This document shows, one piece after another, positions 1 to 64,000 of a DNA stretch of 64,000 nucleotides (within the stretch, counting starts at the first letter, position 1; each line of letters starts with the position of its first letter). A model generated the notes under the pieces. That model was not told where the DNA came from, ran no database searches, and saw nothing but the letters and a program-made list of their open reading frames with translations. The stretch spans positions 1,674,001-1,738,000 of the forward strand of contig NC_088802.1 in the NCBI RefSeq assembly GCF_011386835.1, read 5' to 3'. Source of the DNA: Chrysemys picta bellii (taxonomy: Eukaryota). The translations under genes and the position numbers were made by a program.

Positions 1-68
1 CCAAGACACAGCCTCAGGCCTGGCCCAGCCCCACGGCTGCCCCTCACAGCCCCCAGCCTGGACGTTCC

Positions 69-458
69 TGTGATGAACTGGGACTGTTCTTACTGTGGGC
101 TTTGAATGCTGACAGGGGAGTGTGGCTAGGATAGTCTGCATTGGGGGATGGGATCTGCCCGAAGGCGAATACCTGAGCGTGTAACATGAGAACCCAGGAA
201 GGGGTTGGAGGCCAGGTGACACCTTGGCCCGGGAAACTGAACAAAGGCGGTGGGAGGGGTCGCTGAAGGCAGAGTGCTGGAAGCGGGCTGGAGAGATGGC
301 TGGGAGGCAGAGATGGCTCTGACCCCCCAAAGGGGGGTGGGCTGGCATGCCCTGGGACCCCAAGATGGACCTAACTGAGGGGGTCCTGTTGTCTGTGCCT
401 GCAAGACCTGTCTTGCCTCGGGGGTGCAGGGCCTTGTGTCCCCCCACACTCCGTGACA
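69..458 (+). mobile_element. Gypsy-type solo LTR (family A) in C2 intron 12, ~70-bp internal deletion removing AATAAA
   Basis: TG...CA ends; TSD GTTCC/GCTCC; homologous to LTRs at 6957 and 10119. Confidence 0.9.
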
Positions 459-639
459 GCTCCTCCCTGGGACACAGGGCCAGCCCCTGCCCGCAGCTCT
501 AGGTGTCCCTCGGCAAAGCGAGAGGGGGCAGAGAAGGGAACGGATCCGATTCAGGGGCTGGTCCGTGCGCCTGGGCCCAGTCAGCTTGGCAAAGAGACAA
601 CCGAGGGGGCTGGAGAGCGGGACCCGGGGTGTGTATTCG

Positions 640-890
640 CCCCTTCCCGGAATGTAGGAGGCACACGAGGAAGTGACCAGGCAGCGGGCTCCAAACCCAC
701 ACTAGGCGTCGCCCAGCGTGCCGACAACCTGTGGAACTCACTGCCAGAGGATGCCGTAAGGCCAAAGCGGATGGGGCCGTGGGTGGCTACTAGCCGGGAT
801 GGGCAGGGACGCAGCCCTCGGACTGCCAGAGGCTGGGACTGGCCGGTGGGACGGCTCACTCGCCATCTGCCCTGCTCTGTTCCCCTTGTT
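640..890 (+). mobile_element. Degenerate CR1-type LINE 3-prime fragment (NLWNSLPED motif plus 3-prime tail); mirror ~48290-48540
   Basis: [11 protein letters not shown] resembles CR1 ORF2 C-terminus; tail aligns with fragment at 46497-46560. Confidence 0.6.
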
Positions 891-1377
891 GGCCCAGAGG
901 GCGGTTCTCCTGCCCGTCAGCGAGGCCCGGGCCAGCCGAGGTGCCAGGCTGGGCGTTCACAAGCCACTGGCCAGGGGCCGGGCAGGGATGCGGTGAGGGG
1001 AGCGAAGGGTTGGAGCTGAGGAAAGGGCCCGGGAGGCAACTCTGCCAGCTGGCACGTGCCAGGAAAGAGCCTAATGGTTAGAGCAGGGGGGCTGGGAGCC
1101 CGGACGCCTGGGTTCTCTCCCGGCTCTGGGAGGGGAGAGGGGGCTGGTGGGTTAGAGCGGGGGGAGGGGGGGAGCTGGGAGCCAGGACTCCTGGGTTCTC
1201 TCCCGGCTCTGGGAGGGGAGTGGGGGTTGATGGTTAGAACAGGGGGACTGGGAGCCAGGACTCCTGGGTTCTCTCCCCGACTCTGGGAGGGGAGAGGGGT
1301 CTAGTGGGTTGGAATGGGTGGGCTGGGAGCCAGGATTCCAGGGTTCCGAGGGACAAGTGCTGTCCGGGGTCCCTTAC

Positions 1378-1489
1378 CCACTTGCACTCTCCAGAGGGAC
1401 GTGTCTGTCACCTGGTTGAAGCAGTGTGCGGCCGTCAGGACCCACGAGTCAGAAACCAGGGACCCCCGGCACGAGGCGCCCGTTTTCCC
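1378..1489 (-). CDS. C2: C2 left exon 12 (catalytic His)
   Basis: 112 nt, [18 protein letters not shown]. Confidence 0.92.
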
Positions 1490-4400
1490 CTACGGACAGG
1501 GAGAGGGGCCAATGCAGGGAGGGGCCGTGGGAGGAGCACCCCCCCCAGCACTGCCAGGGGGCTCTGAACGGGACCCAGGTATCCAGGAAAGCGATCCCAG
1601 CCCCCGGGGAGGGAGGGAATGGGACAGTGGTTCCAGCTCCCCAGGGAAGGAGGGAACGGGACCCAGGTGTTTGGGACGGCGGTCCCAGCCCCCGGGGAGG
1701 GAGGGAACGGGACAGCGCCCCCCCAAGAGGGCTCAGCAGACAGACCCACCTTGATGACCACGTGCCAGGGGTTCCGCTGCTGGTGCGTGGCACTCTGCAA
1801 ATCATTCCCCAGCCCGCAGAGATCGTGGATGTTTTTGGTGTCTGTGCCATGCGGGGGGGGGAAGAGGGTTAGTCCTCGGGGTCACTGCTTGCCACGCCCC
1901 TCTGTGTGTCCCCCACACCCTAGGGTGACTGTCCTGGAAGACCCCCAAGCCCACATGGCCCCATAGTCCCAGCGGAGCCCTCCCCCAAACTGGTGCCCCA
2001 TGGGAAGAGACCCCCCCGCTGGCTCGGTTCCCTTCTGGGAGAGACGCCCCCACCCAGTTCCAGACATGGAGATGAGACGCCCCAGCCCTCCTCTTTGGCA
2101 GTTTGACTAGACAGCCTGCAAAGACGAGGCCCCTGTGCTGTGACAGGGGGACGCTGCGCCTGCTGTCGGCCTCAACGTACCCAGGACATCCTCGAACGCA
2201 GCCTTGAGATTCTGGCTGGAGTCCAACTTGAAGGCATGCCTCTCCCCTTCCTTCTTGGAAGCAATCTCATTAAGGCCACCCCAGTCCACCTCCTGCGTCC
2301 CAATCCCAAAGGCATAGATATCTAGGAGGCAAGTCAAGAAACTGCATGAGGGCACTGAGAATCTGAAGGGTTTGGAGCTGTTGTTGAGGCTGGAAGGTCA
2401 CTGGAGAGCCCTGTCCCTGGTAGTGTGGAGTCTACAACCAGCAGTGTGCCCAGAACCAATAATTAGGGCATTTTGGAACCCAGCAGTGCTTAGAAATGGT
2501 GTTGAGGCACCTAGAACCTGCGCTGATGCACCTAGAACAAATAGGGCAAATAGACCAGCAGCAAGGCACTAGGACTGGTACTGTGGTGCCTAGAATTGGC
2601 ACAGTGCCTAAAACCTATTACTAGGGCATAAGAACGGCCATACTTGGTCAGAGCAAAGGTCCATCTAGCCCAGTGTCCGGTCTTCTGACAGTGCCCAATG
2701 CCAGGTTCTTCAAAGGGAATGAACAGAAAAGGTAATCATCAAGTGAGCCATCCCCTGTTGCTCATTCCCAGCTTCTGACAGAGGACCTAGGACCATCTAG
2801 GACCTAATAATGCCTAGAATCAGTGTTGAGGTACCTAGAACCCAGAGTAGACGGAATCAGCTAGTGAGGAATAGGGTGCACAGAGGAACCTGGAAATTGT
2901 AGCATATAGATGCTAAAATTGAGTTATCATTATTCATACCTATAACTGGCACCTAGAATCAAGAACGCAGAAAACTTGGTAGCAAGATGAGCTACTAAAA
3001 AGTGTGGAACATCCCTCCCCCTGAACAAAGAAAAACGACCTTTTGGGTCAAAAAATTTCAGCGGGCAATGTTAAAACTGAAAAAATTGGCAAAAATTGAA
3101 AAATACCCAGAAACGTCTGAAGAAAATTCTTAATAAAAGCCTTTGTTGCTTTCATCAAAACTTTTTTGTGGGAAGAAAACTCATTTCATAGCCAGGTCTG
3201 GTCTTGGGAAAACAGAACAAGTGTAGTGGTACCTAGAACCAACGGTACAAATAACTTGGTGGTAAGCTACTGAGCTGCTTAGGATGGGTGTTGAAGCACC
3301 TAGAACCAGCAGTGGTAATATCTTCATAGAGGAGTACTATTGGGATACCCAGAAGAGATTAAATAACCTGTTAGGTAGCAGGACTAACACAGAGGGCATC
3401 CAGAATGTATGTAGACACATCTAGAACCAATGTTGCAAAGAACATGCTGCTGCCATGCCAACAGGTGATATTAAATCATCTAAAACCAACAGTACAAATA
3501 ACCTGTTGTGAAGGCACTGGGGTATACAGAGCTGATATAACACCAGGACAGAGTACACTTGGGCTTAAAGTGTCTGGTACCCCTGTTGAGGCATCTAAAG
3601 CCAAGAATATAAATAGAATACTGATGCGTCTAGAACTGGGAATTCCCAGATCCCTGAACTAGTTTTTAGGCACCTAGAACTCGTAACACCCAGATCCTGG
3701 CATTGCAGCGCCAAGGAAGATATTGACAAATCTAGAATGGGAAGTGCCAAGATCCTGGAACTGTAGCCACAGCCAAGTAATGAAGTGTTACGGGTTGGAT
3801 CACAGAAACCCCCTTGGGAGCGGTCACCCGATGTGCAAAGACTACCCCTGCTTCTGTTTTCCCTGCCAGCTCAGGACTCCAGCACCCTGTCTTGCTGAGC
3901 CAGACACTCCCGTCTGGCTCCAGACACAGACCCAGGGTCTGAATCACTTTCCCCAAAGCTGCAGGTTTACCTGAAAACAGCTCACAGAAGTGTGCTTGTC
4001 TTTAGCACTCGGATGCCCAACTCCCAGTGGGGTCTAAACCCAAATAAATCCGTTTTACCCTGTATAAAGCTTATGCAGGGCAAACTCATAAATTGTTCCC
4101 CCTCTATAACACTGATAGAGAGATATGCACAGCTGTTTGCTCCCTCAGGTATTAATACATACTCTGAGTAAATTACTAAATAAAAAGTGATTTTATTAAA
4201 TACGGACAGTAGGATTTAAGTGGTTCCAAGTAGTAACAGACAGAACAAAGTAAGTCACCAAGCAAAATAAAATAAAATACGCAAATCTATGCCTAATCAA
4301 ACTGAATACAGATAATCTCACCCTCAGAGATGCTTCAGTAAGCTTTTTCTCAGACTGGACACCTTCCAGGCCTGGGCACAATTCTTTCCCCTGGTACAGC

Positions 4401-7400
4401 TCTTGTTGCAGCTCAGGTGATAGCTAGGGGATTCCTCATGATGGCTCCTCTCCCCTTTGTGTTCTCTTCCACCCCTTTATATATCTTTTGCATAAGGCAG
4501 GAACCCTTTGTCCCTCTGGGTTTCCACCACCCCCCCTCACTAGAAAAGCACCAGGTTAAAGATGAATTCAGTTCAGGTGACATGATCACATGTCACTGAA
4601 AGACTTCATTGCTCACTTGCCAGCACACACATATACAGGGAGACTAATAGGTAAATACAGCCATCTGCAGACAATGGTCCTCGTTAATGGGAGTCATCAA
4701 GATTCCTAACCATCATTAATGGCCCACACTTCGCATAATTACAATAGGCCCTCAGAGTTACATTTTATATTTCTAGTTTTAGATACAAGAGTGGTACCTT
4801 TATACAAATGTGATGATCACACTCATTAGATTATAAGTTTTGTAATGATACCTTACAAGAGACCTTTTGCATGAATCATATTCCAGTTACATTATATTCA
4901 CTTATCATATTTTTATAAAACTATTCCAGTTACATTATATTCACTTCTTCTTATGTTTTTATAAAACCATACAGACTGCACAACGTCACATGAATCACCT
5001 AGAACCGGCATTAAGGCACCTAGAACAGGTAGATCACATCAATGAAGGACTGCAACTATCACTGGCATGTGGAATGGACCCAAGGGTGTTGGCAGACTCA
5101 CCTAGGTAGTCTTTCCTGTCTGGCTTGATCTCTAGGACCCCTTCTATCTTGTCTACTGCATCCTTGGGGGATTCGCCCATGTTGTATTTACCTGAAACAA
5201 CATCCTATGGGTTAGCAGATATGACCCATTCCCTGGCCCCAAGATAGGGGCCCTTTGACAAGGGGCTATGCAGTTGGGAAGCTTGACCTGCACCCACTGA
5301 GAGTGGGGATCAGATAACCCTTTTCCTGGCCCCCAAAGAATGGAACAGTCACTCCTCACCATCTGTCAGCACAATGATGGCATGCCGGATTTTCTTCCAC
5401 GCATCTGGCTTGCCCTGCCGGTCAAAGGACTGCTGCTGGAACAGAATCATGTTATACACCTCCAGCAGCGCCGCTCGGATGTTGGTTCCAGTCCCGTTGC
5501 CATGATCTGCAAAAGGATAAAATACCCCACATACCTAGAACTGGTGCTAAAGCACCTAGAGCCCAGGATATAGTGAAGCATCTGAAACCCATGTGGGGGA
5601 GCCTAGAGCCAGTAATGACAATAGCTAGAATAGATCTATCTAGAGCTGAATTCCAGAGGTGATGCGTGAGGGGGCATGTGGGATCACGTTCCTTCCTCCC
5701 CCCCAGATTTGCTGCTTGGCTTGGACAGAGCATGCTCACATGGACTGAGTATGCTCAGTAACACTGCTGAAGCCAGCTGCCCTTGCTCTGCCCCTTCCGC
5801 ATCAGCAGGCATGGGTCGTCTCTGCTGGTGTTGATGCATCTAAAGCCTTAAAGGAGGTGCGGCCATTGAGGCACCTAGAACCTATAATCCCCATGATGCA
5901 TGTTGAGGCATCTAGAACCAACAATGCCTGTGACTGGGGTTGAGGTGCCTAAAACCAATAGTGTCCACAAGTGATGCTAAATCATCAAGAACTGACAGTG
6001 CCCTGGACTAGTGTTGAGGCAACTAAAATTCTAGTGAGATTAAGGGCTGGTACTGAAGCACCTAGAACTTAACATTTCCTCCCACTCAATTTCACTCTGC
6101 ATTTTCCTTGGGTTGGGGAAATGAGTTCTCTTGAAGCACTAAATATATATATTTCCATCTGGGACTGTCTCTGTTTGCTCATATTGAATGCAATCAGGTC
6201 ACGATCACTGGTCTCTAGGCAACCACCAACTTGCAGTCCAGTGATCAATTCCTCTTTATCTGTCATAGTAAGATCCAAAATAGAGTTAGTTCATGGTGGG
6301 TGCGATAATTTCTGAGTTAGCAAGTTACATTCTATTATTTTTAGAAACCCTAATGATAGTTTATTACTGGCTTAACGAGACCACCACCGTCCATCTCCCA
6401 ATCTGAAAGCAGGTGTTGAGGCACCTAGAACCCAAGTAATATCCAGGGTCCTGAGGCACCTAATACAGGGTGTGAGTGGTATTGACAGCCCAAGACCCCC
6501 ATGCATTAGGGAGGCCCCGTGAAAAGGAAGCATGCAGGACCTTGAAAATTCATCCCCGTCTTTATCTTTCCGATAACCGCATCCGCGTCAGAAGCTTCGG
6601 GATCATAAATGGAAACGATTTTCTTGGGCTTGGTGGCGTAGGAGATCACAGCAAAGCTGGACGCTACTTCAAAGCTGGCAATCTGGAACGGGTGAGAGAT
6701 AGGGAGGGAGGAAGAGGAGAACAGCATATGAGAAAGAACAGGAAAGTGAGCTCTATCAATGAGAGACACCTAGACCCAGTGCTGAGGTGCCCAGAGCAGG
6801 TACTGAGGCACCTAAACCCAACACTGAGACACCTAGAATTTGCAGCACGTGTGGCTGGTATTGAAGAACCTAGAACCAAGGTGGCGATACCTAGAGCTTG
6901 CAATGTCTATAAGGTGTCATTGTAGGTAGAATCAGCATATGGGCACCTAGAGCTTGTGTGACGAACTGGGACTGTTCTTACTGTGGTCTTTGAATGCTGA
7001 CAGGGGAGTGTGGCTGGGATAGTCTGCATTGGGGGATGGGAGACGGCCCGAAGGAGAATACCTGAGCATGTAACATGAGAACCCAGGAAGGGGTTAGAGG
7101 CCAGGTGACACCTTTGCCCGGGAAACTGAACAAAGGCTGTGGGAGGGGTCGCTGAAGGGAGAGTTTCAGGAGCTGGCTGGTGACATGGCTGGGAGGCAGA
7201 CAGGGCTCTGACCTCCCAAGGGGGCTGTGGGGCTCTGGGACCCCAAGATGGACCTAACTGAGGGGATCCTGTTGTCTGTGCCTGCAAGACCTGTCTTGGA
7301 CTGTATTCCTGTTGTCTAAATAAACCTTCTGCTTTACTGGCTGGCTGAGAGTCAGGGTGAATCACAGGAAGCCGGGGGTGCAGGGCCCTGAGTCCCCCAC

Positions 7401-10400
7401 ACTCTGTGACAACCAGTGGCAGAGGTGGGATCTACTGCACCCCGTGGACAGCGCTTCCTGCAGTAAGTGACCAGGGAGCAGTAAAACGAAGGGGGATCAA
7501 CGGGGACCAGGTGGGCTGAAGAGTCAGAGAGAGACGGTTTCAGGGGGCGATTAACCCCTGGGAGTGTGTGACCAGAGAGAAGGACTGTTGCAGTAACAGG
7601 GTCTCCTGGGGGATCGCAGCGACTGGTCCCGGGGCGGCGGAGTCTGCAGCTCGACCCTGGCAGAGAGGGGGTGACCGAAGAAGGGCTGGCACACTAGGGG
7701 TCCCCCGGGAATGGTGGAAAGCAGAGAGCACAGGCCGGCGAGTGACCAGCCGGAGGATGGATGCTAAACGCCTTAAGAGCGACCTGGTGGAGCTGTGCGG
7801 GCAGAGGGGGCTGCGCATTGGGAGGTCCACCAAAGAACAGCTCATTGCCCGGCTGGAGGAGAGGGATCGCTTGGATGAACCAAGCCCTGTCCCAGAGGGA
7901 AGCCGCCCGGCGGATGCAGCGTGGGCCCCGGGGCCTGACCTGGCTGGGAGGGGTCAGACTGCTGCCGAGGACATCCCAAGACCCTGCCTACCTATACCTA
8001 GGGGAGGGGTTGGGGGAAGCCCAGCGAATACCGAGGGCACCCTGACCCCGGCAGCCAGCAGGGGATCGTCCCAGTGGAGCTCCCCGTCCCGGGAGCGGAT
8101 GCGACTGGAATATGACAGGGAGCTGAGACTGAAAGAGCTCGAGTTAAGGCAGCAAGAACTGAAGCAGGAGCGGGAAGAGAAGGAGAAACAACGTCAGCAT
8201 GAGCTGGAACTGGCCAGGCTGAGGAGCAGTGGGGCCCCAGCTGCGGTGAGTGAGGGGGGACCCAAGACTGCAAAGAGCTTTGATCAGTGCTTCCTGGCCC
8301 AGCGTAAGGAGGGGGAGGACATGGATACCTTCCTGATGGCCTTTGAGAATACCTGTGAGCTGCTCCAGGTTGACCCTGCAGACAGGCTCCAGTTTCTCAT
8401 CCCCTCACTGGACCCCACAGCCAGGGAGGTGTACAGCCGACTGAAAGGGGCGGAGACAGGGGACTACGAACTGTTCAAAAAGGCCCTGCTCCACGAGTTT
8501 GGGCTGACCCCTGAGACGTACCGGAAAAGGTTCCGGAGTCAGCGTAAAACCCGTGAGGTCACATACCTACAACTAGCCAACCGGGCGCAGGGGTATGCCC
8601 GCAAGTGGACAGCTGGGGCCCAAACTAAAGAGAACCAGCTTGACCTATTCGTACTGGAGCACGTGTATGAGCAGTGCCCATCCGACCTGAGGCGATGGTT
8701 GATGGACCAAAAACCAGAGAACCCGCAGCACGCAGGCCAGCTGGCCGACGAGTTTGTGAACAGTTGGGCAGGGGATAACAGGGAGAAGTCCCAAAGGAAC
8801 GGACCCGCCACAACGCAGAGAGAGAGTCACCATGGGACCTCCCAGCGAGGAAATATGGAGAACCCCCACCAAAGGGGAACATCCAGCATCAGGTCCATCC
8901 GACCCGCTCGAGGGGACCCACGGGACATGGGCTGCTATCACTGTGACCAGAAAGGCCACATACGGGCCCAGTGCCCCAGGCTCAGGGACAGACTGAGCGG
9001 AACCAACCCACAGAGGGTTGACTGGGTAGAGACCCAGCCGGGTGAAGGGCAGCATTCCCAGGAAAGGGGGGCTGGCAGAGTACCACCTGCTAAGGAGGGA
9101 GAAGAGCTCCAGGCCAGCTCCTCTGGGGGGCTGGATGCTCCAGACTCAGGGTTTTTGGTTTATACGGTGGGCGCGGGGCTGTCCCTCCGGAGAGAGTACC
9201 TTGTTCCCCTGGAGGTGGATGTGAGGAAGGTCAATGGATACTGGGATACGGGCGCAGAGGTCACGCTGGCCCGGCCCGAGGTGGTGGCCCCAGATCAGGT
9301 GGTGCCCAACACCTACCTGACCCTGATGGGGGTGAGTGGGACCCCAGTCAAAGTGCCCATGGCAAGGGTACACCTGAAGTGGGGGGCCAAGGAGGGCCCC
9401 AAGGACGTGGATGTACACCCGTATTTGCCCACTGAGGTGTTGATGGGGGGGAGACCTGGAGGGCTGGCCAAGTAACCCCCAGGGTGCCCTGGTCGTGACC
9501 CGTAGTCAGAGCCGGCGAGGGGCACTGCACCCAGGAGGCAGCTGGTGGTACCCCAGAAGTATCGCCGCCAGCTGCTGTGCCGGGCCCATGACATTCCCCT
9601 CTCAGGGCACCAGGGAACCTGGCGTACCCAGCAGAGGCTACGGAGCTTTTACTGGCCTGGGGTCTTTGTTACTGTCCGACAGTACTGCGGATCCTGTGAC
9701 CCCTGTCAGAGGGGGAGGAAGGCCCGGGACAAGGGGAAAACGGCTTTAGGACCCTTGCCCAGCATAGAGGATCCTTTCCGGAGGGTGGCCAAGGTTAAAA
9801 GGGCGGCTCTAAACCAAGAGAGCCCAAAGCACAGACCTCCAGACTGGAGCACTGGGAGAAGACCACAGCCCAGTTGGAGCCCCAGAAGTATTGGGGTGGG
9901 AAAAGGGCACAGGCCGCATAAACCTTCCCACATGCAAACTGCGAGTGCCATCGAGCAACCCCGACCTAAGGGGGGGCGTGAAACTGGAGGGGCCTGGTGT
10001 AATTCTCACCAAGGAATGGGAGGGATGCGGGGGCATCCATGGGAACGGGGGTAGGTTCGAACTTCCCCGGGTCACTGGCTGAAGTGACCCCGCTCAGTTC
10101 GGTCTCGAAGGGGGGAGATGTGACGAACTGGGACTGTTCTTACTGTGGTCTGTGAATGCTGACAGGGGAGTGTGGCTAGGATGGTCTGCTTTGGGGGATG
10201 GGAGTCTGCCCGAAGGCGAATACCTGAGCGTGTAACATGAGAACCCAGGAAGGGGTTGGAGGCCAGGTGACACCTTGGCCCGGGAAACTGAACAAAGGCT
10301 GTGGGAGGGGTCGCTGAAGGGAGAGTTTCAGGAGCTGGCTGATGACATGGCTGGGAGGCAGACAGGGCTCTGACCTCCCAATGGGGCTGGGGTGCCCTGG

Positions 10401-13377
10401 GACCCCAAGATGGACCTAACTGAGGGGGTTCCTGTTGTCTGTGCCTGCAAGACCTGTCTTGGACTGTGTTCCTGTCGTCTAAATAAACCTTCTGCTTTAC
10501 TGGCTGGCTGAGAGTCAGGGTGAATCGCAGGGAGCCGGGGGTGCAGGGCCTGGTGTCCCCCCACACTCCACGACAGCTTGCAGCAGCAAGATTCCTAGAA
10601 CTGGGGTACAGGCCCCTACAACTTGCAGCACTCATTGTTGGCACTGAAATACCTAGATCAGATGTGGGAGAAGCTACAATTTGCAGTGCCCATGGCTACT
10701 ATTGAGATACCTGGAACAGGCATGCAGGCATCTAGAACCTGTAGCATTCATGGCTGGCCTGTGGTATGTAGCACCTGCACACAAGCCTCTAGAACTTGCA
10801 GAGTCCATGGCTGGTGTTGATGTACCTAGAACCAGCATGCATGTGCACAGAACTTGTGTCATCCAGGTCTGGCAGTGAAGAACCTTTGAGCTGACATACA
10901 AGGACCTAGAACTTGCAGCATCCACAACAGACATTGAGGTGCCCCGTACTATTGTAGACACCCCTAGAAATCGCAGTGGCCATGGCTGGTGTTGAGGCGC
11001 TTAGAACCAATGCTGAAACATAGTCCCTGACTCACCTGGTCCACAATGTTCTCCACCCATTCCTTGAAGATCTGGAAGCTTTCTCTGTTGATACTCTTTG
11101 AGGAGTCCACCAGCAGGTAGACGTTAATGAAGCTGTCCTTGCTAAGAATGAGCCTGTGGCCTAGGAACGTTGCTGGGCAGGGGAACCGGGAGAGGTCATC
11201 CGCAACATCCTGGGGAGAGAGATCCCCCCGTGTGCCCCACCTCCCTTACACCCCTTAGTACCAACCCACACTCCCTCAATTCCCTCCTCTCCCCACTGCC
11301 TCTTGCCACCCCCATCTCTTGGACTTCCTCCCCCACTGCATCCTCATCGCCCTGCAGAGACCACCCTCTCCCCTTGGTCCCCACCCCGTCAGAATCCCCC
11401 CAGGGCCTGCCTCCCCCCACACTCCCAGGCAGACTCACGTGGCTTTATGATGGAGGCATTGAGGCTGGAGGAGGCCGAGGAGCTGGCCAGGCCCAAGACG
11501 TTGGAGAAGGAGGCTCCGAACTCGGCCCCGACGTCCTCCACCCGGTCGTAGGAGAAAGGGGCTGCGCGGGCAGGGGAAAGCGGGGTCCCTGTTAGCCAGG
11601 CAGCAGGGAACATGGCGCCGGAGGTGGGGGGGAGACGGAGGGTCAAGGAGGGATGGGGAGGGGGACCTTGGGCAGGTGGGGAGGGTGTTGTGGAAGGTGA
11701 TGAAGGAGCCCCAGGGGTGGGGGAACCTGGAGGGGGTGGAGGGCCAGAAGGGGGAGCCCTGGGCCAGGGATGGTGGTGGGGGTGGGGGGGAATCACTCAC
11801 CTCTGCAGCTGGGCTCGGCCCCCGACCACTCCCCAGCCTCAGTGCAGACGCGCTGCGCGGACCCCACCAGAGACAGCCCTGCCTGGCAGCGGTAGGAGAC
11901 CTGCTCGCCCAGCCGGTACCGGCTGCCACTCTTCGTCGTCCCGGCCGGCACCCCGGGGTTGGGGCATTGCTCAGCTGGGGGGAGAGAGAGGTGAGAACGG
12001 CCCCCAAATCCCTCAGTCTCCAACCCCCCGGGACCCACTTCCACCCCTGAGCTCCCTGGGGACATGGGGGTGCTTGGGGCATACAGGAGGTATGGGGGCT
12101 CTCAGGGGCGCAGGGAAATATGGGGATACTGGGGAAATGGGGGGCTCTCAGGGATGCAATGGGGGCTCAGGGAGCTCTCGGGGGTGCAGGGGGATATGGG
12201 GCAGAGGGGAAATGGGGGGGCTCTCAGGGGATATGGGGGCACAGGGGGATGGGGCTCTCAGGGAGATATGGGGGCGCAGGGGGATAAGGGGGTCTCACCT
12301 CCATCGTCGCAGGCGGGGGTGCCCCCGTCCCAGTGCCCGTTCTCCTGGCAGGTGCGCTGGGCCGGCCCCCGCAGCATGTACCCGTCCAGGCACTCGAAGG
12401 TCAGGATGCTGCCCACGGGGTAGGACGCCTGGCGCGGCTGGAACGAGCCGTTCTCGAACGCCAGTTGCGCCGGGCAGCGGATCTCTGAAACCAGAACAGA
12501 ACCAGAGTGGAGAGAACCCAGGAGTCCTGGCTCCTGGCCCCCATGCCCCACTAGACCCTACTCCCCTCCCAGAGCCGGGGATTGAACCCAGGAGTCCTGG
12601 CCCCCAACCCCCACTCCGCTCTAAACACTAGCCCCCACTCCCCTCCCAGAGAACCCCGGTGTCCGGGCACCCCGTACCTTGGCAGAGAGGCTGGGGGAAG
12701 ACGGAGCCGGTGGGGGTGCGGAGCGTGGTCCAGCGCCCGTCATCCTGGCAGAGACGGCTGCCCAGCGGGTAGGGGTAGAAGCCCGGGGGGCAGGAGTAGG
12801 TGAGCACACTGCCCGGGCGGTACCCGTCCGACAGGGCGAACGTGCCATTGCGGATGGCCACGTCCTGGCCACAGGAGGGCGCTGCCTCCTCGGGGGGCTG
12901 CGCCCAGGCACCTGGGGGACACGGGGAACAAGCAGGAATGAACGCATGGCCCAAGGGAGGAGAGAGAGAGATTCGGGGGGAAAGGGAGAGAGCGAATGAG
13001 ACAAAAAGAGCAGAGATGAGAGAGAAGGAATGGAAAAAACAAGAGAGAGAGAGAGGGGAGGAGAGCCCGAGAAAGAAAGAAAGAAAGAAAGGACATACGG
13101 CGTGCAAGAGGGGAAGGAAAAGGGGAGAGGGATGGAGGCAGAAGCCGGGAGCGAGAGAGGGAGGGAGGGGCTGCAGGATGGGGGGACAGGAAAAGGGGAA
13201 CAAGAAACAGGCCCAATGAACGAGTGCAGGGAGGACATTTCGCCCCCCTGCCCCCCCCGCATGCAGCTCGACCTCCCCGAACTCCTTCCGCGCCCTCGCT
13301 TGCCCCGTCCCTGGGGGGCTCCATCCCCCCCCCGTACCTGGGCAGAGGGCGAGCAGCAGAAGGGCGCAGAGGGCCAT
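1378..13377 (-). CDS. C2: Complement C2, left copy, exons 1-12 (exon 13 onward lies outside window)
   Basis: 12 GT-AG exons in continuous frame: signal peptide [14 protein letters not shown], three CCP modules, vWFA (DSSKS, TDG), start of protease (TAAHC). Confidence 0.9.
1750..1841 (-). CDS. C2: C2 left exon 11
   Basis: 92 nt, [24 protein letters not shown]. Confidence 0.9.
2181..2321 (-). CDS. C2: C2 left exon 10
   Basis: 141 nt, DIYAFGIG...[10 protein letters not shown]. Confidence 0.92.
2625..2780 (-). mobile_element. CR1-type LINE 3-prime UTR fragment; mirror ~46497-46652
   Basis: Recognised ...GGACCTTTGGTCTGACC..GTATGGCCGTTCTTATG tail. Confidence 0.7.
3786..4990 (-). mobile_element. 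Solo LTR ~1.2 kb in C2 intron 9 (left copy)
   Basis: TG...CA, TSD TGAAG/TGAAT; TATA and AATAAA on minus. Confidence 0.88.
5102..5191 (-). CDS. C2: C2 left exon 9
   Basis: 90 nt, [12 protein letters not shown]...DYL. Confidence 0.9.
5360..5506 (-). CDS. C2: C2 left exon 8
   Basis: 147 nt, DHGNGTGTN...[11 protein letters not shown]. Confidence 0.92.
6110..6410 (-). mobile_element. CR1 LINE ORF2 fragment (endonuclease end/linker); mirror ~42865-43170
   Basis: Translates [31 protein letters not shown], matching CR1 ..LDL..T..EELI....V...LG.SDH..I.F motif. Confidence 0.7.
6541..6682 (-). CDS. C2: C2 left exon 7
   Basis: 142 nt, [16 protein letters not shown]; weak donor GTCCTG. Confidence 0.85.
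7757..9475 (+). CDS. Retrotransposon Gag-protease ORF (SAP-like N-terminus, SCAN-like capsid CTD, CCHC knuckle, DTG protease), ~572 aa from ATG 7757
   Basis: ETYRKRFR...[21 protein letters not shown]-like; [14 protein letters not shown]; YWDTGAEVT. Confidence 0.85.
   Translation: MDAKRLKSDLVELCGQRGLRIGRSTKEQLIARLEERDRLDEPSPVPEGSRPADAAWAPGPDLAGRGQTAAEDIPRPCLPIPRGGVGGSPANTEGTLTPAASRGSSQWSSPSRERMRLEYDRELRLKELELRQQELKQEREEKEKQRQHELELARLRSSGAPAAVSEGGPKTAKSFDQCFLAQRKEGEDMDTFLMAFENTCELLQVDPADRLQFLIPSLDPTAREVYSRLKGAETGDYELFKKALLHEFGLTPETYRKRFRSQRKTREVTYLQLANRAQGYARKWTAGAQTKENQLDLFVLEHVYEQCPSDLRRWLMDQKPENPQHAGQLADEFVNSWAGDNREKSQRNGPATTQRESHHGTSQRGNMENPHQRGTSSIRSIRPARGDPRDMGCYHCDQKGHIRAQCPRLRDRLSGTNPQRVDWVETQPGEGQHSQERGAGRVPPAKEGEELQASSSGGLDAPDSGFLVYTVGAGLSLRREYLVPLEVDVRKVNGYWDTGAEVTLARPEVVAPDQVVPNTYLTLMGVSGTPVKVPMARVHLKWGAKEGPKDVDVHPYLPTEVLMGGRPGGLAK
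9540..9790 (+). pseudogene. Integrase zinc-binding (HHCC) remnant directly after protease
   Basis: [20 protein letters not shown]....FYWPG....CGSCDPCQR; no core, RT or RNase H follows. Confidence 0.85.
11036..11172 (-). CDS. C2: C2 left exon 6 (activation site, vWFA start)
   Basis: 137 nt, [27 protein letters not shown]. Confidence 0.92.
11439..11561 (-). CDS. C2: C2 left exon 5 (linker)
   Basis: 123 nt, [18 protein letters not shown]. Confidence 0.88.
11801..11974 (-). CDS. C2: C2 left exon 4 (CCP3)
   Basis: 174 nt, CPNPGVPAG...WSGAEPSCR. Confidence 0.92.
12299..12484 (-). CDS. C2: C2 left exon 3 (CCP2)
   Basis: 186 nt, [11 protein letters not shown]...[11 protein letters not shown]. Confidence 0.92.
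12678..12911 (-). CDS. C2: C2 left exon 2 (CCP1)
   Basis: AG/GT bounded, 234 nt, [10 protein letters not shown]...CPPGFYP...C. Confidence 0.9.
13338..13377 (-). CDS. C2: C2 left exon 1 (signal peptide, 40 nt)
   Basis: ccaccATGG context, phase-1 GT donor; 6 nt shorter than right copy. Confidence 0.88.
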
Positions 13378-13699
13378 GGTGGGTCCTGGGGGGGACCCGC
13401 GCACCTGCTCCTGGCCTGGCGGCTCTGCTATGGGGAGCCTCCCCCGCGGGGCCAGGGCCAGGTCCAGCCGTGGGTCCCTCCCCCCCAGGCGATAGGGCTG
13501 GGCTCAGGCTGGCAGCGCTCCCTAGGGGGAAGGGCCGGTGCCCCCCTGGGGCGGTCTGGCCTTGCGGCCCTGGGGTCAGGGGCTGTTTGTTTTGGTGACA
13601 CACACGGGGCTGCACAAACAACGGCTCATTTCCCGGCTCCCCGGTTAATGGGTACAGGATTAGTGAGCCCCGAGCCAGTCCCGCGGCCCCGCCCCTGCC

Positions 13700-14575
13700 C
13701 GGAGAGAACCCAGGAGTCCGGGCCCCCCCGTCTGCTCTAATCACCAGCCCCCTTTCCCTGCCCCCGCCCGGAGAGAACCCAGGAGTCCTGCCCCCCCCGT
13801 CTGCTCTAACCACCAGCCCCCACTCCCCACCCCCACCCGGAGAGGACCCAGGAGTCCTGCTCTAACCACCAGCCCCCACTCCCCACCCCCGCCCGACTCA
13901 GGAGTCCTGATCTAACCACCAGCCCCCACTCCCCTCCCAGAGCCAGGGAGAGAACCCAGGAGTCCTGGCTCCCAGCCCCCCCTGCTCTAACCACCAGCCC
14001 CCACTCCCCTCCCAGAGCCAGGGAGAGAACCCAGGAGTCCTGGCTCCCAGCCCCCCCTGCTCTAACCACCAGCCCCCACTCCCCTCCCAGAGCCAGGGAG
14101 AGAACCCAGGAGTCCTGGCTCCCAGCCCCCCCTGTTCTAACCACCAGCCCCCACTCCCCTCCCAGAGCCAGGGAGAGAACCCAGGAGTCCGGGCTCCCAG
14201 CCCCCCCTGTTCTAACCACCAGCCCCCACTCCCCTCCCAGAGCCAGGGAGAGAACCCAGGAGTCCGGGCTCCCAGCCCCCCCTGCTCTAACCACCAGCCC
14301 CCACTCCCCTCCCAGAGCCAGGGAGAGAACCCAGGAGTCCTGGCTCCCAGCCCCCCCTGCTCTAACCACCAGCCCCCACTCCCATCCCAGAGCCAGGGAG
14401 AGAACCCAGGAGTCCGGGCTCCCAGCCCCCCCTGCTCTAACCCACCAGCCCCCACTCCCCTCCCAGAGCCGGGGAGAGAACCCAGGAGTCCTGGCTCCCA
14501 GCCCCCCCTGCTCTAACCACCAGCCCCCACTCCCCTCCCAGAGCCGGGGAGAGAACCCAGGAGTCCGGGCCCCCA
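13700..14575. repeat. 75-bp VNTR (CTCTAACCACCAGCCCCCACTCCCCTCCCAGAGCC...GAGAACCCAGGAGTCC); same family at ~1060-1345, 19165-19620, 20125-20410, 32255-32595, 33100-33640, 38060-38625, 61560-61760
   Basis: Period 75 measured (13921, 13996, 14071...). Confidence 0.95.
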
Positions 14576-14639
14576 CTCCCCCCACTTCAGAGCAGGAGAT
14601 GGGGGAGAGGCACATGTGTGTGTGTGGGGGGGTGGTGGT

Positions 14640-14800
14640 TTCCATGGTGATTTTATGGGTAAAAAATTTCCCTCGTCCCCCCCCGCCCATCTGGTGCTTG
14701 GCGCCGCATGATGACGTCACTGTTCTTAAAGGGGAGGATGGAGAGGGGGAATTAAAGGGGCCCCTGGAGAGAGAGGTAGCCAGCCAATCCCCAAGTGCCC
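14640..14800. promoter_or_regulatory. Non-repetitive block with CRE (TGACGTCA 14712-14719) and CCAAT between C2 and ZBTB12; mirror ~37860-38010
   Basis: Motifs visible, nearly identical in both arms. Confidence 0.35.
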
Positions 14801-14809
14801 CCAGCTCCC

Positions 14810-16390
14810 ACAATGCACTGGGGCTGCCCCCCCACGCACCCCCAGTATGCACCAGGACTGCGTCCCCCCCACGCACCCCCGTCTCCCATGATGCACCAGG
14901 GCCACCTCCCCCCCACCCCCGTATGCCACAATGCACTGGGGCTGCCCCTCCCCCCCCATATTCCATGGTGCACCAGGGCCGCCTTCCCCCAACACCCCTA
15001 TCTCCCACAATCCACCGGGGCCACCTCCACCCGTCTCCCATGATGCACCGGGGCTGCCTCCCCCCAACGCACCCCCATATTCTATGATGCACCAGGGCCT
15101 CCACCCCACACGCACCCTGTGACAAAGTGGGAATGTTCTTAATGTTTTCTCTGAATACTGTGTGAGTGCCTCAGTTTCCCCTTTGCATTTCTTAAGTCTC
15201 TAGGTGGTGGGGTAAGGGTGTGTGAGAGTTTCAGTTTGGAGCTGGCTGGGGAAATGGAGTGGGGCCCAGACGCAGCTCTGGGCTCCCTGGCCCCCACAAT
15301 GGACCTGACTGCGGGGTCCTGGTCTCTGTACCTACAAGCTCTGCCCTACGCCGTGTTCCTGTCGTCTAATAAACCTTCTGTGTTACTGGCTGGCTGAGAG
15401 TCACGTCTGACTGCGAAGTGGGGGTGCAGGACCCTCTGGCTCCCCCAGGACCCCACCGGGGCTGACTCGCTGTGGGAAGCGCACGGATGCTGAATGCTCC
15501 AAGGTCAGACCCAGGAGGTGAAGCCGTGTGAGCTTCTTGCCCTGGAGACAGTCTGCTCCGAGGGAGAGGAGGCTCCCCAGAGTCCTGACTGGCTTTGTGG
15601 GGAGCAGTTCCAGAGCATCGCCCGGGGACTCCCTGACACACCCCCATATCCCACTATGCACTGTGGCCGCCTCCCCCTACGCTGCCCATATCCCACAATG
15701 CACTGGGGCTGCATCCCCCCCAACAATCCCCTGTATCCCATGATGCACCGGGGCCACCTCCCCACACATACGCCTGTTTCACACTGGGGCCGCCTCCCCC
15801 CAACGCACCCCCATATCCCACGATGCACCAGAGCCGCCTCCCCCCAACGCACCCCCATATCCCACGATGCACCAGAGCCGCCTCCCCCCAACGCACCCCC
15901 ATATCCCATGATGCACCGGGCCTCCACCCCCCCACGCACCCCCATATCCCACGATGCACCAGAGCCACCTCCCCCCAACGCACCCCCATATCCCACGATG
16001 CACCAGAGCCGCCTCCCCCCAACGCACCCCCATATCCCATGATGCACCGGGCCTCCACCCCCCCACGCACCCCCATATCCCACGATGCACCAGAGCCACC
16101 TCCCCCCAATGCACCCCCATATCCCACGATGCACCAGAGCCACCTCCCCCCAACGCACCCCCATATCCCACGATGCACCGGGCCTCCCCCCAACGCACCC
16201 CCATAACCCACGATGCACCGGGCCTCCACCCCCCCACGCACCCGGGTATCCCATAATGCACCGGGGCCTTGCCCCTCCACGCAGCCCCATCTCCCACGAT
16301 GGACCAGGGCTGCCTCCCCCCACGCACCCCCATCTCCCATGATGCACTGGGGCCACCTCCGCTCACGCACCCCCGTATCCCACAATGCAC
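14810..16390. repeat. ~43-bp VNTR (ATGCACCAGAGCCGCCTCCCCCCAACGCACCCCCATATCCCACG) interrupted by LTR; mirror ~36420-37840, shorter
   Basis: Direct inspection. Confidence 0.92.
15118..15638 (+). mobile_element. Solo LTR (family B) inserted in a minisatellite
   Basis: TG...CA, TSD CACCC, AATAAA ~15368. Confidence 0.9.
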
Positions 16391-16394
16391 CAGG

Positions 16395-16639
16395 GCGGTG
16401 GGGCTGCCAATCCCCCCCTCATTGTCCTCTCCCCTCCCTTCGCCGTTTACTTTTCATCTGGCGGACAATAATCCCTCCCGCCGGGTCCTGCCCCTTTAAG
16501 GGCCCCTCGCCTCGCCTGGCCCCTTTAATTCCCTTTCTCTGGAGTTGGCTCCTTGTGCAAAAATAGAAAAACCCCCAAACCCCCCAAGCGAAGCGAGGGG
16601 CGGAAACCCCGGGGGGCCGGGACCCGCGGCCGCCTGCAG
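16395..16639 (+). promoter_or_regulatory. Probable ZBTB12 promoter and non-coding first exon (donor CAG|GTGAGG at 16640; acceptor at 17336/17337); mirror ~36171-36415
   Basis: CCAAT and GC box, consensus donor, branch-point CTAAC plus pyrimidine tract before 17337; conserved in both arms. Confidence 0.5.
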
Positions 16640-16659
16640 GTGAGGGGGGGCCCCGGGGA

Positions 16660-17130
16660 GTAGGGAGGGGCGCAGTGGGGGAGGGGCGCAATGGGGGAGG
16701 GGTGCGGGAGGCTGGCTGCGATGGGGGAGGGGTGCATTGGGGTGGGACGCAGGTGGGGGTGTGCAATGGGGGAGGGGAGCAGGGATGGGTGCAATGGGGG
16801 AGCAGGGGTGGGTGTAATGGGGGAGCAGGGGGTGAGTGCAATGGGGAGGGGTGCATTAGGGGAGGGGAGCAGGGGTGGGTGCAGTGGGGGAGCAGGGGTG
16901 GGTGTAATGGGGGAGCAGGGGGTGAGTGCAATGGGGGAGGAGTGCATTAGGGAGGGACGCAGTGGGGGTGTGCAATGGGGCAGGGGGTGGGATGGAGGGG
17001 TGCAGGGGTGAGTGCAATGGGGGAGGGGTGCATTAGGGGAGGGGAGCAGGGGTGGGTGCAGTGGGGGAGCAGGGGGTGAGTGCAGTGGGGGAGGGGTGCA
17101 TTGGGGGAGGGGCACGATGGGGGAGCTCTG
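16660..17130. repeat. G-rich minisatellite in probable ZBTB12 intron 1; mirror ~35670-36150
   Basis: GTGCAATGGGGGAGGGG units. Confidence 0.85.
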
Positions 17131-17374
17131 GCCAGGGGGGGTTCAGGGCTGCTTTGCAGCTGCTCAGGTGGGTGCCTGAACCCCCTAGACGTGGGGCGCG
17201 GGGCATGCAGGCAGCCGGGGCTGGCAGGGTGGGCCGGCCGGGTGTGATCGAGGGTCTGGGGGTGAAGGGGGGAGCATGAAAGGCAGTAAGGGGGTGTCCA
17301 GCCTCAGCTAACCCCGTCCTTCCTGTCTGCCTCCAGCCCGGCCTCACCTCGAGTCGCCTCCCGGCTCCCTCTTC

Positions 17375-17860
17375 CAGGTCCCCAGCTCCCACAATTCCCC
17401 CCCAGCTCCCCCTTCCGGCCCCCCGGCTCCCCCTCCATCCCACAACTCCCCCTGTCTCCCCCTTCCAGCTCCCCTTCACCCACAACTCCCCCCAGCTCCC
17501 CCTTCCGGCCCCCCGGCTCCCCCTCCATCCCACAACTCCCCCCGGCCACCCAGCTCCCCCTCCACCCACAACTCCCCCTGTCTTCCCCTTCCAGCCTCCC
17601 AGCTCCCCCTCCACCCACAACTCCCCCTGTCTTCCCCTTCCAGCCCCCCAGCTCCCCCTCCACCCCACAACTCCCCCAGCTCCCCCTTCCGGCCCCCCGG
17701 CTCCCCCTCCACCCACAACTCCCCCCAGCTTCCGCTTCCAGCCCCCGAGCTCCCCCTTCCAGCCCACAACTCCCCTTGGCTCCCCCTTCCAGGGCCCCGG
17801 CTCCCCCTCCAGCCCCGCAACTCCTCTGAGCCCCCCCGGCTCCCCCTTCCAGCCCCCCGG
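17375..17860. repeat. C-rich minisatellite immediately upstream of ZBTB12 ATG; mirror ~34935-35420
   Basis: CCCACAACTCCCCC/CCCCTTCCAGC units. Confidence 0.85.
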
Positions 17861-17861
17861 C

Positions 17862-19151
17862 ATGGCGTCGGGCGTGGAGCTGCTGCGGTTCCAGCTGCCG
17901 GGCCACGAGGCGGCCACGCTGCGCAACATGAACCAGCTACGCTCGGAGGAGCGGTTCTGCGACGTGACCATCGTGGCCGAGAGCCTGAAGTTCCGGGGGC
18001 ACAAGGTGATCCTGGCGGCCTGCTCCCCGTTCCTGCGCGACCAGTTCCTGCTGAACCCCTCCTCCGAGCTGCAGGTCTCCCTCATGCACAGCGCCAAGAT
18101 CGTAGCCGACCTGCTGCTCTCCTGCTACACCGGCGCCCTGGAGTTCGCCGTGCGCGACATCGTCAACTACCTGACGGCCGCCAGCTACCTGCAGATGGAG
18201 CACGTGGTGGAGAAGTGCCGCAACGCCCTCTCCCAGTTCATCCAGCCCCAGATTGGCCTCAAGGAGGACGCCCCCCCGGCCAAGGGGGGCGCCCCCCGGG
18301 CCCCGGCCGGCCCCTCGCCCCAGGAGCGGGCCCGCCACCGCCTCCCAGCCTGGCCCCTCAAGCTGGAGCTGGAGGAACTGGAGCTGAAGGACGAGGAGGA
18401 GGAAGAGGACTACGGGGACGACGACGGCGTCTCCGACATCTGCATCGTCAAGGTGGAGTCGGCCCTGGAGGTGGCCCAGCGGCAGAAGAAGCAGCAGGCG
18501 GCGGCGGCCTGGGCCAAGGAGGGGTCCCCGCCGCCCGGCTGGGCCAAGGAGCAGCAGCAGGAGGCCCAGGTGAACTCCACGGTGGCCGAGGGGCCGGTGC
18601 CGCCCGAGCCGGCCCCGCAGGGCGTGGTCAAGGCCTGCTACAGCCTGGCGGAGGACGCCGAGGGCGAGGGGCTGCTCATCTTCCCGGGGGGCACCTACGC
18701 GGAGGAGGGCGGCGGGCGCCCCGCGGCCGGGCGCGGGGGGCCGGCGGGCCCCCACCCGCTGCGCAGCATCCGCTGCGCCAAGTGCGAGGAGGCCTTCCAG
18801 GGGGTGGAGAAGCTGGTGTTCCACATGCGGGCGCAGCACTTCATCTTCATGTGCCCGCGCTGCGGCAAGCAGTTTAACCACAGCAGCAACCTCAACCGGC
18901 ACATGAACGTGCACCGGGGCGTGAAGTCCCACTCCTGCGCCGTCTGCGGCAAGAGCTTCACCCAGAAGTCCACCCTGCACGACCACATGAACCTGCACAG
19001 CGGGCAGCGCCCCTACCGCTGCTCCTACTGCGACGTGCGCTTCGCCCACAAGCCCGCCATCCGCCGCCACCTCAAGGAGCAGCACGGCAAGACCACCGCC
19101 GAGAACGTGCTGGAGGCCAGCGTCTCCGAGATCAACGTCCTGCTGCCCTAG
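17862..19151 (+). CDS. ZBTB12: Zinc finger and BTB domain protein 12, copy 1 (single coding exon, 429 aa)
   Basis: [30 protein letters not shown]-terminus plus four C2H2 fingers; recognised as ZBTB12. Confidence 0.95.
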
Positions 19152-20058
19152 GGGGCGCCGGACGCCTGGGTTCCCCCTCCGGCGCTGGGAGGGGAGGGGG
19201 GGCTAGTGCTCAGAGCGGAGGGGGGTGGCTGGGAGCCAGGACTCCTGGATTCTCTCCCTGGCTCCGGGAGGGAAGTGGGGTGTAGTGGTTAGAGTGGGAG
19301 AGGCTGGGAACCAGGACTCCTGGGTTCTCTCCCCAGCTCTAGGAGGGAAGTGGGGTGTAGTGGTTAGAGCGGGGGAGGCTGGGAACCAGGACTCCTGGGT
19401 TGTCTCCCCAGCTCTGGGAGGGAAGTGGGGTGTAGTGGTTAGAGCGGGGGGGGTGGCTGGGAGCCAGGACTCCTGGGTTCTCTCCCCAGCTCTAGGAGGG
19501 AAGTGGGGTGTAGTGGTTAGAGCGGGAGGGGGCTGGGAGCCAGGACTCCTGGGTTCTCTCCCCAGCTCTAGGAGGAGAGTGGGGGCCGGTGGTTAGAGCC
19601 GGGGGAGGGGCTGTGAGCCAGGACCCCTGGGTTCCGTCCCGGGCTCAGGGAGGGGAGGGGAGGGGGGCTACCAGGTTAGAGCCGGGTGTGTTTTCCCAGC
19701 AACCAAAGAACGGACGTCCCCGGCGGGGGAATTGGAGCCCAGGATGCGCAGAGCGAAATGCCACGGGTGGGGGGGCGGCTCTCCAGTAGCTGGTAGTAGT
19801 AGGCTTTTATCCATCTCTTCTTTCAGCCGGCAAGACTGGGTTAGCACCCTTCAGCCAGCTGAGTGCAGATGTAGCCACTAGGAATTAGAGAGGGACGGAC
19901 GGGGACGGGACCTGTCCTCTCTGGGGGGTGTCGGGTCCCCTCTTGCCCCAGGGCGGGGGCTGACCGATGGAGCTGTTCCCCTCTGGGGCGCGCTGGCTCT
20001 GGGGCTCACCCCCCACATCCTTACAAACAGTTTTTAGATTGTTTAAAACTTTTTTTTT

Positions 20059-20064
20059 ATTAAA
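20059..20064 (+). terminator. Probable ZBTB12 poly(A) signal ATTAAA with downstream GU-rich tract; mirror 32656-32661
   Basis: Only AT-rich patch 3-prime of ZBTB12; ATTAAA followed by GTGTC/TTGTTTT. Confidence 0.5.
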
Positions 20065-20439
20065 AGGAAAGAAAAGAAAAAAGTGTCAAAGTTGTTTTAT
20101 TTGGGAGCACGGTCTGGTGGTGGGGCGCTGGGAGCCCGGACTCCTGGGTTCTCTCCCGGCTCTGGGAGGGGAGGGGGGGCTGGTGGGTTAGAGCAGGGGG
20201 TGGGCTGGGAGCCCGGACTCCTGGGTTCTCTTCGCGGCTCGGGGGGGGGGGAGTGGGGGGCTGGTGGGTTAGAGCAGGGGGTGGGGCTGGGAGCCCGGAC
20301 TCCTGGGTTCTCTCCCCGGCTCTGGGAGGGGAGTGGGGGGCTGGTGGGTTAGAGCAGGGGGTGGGGCTGGGAGCCCGGACTCCTGGGTTCTCTTCGCGGC
20401 TCGGGGGGGGGGGGGGTCTGGGCTGCGGGACCGACGTTG

Positions 20440-20586
20440 CCAGGGAAACACCAATGGGGATCGCTGGGGGGGCGGAGTGGCCCCGGCGGGGCGGGGCTTA
20501 GCGCGGTGTGGGGGCGGGGTCTCCGGCCGCCCCGCGGGTGACGTCACTGCCGGGCGCTGCCGCCGCGCGGCTGCCGGGACCGAGCC
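20440..20586 (+). promoter_or_regulatory. CpG-island promoter (CCAAT 20451, GC boxes ~20469-20520, CRE TGACGTCA 20539-20546)
   Basis: Motifs read directly; CpG dense. Confidence 0.6.
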
Positions 20587-20610
20587 ATGGAGGCGGCGGG
20601 AGCGGGCGAG
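20587..20610 (+). CDS. EHMT2: Probable first coding exon of EHMT2 (G9a), MEAAGAGE
   Basis: gccATGG Kozak in CpG island, Ala-rich mini-exon ending GAG|GTGGGG in phase 0; position 3-prime of ZBTB12 in same orientation matches mammalian synteny. No further exons visible. Confidence 0.45.
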
Positions 20611-20749
20611 GTGGGGGAGGGGCGAAGGGACCCAGGCGTCCGGGGGGGGGCGAGTCTCTGTGAGACCGGGACCAATGGGGGGGAGGGATCACTCCCCCGC
20701 CCCCCCCGCACAGACCGGGGGGCTGCGGGTCCGGGGGCCGGTCTGGGGG

Positions 20750-23700
20750 CAGTAGGGGGGTGACTGGGGGGCTGTGGGCGGGTTGCTGGGGGCAGTGGGG
20801 GGATTGTTGGCTGGGGGGCCGGGGATGGGGGCAGTAGGGGGGTGACTGGGGGGCTGTGGGCGGGTTGCTGGGGGGCAGTGGGGGGGTTGTTGGCTGGGGG
20901 GCCGGGCTGGGGGCAGGAGGGGGCTGGCTGGGGGCGCTGGGCTGGGGGGCAGTGGGGGGATTGTTGGCTGGGGGGCTGGGCTGGGGGCAGTAGGGGGGGG
21001 CTGTGGGCGGGTTGCTGGGGGGCAGTGGGGGGGTTGTCTGGGGGGCCGGGCTGGGGGGCAGTAGGGGGGTGGCTGGGAGCGGGTTGCTGGGGGGCAGTGG
21101 GGGGGTTGTCTGGGGGGCCGGGCTGGGGGCAGTAGGGGGGTGACTGGGGGGCTGGGGGCGGGTTGCTGGGGGGCAGTGGGGGGTGGTTGGCTGGGGGGCC
21201 GGGCTGGGGGCAGTAGGGGGTGACTGGGGGGCTGGGGGCGGGTTGCTGGGGGGCAGTGGGGGGATTGTTGGCTGGGGGGCTGGGCTGGGGGCAGTAGGGG
21301 GGTGGCTGGGAGCGGGTTGCTGGGGGACAGTGGGGGGGTTGTTGGCTGGAGGGCCGGGCTGGGGGCAGTAGGGGGGGGATGGGGGCGGGTTGCTGGGGGG
21401 CAGTGGGGGGGTTGTCTGGGGGGCCGGGCTGGGGGCAGTAGGGGGGTGACTGGGGGGGCTGGGGGCGGGGTTGCTGGGGGACAGTGGGGGGGGTTGTTGG
21501 CTGGAGGGACGGGCTGGGGCAGTAGGGGGGTGACTGGGGGGCTGTGGGCGGGTTGCTGGGGGGCAGTGGGGGGGGTTGTTGGCTGGGGGGCCGGCTGGGG
21601 GCAGTAGGGGGGTGACTGGGGGGCTGGGGGCGGGTTGCTGGGGGGCAGTGGGGGGATTGTTGGCTGGGGGGCGGGGCTGGGGGCAGGAGGGGGGTGTGAC
21701 TGGGGGCTGGGGGCGGGTTGCTGGGGGGCAGTGGGGGGATTGTTGGCTGGGGGGCGGGGCTGGGGGCAGGAGGGGGGTGACTGGGGGGCTGTGGGCGGGT
21801 TGCTGGGGGGCAGTGGGGGGATTGTTGGCTGGGGGGGCCGGGATGGGGGCAGTAGGGGGGTGACTGGGGGGCTGTGGGCGGGTTGCTGGGGGGCAGTGGG
21901 GGGGTTGTTGGCTGGGGGGCCGGGATGGGGGCAGTAGGGGGGTGACTGGGGGGCTGTGGGCGGGTTGCTGGGGGGCAGTGGGGGGATTGTTGGCTGGGGG
22001 GCCGGGCTGGGGGCAGTAGGGGGGTGGCTGGGAGCGGGTTGCTGGGGGGCAGTGGGGGGGTTGTCTGGGGGGCCGGGCTGGGGGCAGTAGGGGGGTGACT
22101 GGGGGGCTGGGGGCGGGTTGCTGGGGGGCAGTGGGGGGTGGTTGGCTGGGGGGCCGGGCTGGGGGCAGTAGGGGGTGACTGGGGGCTGGGGGCGGGGTTG
22201 CTGGGGGGCAGTGGGGGGGATTGTTGGCTGGGGGGCTGGGCTGGGGGCAGTAGGGGGGTGGCTGGGAGCGGGTTGCTGGGGGACAGTGGGGGGGTTGTTG
22301 GCTGGAGGGCCGGGCTGGGGGGCAGTAGGGGGGGGGATGGGGGCGGGTTGCTGGGGGGCAGTGGGGGGGTTGTCTGGGGGGCCGGGCTGGGGGCAGTAGG
22401 GGGGTGACTGGGGGGCTGGGGGCGGGTTGCTGGGGGACAGTGGGGGGGGTTGTTGGCTGGAGGGACGGGCTGGGGGCAGTAGGGGGGTGACTGGGGGGGC
22501 TGTGGGCGGGTTGCTGGGGGGCAGTGGGGGGGGTTGTTGGCTGGGGGGCCGGGCTGGGGGCAGTAGGGGGGTGACTGGGGGGCTGGGGGCGGGTTGCTGG
22601 GGGGCAGTGGGGGGGATTGTTGGCTGGGGGCGGGGCTGGGGGCAGGAGGGGGGTGACTGGGGGCTGGGGGCGGGTTGCTGGGGGCAGTGGGGGGATTGTT
22701 GGCTGGGGGGCGGGGCTGGGGGCAGGAGGGGGGGGGCTGGGGGCGGGTTGCTGGGGGGCAGTGGGGGGATTGTTGGCTGGGGGGCGGGGCTGGGGGCAGG
22801 AGGGGGGTGACTGGGGGCTGGGGGCGGGTTGCTGGGGGGCAGTGGAGGGGTTGTTGGCTGGGGGGCCGGGCTGGGGGCAGGAGGGGGGTGACTGGGGGCT
22901 GGGGGCGGGTTGCTGGGGGCAGTGGAGGGGTTGTTGGCTGGGGGGCCGGGCTGGGGGCAGTAGGGGGGTGACTGGGGGGCTGGGGGCGGGTTGCTGGGGG
23001 GCAGTGGGGGGGGTTGTTGGCTGGGGGGCCGGGCTGGGGGCAGTAGGGGGGTGACTGGGGGGCTGGGGGCGGGTTGCTGGGGGGCAGTGGGGGGATTGTT
23101 GGCTGGGGGGCGGGGCTGGGGGCAGGAGGGGGGTGACTGGGGGCTGGGGGCGGGTTGCTGGGGGGCAGTGGGGGGATTGTTGGCTGGGGGGCGGGGCTGG
23201 GGGCAGGAGGGGGGTGACTGGGGGCTGGGGGCGGGTTGCTGGGGGGCAGTGGAGGGGTTGTTGGCTGGGGGGCCGGGCTGGGGGCAGGAGGGGGGTGACT
23301 GGGGGCTGGGGCGGGTTGCTGGGGGGGCAGTGGAGGGGTTGTTGGCTGGGGGGCCGGGCTGGGGGCAGTAGGGGGGTGACTGGGGGGCTGGGGGCGGGTT
23401 GCTGGGGGGCAGTGGGGGGGGTTGTTGGCTGGGGGGCCGGGCTGGGGGCAGTAGGGGGGTGACTGGGGGGCTGGGGGCGGGTTGCTGGGGGGCAGTGGGG
23501 GGATTGTTGGCTGGGGGGCGGGGCTGGGGGCAGGAGGGGGGTGACTGGGGGCTGGGGGCGGGTTGCTGGGGGGCAGTGGAGGGGTTGTTGGCTGGGGGGC
23601 CGGGCTGGGGGCAGTAGGGGGGTGACTGGGGGGCTGTGGGCGGGTTGCTGGGGGGCAGTGGAGGGGTTGTTGGCTGGGGGCAGTAGGGGGGTGACTGGGG

Positions 23701-26700
23701 GGCTGGGGGGAGGTTGCTGGGGGGCAGTGGGGGGGTTGTTGGCTGGGGGGCTGGGCTGGGGGCAGTAGGGGGGTGACTGGGGGGCTGGGGGGGGGTTGCT
23801 GGGGGGCAGTGGAGGGGTTGTTGGCTGGAGGGCCGGGCTGGGGGCAGGAGGGGGCTGGCTGGGGGCGCTGGGCTGGGGGACAGTGGGGGGGTTGTTGGAT
23901 GGGGGGCCGGGCTGGGGGCAGTAGGGGGGTGACTGGGGGCTGGGGGTGGGTTGCTGGGGGGCAGTGGGGGGGTTGTTGGCTGGGGGGCCGGGCTGGGGGC
24001 AGTAGGGGGGTGACTGGGGGCTGGGGGTGGGTTGCTGGGGGGCAGTGGGGGGGTTGTTGGCTGGGGGGCCGGGCTGGGGGCAGTAGGGGGGGTGACTGGG
24101 GGCTGGGGGTGGGTTGCTGGGGGGCAGTGGGGGGGATTGTTGGCTGGGGGGCCGGGCTGGGGGCAGTAGGGGGGTGACTGGGGGCTGGGGGTGGGTTGCT
24201 GGGGGGCAGTGGGGGGGTTGTTGCTGGAGGGCCGGGCTGGGGGCAGGAGGGGGCTGGCTGGGGGCGCTGGGCTGGGGGGCAGTGGGGGGGTTGTTGGCTG
24301 GGGGGCTGGGCTGGGGGCAGTAGGGGGATGACTGGGGGGCTGGGGGCGGGTTGCTGGGGGGCAGTGGGGGGGTTGTTGTCTGGAGGGACGGGCTGGGGGC
24401 AGTAGGGGGGTGACTGGGGGGCTGGGGGCGGGTTGCTGGGGGGCAGTGGGGGGATTGTTGGCTGGGGGGCCGGGCTGGGGGCAGTAGGGGGATGACTGGG
24501 GGGCTGTGGGCGGGTTGCTGGGGGGCAGTGGGGGGGTTGTTGGCTGGGGGGCCGGGCTGGGGGCAGTAGGGTGGTGACTGGGGGGCTGTGGGCGGGTTGC
24601 TGGGGAGCAGTGGGGGGGTTGTTGGCTGGGGGGCCGGGCTGGGGGTCAGTAGGGTGGTGACTGGGGGGCTGGGGGCGGGTTGCTGGGGGGCAGTGGGGGG
24701 GTTGTTGGCTGGGGGAAGTAGAGGGTGACTGGGGGTCTGGGGGCAGGTTGCTGGGGGGCAGTGGGGGGGTTGTTGGCTGGAGGGACGGGCTGGGGGCAGT
24801 AGGGGGGTGACTGGGGGGCTGTGGGCGGGTTGCTGGGGGGCAGTGGGGGGGTTGTTGGCTGGGGGGCCGGGCTGGGGGCAGTAGGGGGTGACTGGGGGCT
24901 GGGGGCGGGTTTGCTGGGGGGCAGTGGGGGGGTTGTTGGCTGGGGGGCCGGGTTGGGGGGTGACTGGGGAGCTGTGGGCGGGTTGCTGGGGGGCAGTGGG
25001 GGGTTTTTGGCTGGGGGGCCGGTCTGGGGGCAGTAGGGGGGTGACTGGGGGGCTGTGGGCGGGTTGCTGGGGGGCAGTGGGGGGATTGTTGGCTGGGGGG
25101 CCGGGCTGGGGGCAGTAGGGGGTGACTGGGGGGCTGGGGGCGGGTTGCTTGGGGGCAGTGGGGGAATTGTTGGCTGGGGGGCCGGTCTGGGGGCAGTAGG
25201 GGGGTGACTGGGGGCTGGGGGCGGGTTGCTGGGGGGCAGTGGGGGGATTGTTGGCTGGGGGGCCGGGCTGGGGGCAGGAGGGGGGTGACTGGGGGGCTGT
25301 CGGCGGGTTGCTGGGGGGCAGTGGGGGGATTGTTGGCTGGGGGGCTGGGCTGGGGGCAGGAGGGGGGTGACTGGGGGGCTGTCGGCGGGTTGCTGGGGGG
25401 CAGTGGGGGGGTTGTTGGCTGGAGGTCCGGGCTGGGGGCAGTAGGGGGGGGATGGGGGCGGGTTGCTGGGGGGCAGTGGGGGGTTGTTGGCTGGGGGGCC
25501 GGGCTGGGGGCAGGAAGGGGGTGACTGGGGGGCTGGGGGCAGGTTGCTGGGGGGGCAGTGGGGGGGTTGTTGGCTGGGGGCCGGGCTGGGGGCAGTAGGG
25601 GGGTGACTGGGGGGCTGTGGGCGGGTTGCTGGGGGGCAGTGGGGGGGTTGTTGGCTGGGGGGCCGGGCTGGGGGCAGGAAGGGGGTGACTGGGGGGCTGG
25701 GGGCAGGTTGCTGGGGGGCAGTGGGGGGGTTGTTGGCTGGGGGCCGGGCTGGGGGCAGTAGGGGGGTGACTGGGGGCGGGTTGCTGGGGGGGCAGTGGGG
25801 GGATTGTTGGCTGGGGGGCCGGGCTGGGGGCAGTAGGGGGTGACTGGGGGCTGGGGGCAGGTTGCTGGGGGGCAGTGGGGGGTTGTTGGCTGGGGGCCGG
25901 GCTGGGGGCAGTAGGGGGGTGACTGGGGGGCTGGGGGCGGGTTGCTGGGGGGCAGTGGGGGGGTTGTTGGCTGGGGGCAGTAGGGGGTGACTGGGGGTCT
26001 GGGGGCAGGTTGCTGGGGGGCAGTGGGGGGGTTGTTGGCTGGAGGGACGGGCTGGGGGCAGTAGGGGGGTGACTGGGGGGCTGTGGGCGGGTTGCTGGGG
26101 GGCAGTGGGGGGTTGTTGGCTGGGGGCCGGGCTGGGGGCAGTAGGGGGTGACTGGGGGCTGGGGGCGGGTTGCTGGGGGGCAGTGGGGGGGGTTGTTGGC
26201 TGGGGGCCGGGCTGGGGGGTGACAGGGGAGCTGTGGGCGGGGTTGCTGGGGGGCAGTGGGGGGATTGTTGGCTGGGGGGCCGGGCTGGGGGCAGGAGGGG
26301 GTGACTGGGGGCTGGGGGCGGGTTTGCTGGGGGGCAGTGGGGGGGTTGGCTGGGGGGCCGGGCTTGGGGCAGGAGGGGGCTGGCTGGGGGGGCTGGGGGC
26401 GGGTTGCTGGGGGGCAGTGGGGGGGTTGGCTGGGGGGCCGGGCTGGGGGCAGTAGGGGGGTGACTGGGGGGCTGTGGGCGGGTTGCTGGGGGGCAGTGGG
26501 GGATTGTTGGCTGGGGGGACGGGCTGGGGGCAGTAGGGGGGTGACTGGGGGGCTGGGGTCGGGTGATTGGGGGCAGTGGGGGGTTGTTGTCTGGGGGCAG
26601 TAGGGGGTGACTGGGGGTCTGGGGGCAGGTTGCTGGGGAGCAGTGGGCGGGTTGTTGGCTGGGGGGCCGGGCTGGGGGCAGTAGGGGGGTGACTGAGGGG

Positions 26701-29700
26701 CTGTGGGCGGGTGCTGGGGGGCAGTGGGGGGATTGTTGTCTGGGGGGCTGGGCTGGGGGCAGTAGGGGGGTGACTGGGGGGCTGGGGGCGGGTTGCTGGG
26801 GGGGCAGTGGGGGGGTTGTTGGCTGGGGGGCCGGGCTGGGGGCAGTAGGGGGTGACTGGGGGGCTGGGGGCAGGTTTGCTGGGGGGCAGTGGGGGGATTG
26901 TTGGCTGGGGGGACGGGCTGGGGGCAGTAGGGGGGTGACTGGGGGGCTGGGGTCGGGTGACTGGGGGGCAGTGGGGGGTTGTTGTCTGGGGGCAGTAGGG
27001 GGTGACTGGGGGTCTGGGGGCAGGTTGCTGGGGAGCAGTGGGCGGGTTGTTGGCTGGGGGGCCGGGCTGGGGGCAGTAGGGGGGTGACTGAGGGCTGTGG
27101 GCGGGTTGCTGGGGGGCAGTGGGGGGGTTGTTGGCTGGGGGGCCGGGCTGGGGGCAGTAGGGGGTGACTGGGGGCTGGGGGCGGGTTGCTGGGGGGCAGT
27201 GGGGGGGTTGTTGGCTGGGGGGCCGGGCTGGGGGGTGACTGGGGAGCTGTGGGCGGGTTGCTGGGGGGCAGTGGGGGGGTTGTTGGCTGGGGGGCCGGGC
27301 TGGGGGCAGTAGGGGGTGACTGGGGGCTGGGGGCAGGTTGCTGGGGGGCAGTGGGGGGGTTGTTGGCTGGGGGGCCGGCTGGGGGCAGTAGGGGGGTGAC
27401 TGGGGGGCTGGGGGCGGGTTGCTGGGGGGCAGTGGGGGGGTTGTTGGCTGGGGGCAGTAGGGGGTGACTGGGGGTCTGGGGGCAGGTTGCTGGGGGGCAG
27501 TGGGGGGGTTGTTGGCTGGAGGGACGGGCTGGGGGCAGTAGGGGGGGTGACTGGGGGGCTGTGGGCGGGTTGCTGGGGGGCAGTGGGGGGGTTGTTGGCT
27601 GGGGGGCCGGGCTGGGGGCAGTAGGGGGTGACTGGGGGCTGGGGCGGGGTTGCTGGGGGGCAGTGGGGGGGTTGTTGGCTGGGGGGCCGGGCTGGGGGGT
27701 GACTGGGGAGCTGTGGGCGGGTTGCTGGGGGGCAGTGGGGGGATTGTTGGCTGGGGGGCCGGGCTGGGGGCAGGAGGGGGTGACTGGGGGCTGGGGGCGG
27801 GTTGCTGGGGGGCAGTGGGGGGGTTGTTGGCTGGGGGGCCGGGCTGGGGGGTGACTGGGGAGCTGTGGGCGGGTTGCTGGGGGGCAGTGGGGGTTTTTTG
27901 GCTGGGGGGCCGGTCTGGGGGCAGTAGGGGGGTGACTGGGGGGCTGGGGGCGGGTTGCTGGGGGGCAGTGGGGGGATTGTTGGCTGGGGGGCCGGGCTGG
28001 GGGCAGGAGGGGGTGACTGGGGGCTGGGGGCGGGTTGCTGGGGGGCAGTGGGGGGGTTGGCTGGGGGGCCGGGCTGGGGGCAGGAGGGGGCTGGCTGGGG
28101 GGCTGGGGGCGGGTTGCTGGGGGGCAGTGGGGGGGTTGGCTGGGGGGCCGGGCTGGGGGCAGTAGGGGGGTGACTGGGGGGCTGTGGGCGGGTTGCTGGG
28201 GGGCAGTGGGGGGATTGTTGGCTGGGGGGACGGGCTGGGGGCAGTAGGGGGGTGACTGGGGGGCTGGGGTCGGGTGACTGGGGGGCAGTGGGGGGTTGTT
28301 GTCTGGGGGCAGTAGGGGGTGACTGGGGGTCTGGGGGCAGGTTGCTGGGGAGCAGTGGGCGGGTTGTTGGCTGGGGGGCCGGGCTGGGGGCAGTAGGGGG
28401 GTGACTGAGGGCTGTGGGCGGGTTGCTGGGGGGCAGTGGGGGGGTTGTTGGCTGGGGGGCCGGGCTGGGGGCAGTAGGGGGTGACTGGGGGCTGGGGGCG
28501 GGTTGCTGGGGGCAGTGGGGGGGTTGTTGGCTGGGGGGCCGGGCTGGGGGGTGACTGGGGAGCTGTGGGCGGTTGCTGGGGGGCAGTGGGGGGGTTGTTG
28601 GCTGGGGGGCCGGGCTGGGGGCAGTAGGGGGTGACTGGGGGCTGGGGGCAGGTTGCTGGGGGGCAGTGGGGGGGTTGTTGGCTGGGGGGCCGGGGGCTGG
28701 GGCAGTAGGGGGGTGACTGGGGGGCTGGGGGCGGGTTGCTGGGGGGCAGTGGGGGGGTTGTTGGCTGGGGGCAGTAGGGGGTGACTGGGGGTCTGGGGGC
28801 AGGTTGCTGGGGGGCAGTGGGGGGGTTGTTGGCTGGAGGGACGGCTGGGGGCAGTAGGGGGGTGACTGGGGGGCTGTGGGCGGGTTGCTGGGGGGCAGTG
28901 GGGGGGTTGTTGGCTGGGGGGCCGGGCTGGGGGCAGTAGGGGGTGACTGGGGGCTGGGGGCGGGTTGCTGGGGGGCAGTGGGGGGGTTGTTGGCTGGGGG
29001 GCCGGGCTGGGGGGTGACTGGGGAGCTGTGGGCGGGTTGCTGGGGGGCAGTGGGGGGATTGTTGGCTGGGGGGCCGGGCTGGGGGCAGGAGGGGGTGACT
29101 GGGGGCTGGGGGCGGGTTGCTGGGGGGCAGTGGGGGGGTTGTTGGCTGGGGGGGCCGGGCTGGGGGGTGACTGGGAGCTGTGGGCGGGTTGCTGGGGGGC
29201 AGTGGGGGTTTTTTGGCTGGGGGGCCGGTCTGGGGGCAGTAGGGGGGTGACTGGGGGGCTGGGGGCGGGTTGCTGGGGGCAGTGGGGGGATTGTTGGCTG
29301 GGGGGCCGGGCTGGGGGCAGGAGGGGGTGACTGGGGGCTGGGGGCGGGTTGCTGGGGGGCAGTGGGGGGGTTGGCTGGGGGCCGGGCTGGGGGCAGGAGG
29401 GGGCTGGCTGGGGCTGGGGGCGGGTTGCTGGGGGGCAGTGGGGGGTTGGCTGGGGGGCCGGGCTGGGGGCAGTAGGGGGGTGACTGGGGGGCTGTGGGCG
29501 GGTTGCTGGGGGGCAGTGGGGGGATTGTTGGCTGGGGGGCCGGGCTGGGGGCAGGAGGGGGCTGGCTGGGGGGGCTGGGGGCGGGTTGCTGGGGGGCAGT
29601 GGGGGGTGGTTGGCTGGGGGGCCGGGCTGGGGGCAGGAGGGGGGTGACTGGGGGCTGGGGGCGGGTTGCTGGGGGGGCAGTGGGGGGGTTGGCTGGGGGG

Positions 29701-31754
29701 CCGGGCTGGGGGCAGGAGGGGGCTGGCTGGGGGCGCTGGGCTGGGGGGCAGTGGGGGGTGGTTGGCTGGGGGGCCGGGCTGGGGGCAGTAGGGGGGTGAC
29801 TGGGGGGCTGGGGGCGGGTTGCTGGGGGGCAGTGGGGGGGTTGTTGGCTGGGGGGCCGGGCTGGGGCAGTAGGGGGGTGACTGGGGGGCTGGGGGCGGGT
29901 TGCTGGGGGGCAGTGGGGGGTTGTTGGCTGGGGGGCCGGGATGGGGGCAGTAGGGGGTGTGACTGGGGGGCTGTGGGCGGGTTGCTGGGGGGCAGTGGGG
30001 GGGTTGTTGGCTGGGGGGCCGGGCTGGGGGCAGTAGGGGGTGACTGGGGAGCTGGGAGCGGGTTGCTGGGGGGCAGTGGGGGGATTGTTGGCTGGGGGCC
30101 GGTCTGGGGGCAGTAGGGGGGTGACTGGGCAGCTGTGGGCGGGTTGCTGGGGGGCAGTGGGGGGATTGTTGGCTGGGGGGCCGGGCTGGGGGCAGTAGGG
30201 GGTGACTGGGGGGCCGGGCTGGGGGCAGTAGGGGGTGACTGGGGGGCTGGGGGCGGGTTGCTGGGGGGGCAGTGGGGGGATTGTTGGCTGGGGGGCCGGG
30301 CTGGGGGCAGTAGGGGGGGGTGATTGGGGGCGCTGGGCTGGGGGGCAGTGGAGGGGTTGTTGGCTGGAGGGCCGGGCTGGGGGCAGTAGGGGGTGACTGG
30401 GGGGCTGGGGGTGGGTTGCTGGGGGGCAGTGGGGGGGTTGTTGGCTGGAGGGCCGGGCTGGGGGCAGTAGGGGGGTGACTGGGGGGCTGTGGGCGGGTGG
30501 CTGGGGGGCAGTGGGGGGATTGTTGTCTGGGGGGCTGGGCTGGGGGCAGTAGGGGGGTGACTGGGGGGCTGGGGGCGGGTTGCTGGGGGGGCAGTGGGGG
30601 GGTTGTTGGCTGGGGGCCGGGCTGGGGGCAGTAGGGGGTGACTGGGGGGCTGGGGGCGGGTTGCTGGGGGCAGTGGGGGGATTGTTGGCTGGGGGGACGG
30701 GCTGGGGGCAGTAGGGGGGTGACTGGGGGGCTGGGGTCGGGTGACTGGGGGGCAGTGGGGGGTTGTTGTCTGGGGGCAGTAGGGGGTGACTGGGGGTCTG
30801 GGGGCAGGTTGCTGGGGAGCAGTGGGCGGGTTGTTGGCTGGGGGGCCGGGCTGGGGGCAGTAGGGGGGTGACTGGGGGCTGGGGGCGGGTTGCTGGAGGG
30901 CAGTGGGGGGGTTGTTGGCTGGGGGGCCGGGCTGGGGGCAGTAGGGGGGTGACTGGGGGGCTGTGGGTGGGTTGCTGGGGGGCAGTGGGGGGGTTGGCTG
31001 GGGGGCCGGGCTGGGGGCAGTAGGGGGGTGACTGGGGGGCTGGGGGCGGGTTGCTGGGGGGCAGTGGAGGGGTTGTTGGCTGGAGGGCCGGGCTGGGGGG
31101 TGACTGGGGGGCTGGGGGCGGGTTGCTGGGGGGCAGTGGGGGGATTGTTGGCTGGAGGGCCGGGCTGGGGGCAGTAGGGGAGTGACTGGGGGCTGGGGGC
31201 GGGTTGCTGGGGGGCAGTGGGGGGGTTGGCTGGGGGGCCGGGCTGGGGGCAGGAGGGGGGGATGGGGGCGCTGGGCTGGGGGGCAGTGGGGGGGTTGTCT
31301 GGGGGGCCGGGCTGGGGGCAGGAGGGGGCTGGCTGGGGGCGCTGGGCTGGGGGGCAGTGGGGGGGTTGTTGGCTGGAGGGACGGGCTGGGGGCAGTAGGG
31401 GGGTGACTGGGGGGGCTGTGGGCGGGTTGCTGGGGGGCAGTGGGGGGTTGTTGGCTGGGGGGCCGGGCTGGGGGCAGTAGGGGGGTGACTGGGGGGCTGT
31501 GGGCGGGTTGCTGGGGGGCAGTGGGGGGGTTGTTGGCTGGGGGGCCGGGCTGGGGGCAGTAGGGGGGTGACTGGGGGGCTGTGGGCGGGTTGCTGGGGGG
31601 GCAGTGAGGGGATTGTTGGCTGGGAGGGCCGGGCTGGGGGGGTGACTGGGGGGCTGTGGGCGGGTTGCTGGGGGGCAGTGGGGGGGTTGTTGGCTGGGGG
31701 GCCGGGCTGGGGGCAGTAGGGTGGTGACCGGGGGGCTAGGGGCGGGTTGCTGGG
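20750..31754 (+). repeat. ~11-kb G-rich tandem array, ~82-bp monomer (GGGGCAGTAGGGGGGTGACTGGGGGGCTGGGGGCGGGTTGCTGGGGGGCAGTGGGGGGGTTGTTGGCTGGGGGGCCGGGCTG-like), runs into gap
   Basis: Directly visible; roughly 130 degenerate monomers. Confidence 0.97.
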
Positions 31755-32254
31755 NNNNNNNNNNNNNNNNNNNNNNNNNNNNNNNNNNNNNNNNNNNNNN
31801 NNNNNNNNNNNNNNNNNNNNNNNNNNNNNNNNNNNNNNNNNNNNNNNNNNNNNNNNNNNNNNNNNNNNNNNNNNNNNNNNNNNNNNNNNNNNNNNNNNNN
31901 NNNNNNNNNNNNNNNNNNNNNNNNNNNNNNNNNNNNNNNNNNNNNNNNNNNNNNNNNNNNNNNNNNNNNNNNNNNNNNNNNNNNNNNNNNNNNNNNNNNN
32001 NNNNNNNNNNNNNNNNNNNNNNNNNNNNNNNNNNNNNNNNNNNNNNNNNNNNNNNNNNNNNNNNNNNNNNNNNNNNNNNNNNNNNNNNNNNNNNNNNNNN
32101 NNNNNNNNNNNNNNNNNNNNNNNNNNNNNNNNNNNNNNNNNNNNNNNNNNNNNNNNNNNNNNNNNNNNNNNNNNNNNNNNNNNNNNNNNNNNNNNNNNNN
32201 NNNNNNNNNNNNNNNNNNNNNNNNNNNNNNNNNNNNNNNNNNNNNNNNNNNNNN
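31755..32254. other. Assembly gap, exactly 500 N
   Basis: N run; round length suggests a placeholder of unknown size. Confidence 0.99.
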
Positions 32255-33642
32255 GAACCCAGGAGTCCGGGCTCCCAGCCCCACCCCCTGCTCTAACCCA
32301 CCAGCCCCCCACTCCCCCCCCCCGAGCCGCGAAGAGAACCCAGGAGTCCGGGCTCCCAGCCCCACCCCCTGCTCTAACCCACCAGCCCCCCACTCCCCTC
32401 CCAGAGCCGGGGAGAGAACCCAGGAGTCCGGGCTCCCAGCCCCCCCCGCTCTAACCCACCAGCCCCCCACTCCCCCCCCCCCGAGCCGGGAGAGAACCCA
32501 GGAGTCCGGGCTCCCAGCCCCCCTGCTCTAACCCACCAGCCCCCCCCTCCCCTCCCAGAGCCGGGAGAGAACCCAGGAGTCCGGGCTCCCAGCGCCCCAC
32601 CACCAGACCGTGCTCCCAAATAAAACAACTTTGACACTTTTTTCTTTTCTTTCCTTTTAATAAAAAAAAAGTTTTAAACAATCTAAAAACTGTTTGTAAG
32701 GATGTGGGGGGTGAGCCCCAGAGCCAGCGCGCCCCAGAGGGGAACAGCTCCATCGGTCAGCCCCCGCCCTGGGGCAAGAGGGGACCCGACACCCCCAGAG
32801 AGGACAGGTCCCGTCCCCGTCCGTCCCTCTCTAATTCCTAGTGGCTACATCTGCACTCAGCTGGCTGAAGGGTGCTAACCCAGTCTTGCTGCTGAAAGAA
32901 GAGATGGATAAAAGCCTACTACTACCAGCTACTGGAGAGCCCCCCCCCACCCGTGGCATTTCGCTCTGCGCATCCTGGGCTCCAATTCCCCCGCCGGGGA
33001 CGTCCGTTCTTTGGTTGCTGGGAAAACACACCCGGCTCTAACCTGGTAGCCCCCCTCCCCTCCCCTCCCTGAGCCCGGGACGGAACCCAGGGGTCCTGGC
33101 TCACAGCCCCTCCCCCGGCTCTAACCACCGGCCCCCACTCTCCTCCTAGAGCTGGGGAGAGAACCCAGGAGTCCTGGCTCCCAGCCCCCCCCCCCCGCTC
33201 TAACCACTACACCCCACTTCCCTCCCAGAGCTGGGAGACAACCCAGGAGTCCTGGTTCCCAGCCTCCCCCGCTCTAACCACTACACCCCACTTCCCTCCT
33301 AGAGCTGGGGAGAGAACCCAGGAGTCCTGGCTCCCAGCCACCCCCCCCGCTCTAACCACTACACCCCACTTCCCTCCCAGAGCTGGGGAGACAACCCAGG
33401 AGTCCTGGTTCCCAGCCTCCCCCGCTCTAACCACTACACCCCACTTCCCTCCTAGAGCTGGGGAGACAACCCAGGAGTCCTGGTTCCCAGACTCTCCCAC
33501 TCTAACCACTACACCCCACTTCCCTCCCGGAGCCAGGGAGAGAATCCAGGAGTCCTGGCTCCCAGCCACCCCCCTCCGCTCTGAGCACTAGCCCCCCCTC
33601 CCCTCCCAGCGCCGGAGGGGGAACCCAGGCGTCCGGCGCCCC

Positions 33643-34932
33643 CTAGGGCAGCAGGACGTTGATCTCGGAGACGCTGGCCTCCAGCACGTTCTCGGCGGTG
33701 GTCTTGCCGTGCTGCTCCTTGAGGTGGCGGCGGATGGCGGGCTTGTGGGCGAAGCGCACGTCGCAGTAGGAGCAGCGGTAGGGGCGCTGCCCGCTGTGCA
33801 GGTTCATGTGGTCGTGCAGGGTGGACTTCTGGGTGAAGCTCTTGCCGCAGACGGCGCAGGAGTGGGACTTCACGCCCCGGTGCACGTTCATGTGCCGGTT
33901 GAGGTTGCTGCTGTGGTTAAACTGCTTGCCGCAGCGCGGGCACATGAAGATGAAGTGCTGCGCCCGCATGTGGAACACCAGCTTCTCCACCCCCTGGAAG
34001 GCCTCCTCGCACTTGGCGCAGCGGATGCTGCGCAGCGGGTGGGGGCCCGCCGGCCCCCCGCGCCCGGCCGCGGGGCGCCCGCCGCCCTCCTCCGCGTAGG
34101 TGCCCCCCGGGAAGATGAGCAGCCCCTCGCCCTCGGCGTCCTCCGCCAGGCTGTAGCAGGCCTTGACCACGCCCTGCGGGGCCGGCTCGGGCGGCGCCGG
34201 CCCCTCGGCCACCGTGGAGTTCACCTGGGCCTCCTGCTGCTGCTCCTTGGCCCAGCCGGGCGGCGGGGACCCCTCCTTGGCCCAGGCCGCCGCCGCCTGC
34301 TGCTTCTTCTGCCGCTGGGCCACCTCCAGGGCCGACTCCACCTTGACGATGCAGATGTCGGAGACGCCGTCGTCGTCCCCGTAGTCCTCTTCCTCCTCCT
34401 CGTCCTTCAGCTCCAGTTCCTCCAGCTCCAGCTTGAGGGGCCAGGCCGGGAGGCGGTGGCGGGCCCGCTCCTGAGGCGAGGGGCCGGCCGGGGCCCGGGG
34501 GGCGCCCCCCTTGGCCGGGGGGGCGTCCTCCTTGAGGCCAATCTGGGGCTGGATGAACTGGGAGAGGGCGTTGCGGCACTTCTCCACCACGTGCTCCATC
34601 TGCAGGTAGCTGGCGGCCGTCAGGTAGTTGACGATGTCGCGCACGGCGAACTCCAGGGCGCCGGTGTAGCAGGAGAGCAGCAGGTCGGCCACGATCTTGG
34701 CGCTGTGCATGAGGGAGACCTGCAGCTCGGAGGAGGGGTTCAGCAGGAACTGGTCGCGCAGGAACGGGGAGCAGGCCGCCAGGATCACCTTGTGCCCCCG
34801 GAACTTCAGGCTCTCGGCCACGATGGTCACGTCGCAGAACCGCTCCTCCGAGCGTAGCTGGTTCATGTTGCGCAGCGTGGCCGCCTCGTGGCCCGGCAGC
34901 TGGAACCGCAGCAGCTCCACGCCCGACGCCAT
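33643..34932 (-). CDS. ZBTB12: Zinc finger and BTB domain protein 12, copy 2 (429 aa)
   Basis: Same ORF, one residue differs (GPVPP vs GPAPP). Confidence 0.95.
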
Positions 34933-36993
34933 GCCGGGGGGCTGGAAGGGGGAGCCGGGGGGGCTCGGAGGAGTTGCGGGACTGGAGGGGGAGCCGGGGC
35001 CCTGGAAGGGGGAGCCAAGGGGAGTTGTGGGCTGGAAGGGGGAGCTCGGGGGCTGGAAGCGGAAGCTGGGGGGAGTTGTGGGTGGAGGGGGAGCCGGGGG
35101 GCCGGAAGGGGGAGCTGGGGGGACTTGTGGGGTGGAGGGGGAGCTGGGGGGCTGGAAGGGGAAGACAGGGGGAGTTGTGGGTGGAGGGGGAGCTGGGAGC
35201 CTGGAAGGGGAAGACAGGGGGAGTTGTGGGTGGAGGGGGAGCTGGGTGGCCGGGGGGAGTTGTGGGATGGAGGGGGAGCCGGGGGGCCGGAAGGGGGAGC
35301 TGGGGGGAGTTGTGGGTGAGGGGGAGCTGGAAGGGGGAGACAGGGGGAGTTGTGGGGTGGAAGGGGAGCCGGAAGGGAGAGCCGGGGGGGAATTGTGGGA
35401 GCTGGGGACCTGGAAGAGGGAGCCGGGAGGCGACTTGAGGTGAGGCCGGGCTGGAGGTAGACAGGAAGGACGGGGTTAGCTGAGGCTGGACACCCCCTTA
35501 CTGCCTTTCATGCTCCCCCCTTCACCCCCAGACCCTCGATCACACCCGGCCGGCCCACCCTGCCAGCCCCGGCTGCCTGCATGCCCCGCGCCCCACATCT
35601 GGGGGGTTCAGGCACCCACCTGAGCAGCTGCAAAGCAGCCCTGAACCCCCCTGGCCAGAGCTCCCCCATCGTGCCCCTCCCCCAATGCACCCCTCCCCCA
35701 CTGCACTCACCCCCTGCTCCCCCACTGCACCCACCCCTGCTCCCCTCCCCTAATGCACCCCTCCCCCATTGCACTCACCCCCTGCTCCCCCACTACACCC
35801 ACCCCTGCTCCCCTCCCCTAATGCACCCCTCCCCCATTGCACTCACCCCCTGCACCCCCACTACACCCACCCCTGCTCCCCTCCCCTAATGCACCCCTCC
35901 CCCATTGCACTCACCCCCTGCACCCCTCCATCCCACCCCCTGCCCCATTGCACACCCCCACTGCGTCCCTCCCCTAATGCACTCCTCCCCCATTGCACTC
36001 ACCCCCTGCTCCCCCATTGCACCCATCCCTGCTCCCCTCCCCCATTGCACCCCCCCACTGCGTCCCTCCCCAATGCACCCCTCCCCCATCGCAGCCAGCC
36101 TCCCGCACCCCTCCCCCATTGCACCCCTCCCCCACTGCGCCCCTCCCTACTCCCCGGGGCCCCCCCTCACCTGCAGGCGGCCGCGGGTCCCGGCCCCCCG
36201 GGGTTTCCGCCCCTCGCTTCGCTTTGGGGGTTTGGGGGTTTTTCTATTTTTGCACAAGGAGCCAACTCCAGAGAAAGGGAATTAAAGGGGCCAGGCGAGG
36301 CGAGGGGCCCTTAAAGGGGCAGGACCCCGCGGGAGGGATTATTGTCCGCCAGATGAAAAGTAAACGGCGAAGGGAGGGGAGAGGACAATGAGGGGGGGAT
36401 TGGCAGCCCCACCGCCCTGGTGCATTGTGGGATACGGGGGTGCGTGAGCGGAGGTGGCCCCAGTGCATCATGGGAGATGGGGGTGCGTGGGGGGAGGCAG
36501 CCCTGGTCCATCGTGGGAGATGGGGGTGCGTGGAGGGGCAAGGCCCCGGTGCATTATGGGATACCCGGGTGCGTGGGGGGGGTGGAGGCCCGGTGCATCG
36601 TGGGTTATGGGGGTGCGTTGGGGGGAGGCCCGGTGCATCGTGGGATATGGGGGTGCGTTGGGGGGAGGTGGCTCTGGTGCATCGTGGGATATGGGGGTGC
36701 GTGGGGGGGTGGAGGCCCGGTGCATCATGGGATATGGGGGTGCGTTGGGGGGAGGCCCGGTGCATCATGGGATATGGGGGTGCGTTGGGGGGAGGCGGCT
36801 CTGGTGCATCGTGGGATATGGGGGTGCGTTGGGGGGAGGCAGCCCCAGTGTGAAACAGGGGTATGTGTGGGGAGGTGGCCCCGGTACATCATGGGATACA
36901 GGGGATTGTTGGGGGGGATGCAGCCCCAGTGCATTGTGGGATATGGGCAGCGTAGGGGGAGGCGGCCACAGTGTATAGTGGGATATGGGGGTG

Positions 36994-37522
36994 TGTCAGG
37001 GAGTCCCCAGGCGATGCTCTGGAACTGCTCCCCACAAAGCCAGTCAGGACTTTGGGGAACCTCCTCTCCCTCGGAGCAGACTGTCTTCAGGGCAAGAAGC
37101 TCACACGGCTTCACCTCCTGGGTCTGACCTTGGAGCATTCAGCATCTGCCCCTCCGTGCGCTTCCCACAGCGAGTCCGTCCAGGCGGGGTCCTGGGGAAG
37201 CCAGAGGGTCCTGCACCCCCACTTCGCAGTCAGACGTGACTCTCAGCCAGCCCGTAACACAGAAGGTTTATTAGACGACAGGAACACGGCGTAGGGCAGA
37301 GCTTGTAGGTACAGAGACCAGGACCCCGCAGTCAGGTCCATTGTGGGGGCCAGGGAGCCCAGAGCTGCATCTGGGCCCCACTCCATTTCCCCAGCCAGCT
37401 CCAAACTGAAACGCTCACACACCCTTACCCCACCACCTAGAGACTTAAGAAATGCAAAGGGGAAACTGAGGCACTCACACAGTATTCAGAGAAAACATTA
37501 AGAACATTCCCACTTCGTCACA
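36994..37522 (-). mobile_element. Solo LTR (family B), counterpart of 15118-15638
   Basis: TSD GGGTG. Confidence 0.9.
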
Positions 37523-38649
37523 GGGTGCGTGTGGGGTGGAGGCCCTGGTGCATCATAGAATATGGGGGTGCGTTGGGGGGAGGCAGCCCCGGTGCATCAT
37601 GGGAGACGTGGGGAGGTGGCCCTGGTGGATTGTGGGAAATAGGGGTGTTGGGGGAAGGCGGCCCTGGTGCACCATGGAATATGGGGGTGGGGGGTTGCGC
37701 AGCCCCAGTGCATTGTGGCATACGGGGGTGGGGGGGAGGTGGCCCTGGTGCATCATGGGAGACGGGGGTGCGTGGGGGGGACGCAGTCCTGGTGCATACT
37801 GGGGGTGCGTGGGGGGGCAGCCCCAGTGCATTGTGGGAGCTGGGGGCACTTGGGGATTGGCTGGCTACCTCTCTCTCCAGGGGCCCCTTTAATTCCCCCT
37901 CGCCATCCTCCCCTTTAAGAACAGTGACGTCATCATGCGGCGCCAAGCACCAGATGGGCGGGGGGGGGACGAGGGAAATTTTTTACCCATAAAATCACCA
38001 TGGAAACCACCCCCCCCACACACACATGTGCCTCTCCCCCATCTCCCGGTCTGAAGTGGGGGGAGTGGGGGCCCGGACTCCTGGGTTCTCTCCCTGGCTC
38101 TGGGAGGGGAGTGGGGCTGGTGGTTAGAGCAGGACTCCTGGGTTCTCTCCGGGTGGGGGTGGGGAGTGGGGGCTGGCGGTTAGAGCAGATGGGGGGGGGC
38201 AGGACTCCTGGGTCCTCTCCGGGTGGGGGCTGGTGGTTAGAGCAGACGGGGGGGCAGGACTCCTGGGTTCTCTCTGGGTGGGGGTGGGGAGTGGGGGCTG
38301 GTGGTTAGAGCAGACGGGGGGGGGCAGGACTCCTGGGTTCTCTCTGGGCGGGGGTGGGGAGTGGGGGCTGGTGGTTAGAGCAGACGCGGGGGCAGGACTC
38401 CTGGGTTCTCTCCGGGCGGGGGTGGGAAGTGGGGGCTGGTGGTTAGAGCAGAAGGGTGGGCAGGACTCCTGGGTTCTCTGAGGGCGGGGAGTGGAGGCTG
38501 GTGGTTAGAGCAGACGGGGGGGCGGGGCCCGGACTCCTGGGTTCTCTCCAGGCGGGGGCAGGGAAAGGGGGCTGGTGATTAGAGCAGACGGGGGGGCCCG
38601 GACTCCTGGGTTCTCTCCGGGCAGGGGCGGGGCCGCGGGACTGGCTCGG

Positions 38650-38943
38650 GGCTCACTAATCCTGTACCCATTAACCGGGGAGCCGGGAAATGAGCCGTTG
38701 TTTGTGCAGCCCCGTGTGTGTCACCAAAACAAACAGCCCCTGACCCCAGGGCTGCAAGGCCAGACCGCCCCAGGGGGGCACCGGCCCTTCCCCCTAGGGA
38801 GCGCTGCCAGCCTGAGCCCAGCCCTATCGCCTGGGGGGGGGAGGGGCCCACGGCTGGACCTGGCCCTGGCACCGCGGGGGAGGCTCCCCATAGCAGAGCC
38901 GCCAGGCCAGGAGCAGGTGCGCGGGTCCCCCCCAGGACCCACC
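38650..38943 (+). promoter_or_regulatory. C2 proximal promoter candidate (FOXA-like TGTTTGT 38699, AAACAAACA ~38727, DR1-like TGGACCTGGCCC 38855); mirror ~13378-13680
   Basis: Motif matches by eye upstream of ATG; function inferred. Confidence 0.35.
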
Positions 38944-38989
38944 ATGGCCCCCTCCCTCTGCACCCTTCTGCTGCTCGCCCTCTGCCCAG
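38944..38989 (+). CDS. C2: C2 right exon 1
   Basis: 46 nt [15 protein letters not shown], ccaccATGG context, GT donor. Confidence 0.9.
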
Positions 38990-41900
38990 GTACGGGGGGG
39001 GGGGGGATGGAGCCCCCCAGGGACGGGGCAAGCGAGGGCGCGGAGGGAGTTCGGGGAGGTCGAGCTGCGTGCGGGGGGGGGGCGAAATGTCCTCCCTGCA
39101 CTCGTTCATTGGGCCTGTTTCTCGTTCCCCTTTTCCTGTCCCCCCATCCTGCAGCCCCTCCCTCCCGGCTTCTGCCTCCATCCCTCTCCCCTTTTCCTTC
39201 CCCTCTCGCAAGCCATATGTCCTTTCTTTCTTTCTTTCTTTCTCGGGCTCTTCTCCCCTCTCTCTCTCTCTCTTGTTTTTTCCCTTCCTTCTCTCTCATC
39301 TCTGCTCTTTTTGTCTCATTCTCTCTCTCCCTTTCCCCCCGAATCTCTCTCTCTCCTCCCTGGGGCCTTGCGTTCATTCCTGCTTGTTTCCCCTCTCCCC
39401 CAGGTGCCTGGGCGCAGCCCCCCGAGGAGGCAGCGCCCTCCTGTGGCCAGGACGTGGCCATCCGCAATGGCACGTTCGCCCTGTCGGACGGGTACCGCCC
39501 GGGCAGTGTGCTCACCTACTCCTGCCCCCCGGGCTTCTACCCCTACCCGCTGGGCAGCCGTCTCTGCCAGGACGACGGGCGCTGGACCACGCTCCGCACC
39601 CCCACCGGCTCCGTCTTCCCCCAGCCGCTCTGCCGAGGTACGGGGTGCCCGGACACCGGGGTTCTCTGGGAGGGGAGTGGGGGCTAGTGTTTAGAGCAGA
39701 GTGGGGGTTGGGGGTCAGGACTCCTGGGTTCAATCCCCGGCTCTGGGAGGGGAGTAGGGTCTAGTGGGGCATGGGGGCCAGGAGCCAGAACTCCTGGGTT
39801 CTCTCCACTCTGGTTCTGTTCTGGTTTCAGAGATCCGCTGCCCGGCGCAACTGGCGTTCGAGAACGGCTCGTTCCAGCCACGCCGGGCGTCCTACCCCGT
39901 GGGCAGCATCCTGACCTTCGAGTGCCTGGACGGGTACATGCTGCGGGGGCCGGCCCAGCGCACCTGCCAGGAGAACGGGCACTGGGACGGGGGCACCCCC
40001 GCCTGCGACGATGGAGGTGAGACCCCCTTATCCCCCTGCACCCCCATATCTCCTTGAGAGCCCCATCCCCCTGTGCCCCCATATCCCCTGAGAGCCCCCC
40101 CATTTCCCCTCTGCCCCATATCCCCCTGCGCCCCCAAGACCTCCCTGAGCCCCCATTGCACCCCTGAGAGCCCCCCATTTCCCCCGTATCCCCATATCTC
40201 CCTGCGCCCCCGAGAGCCCCCATACCCCCTGTATGCCCCAAGCACCCCCATGTCCCCAGGGAGCTCAGGGGTGGAGGTGGCTCCTGGGGGGTTGGAGACT
40301 GAGGGATTCGGGGGCCGTTCTCACCTCTCTCTCCCCCCAGCTGAGCACTGCCCCAACCCCGGGGTGCCGGCCGGGACGACGAAGAGCGGCAGCCGGTACC
40401 GGCTGGGCGAGCGGGTCTCCTACCGCTGCCAGGCAGGGCTGTCTCTGGTGGGGTCCGCGCAGCGCGTCTGCACTGAGGCTGGGGAGTGGTCGGGGGCCGA
40501 GCCCAGCTGCAGAGGTGAGTGATTCCCCCCGACCCCCACCGCCATTCCTGGCCCAGGGCTCCCCCTTCTGGCCCTCCACCCCCTCCAGGTTCCCCCACCC
40601 CTGGGGCTCCTTCACACACCTCCACAACTCTCCCCCCACCTGCCCAGGGTCCCCCTCCCCATCTCTCCTTGACCCTCGGTCTCCCCCCGACCTCCGGCGC
40701 CGTGTTCCCCGCTGCCTGGCTAACAGGGGCCCCGCTTCCCCCTGTCCGCGCAGCCCCTTTCTCCTACGACCGGGTGGAGGACGTCGGGGCCGAGTTCGGA
40801 GCCTCCTTCTCCAACGTCTTGGGCCTGGCCAGCTCCTCGGCCTCCTCCGGCCTCAACGCCTCCATCATAAAGCCACGTGAGTCTGCCTGGGAGCGTGAGG
40901 GGAGGCAGGCCCTGGGGGGATTCTGACGGGGTGGGGACCAAGGGGAGAGGGTGGTCTCTGCAGGGCGATGAGGATGCAGTGGGGGCGGAAGTCCAAGAGA
41001 TGGGGGTGGCAAGAGGCAGTGGGGAGAGGAGGGAATTGAGGGAGTGTGGGTTGGTACTAAGGGGTGTAAGGGAGGTGGGGCACACGGGGGGATCCCTCTC
41101 CCCAGGATGTTGCGGATGACCTCTCCCGGTTCCCCTGCCCAGCAACGTTCGTGGGCCGCAGGCTCATTCTTAGCGAGGACAGCGTCGTTAATATCTACCT
41201 GCTGGTGGACTCCTCAAAGAGCGTCAACAAAGAAAGCTTCCAGATCTTCAAGGAATGGGTGGAGAACATTGTGGACCGGGTGAGTCCGGGGTGGGGGCGG
41301 CAGCTCCGCTGTCAGGGACTATGTTTCAGCATTGGTTCTAAGCCCCTCAACACCAGCCATGGCCGCTGTGATTTCTAGGGGTGTCTACAATAGTACGGGG
41401 CACCTCAATGTCTGTTGTGGATGCTGCAAGTTCTAGGTCCTTGTATGTCAGCTCAAAGGTTCTTCACTGCCAGACATGGATGACACAAGTTCTGTGCACA
41501 TGCATGCTGGTTCTAGGTACATCAACACCAGCCATGGACTCTGCAAGTTCTAGAGGCTTGTGTGCAGGCGCTATATATCACAGGCCAGCCATGAATGCTA
41601 CAGGTTCTAGATGCCTGCATGCCTGTTCCAGGTATCTCAATAGTAGCCTTGGGCACTGCAAATTGTAGCTTCTCCCACATCTGATCTAGGTATTTCAGTG
41701 CCAACAATGAGAGCTGCAAGTTGTAGGGGCCTGTACCCCAGTTCTAGGAATCTCGCTGCTGCAAGCTGTCGTGGAGTGTGGGGGAACTCAGGGCCCTGCA
41801 CCCCCGGCTTCCTGCGATTCAACCTGACTCTCAGCCAGCCAGTAAAGCAGAAGGTTTATTTAGACAACAGGAATACAGTCCAAGACAGGTCTTGCAGGCA

Positions 41901-44900
41901 CAGACAACAGGACCCCCCCTCAGTTAGGTCCATCTTGGGGTCCCAGGGCCCCACAGTCCCCTTGGGAGGTCAGAGCCCTGTCTGCCTCCCAGCCATGTCA
42001 CCAGCCAGCTCCTGAAACTCTCCCTTCAGCGACCCCTCCCACAGCCTTTGTTCAGTTTCCCGGGCAAAGGTGTCACCTGGCCTCTAACCCCTTCCTGGGT
42101 TCTCATGTTACATGCTCAGGTATTCTCCGTCGGTCAGTCTCCGATCCCGCAATGCAGACTATCCTAGCCACACTCCCCTGTCAGCATTCACAGACCACAG
42201 TAAGAACAGTCCCAGTTCGTCACACAAGCTCTAGGTGCCCACGCTGCCCAGGATTGGTCCTGTTTTGAGCAGGGGGTTGGACTAGATGACTTTCTGAGGT
42301 CCCTTCCAAGCCTGATATTCTATGATTCTATGATATGCTGATTCTACCTACAATGACACCTTATGGACATTGCAAGCTCTAGGTATCACCGCCTTGGTTC
42401 TAGGTTCTTCAATACCAGCCACACGTGCTGCAAATTCTAGGTGTCTCAGTGTTGGGTTTAGGTGCCTCAGTACCTGCTCTGGGCCCCTCAGCACTGGGTC
42501 TAGGTGTCTCTCATTGCCAGAGCTCACTTTCCTGTTCTTTCTCATATGCTGTTCTCCTCTTCCTCCCTCCCTATCTCTCACCCGTTCCAGATTGCCAGCT
42601 TTGAAGTAGCGTCCAGCTTTGCTGTGATCTCCTACGCCACCAAGCCCAAGAAAATCGTTTCCATTTATGATCCCGAAGCTTCTGACGCGGATGTGGTTAT
42701 CGGAAAGATAAAGACGGGGATGAATTTTCAAGGTCCTGCATGCTTCCTCTTCACGGAGCCTCCCTAATGCATGGGGGTCTTGGGCTGTCAATACCACTCA
42801 CACCCAGTATTAGGTGTCTCAGGACCCTGGATATTACTTGGGTTCTAGGTGCCTCAACATCTGCTTTCAGATTGGGAGATGGACGGTGGTGGTGTCGTCA
42901 AGCCAGTAATAAACTATCATTAGGGTTTCTAAAAATAATAGAATGTAACTTGCTAACTCAGAAAGTATCACACCCACCATGAACTAACTCTATTTTGGAT
43001 CTTACTATGACAGATAAAGAGGAATTGATCACTGGACTGCAAGTTGGTGGTTGCCTAGAGACCAGTGATCGTGACCTGATTGCATTCAATATGAGCAAAC
43101 AGAGACAGTCCCAGATGGAAATATATATATTTAGTGCTTCAAGAGAACTCATTTCCCCAACCTAAGGAAAATGCAGAGTGAAATTGAGTGGGAGGAAATG
43201 TTAAGTTCTAGGTGCTTCAGTACCAGCCCTTAATCTCACTAGAATTTTAGTTGCCTCAACACTAGTCCAGGGCACTGTCAGTTCTTGATGACTTAGCATC
43301 ACTTGTGGACACTATTGGTTTTAGGCACCTCAACCCCAGTCACAGGCATTGTTGGTTCTAGATGCCTCAACATGCATCATGGGGATTATAGGTTCTAGGT
43401 GCCTCAATGGACGCACCTCCTTTAGATGCATCAACACCAGCAGAGACGACCCATGCCTGCTGATGGGGGAGGGGCAGAGCGAGGGCAGCTGGCTTCAGCA
43501 GTGTTACTGAGCATACTCAGTCCATGTGAGCATGCTCTGTCCAAGCCAAGCAGCAAATCTGGGGGGTGGAAGGAACGTGATCCCACATGCCCCCTCACGC
43601 ATCACCTCTGGAATTCAGCTCTAGATAGATCTATTCCATCTATTGTCATTACTGGCTCTAGGCTCCCCCACATGGGTTTGAGATGCTTCACTATATCCTG
43701 GGTTCTAGGTGCTTTAGCACCAGTTCTAGGTATGTGGGGTATTTTATCCTTTTGCAGATCATGGCAACGGGACTGGAACCAACATCCGAGCGGCGCTGCT
43801 GGAGGTGTATAACATGATCCTGTTCCAGCAGCAGTCCTTTGACCGGCAGGGCAAGCCAGATGTGTGGAAGAAAATCCGGCATGCCATCATTGTGCTGACA
43901 GATGGTGAGGAGTGACTGTTCCATTCTTGGGGGGCCAGGAAAAGGGTTATCTGATCCCCACTCTCAGTGGGTGCAGGTCAAGCTTCCCAACTGCATAGCC
44001 CCTTGTCAAAGGGCCCCTATCTTGGGGCCAGGGAATGGGTCATATCTGCTAACCCATAGGATGTTGTTTCAGGCAAATACAACATGGGAGGATCCCCCAA
44101 GGATGCAGTAGACAAGATAGAAGGGGTCCTAGAGATCAAGCCAGACAGGAAAGACTACCTAGGTGAGTCTGCCAACACCCTTGGGTCCATTCCACATGCC
44201 AGTGATAGTTGCAGTCCTTCATTGATGTGATCTACCTGTTCTAGGTGCCTTAATGCCGGTTCTAGGTGCTTCATGTGACGTTGTGCAGTCTATATGGTTT
44301 TATAAAAACATAAGAAGAAGTGAATATAATGTAACTGGAATAGTTTTATAAAAATATGATAAGTGAATATAATGTAACTGGAATATGATTCATGCAAAAA
44401 GTCTCTTGTAAGGTATCATTACAAAACTTATAATCTAATGAGTGTGATCATCACATTTGTATAAAGGTACCACTCTTGTATCTAAAACTAGAAATATAAA
44501 ATGTAACTCTGAAGGCCTATTGTAATTATGCGAAGTGTGGGCCATTAATGATGGTTTGGAATCTTGATGACTCCCATTAACCAGGACCATTGTCTGCAAA
44601 TGGCTGTGTTTACCCGTAAGTCTCCCTGTATACCTGTGTGCTGGCAAGTGAGCAATGAAGTCTTGCAGTGACATGTGATCATGTCACCTGAACTGGAATC
44701 CATCTTTAACCTGGTGCTTTTCCAGTGAGGGAGGGTGGAAACCCAGAGGGACAAAGGGTTCCCACCTTATGCAAAAGATATATAAAGGGGTGGAACAGAA
44801 CAAGGGAGAGAGGAGCCATCATGAAGAATCCCCTAGCTATCACGTGAGCTGCAACAAGAGCTGTACCAGGGGAAAGGATTGTGCCCAGGCCTGGAAGGGG

Positions 44901-47900
44901 TCCAGTCTGAGGAAAACACTTACTGAAGCATCTCTGAGGGTGAGATTATCTGTATTCAGTTTGATTAGACATAGATTTGGACATTTTATTTTATTTTACT
45001 TGGTGACTTACTTTGTTCTCTCTGTTACTACTTGGAACCACTTAAATCCTACTGTCTGTATTTAATAAAATCACTTTTTATTTAGTAATTTACTCAGAGT
45101 ATGTATTAATACCTGGGGGAGCAAACAACTGTGCATATCTCTCTATCAGTGTTATAGATGGCGAACAATTTATGAGTTTGCCCTGCATAAGCTTTATACA
45201 GGGTAAAACGGATTTATCTGGGTTTAGACCCCATTGGGAGTTGGGCATCTGAGTGCTAAAGACAAGCACACTTCTGTGAGCTGTTTTCAGGTAAACCTGC
45301 AGCTTTGGGACAAGTGATTCAGACCCTGGGTCTGTGTTGGAGCAGACGGGAGTGTCTGGCTCAGCAAGACAGGGTGCTGGAGTCCTGAGCTGGCAGGGAA
45401 AACAGGAGCAGGGGTAGTCTTTGCACATTGGGTGACCGCTCCCAAGGGGGTTTCTGTGATCCAACCCGTCACACTTCATTACTTGGCTGTGGCTACAGTT
45501 CCAGGATCTTGGCACTTCCCATTCTAGATTTGTCAATATCTTCCTTGGCGCTGCAATGCCAGGATCTGGGTGTTACGAGTTCTAGGTGCCTAAAAACTAG
45601 TTCAGGGATCTGGGAATTCCCAGTTCTAGACGCATCAGTATTCTATTTATATTCTTGGCTTTAGGTGCCTCAACAGGGGTACCAGACACTTTAAGCCCAA
45701 GTGTACTCTGTCCTGGTGTTATATCAGCTCTGTATACCCCAGTGCCTTCACAACAGGTTATTTGTACTGTTGGTTTTAGATGATTTAATATCACCTGTTG
45801 GCATGGCAGCAGCATGTTCTTTGCAACATTGGTTCTAGATGTGTCAACATACATTCTGGATGCCCTCTGTGTTAGTCCTGCTACCTAACAGGTTATTTAA
45901 TCTCTTCTGGGTATCCCAATAATACTCCTCTATGAAGATATTACCACTGCTGGTTCTAGGTGCTTCAACACCCATCCTAAGCAGCTCAGTAGCTTACCAC
46001 CAAGTTATTTGTATCGCTGGTTCTAGGTACCACTACACTTGTTCTGTTTTCCCAAGACCAGACCTGGCTATGAGATGAGTTTTCTTCCCACAAAAAAAGT
46101 TTTGATGAAAGCAAAAAAGGCTTTTATTAAGAATTTTCTTCAGACGATTCTGGGTATTTTTCAATTTTTGCCAATTTTTTCAGTTTTAACTGAAAAGAGA
46201 TATTGCCTGCTGAAAATTTTTGACCCAAAAGGTCGTTTTTCTTTGTTCAGGGGGAGGGATGTTCCACACTTTTTAGTAGCTCATCTTGCTACCAAGTTTT
46301 CTGCTTTCTTGATTCTAGGTGCCAGTTATAGGTATGAATAATGATAACTCAATTTTAGCATCTATATGCTACAATTTCCAGGTTCCTCTGTGCACCCTAT
46401 TCCTCACTAGCCGATTCCTTCTACTCTGGGTTCTAGGTACCTCAACACTGATTCTAGGCATTATTAGGTCCTAGATGGTCCTAGGTCCTCTGTTTGTCAG
46501 AAGCTGGGAATGAGCAACAGGGGATGGTTCACTTGATGATTACCTTTTCTGTTCATTCCCTTTGAAGCACCTGGCATTGGGCACTGTCAGAAGACCGGAC
46601 ACTGGGCTAGATGGACCTTTGGTCTGACCAAGTATGGCCGTTCTTATGCCCTAGTAATAAGTTTTAGGCACTGTGCCAATTCTAGGCACCACAGTACCAG
46701 TCCTAGTGCCTTGCTGCTGGGCTATTTGCCCTATTTGTTCTAGGTGCATCAGCACAGGTTCTAGGTGCCTCAACACCATTTCTAAGCACTGCTGGGTTCC
46801 AAAATGCCCTAATTATTGGTTCTGGGCACACTGCTGGTTGTAGACTCCACACTACCAGGGTCAGGGCTCTCCAGTGACCTTCCAGCCTCAACACCAGCTC
46901 CAAACCCTTCAGATTCTCAGTGCCCTCATGAAGTTTCTTGACTTGCCTCCTAGATATCTATGCCTTTGGGATTGGGACGCAGGAGGTGGACTGGGGTGGC
47001 CTTAATGAGATTGCTTCCAAGAAGGAAGGGGAGAGGCACGCCTTCAAGATGGACTCCAGCCAGAATCTCAAGGCTGCGTTCGAGGATGTCCTGGGTACGT
47101 CGAGGCCGACAACGGGCGCGGCGTCCCCCTGTCACAGCGCAGGGGCCTCGTCTTTGCAGGCTGTCTAGTCAAACTGCCAAGGAGGAGGGCTGGGGCGTCT
47201 CCTCTCCATGTCTGGAACAGGGTGGGGGCGTCTCTCCTAGAAGGGAACCGAGCCAGCGGGGGGTCTCTTCCCATGGGGCACCAGTTGGGGGGGGGGCTCC
47301 GCTGGGACTATGGGGCCATGTGGGCTTGGGGGTCTTCCAGGACAGTCACCCTAGGGTGTGGGGGACACACAGAGGGGCGTGGCAAGCAGTGACCCCGAGG
47401 ACTAACCCTCTTCCCCCCCCATGGCACAGACACCAAAAACATCCACGATCTCTGCGGGCTGGGGAATGATTCGCAGAGTGCCACGCACCAGCAGCGGAAC
47501 CCCTGGCACGTGGTCATCAAGGTGGGTCTGTCTGCTGAGCCCTCTGGGGGGGCGCTGTCCCGTTCCCTGCCTCCCCGGGGGCTGGGACCGCCGTCCCAAA
47601 CACCTGGGTCCCGTTCCCTCCTTCCCTGGGGAGCTGGAACCACTGTCCCGTTCCCTCCCTCCCCGGGGGCTGGGATCGCTTTCCTGGACACCTGGGTCCC
47701 GTTCCCTCCCTCCCCGGGGGCTGTGAGCACTGCAGAGCCCCCTGGCAGTGCTGGGGGGGGGGCGCTCCTCCCATGGCCCCTCCCTGCATTGGCCCCTCTC
47801 CCTGTCCGTAGGGGAAAACGGGCGCCTCGTGCCGGGGGTCCCTGGTTTCTGACTCGTGGGTCCTGACGGCCGCACACTGCTTCAACCAGGTGACAGACAC

Positions 47901-50900
47901 GTCCCTCTGGAGAGTGCAAGTGGGTAAGGGACCCCGGACAGCACTTGTCCCTCGGAACACTGGAATCCTGGCTCCCAGCCCACCCATTCCAACCCACTAG
48001 ACCCCACTCCCCTCCCAGAGCCGGGGAGAGAACCCAGGAGTCCGGGCTCCCAGCCCCCCCCGCTCTAACCACTAGCCTCTTTCCTGGCACGTGCCAGCTG
48101 GCAGAGTCGTCTCCCCGGGCCCTTCTCCCCCGTCTGACCTTTCCTCAGCTCCGAGCTGGGCCCTTCGTTCCCCTCACCGCACCCCTGCCCGGGCCCTGGC
48201 CAGTGGCTTGTGAAAGCCCAGCCTGGCACCTCAGCTGGCCCGGGCCTCGCTGACGGGCAGGAGAACCGCCCTATGGGCCGACAAGGGGAACCAACAGAGC
48301 AGGGCAGATGGCGAGTGAACCATCCCACCGGCCAGTCTCAGCCTCTGGCAGTCCGAGGGCTGCGTCCCTGCCCATCTCGGCTAGTAGCCACCCACGGCCC
48401 CATCCGCTTTGGCCTTACGGCATCCTCTGGCAGTGAGTTCCACAGGTTGTCGGCACGCTGGGCGACGCCTAGTGTGGGTTTGGAGCCGCTGCCTGGTCAC
48501 TTCCTCATGTGCCTCCTGCATTCCGGGAAGGGGCGAATACACTCCCCGGGTCCCGCTCTCCAGCCCCCTCGGTTGTCTCTTTGCCAAGCTAACTGGGCCC
48601 AGGCGCACGGACCAGCCCCTGAATCGGATCCGTTCCCTTCTCTGTCCCCTCTCGCTTTGCCGAGGGGCACCTGGAGCTGCGGGCAGGGGCTGGCCCTGTG
48701 TCCCAGGGAGGAGCTGTCACGGAGTGTGGGGGGACACAAGGCCCTGCACTCCCGACTCCCTGCGATTCACCATGACTCTCAGCCAGCCAGTAAAGCAGAA
48801 GGTTTATTTGGATGACAGGAACACAGTCCAAGACAGGTCTTGCAGGCACAGACAACAGGGCCCCCCTCAGTTAGGTCCATCTTGGGGTCCCAGGGCATCC
48901 CAGCCCCCCCTTGGGAGGTCAGAGCAATCTCTGCCTCCCAGCTATCTCACCACCCAGCTTCCAAGACTCTGCCTTCAGCGACCCCTCCCACAGCCTTTGT
49001 TCAGTTTCCCGGGCCAAGGTGTCACCTGGCCTCTAACCCCTTCCTGGGTTCTCATGTTACATGCTCAGGTATTCGCCCTCGGGCAGACTCCCAAACCCAT
49101 CCCCCAATGCAGACTATCCTAGCCACACTCCCGTCAGCATTCACAGACCACAGTAAGAACAGGCCCAGTTCATCACAGGAGCGTCCAGGATGGGGGCTGT
49201 GAGGGGCGGCCGTGGGGCTGGGCCAGGCCTGAGGCTGTGTCTTGGGGCAGGGCCGGAGGAGATCTCCATCAAGAACAGGACCGACCACCCGAAGTACAAC
49301 ATCACGGCCAAGGCCGGCCAGGGCATCCCCGAATACTACGACTACGACGTGTCGCTGATCGAACTGCAGAAGGCCGTGCAGTTCTCCGGGCGGGTCAGGT
49401 GAGAGCGGGGCAGGGGCCTGGCCCCTCTGGGGGGCACCGGCTCCCACCGGCCCCAGGGCAGGGACTGGCTGGCTCAGGGGGGCGGGGAATGGGGCGGGGC
49501 CTGTCCCCTCTAGGGGGCGCCGGCTCCCTTCCAGCCCCAGGGCAGGGACTGGCTGGCTCAGGGGGGCAGGGAATGGGGCAGGGGCCTGTCCCCTCTAGGG
49601 GGCGCCGGCTCCCACCGGCCCCAGGGCAGGGACTGGCTGGCTCAGGGGGGCGGAGAATGGGGCAGGGACCTGTCCCCTCCAGGGCGGCTGGCCCTGATCG
49701 AGCCCAGCTCAGCGCCCGTCTGTCTCCTCCCCAGACCCATCTGCCTGCCCTGCACAACGCAAGCGAACCGAGCGCTGAAGAAGCCCCAGGGGGCGACGTG
49801 CAGGGATCACGGTGAGTGCGACGTCCCAGGGGCCGTGATCGCCCCGTGTGTCCCTCGAGCCTGGCGCCCCAGGGAGCGTCTTGCTGCACCGGCTCCGCGG
49901 GCAGGGGCATCAGGGCGTGGGCAGGGGCGGGCGGCTCGGGGAGCAGGGATGAGGGCGTTGGGGCCCCGCTCGGAACTGCGGGCGGCTTGGGGGGCAGGGC
50001 AGGGACGGCTGCTAGCCAGCACCCTGGCTTCCCTGGCGTGGAGGAGCAGTTGCCGGGTGGCTCCCACCGACTTCCGATCCGCCAGCTCCCGGTACGGCCC
50101 GACGTGAAAACCTCTGCGCTGAATGGAAGCAGAAATCGGGGTGGGGGTGACCCCGACACCCCCCCCCCCAATGACCCCTCTAATTTTAACACCCACTAAC
50201 CTTCACTCTAACCACCCCCGCTCCTTCCAAGGAATGAACCCAGGCGTCCCGGCCCCAGCCCCCGCTGCCCGTCCAGGGAACCCAGGCGTCCCGGCCCCGC
50301 CCCGCCCCCCGCCGCCCGTCCAGGGAACCCAGGCGTCCCGGCCCCGCCCCCCGCCGCCCGTCCAGGGAACCCAGGCGTCCCGGCCCCGGCCCCCCGCCGC
50401 CCGTCCAGGGAACCCAGGCATCCTGCCCTAACCCGGCTGTCTGCCCTGCAGAGCTGGAACTGCTGAGCCAGGAGCAGGTCCCCGCCCACTTCATCTCCCT
50501 GGACAACCAGAGGTTAAACGTGGAAATCAAGACCAACAAGTCGGTAGGTGGGGCCCTGTGCCCCAGAGTGTGGGGGGGTCTGTCCCGGGCGCCGTGGGGG
50601 GCTCCTGCCCCATTTGGGGGGCCATTTGCAGCAGGGAGAAGATGCTGCCCCTGTCCCAGCTGTTCTGATGGGGTGTGTGTCCCCCGTGCCCCCCATCTCT
50701 GCTGCGCTAGGGGGCAGGGGAGCCCGGCTGTGCCTGGAGCGGGAGCTGCCCAGGTGCTGGCCTGGCAGGCTGGAGAGCTCGGCTTAGAGACACACACTGA
50801 CACCCTCATGCACCCGGTCTCCCTCGCACGCCCTGACACGTGCACGCACCCCGGTCTCCCTCGCACACCCTGACACGTGCACGCACCCCTGTCTCCCTCG

Positions 50901-53597
50901 CACACCCTGACACACGCACGCACCCCGGTCTCCCTCGCACACCCTGACACACGCACGCACCCCGGTCTCCCTCGCACGCCCTGACACCCTCATGCACCCC
51001 TAGTCTCCCTCGCACGCCCTGACACCCTCATGCACCCCTAGTCTCCCTCGCACGCCCTGACACGCGCATGCACCCCTAGTCTCCCTCGCATGGCCTGGCA
51101 CACGCACGCTCCCCCGGTCTCCCTCGCACACCCCGACACGCGCACGCTCCCCCGGTCTCCCTCGCACACCCTGACACGCGCACGCTCCCCCGGTCTCCCT
51201 CGCACACCCTGACACGCGCATGCCCCCCGGTCTCCCTCGCACGCCCTGACACACGCACGCACCCCGGTCTCCCTCGCACGCCCCGACATGCACGTGCACA
51301 CCCCCAACACGCACGTGCACACCCGGTGTCCCTCGCACACCCCAACACACACAGTCTCCCTCACAGAACCGCGGACACGGGGCCGCACCAGCCGTTCATT
51401 GCCACACAGGATTTTTAGGCGTGTCTGCAAAATACCATCAAATCCGAACGAAACGGAGTGCGCTTATCAGGCGGGCCAAAGAGCGAGGCTGGAGCCAACA
51501 ACAGCGCGTCCCACGCACGCAAGCGGGCGGCAGAAACCCGACATCCTCAGACAAATTCCTTCCCCTGCGACGGACCGGAGATCCCCAGAGTCGTGCCTGG
51601 CCCCAGGGGGCAGGGAGGGGTTTAGGGGGTGAATAGAAGGGGCTGACCGGACACAGGTGCCGGAGATTCCCCGAGTCGCGCCCGGCCCCGGGGGGCAGGG
51701 AGGGATTTAGGGGGTGAATAGAAGGGGCTGACCGGACACAGGTGCCGGAGATCCCCCGAGTCGCGCCCGGCCCCGGGGGGCAGGGAGGGATTTAGGGGGT
51801 GAATAGAAGGGGCTGACCGGACACAGGTGCCGGAGATCCCCCGAGTCGCGCCCGGCCCCGGGGGGCAGGGAGGGATTTAGGGGGTGAATAGAAGGGCTGA
51901 CCGGACACAGGTGCCGGAGATCCCCCGAGTCGCGCTTGGCCCCAGGGGGCAGGGAGGGGTTTAGAGGGCGAAGAGAAGGGGCTGACCGGACGCAGGTGCC
52001 GGAGATCCCCCGAGTCGCGCCTGGCCCCAGGGGGCAGGGAGGGGTTTAGGAGGTGAAGAGAAGGGGCTGACCGGACACAGGTGCCGGAGATCCCCCGAGT
52101 CGCGCCCGGCCCGGGGGGGCAGGGAGGGGTTTAGGAGGTGAATAGAAGGGGCTGACCGGACGCGGGTGCCGGAGATCCCCCGAGTCGCGCCCGGCCCCGG
52201 GGGGCAGGGAGGGGTTTAGGAGGTGAATAGAAGGGGCTGACCGGACGCGGGTACTGGCAGCTACAGGACGTGGCTTAGAATCCGATTTGATTCCGTTTCT
52301 CTCTCCCGAAGCCCGGAGGCTGGGCAGGGGCGTGTCGGGCCGCGGCAACTCCCAGCCGGTTGCACCGTGCGCTGGGCCATTCGTGGGGGGCGGGGGGGAT
52401 TTCGTCTTTCCCAGGACCGAGACCCCCGGCTCCAGCCAGCTAATTCCTAAATTTTTCTCCGCAAAACCCTTCGGGGCCCTCGGGGCCCTCAGAGCCCCTC
52501 GAATCACAGTTACAAGCTGGGAGAGAACCCAGTGTCCTGCCTCTCCCCCCCCCCCCCCCGGCAGTGGGAGGAACCCAGGAGTCCTGGTGCCCGGCTAAGC
52601 CCTGGCTCTCGCCCCCAGCGCCCTTCGTGCATTGGTGGCGCCATCCAGCCCGGCATGATCTACGCCAACGTGTCGGACGTGTCCCAGGTGGTGACCGACC
52701 GGTTCCTCTGCTCTGGGCAGGCCAGCGGCGGCTCGAAGGAGGAGTCTACCTGCAAAGGTGACACGGGGTCTGTCCCCTCTAGGGGGCGCCGGCTCCCCCG
52801 GCCCCACGGCAGGGACCTGCTGGCTCAGGGGGGGCGGGAAATGGGGCAGGGGCCTGTCCTCTCTACGGGACGCCTGTTCCCCTCAGGCCCCAGGGCGGGG
52901 ACTGGCTGGCTCAGGGGGGCAGGGAAGGGGGCAGGGACTGGCTGGCTCGGGGGGGGGCAGGGAAGGGGGCAGGGACTGGCTGGCTTAGGGGGGCAGGGAA
53001 GGGGATCTGTCCCCTGTGGGTCTGAGTTCTGGTTTCCCCTGCAGGTGAATCTGGGGGGGGGTTGTTCCTGGAGAAGAAGAGGAGATATTTCCAGGTTGGT
53101 AAGCCCCTCTCCTCAGCTTTCTTGTCCGGATACCTGGGTCCCATCCTCCCTCTCCCTGGGCCTGGGAGCTGTGTGTGTGTTGGGGGCGGGGGGATGCCCT
53201 GGACACCTGGGTCCCATCCTCTCTGGCCCGGGGGCTGGGAGCTGTGGGTGTGTCCTGGATGCCTGGGTCCCATCCTCTCTGTCCCGAGGGCTGGGAGCTG
53301 TGCAGGTGGGGGCAGGGGGCTGTCCCGGACACCTGGGTCTCATCCCCATGTCTGTCTCCCCAGGTGGGCGTGGTGAGCTGGGGCACCTACAACCCCTGCC
53401 CCTCGAAGCAAAAGGAGAACGAGGTGAAAAACAGGCAACCCCCCCGGGGCCACGTCCCCCGCGACTTCTACGTCAGCCTCTTCCGGGTGCAGGACTGGCT
53501 GCGCCAGCACCTGGGGGGGCCCGGGGAGAGAGACCTTTATCCCGTAGCGGGGACCCCCCGCCCCCCCCCCCAGCCTGTACCCCTCCCCCCACAATAA
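38944..53597 (+). CDS. C2: Complement C2, right copy, complete 18-exon gene (~787 aa)
   Basis: 18 exons with consistent phases; CCP x3, vWFA with MIDAS, protease triad TAAHC / YDYDVSL / CKGESGG; DHGNGTGTN and GESGG are C2-type rather than CFB-type; position beside ZBTB12 fits mammalian MHC class III order. Confidence 0.93.
39404..39637 (+). CDS. C2: C2 right exon 2 (CCP1)
   Basis: 234 nt, AG/GT. Confidence 0.9.
39831..40016 (+). CDS. C2: C2 right exon 3 (CCP2)
   Basis: 186 nt, AG/GT. Confidence 0.92.
40341..40514 (+). CDS. C2: C2 right exon 4 (CCP3)
   Basis: 174 nt, AG/GT. Confidence 0.92.
40754..40876 (+). CDS. C2: C2 right exon 5
   Basis: 123 nt, AG/GT. Confidence 0.88.
41143..41279 (+). 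CDS. C2: C2 right exon 6
   Basis: 137 nt, [27 protein letters not shown]. Confidence 0.92.
41767..42224 (-). mobile_element. Solo LTR at the site occupied by the 6957-10575 element in the left arm
   Basis: TG...CA with TSD CAAGC (reverse complement of GCTTG), same flanks. Confidence 0.95.
42242..42333 (+). mobile_element. 5-prime-truncated CR1 3-prime end with ATTCTATG repeats, right copy only
   Basis: GGTTGGACTAGATGAC...GGTCCCTTCC...ATTCTATGATTCTATGA; absent at mirror site ~6940. Confidence 0.85.
42591..42732 (+). CDS. C2: C2 right exon 7
   Basis: 142 nt; weak donor GTCCTG. Confidence 0.85.
43758..43904 (+). CDS. C2: C2 right exon 8
   Basis: 147 nt, DHGNGTGTN...LTDG. Confidence 0.92.
44073..44162 (+). 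CDS. C2: C2 right exon 9
   Basis: 90 nt, KYNMGGSP. Confidence 0.92.
44274..45473 (+). mobile_element. Solo LTR 1200 bp in C2 intron 9 (right copy), sense to C2
   Basis: TG...CA, perfect TSD CTTCA; TATATAAA ~44779, AATAAA 45064. Confidence 0.9.
46954..47094 (+). CDS. C2: C2 right exon 10
   Basis: 141 nt, DIYAFGIG. Confidence 0.92.
47430..47521 (+). CDS. C2: C2 right exon 11
   Basis: 92 nt, CGLGNDS...PWHV. Confidence 0.9.
47812..47923 (+). CDS. C2: C2 right exon 12
   Basis: 112 nt, TAAHC. Confidence 0.92.
48715..49177 (-). mobile_element. Gypsy-type solo LTR (family A), counterpart of 69-458
   Basis: TG...CA, perfect 5-bp TSD GGAGC. Confidence 0.92.
49251..49398 (+). CDS. C2: C2 right exon 13 (catalytic Asp)
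   Basis: 148 nt, HPKYNITAK...[12 protein letters not shown]. Confidence 0.9.
49420..49680. repeat. ~84-bp tandem repeat (intron 13); related copies ~52770-53010
   Basis: CCCCTCTAGGGGGCGCCGGCTCCC...GGGACTGGCTGGCTCAGGGGGG units. Confidence 0.85.
49735..49811 (+). CDS. C2: C2 right exon 14
   Basis: 77 nt, PICLPCT. Confidence 0.92.
50230..50420. repeat. ~42-bp minisatellite (intron 14)
   Basis: CCCGTCCAGGGAACCCAGGCGTCCCGGCCCC units. Confidence 0.85.
50452..50543 (+). CDS. C2: C2 right exon 15
   Basis: 92 nt, [12 protein letters not shown]. Confidence 0.9.
50810..51350. repeat. ~37-bp minisatellite (intron 15)
   Basis: CCCGGTCTCCCTCGCACACCCTGACACACGCACGCAC units. Confidence 0.9.
51580..52255. 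repeat. 85-bp CpG-rich VNTR, ~8 copies (intron 15)
   Basis: Period 85 (51631, 51716, 51801, 51886). Confidence 0.93.
52619..52757 (+). CDS. C2: C2 right exon 16
   Basis: 139 nt, [10 protein letters not shown]...TCK. Confidence 0.9.
53045..53094 (+). CDS. C2: C2 right exon 17 (catalytic Ser)
   Basis: 50 nt, [17 protein letters not shown]. Confidence 0.9.
53364..53597 (+). CDS. C2: C2 right exon 18 (terminal)
   Basis: VGVVSWG...[20 protein letters not shown]; exact stop uncertain (see findings). Confidence 0.82.
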   Translation: MGVVSWGTYNPCPSKQKENEVKNRQPPRGHVPRDFYVSLFRVQDWLRQHLGGPGERDLYPVAGTPRPPPQPVPLPPQ

Positions 53598-54761
53598 CAG
53601 TGTTCGCTAACTCGGGTCTCTGTGTGGTTTGTGCCCCTCATCTTTTTCCTGCCCTGGCCTCCAGTGCTGTGAGCTTCCCACAGCAGTGCCCCCAGCCGGG
53701 CACCCTCCAGCCCTGCGAGCTTCTGCACGGCAGTGCCCCCAGCCGGGCGCCCCCCCAGTGCTGCAAGCTTCTGCAGTGCAGTGCCCTCGGCCGGGCACCG
53801 CCCCAGCGCTCTGAGCTTCCCCACTACAGTGCCTGTCACGACACGGAGTCCCCGGGCGATGCTCTGGAACTGCTCCCTACAAAGCCAGTCAGGACTCTGG
53901 GGAGCCTCCTCTCCCTCAGAGCAGACTGTCTCCAGGGCAAGAAGCTCCCACGGCTTCACCTCCTGGGTCTCTCCTGGGAGCATTCAGCATATGCCCCTCC
54001 GTGCGCTTCCCACAGCGAGTCCGCCCCGGCGGGGTCCTGGGGCAGCCAGAGGGTCCTGCACCCCCCACTCCGCAGTCAGACGTGACTCTCAGCCAGACGG
54101 GAAAACAGAGGTTTATTAGACAACAGGAACACGGTCTAAAATAGAGCTTGTAGGTACAGAGAACGGGACCCCTCAGCTGGGTCCATTCTGGGGGGCAGCG
54201 AGCCAGACACCCGCATCTGCCCTCACTCCTCGTCCCCAGCCAGCTCCAAACTGAAACTCTCCAGCCCCTCTTCTGGGCTTTGTCTCTTTCCCGGGCCAGG
54301 AGGTCACCTGATCCCTTTGTTCTCCAACACCTTCAGCTGGCACCTTGCCGGGGAGGGGCCCAGGCCATGAGTTGCCAGGAGACAGGGTGTCGGCCATTCT
54401 CTGTGCAGACACCATCACACCTGCCCTCTCGGGCTCTGCAACAGTCACACCCCCTGATCCCACCACCTAGAGACTTACGAACTGCGAAGGGGAAACTGAG
54501 GCAACCCTACAGTATTCAGAGAAAACATTAAGAACAGTCCCACTTTGTCACATCTCCCCCCCTTCGAGACCGAACTGAGCAGGGTCACTTCAGCCAGTGA
54601 CCCGGGGAAATTCGAACCCACCAACGTTCCCATGGATGCCCCAGCATCCCTCCCATTCCTTGGTGGGAGTTACCCCAGGCCCTTCCAGTTTCCCGCCCCC
54701 CTTTAGGTCAGGTGCGCTTGATAGCGCTTGCAGGCTGCATGTGGAAAGGTTTATGCGGCCC

Positions 54762-55170
54762 TGTCACAGAGTGTGTGGGACTCAGGGCCCTGCACCCCCG
54801 GCTTCCTGCGATTCACCATGACTCTCAACCAGCCAGTAAAGCAGAAGGTTTATTGGAGAACAGGAACACAGTCTACAGCAGAGCTTGTAGATACAACCAG
54901 GACCCCTCAATCAAGTCCTCTTGGGGAGCGCAGGGAGCTTAGACCCCAGCTTGGGGTTCCCTGTGTTGCACCTCCCAGCCCAAAACTGAAAACTCCCAAA
55001 TCCCTCTAGCAGCTCTCTCCCCCTCCCCTCTGCTCCTCCTCTCCTTTGTTCCTCTCCCGGGCAGAAGGTGTCACTTCCCCCACCCCCCTCCTGGCTCAGG
55101 TTACAGCTCAGGTAGCTCCATGTAACTCCCAGGCTCCATTCCCAGGTCAAATCCGCCCTGCTCCGTCGCA
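54762..55170 (-). mobile_element. Nested solo LTR (family C) inside the family B element
   Basis: TG...CA, TSD GGCCC/GGCCT; host sequence resumes on both sides. Confidence 0.85.
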
Positions 55171-57886
55171 GGCCTGTACCCCAGTACCCCTGGGCTCTAA
55201 ACTGGGATTGGGTCTTTTCCCAGCGCTCCAGTCTGGAGGGCTGCAATTCGAGCTCTCGGTTAAGAGACCCCATCTTGACCTTGGCCCCGCTCTGAACAGG
55301 TGTCTCTGTCCCCAGCAGCTCGGCCTCGGCCCCTTGCATGTGACGACGCCCAAAACAATACAGCGGCAGCTTTCTAAGGGCCTGCCCCATGGCCGGGCAT
55401 CTCTTCTCTGAGGCCGCATAGTTCTGCTCCCAGGGCAGCCGTTTCTGGCTCAGGTACCCGGTGGGGTGTCTCCCGCCCTTAGCATCGGCTTGCATCAGCC
55501 CCGTGCCCAGCCCTGCGTCTGAGGTGTCGGTGAACACTGCAAAGGGCTTGGCAAAGTCTGGGTTTACCAGATTTACTGGGCCCTGGATTAGAGCCTCCTT
55601 CAGTGCACAGAGAGCCCTCTGGCCCTGCTCGGTCCAGACCACCTCGTCTGGCTTACCCCTCTCACATAGCTCAGGGATGGGGGCAGCTAGGGGCTAACGT
55701 GGGGTACAAACCTCTGGTAGCACCCCGCCATCCTGATAAAGGCCTGGACTTGTTTCTTGGTCTGGGGAATGGGCCAATCTCTGATCTTCTCCACCTTGCA
55801 CTTCTCGGCTTTTACCATCAGTACTGCCTCCTTGAGGCAGCCCAGCCCCCTCTTCACATGGGACACGTGTTCCTCCCCGGTCTGGCTAAAGACACACGTC
55901 ATCGACGTACGCCAGGGCCAAATTCTCCATCCCCCTCAGCTTCTCTAGAATCTCCCCAGGCCTAGGCGTGGGGTGGGCATCGGACACGGTGCATGGCTTT
56001 AAGCTTCCGATAGTCCCCACAAAACCAGATCATCCCGTCTTCCTTGGGGACCAGCCCCACGGGTGAGGCCCATGGGCTGTTGAACGGCTGGATCACATCT
56101 AAAGCCAGCATGTCCTTGACCTCTCTCCCCAGGTTCTGGGCTGCTTTCCCAGTGACTCTGAATGGGGAACACCTGATGGGGAGATTGGCTCCCACCTCAG
56201 GGAAGAGATCCACCCAGGGGTCTTCCCCCTTCTCCTCCCAATCCTCCCTTTTCAGGTCCAGGGGTCCCCTCACTCTTCTCCCATCCAGCAGCTCGAAAGG
56301 GAAGAACCCCGTGGATTCCTGGGGCACCACCAGCTGCCTCCCGATTCCCCACAGTTCTACTTCCCCTTGGGGAGCCCATTCCCGGTACAGGGATCCCTTC
56401 TCCCACCGGACTCTGTCCCTGCAGCCTTCCCCAAGGGGGTTTGCAGCGCTGTGGCCAGCAAGTCCCCTCAGCTTCTCCAAGGAGGGATCCCTCTGCAGCT
56501 CGGTCTGGAATTCAGCTGCTGGGGGAGAGAGTGGGACCTGCTCCCTCTCGCTGGCTGGGCCTGGGGTCACAGCCCCCCTGAGCCCTGTCCCTGGTCGCTC
56601 CCTCCCTGCTGTGTAATCACTTCCCAGCAGCACGTCTGGACCAGGCAAACCTGGTTGGCAGCCGACCTGCCCTGCCTGTGTCCCCCCACTCAGCTGGGGT
56701 CTCAGCTTCCACCGTGCCCAGCACTGTCCTTGTTGTCCCGGTGGGGACAGGCAGCGAGATCTCTGCTCTGGTCACAGCATCAGAGCCAGCGTGAGCCCCT
56801 CTCCGGTGTGCAGGGGGGTGGGGAGCATCTCTCCCCCCCACTCCGCCCCAGGGGTCTGGTTACAGGTAGGCAGGTACCCAGAGCCCAGCAGCCCCTCCCC
56901 CCGCCAGCCAGGTCATTTGCATTTTCACTGACCATTTCCCTCTTAGCCAATTGGTTCCCTGGATTCAAATTCAAATCCTCGGCCGTTACAGGAGCAGGGC
57001 CTGGATCCTGTCCCAAAGAGACACAGTCATCCCCCAACAGGACCTCACTGCCGATATCCTGGAGAGCCCCAATGACCAGCCAGCCCAACCCCTCCTGTGT
57101 CTGCACAGGGATCCGGGCCATAGGCAGGGCGAGGGGCTTCATCCCGGGGACCTTCCCCCAGGTCACACAGCCCCTCAGCATCTGCGGCTGCACCACCCGG
57201 AGCCCGACAACAGTTCTCTGTGTCCCAGGGTCTCGCCCCCCCAGGCAGGTCCCCCCATTGACCCCCCACCTTCCGCTCCCACTGGGGGTCCGAGGGGCCT
57301 GAGCCCAGGAGACTCCACACTGACATATAGGGCTGGGCCAGGAGTGGGAGCCTGTCCACCACCCCACCCATCTGGCTGACAGCGTCTATGGCCTTGGGAC
57401 CCAGCAAGGGAGCTAGATACCGGGGCTTCTCCGCAGGGTCCCCCTGGTTCAAATCACCAGCCTGCGTGAAGGCCGTGTGGTGGGCATCCACATCCCCCCA
57501 CCCTTACCCAGGGGCAGCAATTTAGTGTCGAGGTTCCCTGCGGAACTGGCAGCCCGGGGTCTATCCCCACTCACCCCTGGGGAGCCCCCTACGCCTCTCC
57601 GCTCCACCAGCGCCAGTCCATGCTGCCGCTGCGTCTCCTGCAGCTTTTCCTCGGGCTCTCGCTCTCTCTCACAGTCCTCTCGCTCTCTCGGACTCCGCTC
57701 CAGTCCCGTCCGTCCCCGATCCCCCCGATGGGGAACCCGAGCGTGAAGACCCCCGTCTGGTTGGGGACCAGACTCTCGGGGATGCCTGGCTACTGCTCCA
57801 GCTGCTCCCAGATCCTCTTGTAGCCCCGTCTGGGTCAGGATTCTGCTCCTTAGAGCGGTCCTCGTCCACTGGGCCTTGGTGAACTT

Positions 57887-59146
57887 TGTTGTACTTAAAG
57901 TCCTGCACAGGATCTTTTCAGGGGGAATAAGACAAAACGCCACATTTATTAGTAATACATGTATTCATTAACACTGTATTATATGCATATAATTGTGACG
58001 GAGCAGGGAGCAGGGCAGATTTGACCTGGGAATGTTGCAGGGGGATTGCAGTGAGGAGGGGGGACTTCCCTTGAAGGAAGCTACCTGAGCTGTAACCTGA
58101 GCCAGGAACGGGGGGTGGGGAGAATTAACACCTTCTGCCCGGGAGACTAGGAGAGGAGCAGCGGGAGGAGTTTTGAGTTTAGTTTCGGTTTGGGCTGGGT
58201 GGTGCAACGCAGGGAACCCCAAGCTGGGGTCTAAGCTCCCTGAACCTCCCAGAGGGACCTAATTGAGGGGGTCTGGTCGTACCTACACGCTCTGCTTGAG
58301 ACTGTGTTCCTGTCCTTAAATAAACCTTCTGCTTTACTGGCTGGTTGAGAGTCGCAGTGAATCTCGGAAGAGGGGTGCAGGGCCCTGACTTCCCCACACT
58401 CCGCAACAATAATATATTACACTTACACTCACACACACACACACAAACACACTCCGTCTTGTTGTTACCAATGAGTTGCTCCCCTTACTTCACTGGCCAG
58501 GTGAGTTAGATGGGGGAGGGGGTGGAGCCGGGCTTCTGCCGATCCGGATCGATGCTCCCATGTTGACAAGACGAGACCCGGGGTCCTCTGCAAGACACCT
58601 CACTTTTATAGCAGCTTTTCTCTTATGCAAATCTAGACCAGATTCAAACTCTGTGTCTGTGTCCATTGGTCCTTTGTGCTGCTTTCTTTTGAGTGTTGTC
58701 CCAATGCTGCAAAGGGGTGTTTCCAAAAGAAGGTGCTTGCTTCTAACCCCCGAGGCCGTCAGTATGTCTGCTTGTTTTTAATGAGCCCACTTGACACGTT
58801 TTATTGTCCTTGGCTCTGGCTCCCAGCCCCTCTCCAACAGTTGAGGCTGTCTGGAGGTGCTGCCTTCCATGCCTTGCTCATCCACACCTCATTCATTCAA
58901 CAGGGCAATTGATTAGGGGGGGGGGGGAGAGCTCTTGTTCTACTGCTAGCAAACAGAAATTTTTCTTCTATCTTATTCTATCCTTAGGGGCTATAATATT
59001 CTACCAAGGGCAATGCAAAGTTTTTAAATGAGGCTTTGATACAAAGTCCCATGAAAACAGAGATCACACGTGGGTAGACCCACCACAAGGTTATATGAAG
59101 AGGCACAATGTAAAGTCATATGAAAATTATCAGAGATTTATCTACA
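57887..59146 (-). mobile_element. ERV-type solo LTR (~840 bp net) inserted in gag of the family B element
   Basis: TG...CA, 4-bp TSD ACTT; removal restores gag GKFTKAQ; TATAAAA and AATAAA on minus. 4-bp TSD suggests class I ERV (inference). Confidence 0.85.
57994..58408 (+). mobile_element. Solo LTR (family C) nested inside the ERV-type LTR
   Basis: TG...CA, perfect TSD ATAAT. Confidence 0.92.
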
Positions 59147-59246
59147 ACTTCCCAATGCGTCACCCTCTCTTTGCACAGGATCACAATGTCCTGCTTGAGG
59201 AGATGGTGATGGGCCATCACTCCACTGTTCCCAAGTTGCTTTGGAC

Positions 59247-59371
59247 TAGAGTGACCAGATGTCCCGATTTTATAGGGACAGTCCCGATATTTGGGGCTTT
59301 TTCTTATATAGGCTCCTATTACCCCCCCCCTCCCTGTCCCGATTTTTTACACTTGCTGTCTGGTCACCCTA
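59247..59371. mobile_element. hAT-type MITE, 125 bp
   Basis: TIRs TAG(A/G)GTGACCAGA...TCTGGTCACCCTA, perfect 8-bp TSD CTTTGGAC. Confidence 0.92.
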
Positions 59372-60547
59372 CTTTGGACTCAGAGGCCCGTGTGCTCTCA
59401 GCTCCCCCACGGTTTCCAGGCAGAACCCCTAGTGTGCCAGCCCTTCTCGTGGTCACCACCTCTTTGCCAGGGTCGAGCTTCAGACTCCTCCGCCCCTGGG
59501 ACCGCTCGCTGCGATCCCCCCGGGGGACCCTGTTACTGCAAACGTCCTTCTCGCTGCTCACACACTCCTAGGGGTTAATCGCCCCCTGAAACCATCCCTC
59601 CTCTGAGCCTTCGGCACGCCTGGTCCTCGGTATCCCCCCTTCGTTTTACTGCTCCCCAGTCGCAAGAAGCGCCATTCACGGGGTGCAGTACATCCCACCG
59701 CTGCCACCAGTTGTCACGGAGTCCCCGGGCGACAATCTGGAACTGCTCCCTACAAAGCCAGTCAGGACTTTGGGGAGCCTCCTCTCCCTCGGAGCAGACT
59801 GTCTCCAGGGCAAGAAGCTCACACGGCTTCACCTCCTGGGTCTCTCCTGGGAGCATTCAGCATATGCCCCTCCGTGCGCTTCCCACAGCGAGTCCGCCAG
59901 GCGGGGTCCTGGGCAGCCAGAGGGTCCTGCACCCCCACTTCACAGTCAGACGTGACTCTCAGCCAGCCAGTAACACAGAGGTTTATTAGACGACAGGAAC
60001 ACGGTCTAAAACAGAGCTTGTAGGTCCAGCGAACAGGACCCCTCAGCCGGGTCCATTCTGGGGGCAGCGAGCCAGACACCCCCGTCTGCCCTCACTCCCC
60101 GTCCCCAGCCAGCTCCCAACTGAAACCCCCTCCAGCCCCTCCTCTGCTGAGTTCCTTTCCCGGGCCAGGAGGTCACCTGATCCCTTTATTCTCCAATACC
60201 TTTAGCCCGGCCATCCATTGCCAGGAGACAGAGTGTCGGCCACCTATGCACACTGGCCCTTTGCTCTGCACCAATCACACCCCCTGATCCCACCACCTAG
60301 AGACTTACGAACTGCAAAGGGGAAACTGAGGCACCCACACAGTATTCAGAGGAAACATTAAGAACGTCCCCACTTCGTCACAGTGCCCCTGGCTGGGAAC
60401 CCCCCCAGCGCTGTGAGCTTCCCCACGGCAGTGCCCCCCGGCTCAGTACCTCCTCAGTGCTGCGAGCTTCCCCACTGCAGTGCCCCCAGTCGGGCACTCC
60501 CTCCAGCGTTGGGAACTTCCCCACAGCAGTGCCCCCAGCCGTGCACC

Positions 60548-61071
60548 TGTGACGAAGTGGGGATGTTCTTAATATTTTCTCTGAACACTGTGTGGGTGCC
60601 TCAGTTTCCCCTTCGCAGTTTGTAAGTCTCTAGGTGGTGGATCAGGGGGTGTGACTGTTGCAGAGCCGCAGAGGGCAGGTGTGATGGCGTCTGCACAGAG
60701 AATGCCGACACCCTGTCTCCTGGCAACTCATGGCCTGGCCCCTCCCCGGCAAGGTGCCAGCTGAAGGTGTTGGAGAACAAAGATCAGGTGACCTCCTGGC
60801 CCGGGAAAGAGACAAAGGCCGGAGGAGGGGCTGGAGAGTTTCAGTTTGGAGCTGGCTGGGGAAATGGAGTGGGGCCCAGCACCGGGGTCTGGGCTCCCCA
60901 CCCCCCAAGATGGACCTGACTGAGGGGTCCTGGTCTCTGTACCTACAAGCTCTGCCCTACGCCGTGTTCCTGTCGTCTAATAAACCTTCTGTGTTACTGG
61001 CTGGCTGAGAGTCCCGGGGAATGGCAGGAAGTGGGGGGTGCAGGGCCCCGACTCCCCCACACTCTGTGACA
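60548..61071 (+). mobile_element. Solo LTR, family B body with family A/C-like 3-prime end
   Basis: TG...CA, TSD GCACC. Confidence 0.9.
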
Positions 61072-61879
61072 GCACCCTAGGGCTGTGAACTTCCCCATGG
61101 CAGTGCCCCTTGCCAGGCAGCCCAGCGCTGTGAGCTTCCCCGCAGCAGTGCCCCAGGTCGTGCACCCTAGGGCTGTGAGCTTCCCCACAGCAGTGCCCTC
61201 AATCGGCCACCACAGCGCTGTGAGCTTCCCCCTGGCAGTGCCCCCAGTCGGGCACCCCCCCAGGGCTGTGAGCTTCCACACAGCAGTGCCCACGGCCAGG
61301 TACCCCATGGCTTTGAGCTTCGAATGGCAGTGCCCCTGGCCAGGTACCCCAGGGCTGCAAGCTTCCCCACAGCAGTGCCCCCTTCTCTCATTCCCTTCTC
61401 CAGGGGTCTGACTCCCTCCCCAGCAGGCCCAGGACAGGGGTGAATGGGCGGGTCCCGGCCAGGCTGGGGGCAGGGAGCGGACGGGGGAGGGCGCTGGGGG
61501 CCGTGACCCACGTATACAAATACTGGCCTTGGACTTCAGCCCCCATGTGCTGCATGTCTGGGATGGGATTGGAGTGGGGGGCTGGGAGCCAGGACTCCTG
61601 GGTTCTCTCCCAGCTCTGGGAGGGGAGTGGGGGCTGGTGGGTTAGAGCGGGGGGGGCTGGTGCCAGGACTCCTGGGTTCTCTCCCCGCTCTGGGAGGGGA
61701 GTGGGGGCTGGTGGGTTAGAGCGGGGGGGGGGGCTGGTGGCCAGGACTCCTGGGTTCTCTTCACACCCTCCTTTCTGGGACGCGAAGCTGCCAGTTCTCA
61801 GGAAAGGCAGCAGGTGCCCCCCCCACCCAGGTCTGCGGTTTGGCCCGGGGCCGGGGGCAGCTGGCAGCCGGCGCGGGAA

Positions 61880-62200
61880 GGCGGAAGTTTGTTTAGGGAG
61901 GGGAATTAATTGGGGGGGCGGCCCCTTGTGTTTGCTGCCCCATTTCCCGAAAGTCACCTGGCTGGTTGGGCTGGGGGGGGGCGTCTCCCCTCCTGCCCCC
62001 CCGCCTCCATGTGCCCCCACCTGTCCCCTGAACCCCCACCTGAGCCCCCACCTGCCCCCTGTGCCCCCTCCTGCCCCCCACCTCCTGACACTGGCTCATG
62101 CCCTCTCCCAGCCCCCCCGTGAATTCCCTCAGACCCGCCCCCCCCCCCCCGTCATTTCCCGGACGCGGTGCCAGGCAGGGCAGGTTTCGCAAGGGGCACC
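61880..62200 (+). promoter_or_regulatory. Candidate CFB upstream motif cluster (ETS CGGAAGT, FOXA TGTTTGC 61929, STAT-like TTCCCGAAA 61944 and TTCCCGGAC 62156, NF-kB-like GAATTCCC, C/EBP TTTCGCAAG 62185)
   Basis: Motifs read directly in a unique island between repeats. Confidence 0.35.
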
Positions 62201-62229
62201 AGGAACTGGCCGAGAGAGAGAGAGAGACC

Positions 62230-63060
62230 CCCCCACCCTGCCCCCAGCTCCACCTCAACCCCTCCCCCAGCTCCCCTCGCCCCCCAGCTCCCCTCAACCC
62301 CTCCCCCAGCTCCCCTCGCCCCCCAGCTCCACCTCAACCCCTCCCCCCACCCTGCCCCCCAGCTCCACCTCAACCCCTCCCCCCAGCTCCCCTCGCCCCC
62401 CAGCTCCACCTCAACCCCTCCCCAGCTCCCCTCGCCCTCCAGCTCCCCCTCAACCCCTCCCCCCAGCTCCCCTCGCCCCCAGCTCCACCTCAACCCCTCC
62501 CCCCAGCTCCCCTCGCCCTCCAGCTCCCCCTCAACCCCTCCCCCAGCTCCCCTCGCCCCCCAGCTCCACCTCAAACCCTCCCCCAGCTCCCCTCGCCCCC
62601 CAGCTCCCCTCGCCCCCCAGCTCCCCCTCAACCCCTCCCCGCCAGCTCCCCTCGCCCCCCAGCTGCCCCTCAACCCCTGCCCCCAGCTCCCCTTGCCCCC
62701 CAGCTCCCCTCAACCCCTCCCCGCCAGCTCCCCTCGCCCCCAGCTGCCCTCAACCCCTGCCCCCACCTCCCCTCGCCCCCCAGCTCCCCCTCAACCCCTC
62801 CCCGCCAGTTCCCCTCGCCCCCCAGATCCCCCTCAACCCCTCCTCCCAGCTCCCTCGCCCCCAGATCCCCCTCAACCCCTCCTCCAGCTCCCCTTGCCCC
62901 CAGCTCCCCCTCAACCCCTCCCCGCCAGCTCCCCTCGCCCCCAGCTCCCCTCAACCCCTCCCACCACAACCCCTGTCTCTCCCCCGCCCCCCAGCTCCCC
63001 CTCAACCCCTCCCCCCACAACCCCTGTCCCTCCCCCGCCCCTCTCCCTCCTAGCACCTGC
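62230..63060. repeat. C-rich minisatellite upstream of putative CFB ATG
   Basis: CCCCAGCTCCCCTCGCCCCCCAGCTCC(A/C)CCTCAACCCCT units. Confidence 0.92.
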
Positions 63061-63138
63061 CCCCTCCCCGCCCCCAGCCCCGCCCGCGGGCCGTGGGGCT
63101 CGGCCAGACCCGGCTCGGCTCAGCCCCGGACGGACGCG

Positions 63139-63196
63139 ATGGGACCCGCAGCCCCACTGCTCGCCTGGCTCCTGGCGCTGGGGGCGGCGCACCTCG
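63139..63196 (+). CDS. CFB: Probable complement factor B exon 1 (signal peptide MGPAAPLLAWLLALGAAHL)
   Basis: Hydrophobic leader with phase-1 GTGGGT donor downstream of C2 in same orientation; identity rests on synteny. Confidence 0.55.
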
Positions 63197-63199
63197 GTG

Positions 63200-64000
63200 G
63201 GTTCCCCCGGTCCCCGACCCGGCCCCCCACAGCCCCCCAACACCCCCCTCCCGGTCCCCACAGCCCCTCAGCTCCCCCCTCCCGGTCCCCCGGCCCCCAC
63301 AGCCCCCAACTCCCCCTCCGCGTCCCCCGGCCCCCCACGGCCCCCCAACTCCCCCGCAGCTCCAGAACCCCCAACCCAGCCCCCCACAGCTGCACAACTC
63401 CCCTCGCCTGGCCCCCTAACCCAGCCCCCCAGCTCCCTGACAACCCGGCCCCCCCACAGCCCTCCACCTGGCCCCCCGGCTCCCCCACAAACCGCCCCCC
63501 ACAACCTCCAACTCCCCACCCTCGGCCCCCAACCCAGCCCCCCACAGCCCCACAACTCCCTCCATCCGGCCCCCTAACCCAGCCCCCCGGCTCCCCCTGC
63601 CCGGCCCTAACCCAGCCCCCCAGCTCCCTGACAACCCGGCCCCCCCACAGCCCCCCCCACCCGCTCCCCCGGCTCCCCCACAAACCGCCCCCCCACAACC
63701 CCCCAACTCTTCCCAACTCCCCCCCCTTGGCCCCCAACCCAGCCCCCACAGCCCCACAACTCCCTCCATCTGGCCCCCTAACCCAGCCCCCCGGCTCCCT
63801 CTGCCCAGCCCCTAACCCAGCCCCCTGGCTCCTCCAACCTGCCCCCCCACAGCCCCTCAACTCCCCCCAGCCGGCCCCACAACCTGGCCCCCAACTCAGC
63901 CCCTCAGCCAGGCTCCAGCCCCACGCACAGGGCCCCTCCACCCTGTGCCCACCAGTTAGCACCCCCCCGGCCCCCCAACCCAGCCAGCCCTCGCCCGCCC
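63200..64000. repeat. C-rich degenerate repeat in putative CFB intron 1
   Basis: CCCCCACAGCCCC/CCCCTAACCCAGCCCC units. Confidence 0.8.

What the first reader, a model, noticed from the sequence alone, without database searches (positions are those of the whole stretch)
1..49246. Large inverted duplication of the ZBTB12-C2 block in MHC class III, or a haplotype false duplication across the gap
Everything from 1 to ~20400 recurs reverse-complemented at ~32255-49246, giving C2(-), ZBTB12(+), spacer, ZBTB12(-), C2(+), CFB(+). Mammals have one C2 and one ZBTB12 here. Real differences between arms (TE presence/absence, VNTR lengths, many amino-acid changes) argue for two distinct sequences. However, the arms are on separate contigs joined by a 500-N placeholder and both break beside the same repeat, which is also how two divergent MHC haplotypes get mis-scaffolded.
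Basis: partly seen in the sequence, partly recalled or inferred. Interest (0 to 1): 0.7.

Follow-up and report, generated by a model that had tools for sequence, protein, structure and literature searches.

The report
Likely retained haplotype, not gene duplication
The mirror-image second copy of the ZBTB12-C2 gene block is really in the assembled sequence, but it is most likely the animal's other chromosome copy (a very divergent MHC haplotype) wrongly scaffolded next to the first across a gap, not an extra pair of genes.

Summary
The inverted repeat is real in the assembly. Bases 1-20412 match 32255-49245 reverse-complemented in eight colinear blocks, with about 2.9% substitutions, 92 indels, VNTR differences and a full LTR element facing a solo LTR.

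Both limits are technical. The left arm is cut by the window edge inside C2. The right arm starts at the first base after the only gap (500 N). The gap flanks do not overlap and are unrelated tandem repeats.

Public contigs of four individuals, laid on 5.4 kb of arm A, each show one contig layer in the unique parts:
- X14 matches arm B almost exactly (70 of 73 substitutions, and 31 gap letters where the arms differ by 30).
- X4 is mostly arm-A type.
- X8 and X1 are intermediate.

So the arm differences look like segregating alleles, not fixed paralogues.

Verdict: a retained haplotig (false heterotype duplication), confidence about 0.78. Read depth could not be tested, because no raw reads were served. 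A real duplication carried by only some chromosomes is not excluded (about 0.12).

The scan holds several unchecked notes of similar duplications beside gaps elsewhere in this genome.

By-product: two very divergent haplotypes. Their C2 forms differ by about 19 residues, including Arg/His at the activation site.

The parts
1..20412 (.). Arm A, on contig 1 (which holds window 1-31754). It carries C2(-), ZBTB12-like(+) and tandem arrays. Its left limit is the window edge, not a real boundary.
32255..49245 (.). Arm B, at the start of contig 2. It is the reverse complement of arm A, and homology begins at the first base after the gap.
31755..32254 (.). The only assembly gap (500 N placeholder). 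The flanks share no overlap: G 64% on the left, C 55% on the right, and different tandem repeats. I did not fill it or look its letters up.
20420..20732 (+). Unique spacer found only on contig 1. It looks like a CpG-island promoter (GC boxes, CCAAT, TGACGTCA), with an ATG at 20588 followed 24 bases later by a splice-donor-like GT. I read it as the putative first exon of the next gene downstream of ZBTB12.
   Evidence: sequence read directly; no counterpart on contig 2. That it is an exon is inference.
20733..31754 (.). G-rich satellite of 81-bp units, about 136 copies, running to the end of contig 1.
17862..19151 (+). ZBTB12-like single-exon ORF on arm A (429 aa, BTB plus C2H2 fingers).
33643..34932 (-). 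ZBTB12-like ORF on arm B. It agrees with the arm-A copy at 428/429 aa and differs at 4 of 1290 nt.
1..13377 (-). C2 on arm A: ATG at 13377, then signal peptide, three Sushi exons, linker, VWA exons and the first protease exon. The 3' part lies left of the window.
38944..53597 (+). C2 on contig 2, apparently complete. It has the ATG at 38944, Sushi x3, VWA, protease exons with the catalytic Ser (reads GESGG), and a C-terminal exon at 53365-53597.
11025..11180 (-). Arm-A exon coding the C2 activation site and the MIDAS start. It has His where arm B and human C2 have the scissile Arg.
41136..41290 (+). The same exon on arm B (VGR|R...DSSKS). It differs from arm A at 13 of about 155 nt, giving about 10 aa changes.
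6940..10578 (.). LTR retroelement in a C2 intron of arm A. Its LTRs lie at 6940-7411 and 10119-10578 and are 91% alike. It holds a gag-like ORF at 7568-9475(+) with SCAN and zf-CCHC domains.
41774..42241 (.). Solo LTR at the same site in arm B. It is a 5'/3' LTR recombinant: its left four-fifths match the 5' LTR type and its right fifth the 3' LTR type.

Best explanation
Contig 1 (window 1-31754) and the start of contig 2 (from 32255) are the two parental haplotypes of one single-copy locus: next gene - ZBTB12 - C2 - CFB.

The two haplotypes differ so much here (about 3% substitutions, an LTR element against a solo LTR, VNTR lengths) that the assembler kept both in the primary assembly. Both contigs broke inside tandem repeats. 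The Hi-C scaffolder then placed the short contig next to its allelic partner, behind a 500-N placeholder, and in the orientation that makes the pair look like a palindrome.

Shown here:
- the repeat itself;
- its coincidence with the gap and with the window edge;
- the lack of any sequence continuity across the gap;
- the allele-like distribution of arm-specific letters among other individuals.

Inferred:
- that the source animal is heterozygous for the two forms;
- the assembler and scaffolder history.
For: 1. Arm B starts at the very first base after the only gap, and arm A is cut only by the window edge. The gap flanks are unrelated tandem repeats of opposite strand composition with no overlap.

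2. Contigs of four public runs were laid on arm A 1566-6940. Each shows one contig layer in the unique parts. Of the 37 single-copy differences listed, 33 fall on A/B-differing sites, and at all 33 the letter read is the arm-B letter.

3. X14 carries the B letter at 33 of 33 of those sites. Its four contigs differ from arm A by 70 letters and 31 gap letters where the arms differ by 73 and 30. That is arm-B type at about 99.9%, with no trace of arm A. Equal-copy paralogues should have given a mosaic.

4. X4 is mostly A-type. For example, its contig at 3097-3417 is identical to arm A across 7 A/B sites. Differences from arm A fall in a graded series: X4 29 (of 68 sites where the arms differ), X1 36 (of 63), X8 58 (of 71), X14 70 (of 73). 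The word shares of arm A group by organism label: 0.65-0.69 for organism B, 0.54-0.56 for organism C.

5. Divergence is patchy: 0.2-0.8% over ZBTB12 and its flank, 2-5% in C2. Recombining alleles would look like this, though constraint on ZBTB12 could also explain it.

6. The putative first exon at 20588(+) is followed only by satellite, the gap and an inverted ZBTB12. It has no downstream exons in the scaffold as built.

7. The features match the published criteria for false heterotype duplications: an assembly gap between the copies, and locally raised heterozygosity (PMC9516828).

8. If the genome is SLU_Cpb5.0 (not verified), its methods fit. It was built with hifiasm on about 20x HiFi, then ARCS and 3D-DNA, with no purging step mentioned. 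The primary assembly is 35-43 Mb larger than either haplotype assembly (PMC13077969).

9. Unchecked scan notes list several other duplications abutting gaps in this genome.
Against: - No read depth could be obtained. Only Logan contigs were served, and these pop bubbles and 'show presence, not absence'.
- The arm divergence (2.2-3%) is 5-6 times the genome-wide heterozygosity reported for that assembly (0.48%). It even exceeds the reported genome-wide difference from Trachemys (1.8%). As alleles, the two forms must therefore be very old (MHC-type long-lived lineages) or sit in a fast-mutating region.
- X1, the best holder and possibly the source animal, carries three letters that neither arm has (6405, 6450, 6518). 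Either it is not the source, or more than two forms exist in one animal.
- Both C2 copies look intact: start codon present, and no frameshift in the exons compared.
- What lies left of the window is unknown.
Confidence: 0.78

Rival explanations
1. A real inverted duplication that only some chromosomes carry. The reference chromosome would hold both ZBTB12-C2 copies around the satellite, formed from two divergent allelic lineages, while other chromosomes such as those of X14 hold one copy.
For: Both C2 and both ZBTB12 copies are intact. X1 shows both forms at 1620-2094, plus a third variant at 6405-6518, which would fit more than two sequences in one animal if X1 is the source. Single-layer contigs in X14 and X4 do not exclude a copy at lower dosage.
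Against: It needs an extra, unusual event, and that event would have to end exactly at a contig end beside a placeholder gap. No sequence joins the spacer or satellite to arm B. The putative exon at 20588 would be left without the rest of its gene. No individual laid shows two full layers.
Confidence: 0.12
2. An old, fixed inverted duplication (a palindrome) of the ZBTB12-C2 block in this turtle lineage. The two arms would be true paralogues, and the arm-A C2 would be evolving a new or lost function (His at the activation site).
For: Arm divergence of 2-3% equals or exceeds the reported genome-wide divergence between genera. Amino-acid changes cluster in one C2 exon. There is a long satellite spacer between the arms.
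Against: X14 holds only arm-B-type sequence at 70 of 73 differing sites, in one layer. X4 holds mostly arm-A type. Fixed paralogues should both be present in every individual. The inner boundary equals the gap edge.
Confidence: 0.05
3. Contig 1 does not belong to the source animal's locus at all. It would be foreign DNA from another individual or taxon, or a chimeric contig.
For: Arm A carries letters that none of the four laid individuals has (2155, 2161, 2163, 2226, 5175, 5981, 6788). The best public holder has only 0.73 of its words.
Against: The candidate assembly paper states that all DNA came from one animal. X1 and X4 carry long stretches identical to arm A (table 8). Arm A is colinear with arm B throughout.
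Confidence: 0.03

Closest known systems
False heterotype duplication (retained haplotig) in a primary genome assembly, as described by Ko et al. 2022 (PMC9516828) and the Vertebrate Genomes Project
   Same: Two copies sit on one scaffold, separated by an assembly gap. The region is far more heterozygous than the rest of the genome. Whole genes appear as false gains. Contig ends lie in repeats. The case sits in a GC-rich, repeat-rich region of the kind where such errors were reported to persist.
   Different: Haploid read depth, discordant read pairs and 1-copy k-mers in the source's own reads were not testable here. The support instead comes from allele-like segregation in other individuals' contigs. 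The copies are inverted rather than tandem.
Real large palindromes and inverted segmental duplications (arms around a spacer, usually kept more than 99% alike by arm-to-arm gene conversion; my own knowledge)
   Same: Two inverted arms of at least 17 kb, carrying intact genes, around a spacer of about 12 kb.
   Different: The arms are only about 97% alike. One arm-spacer junction is a placeholder gap. One arm type is missing from another individual (X14).
Long-lived, highly divergent MHC haplotype lineages (my own knowledge of MHC balancing selection and trans-species polymorphism)
   Same: Local divergence is several times the genome average. Structural differences (an LTR element against a solo LTR, VNTR lengths) separate the two forms. 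Both lineages are seen under several organism labels.
   Different: Such depth is usually described for class I/II genes, not for the class III C2-ZBTB12 segment. Linkage to classical MHC genes was not examined here.

Membership tests
False heterotype duplication (retained haplotig) | An assembly gap, or a stretch unsupported by reads, lies between the two copies on the same scaffold. | tested here: met
   The only gap in the window (31755-32254, 500 N) lies between the arms. Arm B starts at 32255. The flanks do not overlap. The criterion is from PMC9516828.
False heterotype duplication (retained haplotig) | About half (haploid) read depth on each copy in the source individual's reads. | not testable with these tools
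   Only Logan contigs were served, no raw reads. The tool itself warns that contig depth is no copy number.
False heterotype duplication (retained haplotig) | The copy-specific sequence behaves as haplotype-specific (allelic) variation. | tested here: met
   Met in other individuals only. X14 is arm-B type at 70 of 73 sites in one layer, X4 is mostly arm-A type, and X8 and X1 are intermediate. It was not tested as 1-copy k-mers in the source animal.
False heterotype duplication (retained haplotig) | Discordant linked or paired reads, or a Hi-C or optical map inconsistent with two copies. | not testable with these tools
   No such data can be reached here.
Real inverted duplication / palindrome | Both arm-to-spacer junctions are supported by contiguous sequence. 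| tested here: not met
   Arm A continues into the spacer and satellite (20412-31754). Arm B's inner end is the gap.
Real inverted duplication / palindrome | If the duplication is fixed, both paralogous forms are present in every individual. | tested here: not met
   X14 shows single-layer contigs of pure arm-B type, and X4 is mostly arm-A type. Caveat: contigs can drop a lower-coverage variant.
Complement C2 (the gene in both arms) | Three Sushi domains, a VWA domain with a MIDAS motif and a serine-protease domain, with closer similarity to C2 than to factor B. | tested here: met
   One Sushi piece scored 1e-13 against Pfam, and two further Sushi-like exons were read by eye. VWA pieces scored below the Pfam threshold. 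The MIDAS motif reads DSSKS. The C-terminal exon piece hits human C2 at 1e-12 against factor B at 1.7e-4. The activation site aligns with human LGR|K.
ZBTB12 | A BTB domain plus C-terminal C2H2 fingers, lying next to the 5' end of C2. | tested here: met
   BTB scored 4e-24 and zf-C2H2 1.5e-15, in a single-exon 429-aa ORF next to C2 in both arms. Orthology to ZBTB12 rests on this architecture plus synteny (my own knowledge). No name-returning sequence search was run.

The most novel reading that the evidence does not exclude
The palindrome is real on at least some chromosomes. In that case this turtle carries a second, intact ZBTB12-C2 pair around an 11-kb G-rich satellite. The extra C2 has His instead of the scissile Arg at its activation site and a hypervariable exon coding the start of the VWA domain. 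It would be a complement C2 paralogue that cannot be switched on in the usual way.
Probability: 0.12. Interest if true: 0.55.

Novelty: not a real feature. Interest (0 to 1): 0.17.

Why it matters
If taken at face value, the assembly and any annotation built on it would report a second C2 and a second ZBTB12 in the turtle MHC class III region. That would be a false gene gain, and it would distort comparative work on complement and MHC evolution. Flagging it also marks this stretch of the scaffold as mis-joined: contig 1 is probably allelic to the start of contig 2, and the gene that starts at about 20588 is separated from its body.

The biological residue is modest but real. The locus seems to carry two very divergent haplotype lineages, about 3% apart against a reported genome-wide 0.48%. 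Their C2 alleles differ by about 19 residues and a 2-aa signal-peptide indel, including Arg/His at the cleavage site. A population study could follow this up.

Tried and rejected
- Finding C2 exons by similarity to the CFB side: tblastn of arm-B pieces against 49246-64000 gave only transposon and LTR matches. Exons were instead found from stop-free pieces, Pfam and PDB sequence hits.
- Read-depth test: not possible, because all 24 runs are kept as contigs. I do not use the contig depths as evidence, as the tool instructs. I note only that they do not contradict haploid-level arms.
- Looking left of the window: the search of earlier findings does not accept negative places, and it holds no notes near the window start. 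Whether the window begins at a scaffold end is therefore unknown.
- One script that contained typed peptide strings came back unrun. I replaced it with a coordinates-only script.
- Sequencing or consensus error as the source of the arm differences: rejected. ts/tv is 1.52, there are many CpG-type transitions, and the same letters recur in independent individuals. However, 26 of the 37 one-base indels sit beside homopolymers.
- Rfam scan of the window: no match.
- The 3949-aa 'ORF' at 20544-32393(-) is an artefact. It arises because the satellite strand has no stop codons and the ORF runs on through the N run.
Full report

Yes. The window has a single gap, 500 N at 31755-32254. Self-BLAST on the opposite strand, followed by colinear chaining, shows that 1-20412 matches 32255-49245 in eight colinear blocks. 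A base-by-base recount gives 14,655 aligned bases, 426 substitutions (2.9%), ts/tv 1.52 and 92 indel events. The cleanest block is A 1566-6940 against B 47704-42333, with 117 substitutions and 15 indels.

Both arms carry a 429-aa single-exon ORF with a BTB domain and C2H2 fingers, at 17862-19151(+) and 33643-34932(-). These agree at 428/429 residues and differ at 4 of 1290 nt. I call them ZBTB12 on architecture and position next to C2. I ran no name-returning sequence search.

Both arms also carry the 5' two-thirds of a C2 gene:
- the start codon, at 13377(-) in arm A and 38944(+) in arm B;
- three Sushi exons and a linker;
- an exon with the activation site and the MIDAS motif;
- four further VWA exons and the first protease exon.

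The C-terminal exon on contig 2 matches human C2 at 1e-12, against factor B at 1.7e-4. Exons were searched one by one, by reference. I built no joined model.

**2. Corrections to the description**

- The outer limit, 49246, is not a boundary. The alignment starts at window base 1, and C2 on the right continues through protease exons to a stop at about 53.6 kb. Arm A is therefore cut by the window edge inside C2, and the repeat may be longer than 20 kb.
- The inner limit of arm B is exactly the first base after the gap.
- Contig 2 begins inside an 81-bp SINE-derived tandem array (32255-32598). Contig 1 passes through its own copy of that array (20127-20411). It then continues through 313 unique bases (20420-20732) and ends in an 11-kb G-rich satellite of 81-bp units, about 136 copies.
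- CFB was not verified inside the window. An unchecked scan note places CFB exon 8 about 3.7 kb beyond its end.
- The sequence is a GC-rich reptile genome. Earlier scan notes call it the painted turtle. I did not verify the species.

**3. The gap, tested first**

The 2 kb on either side share only G-run matches of 41 bases or fewer. The left flank is 64% G and the right flank 55% C. They belong to different tandem-repeat families, and no reading frame or gene crosses the gap. The spacer has no counterpart on contig 2. The join is therefore a scaffolding decision that no sequence supports.

**4. Alleles or paralogues?**

Read depth was the obvious test, but every run offered is kept as Logan contigs. 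Depth could therefore not be used, and the tool says so itself.

What the contigs do show is which letters each individual carries. I laid four runs on arm A 1566-6940: X1 and X14 (organism label A), X8 (label C, which shares a species label with A) and X4 (label B). In the unique parts, X14, X8 and X4 each give a single contig layer apart from two isolated two-form sites (X8 at 1725, X4 at 1987). X1 shows both forms over 1620-2094.

Of the 37 single-copy differences listed, 33 fall on sites where the arms differ, and in all 33 the letter read is the arm-B letter.

| Run (organism label) | B letter at the 33 listed A/B sites | Contig differences from arm A | Sites where the arms differ in the same intervals |
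|---|---|---|---|
| X14 (A) | 33 | 70 substitutions, 31 gap letters | 73 substitutions, 30 gap letters |
| X8 (C) | 28 | 58 | 71 |
| X1 (A) | 25 (6 of them with both forms visible) | 36 | 63 |
| X4 (B) | 11 | 29 | 68 |

X14 is therefore arm-B type at about 99.9%, with no arm-A trace over 4.1 kb. X4 has stretches identical to arm A; for example, 3097-3417 has 0 differences over 7 A/B sites.

If A and B were fixed paralogues present at equal dose, the bubble-popped contigs of every animal should be A/B mosaics or double layers. A pure-B animal and a mostly-A animal are what alleles, or recombining allelic lineages, look like. The shares of arm-A words also group by organism label: 0.65-0.69 for B, 0.54-0.56 for C, and 0.51 for X14.

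It rests on contigs from four individuals, and contigs can drop a lower-coverage variant.

**5. Other points that fit a retained haplotig**

- Divergence is patchy: 0.2-0.8% across ZBTB12 and its 3' flank, against 2-5% across C2. Recombining alleles with different coalescence times would give this, although constraint on ZBTB12 explains part of it.
- The unique spacer looks like a CpG-island promoter. It has an ATG at 20588 and, 24 bases later, a splice-donor-like GT. It lies about 1.4 kb downstream of ZBTB12 in the same orientation, which is where EHMT2 starts in human (my own knowledge). In the scaffold as built, this first exon is followed only by satellite, the gap and an inverted ZBTB12. 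Its gene body is missing, as expected if contig 1 is misplaced.
- Published criteria for false heterotype duplications are a gap between the copies, locally raised heterozygosity, haploid depth and haplotype-specific k-mers (PMC9516828). The first two are met here. The last two are untestable here.
- A 2026 paper describes a painted-turtle assembly made with hifiasm on about 20x HiFi, then ARCS and 3D-DNA, with no purging step mentioned. It reports heterozygosity of 0.48-0.71% and a primary assembly 35-43 Mb larger than either haplotype assembly (PMC13077969). That the window comes from this assembly is plausible but not verified: it has 500-N gaps and a long satellite assembled end to end.
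- The scan holds several unchecked notes of duplications abutting gaps in this genome. One is an inverted SKIV2L piece between two 500-N gaps, 19 kb to the right. In one case a follow-up agent preferred a retained haplotype.

**6. What argues the other way**

- The arms differ by 2.2-3%. That is about 5-6 times the reported genome-wide heterozygosity, and more than the reported genome-wide difference from Trachemys (1.8%). As alleles they must be old lineages, as is known for MHC regions, or the local mutation rate must be high.
- Both gene pairs are intact.
- X1, the best holder and possibly the source animal (runs of 2020 and 2023 from one sample), carries three letters that neither arm has (6405, 6450, 6518). 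The word spanning 6516-6524 in X1 is neither A nor B. The simplest reading is that X1 is not the source. If it is the source, more than two forms exist in one animal, which would favour a real duplication.
- I therefore keep 0.12 for a real duplication carried by only some chromosomes, and 0.05 for an old fixed one.

**7. Anatomy of the differences**

These are real variation, not error.

- The LTR element of arm A (6940-10578) has LTRs only 91% alike, so the insertion long predates the A/B split. The solo LTR of arm B is a recombinant: 5'-LTR type on the left four-fifths and 3'-LTR type on the right fifth. This is the classic result of LTR-LTR recombination.
- Tandem arrays differ in copy number between the arms.
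- In C2, most exons differ by 1-3 nt. One exon is an outlier: 41136-41290 in arm B, 11025-11180 in arm A. It has 13 differences in about 155 nt and about 10 residue changes, including His for the scissile Arg in arm A. Synonymous change is also raised there, so a gene-conversion tract from a paralogue is as likely as selection. The CFB exon needed to test this lies outside the window.
- The signal peptides differ by a 2-aa indel.

**8. Verdict**

The inverted duplication is present in the assembly but is most likely not present in the animal's chromosomes. It is best read as a retained second haplotype scaffolded beside its partner (confidence about 0.78).

Novelty class: not a real feature. 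The interest is low, apart from the pointer to two unusually divergent class III haplotypes with distinct C2 alleles.

Noticed in passing
window 41136-41290 (+) and 11025-11180 (-): The C2 exon coding the activation site and the MIDAS start is a divergence hot spot between the two forms: 13 differences in about 155 nt and about 10 residue changes. Arm A has His at the scissile Arg. Synonymous change is raised too, which suggests a conversion tract from a paralogue rather than selection alone.
   Followed up: partly
window 20420-20732 (+): A CpG-island-like promoter (GC boxes, CCAAT, TGACGTCA) with an ATG at 20588 and, 24 bases later, a splice-donor-like GT. It lies 1.4 kb downstream of ZBTB12 in the same orientation, the position where EHMT2 starts in human (my own knowledge). 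No downstream exons are present in the window.
   Followed up: partly
window 20733-31754: An 11-kb satellite of about 136 copies of an 81-bp G-rich unit (GC about 0.75, GC skew about +0.68), rich in G-runs and assembled up to the contig end. It probably lies in an intron of the gene that starts at 20588.
   Followed up: no
window 6940-10578 and 41774-42241: An old LTR retroelement (LTRs 91% alike) with a 635-aa gag-like ORF carrying SCAN and zinc-knuckle domains lies in a C2 intron of arm A. Arm B has the recombinant solo LTR at the same site. Further copies of the same LTR family lie at 1-415 and 48715-49245.
   Followed up: yes
window 1168-1346, 13687-14583, 19153-19654, 20127-20411, 32255-32598, 33063-33641, 38223-38632, 61576-61760: The same SINE-like unit of about 75-81 bp has been amplified into short tandem arrays at many sites. 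Copy numbers differ between the arms, and one such array is where contig 2 begins.
   Followed up: partly
window 1566-6940, run X1: The best public holder carries letters at 6405, 6450 and 6518 that neither arm has, and it shows both arm types at 1620-2094. Either it is not the source animal, or that animal holds more than two forms. This remains unexplained.
   Followed up: partly
window 52750-53100: The catalytic-serine exon of C2 on contig 2 reads GESGG rather than the usual GDSGG, so the Ser is kept but Asp is replaced by Glu. The 3' introns of C2 hold several minisatellites: 37 bp x13 at 50797-51288 and 85 bp x8 at 51575-52246.
   Followed up: partly
window 20544-32393 (-): the ORF listing reports a 3949-aa ORF. 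It is an artefact: the satellite strand has no stop codons, and the ORF runs on through the N run.
   Followed up: yes

Follow-up and report, generated by a model that had tools for sequence, protein, structure and literature searches.

The window analysed here, a stretch of 64,000 nucleotides of the painted turtle genome (Chrysemys picta bellii GCA_011386835.2, CM062329.1:1,674,001-1,738,000), holds a ZBTB12-C2 block twice, as a head-to-head inverted duplication, with a divergent ZBTB12-like ORF upstream of both C2 copies, an arrangement also seen in Caretta. The two are among three C2 copies in the MHC class III region of this turtle, referred to below as left, right and third, of which the third (XP_065420104-108, "complement C2-like") lies downstream of the left gene, 11 kb away. 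The features of the window are as follows:

1378..13377, minus strand: left C2-like gene, exons 1-12, with its ATG at 13377
13377-13338, 12911-12678, 12484-12299, 11974-11801, 11561-11439 and 11172-11036, minus strand: left exons 1-6
6682-6541, 5506-5360, 5191-5102, 2321-2181, 1841-1750 and 1489-1378, minus strand: left exons 7-12
7568..9475, plus strand: SCAN-domain ORF of 635 aa, within a ~2.7-kb insertion in left intron 6
11036..11172, minus strand: left exon 6, encoding the scissile loop, the beginning of the vWA domain, plus the MIDAS motif DSSKS
11153-11155, minus strand: left codon AGG, Arg259, next after His258
11156..11158, minus strand: left codon CAC (GTG on the plus strand), His258, occupying P1 of the activation site
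17862..19151, plus strand: ZBTB12-like ORF of the left arm (429 aa), located upstream of left C2
20733..31754, no strand assigned: G-rich satellite in the middle of the inverted duplication, ~136 copies of ~81-bp units
31755-32254: gap of 500 N directly after the satellite
33643..34932, minus strand: ZBTB12-like ORF of the right arm, differing from its left counterpart at 4 nt and 1 aa
38944..53597, plus strand: right C2 gene with 18 exons, every junction GT-AG, and Arg at P1
41143..41279, plus strand: right exon 6, homologous to left exon 6
41157..41159, plus strand: right codon CGC, the P1 Arg

The insertion (about 7404-10119) is confined to left intron 6, and divergence between the introns of the left and right C2 genes ranges from 0.6 to 8.4%, with many indels. 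In the right gene one additional G, within the run at 53513-53519, shifts the final ~8 codons.

The left gene, in the MHC class III setting beside ZBTB12, corresponds to NCBI "complement C2-like" XP_065420109.1, with 100% identity over 539 aa within the window, and its exons 1-12 are open, as the original prediction held, with GT-AG at every junction. The whole gene, which continues beyond window position 1, has 18 exons and 17 GT-AG introns (34 splice sites intact) and encodes 769 aa; exons 13-18 are undamaged and the full translation matches XP_065420109.1 exactly, which rules out the lesions that these exons might have carried. Pfam domains of the predicted protein are three Sushi (4e-32), VWA (3e-24) and Trypsin (1e-26). 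The MIDAS motifs and catalytic His anticipated from the window are present, DSSKS (residue 275) and LTDG (residue 392) aligning with DCSQS and LTDG in human C2, and the triad motifs TAAHC, YDYDVSL and GESGG aligning with human TAAHC, GDDIALL and GESGG, with the triad Asp and Ser encoded by exons outside the window. No frameshift, premature stop or splice-site loss of the kind that marks a pseudogene is found, and the sole indel, a loss of 6 bp in the signal peptide, preserves the frame. The gene is also transcribed and correctly spliced, given that its RNA contigs (runs X1 and X3) contain exons only, joined 11172>11439, 11561>11801 and 11974>12299, that is, at the exon borders. Its identity as C2 is clear from phmmer scores of 238 and 314 bits to human C2 vs 165 and 204 bits to factor B, and from the existence of a distinct turtle factor B, with CFB adjoining C2 in Caretta and Terrapene; the left gene is thereby ruled out as factor B. 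A second C2 copy in Terrapene was likewise discarded, the inverted neighbour there being factor B-like.

Textbooks present C2 and factor B as single-copy zymogens that depend on one arginine for activation, and C2 cleaved by C1s or MASP-2 supplies the C4b2 convertase with its active arm. The original prediction assigned CAC (His) at this site to the left copy and CGC (Arg) to the right, and both codons are read directly from the sequence. Its placement of the residue at P1 is borne out by phmmer comparison with PDB chains, which pairs His258 with Arg243 of human C2 in an ungapped alignment (turtle 'flgHrlil' with 'slgRkiqi'), and by the crystallised C2 large-fragment chains (2odp_A and 9u61_B, 509 aa), which start at the residue after the aligned Arg. 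In human C2 the scissile bond has Arg243 at P1 (PMC12847986). The left copy thus departs from the basic P1 residue characteristic of the C2/factor B family. An arginine at this site is invariant in nine other turtle species, six squamates and both sister copies, and the tripeptide Leu-Gly-Arg is strictly conserved across almost all turtle C2 proteins and in human C2. Among 36 representatives of C2/factor B-like clusters, 32 have Arg or Lys at P1, three are unclear, one lacks a basic residue and none has His, a count for which five misalignments were resolved by eye.

The histidine codon is read in RNA contigs (X1, X3) and DNA contigs (X25, X29), which show CAC, not CGC, and no other letter at 11156-11158; these come from four studies, the RNA from two of them and the DNA under two other organism labels. 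A single-base sequencing or assembly error might have been suspected, with only one base differing in a GC-rich and repeat-rich region that adjoins a gap, but RNA and DNA contigs obtained independently in four studies agree on the same codon and rule this out, leaving such an error a negligible chance. Since both RNA and DNA contigs read the His codon, the observation reflects neither an assembly error nor a silent gene. Samples bearing three other organism labels moreover share the His allele, which in X25 is present while two later left-copy changes are still ancestral and is therefore older than V268I and V280I. Its occurrence under other labels, together with these ancestral sites, implies that the allele has persisted for some time.

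The activation arginine is one of several conserved residues changed in the left copy. Others include R298Q, G401E (in NMGGSPK) and S486L, the last of which removes an N-x-S sequon, and changes at conserved sites span the CCP, linker/scissile-loop, vWA and protease regions. With invariant sites defined as those identical in all turtles and in at least five of six squamates, 7 of 14 polarised missense changes on the left lineage fell at such sites, in line with the 38.7% background (p=0.42), whereas only 1 of 23 did so in the other two copies (p=0.0002 vs background; Fisher p=0.002 vs left). CpG transitions account for 15 of the 24 left-lineage substitutions, and six changes are Arg to Gln or His. 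Pairwise dN/dS was 0.6-0.7 between paralogues and 0.28-0.44 between species (the partial Platysternon model left out). For the left branch it was ~0.5, from only 24 changes (15 non-synonymous, 9 synonymous), not significantly lower than 1 (p=0.09) or higher than background (p=0.19). Under full neutrality ~2-4 disabling changes would be expected alongside 15 missense ones vs none in the left copy (p roughly 0.03-0.1 by our own rough estimate), which provides mild evidence of selection for an intact protein.

Similarity among the three C2 copies is mosaic and points to gene conversion between them, which blurs the branch-based estimates. Exon 6 is the most divergent exon between the left and right copies (12 of 137 nt differ), and positive selection on it is unsupported, in that synonymous and non-synonymous differences are both raised and intron 4 is equally divergent; patchy gene conversion would fit this divergence better.

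Our preferred reading, to which we give about an even chance, is that the left gene is a young, expressed, redundant and hypomorphic C2 paralogue under relaxed constraint, whose canonical activation by C1s and MASP-2 is probably impaired. Taken together, the left-copy changes suggest a redundant copy drifting from normal C2 function. A CpG transition, CGC to CAC, would have removed the P1 Arg of the bond cut by C1s and MASP-2. If these proteases have the specificity of their human counterparts, presumably requiring Arg at P1 and favouring a small residue at P2, then Leu-Gly-His and the shifted Gly-His-Arg would both be poor substrates, so that activation of the left copy is probably slow or absent. 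Because the sister copies retain Leu-Gly-Arg, its loss in the left copy could be tolerated. The left gene would then be in early functional decay, though by structural criteria not yet a pseudogene. Hence, of the early pseudogene or null-like allele initially envisaged, one part stands, as missense changes no longer avoid conserved sites, and the other does not, as the gene is intact and expressed; the substitution pattern would favour decay in a softened form, that of an intact, expressed and redundant paralogue. Even this sits uneasily with an untouched reading frame, MIDAS and triad, with 34 intact splice sites, with transcription, and with a His allele that has persisted across samples of other organism labels.

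Alternatively, selection may have retained the left copy as an activation-resistant decoy that binds C4b through CCP1-3 and the MIDAS and so damps the classical and lectin pathways. An expressed gene with intact ORF, splice sites, MIDAS and triad would suit such a role, as would a His allele common to several organism labels and older than V268I and V280I, and the lack of any disabling mutation in spite of 15 missense changes. Since the scissile loop of human C2 is free and disordered (PMC12847986), a P1 change need not disturb folding or C4b binding. Yet a decoy should preserve its CCP and vWA domains, and invariant residues have changed in both, in CCP3 (R178Q) and in the vWA domain near the MIDAS (V280I, R298Q, G401E), with a spread over conserved and variable sites that is the one expected of random mutation. 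Moreover, a plain non-cleavable proenzyme would bind C4b reversibly and compete only in proportion to its abundance. We therefore consider selection for a decoy unlikely, and the more specific proposal, that left C2 acts as an endogenous competitive brake on C4b2 convertase assembly, unactivatable by the classical and lectin proteases, somewhat more doubtful still. To selection for a decoy we would put on a par, as another improbable account, a C2 that still works, forming a convertase after cleavage shifted by one residue (His-Arg259 | Leu) or performed by a different protease. The turtle site is dibasic, Arg-Arg, and the left copy retains Arg259; the large fragment would be just one residue shorter, with triad and MIDAS intact, and as residues 234-250 of the human scissile loop are disordered and exposed in the proconvertase (PMC12847986), a shift by one residue would be sterically reachable. 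In the shifted register, however, P2 becomes His and P3 Gly, whereas the residues preferred by C1s are Gly at P2 and Leu at P3, and its S2 pocket, which would have to take the histidine, is small (PMC4166353). Invariance of the first Arg over about 200 My is also unexpected if the second sufficed, and several other conserved residues have changed too.

A different kind of explanation locates the anomaly in the assembly, with the left and right arms as divergent haplotypes of one block, misplaced, and His as an allelic null-like variant. That the arms meet at a satellite and a 500-N gap, that only 4 of 1290 nt distinguish the two ZBTB12 copies, and that at least one left-copy site (Q298/R298), as well as K264/E264, varies between samples are all compatible with this. 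Against it, the left and third copies are 11 kb apart on gap-free sequence, which places at least two C2 loci on one haplotype; the intron divergence of 0.6-8.4%, the indels and the left-only 2.7-kb insertion far exceed ordinary heterozygosity; contigs with left-specific letters and contigs with ancestral letters co-occur in the same runs; and runs with left-type exon 6 words come from four RNA and several DNA studies. Misplaced haplotypes are accordingly very unlikely, though not to the degree of a base error, and a redundant paralogue under relaxed constraint continues to be our favoured account.

The painted turtle, then, has three C2 copies, one of them full-length and transcribed yet devoid of the activation arginine. 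A literature search on turtle C2 duplication returned nothing relevant, and no paper mentioning an Arg-less copy was found. If the protein is made, it offers a natural experiment on how strictly C1s and MASP-2 need Arg at P1 in a native substrate, and on whether an uncleavable C2 damps the pathway. If the gene is merely decaying, it captures the opening stage in the death of a duplicated gene, in which CpG transitions erode conserved arginines before frame, splice sites or transcription have suffered. In both cases, the name "complement C2-like" conceals a copy whose function should not be taken for granted.

Human C2 (Arg243-Lys244 site; PDB 2ODP, 2I6Q, 9QJ4) and the left copy share three CCP modules, a linker, a vWA domain with MIDAS and a serine protease domain, the same distance between the scissile bond and the N-x-Y-L-L strand, conserved triad and MIDAS, and a gene in the MHC class III region beside ZBTB12. 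Unlike the human protein, the left copy has His at P1, a linker nine residues longer, changes at residues conserved from squamates to human (R298Q, G401E) and a lost sequon (S486L). The two sister copies, with 94-96% protein identity to it, 18 exons and a place in the same cluster, differ from it in keeping Leu/Val-Gly-Arg-Arg. Engineered factor B or C2 lacking the P1 Arg reportedly act as proconvertase traps or dominant-negative inhibitors that bind C3b or C4b and cannot be activated, and so resemble what a decoy role would make of the left copy; such constructs are said, though, to have needed extra affinity-raising mutations to inhibit well, and no affinity-raising changes were identified in the turtle protein. 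Loss of the activation Arg is not unique to the turtle copy, since P0150, a representative of the C2/factor B family, has Gly-Gly at the aligned P1-P1' and likewise no basic P1. In contrast to the otherwise canonical left copy, P0150 (593 aa, ~38% identity) has an altered MIDAS (DTSKR).

The codon at 11158–11156 on the minus strand of the left complement C2 gene, in exon 6, is CAC (His258), whereas its counterpart in exon 6 of the right copy (41157–41159) is CGC (Arg). When all PDB chains were searched by phmmer with the left protein, its segment flgHrlil aligns without gaps with slgRkiqi of human C2, and the large-fragment chains 2odp_A and 9u61_B (509 aa) start at the residue aligned to the Arg that follows His258. 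Since Arg243 is named as the P1 residue (just before the cleaved bond) of the human C2 scissile bond in the C4b2 cryo-EM paper (PMC12847986), His258 lies at P1 by homology and not by spacing alone, which upholds the original prediction that histidine replaces the scissile arginine in the left copy while the right one keeps it.

This histidine is confined to the left copy among the reptile C2 orthologues aligned at P1: CGC stands in both sister copies of this genome, Gly-Arg-Arg occupies the P1 region in all nine further turtle species, which include both cryptodires and pleurodires, and Arg fills the aligned column in six of six squamates. For a wider survey, an exhaustive phmmer search yielded 150 representatives of 50%-identity clusters, 36 of them C2/factor B-like across the P1 segment. 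Automatic alignment of these 36 gave R in 27, K in 3, G in 2 and a gap in 4; five of the six odd cases, inspected by eye, resolved as two Lys, two Arg (one of them a column out of register) and one ambiguous case (P0178), for a basic P1 in 32/36 representatives, and His at P1 was found in none of the 36. The single representative without a basic P1, P0150, has Gly-Gly at the aligned P1-P1′ positions and an altered MIDAS, the metal site of the vWA domain. This C2/factor B-like protein of 593 aa, in which DTSKR replaces the D-x-S-x-S motif, could be a further natural case of a family member in which activation and metal binding have been lost.

The rest of the left gene is whole. Its exons 1–12, proposed from the window to be open with intact splice sites, encode 539 residues that match XP_065420109.1 (“complement C2-like”, 769 aa) with 100% identity, and this protein threads exactly through the overlapping locus L001 as 18 exons, with GT-AG at 17/17 introns and no lesions in exons 13–18 beyond the window. 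Pfam assigns three Sushi domains, VWA and Trypsin; in the alignment to human C2 both the MIDAS (DSSKS, TDG) and the catalytic triad (TAAHC, YDYDVSL, GESGG) line up, so the metal site and catalytic His are intact, as had been claimed. Compared with its sister copies, the left gene has a single indel, in which two signal-peptide codons were lost in frame. It is a C2 by architecture, motifs, similarity and position, but one feature that defines C2 is missing, the basic P1. The right copy, also an 18-exon gene, has a run of seven G at 53513–53519 against six in the left and third copies, by which the last ~8 codons are shifted and a 17-residue tail is added, and it is one GAG (Glu) codon short of the other copies. 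The extra G may be a homopolymer error of the assembly, and either feature could be such an error or a real lesion.

Left and right exon 6 differ at 12 of 137 bases (11036–11172 versus 41143–41279), and left exon 6 31-mers are therefore copy-specific; they occur in runs of several studies. Contigs of two RNA runs (X1, X3) and two DNA runs (X25, X29) were placed on window 10850–12950. Those of X1 and X3 are confined to exons, with joints at 11172>11439, 11561>11801 and 11974>12299 whose CT..AC ends match the predicted minus-strand exon borders, and hence represent spliced RNA. One X1 contig spans 11062–11172 with one difference, 11140 T>C (Lys264 to Glu), and one of X3 reaches the His codon from exon 5 across the junction with exon 6, so that CAC-bearing transcripts exist; none of the four runs has another letter at 11156–11158. 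The left copy is real and expressed. Left-type and non-left-type contigs are present in the same RNA run, although contigs cannot rank expression. The X25 contig, from another organism label, carries His258 and Gln298 yet ancestral Val268 and Val280; His is therefore older than the changes at these two valines and not private to the reference animal. A left-type X29 contig reads Arg298, making Gln298 polymorphic. Left exon 6 alleles thus vary between samples at 11037 (Gln298/Arg298, Arg in X29) and 11140 (Lys264/Glu264, Glu in X1 and X25), with His258 constant in 4/4 runs.

The two genes lie in a window of 63.6% G+C on the arms of a head-to-head inverted repeat (~1–20420 and ~32255–49245; 92–97% identity in BLAST blocks), each arm bearing one ZBTB12-like ORF and one C2 gene, divergently transcribed.

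Features at and beside the centre of the inverted duplication
17862–19151, plus strand: ZBTB12-like ORF, left arm
20733–31754: satellite of G-rich ~81-bp units, ~136 copies, 11 kb, at the centre of the inverted duplication and ending at the N gap
31755–32254: gap of 500 N between the arms, after the satellite
33643–34932, minus strand: ZBTB12-like ORF, right arm

The two ZBTB12-like ORFs differ at 4 of 1290 nt and one amino acid, a divergence far below that of the surrounding arms. L001 overlaps window 1–23377 with zero mismatches, which locates the window on CM062329.1:1,674,001–1,738,000 of the Chrysemys picta bellii assembly GCA_011386835.2. At 11 kb downstream of the left gene, in gap-free sequence, is a third C2 copy (XP_065420104-108; L002, CM062329.1:1,634,906–1,654,024, outside the window), with 18 exons and Arg at P1, after which comes a choline-transporter-like gene. 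That the arms are misplaced haplotypes and not separate loci is weakened by this contiguity of left and third copies, by intron divergence of 0.6–8.4%, and by a 2.7-kb insertion with a SCAN-domain ORF found only in left intron 6. In Caretta the locus holds just one C2, with factor B 1.8 kb beyond it, and a 26-kb Terrapene contig has one C2, then a factor B-like gene, with no second C2 seen within it.

When the three painted turtle copies were codon-aligned with Terrapene, Platysternon and Caretta, pairwise dS was 0.040–0.050 among copies versus 0.063–0.083 to Terrapene, and dN/dS was 0.60–0.71 among copies versus 0.28–0.44 between species (the partial Platysternon model left out). The three copies cluster weakly (63%); the 5′ half joins left and third (87%) and the 3′ half left and right (95%), a conflict that, as a pattern in the alignments, is a mark of gene conversion. 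In both halves the longest terminal branch belongs to the left copy. Outgroup polarisation assigns to its lineage 15 non-synonymous and 9 synonymous changes, 15 of the 24 being CpG transitions and six Arg to Gln/His, with an omega of ~0.5 that differs significantly neither from 1 (p=0.09) nor from 0.33 (p=0.19). The strongest signal came from a deeper protein alignment (9 turtles, 6 squamates), where sites invariant in all turtles and at least 5/6 squamates make up 38.7% of positions. Of the polarised missense changes on the left lineage, 7/14 lie at these invariant sites (R178Q, R258H, V280I, R298Q, S486L, E615K, R673Q), which is indistinguishable from random (p=0.42), versus 1/23 for the two sister copies (p=0.0002 relative to background; p=0.002 by a Fisher test of the left copy against the others). 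Purifying selection thus filters the other two copies and leaves the left one largely unfiltered. Its conserved-site changes are spread over CCP3, the scissile loop, the MIDAS-proximal part of the vWA domain, the vWA-protease linker and the protease domain, sparing no particular functional module; R673Q is probably harmless because human C2 has that residue. S486L (1798–1800, left exon 11), the change in the linker, removes an N-D-S sequon (N-x-S) kept in all turtles and squamates examined, the human C2 counterpart being N-M-S.

C1s and MASP-2 cleave C2 after Arg243. At the left copy's bond the canonical register would be Leu-Gly-His and the register shifted by one Gly-His-Arg, both expected to be poor substrates, and the animal should tolerate one copy losing efficient activation because two others retain Arg. 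We lean, with about even confidence, towards a redundant paralogue that is transcribed, evolves under relaxed constraint and is impaired in canonical activation. The left frame holds no stops, splice losses or frameshifts versus a rough 2–4 expected, a figure scaled from 15 missense changes and dependent on the assumed indel rate; together with a His allele that has persisted under more than one organism label, this argues against full neutrality and keeps two other readings alive. One, a retained activation-resistant regulator, would account for a frame intact despite those 15 changes and for the lasting allele, and strikes us as rather unlikely. The other, a still-working C2 cut at Arg259, draws on the same two observations and on the free scissile loop, which makes slow cleavage after Arg259 possible, but would have to use the poor Gly-His-Arg register; we give it a similarly small chance.

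The left gene itself is already known as an NCBI gene model, and a literature search found no papers on turtle C2 multiplication or a P1 His substitution. Interest would be high if the left protein were a natural brake on convertase assembly, and modest if, as the substitution pattern suggests, this copy is at the first stage of spare-copy decay.

No other exon diverges between the copies nearly as much as exon 6 (0–3 nt differ in other full-length exons); intron 4 (11562–11800) differs by 8.4% and intron 5, in between, by 1.5%, and the older-assembly protein XP_023968822.1 (P0017) has a fourth exon 6 version, which together suggest that gene conversion has been patchy or that additional copies or alleles exist. 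The 10 kb downstream of the right C2 gene (53600–64000) yielded no factor B exons; this segment has many tandem repeats and long proline-rich open frames. The ORF in left intron 6 (7568–9475, plus strand; 635 aa; SCAN domain, Pfam 6.6e-11) lies within the ~2.7-kb insertion absent from the right copy, and another called gene, in left intron 15 (L001:26373–28967), carries both SCAN and integrase domains.
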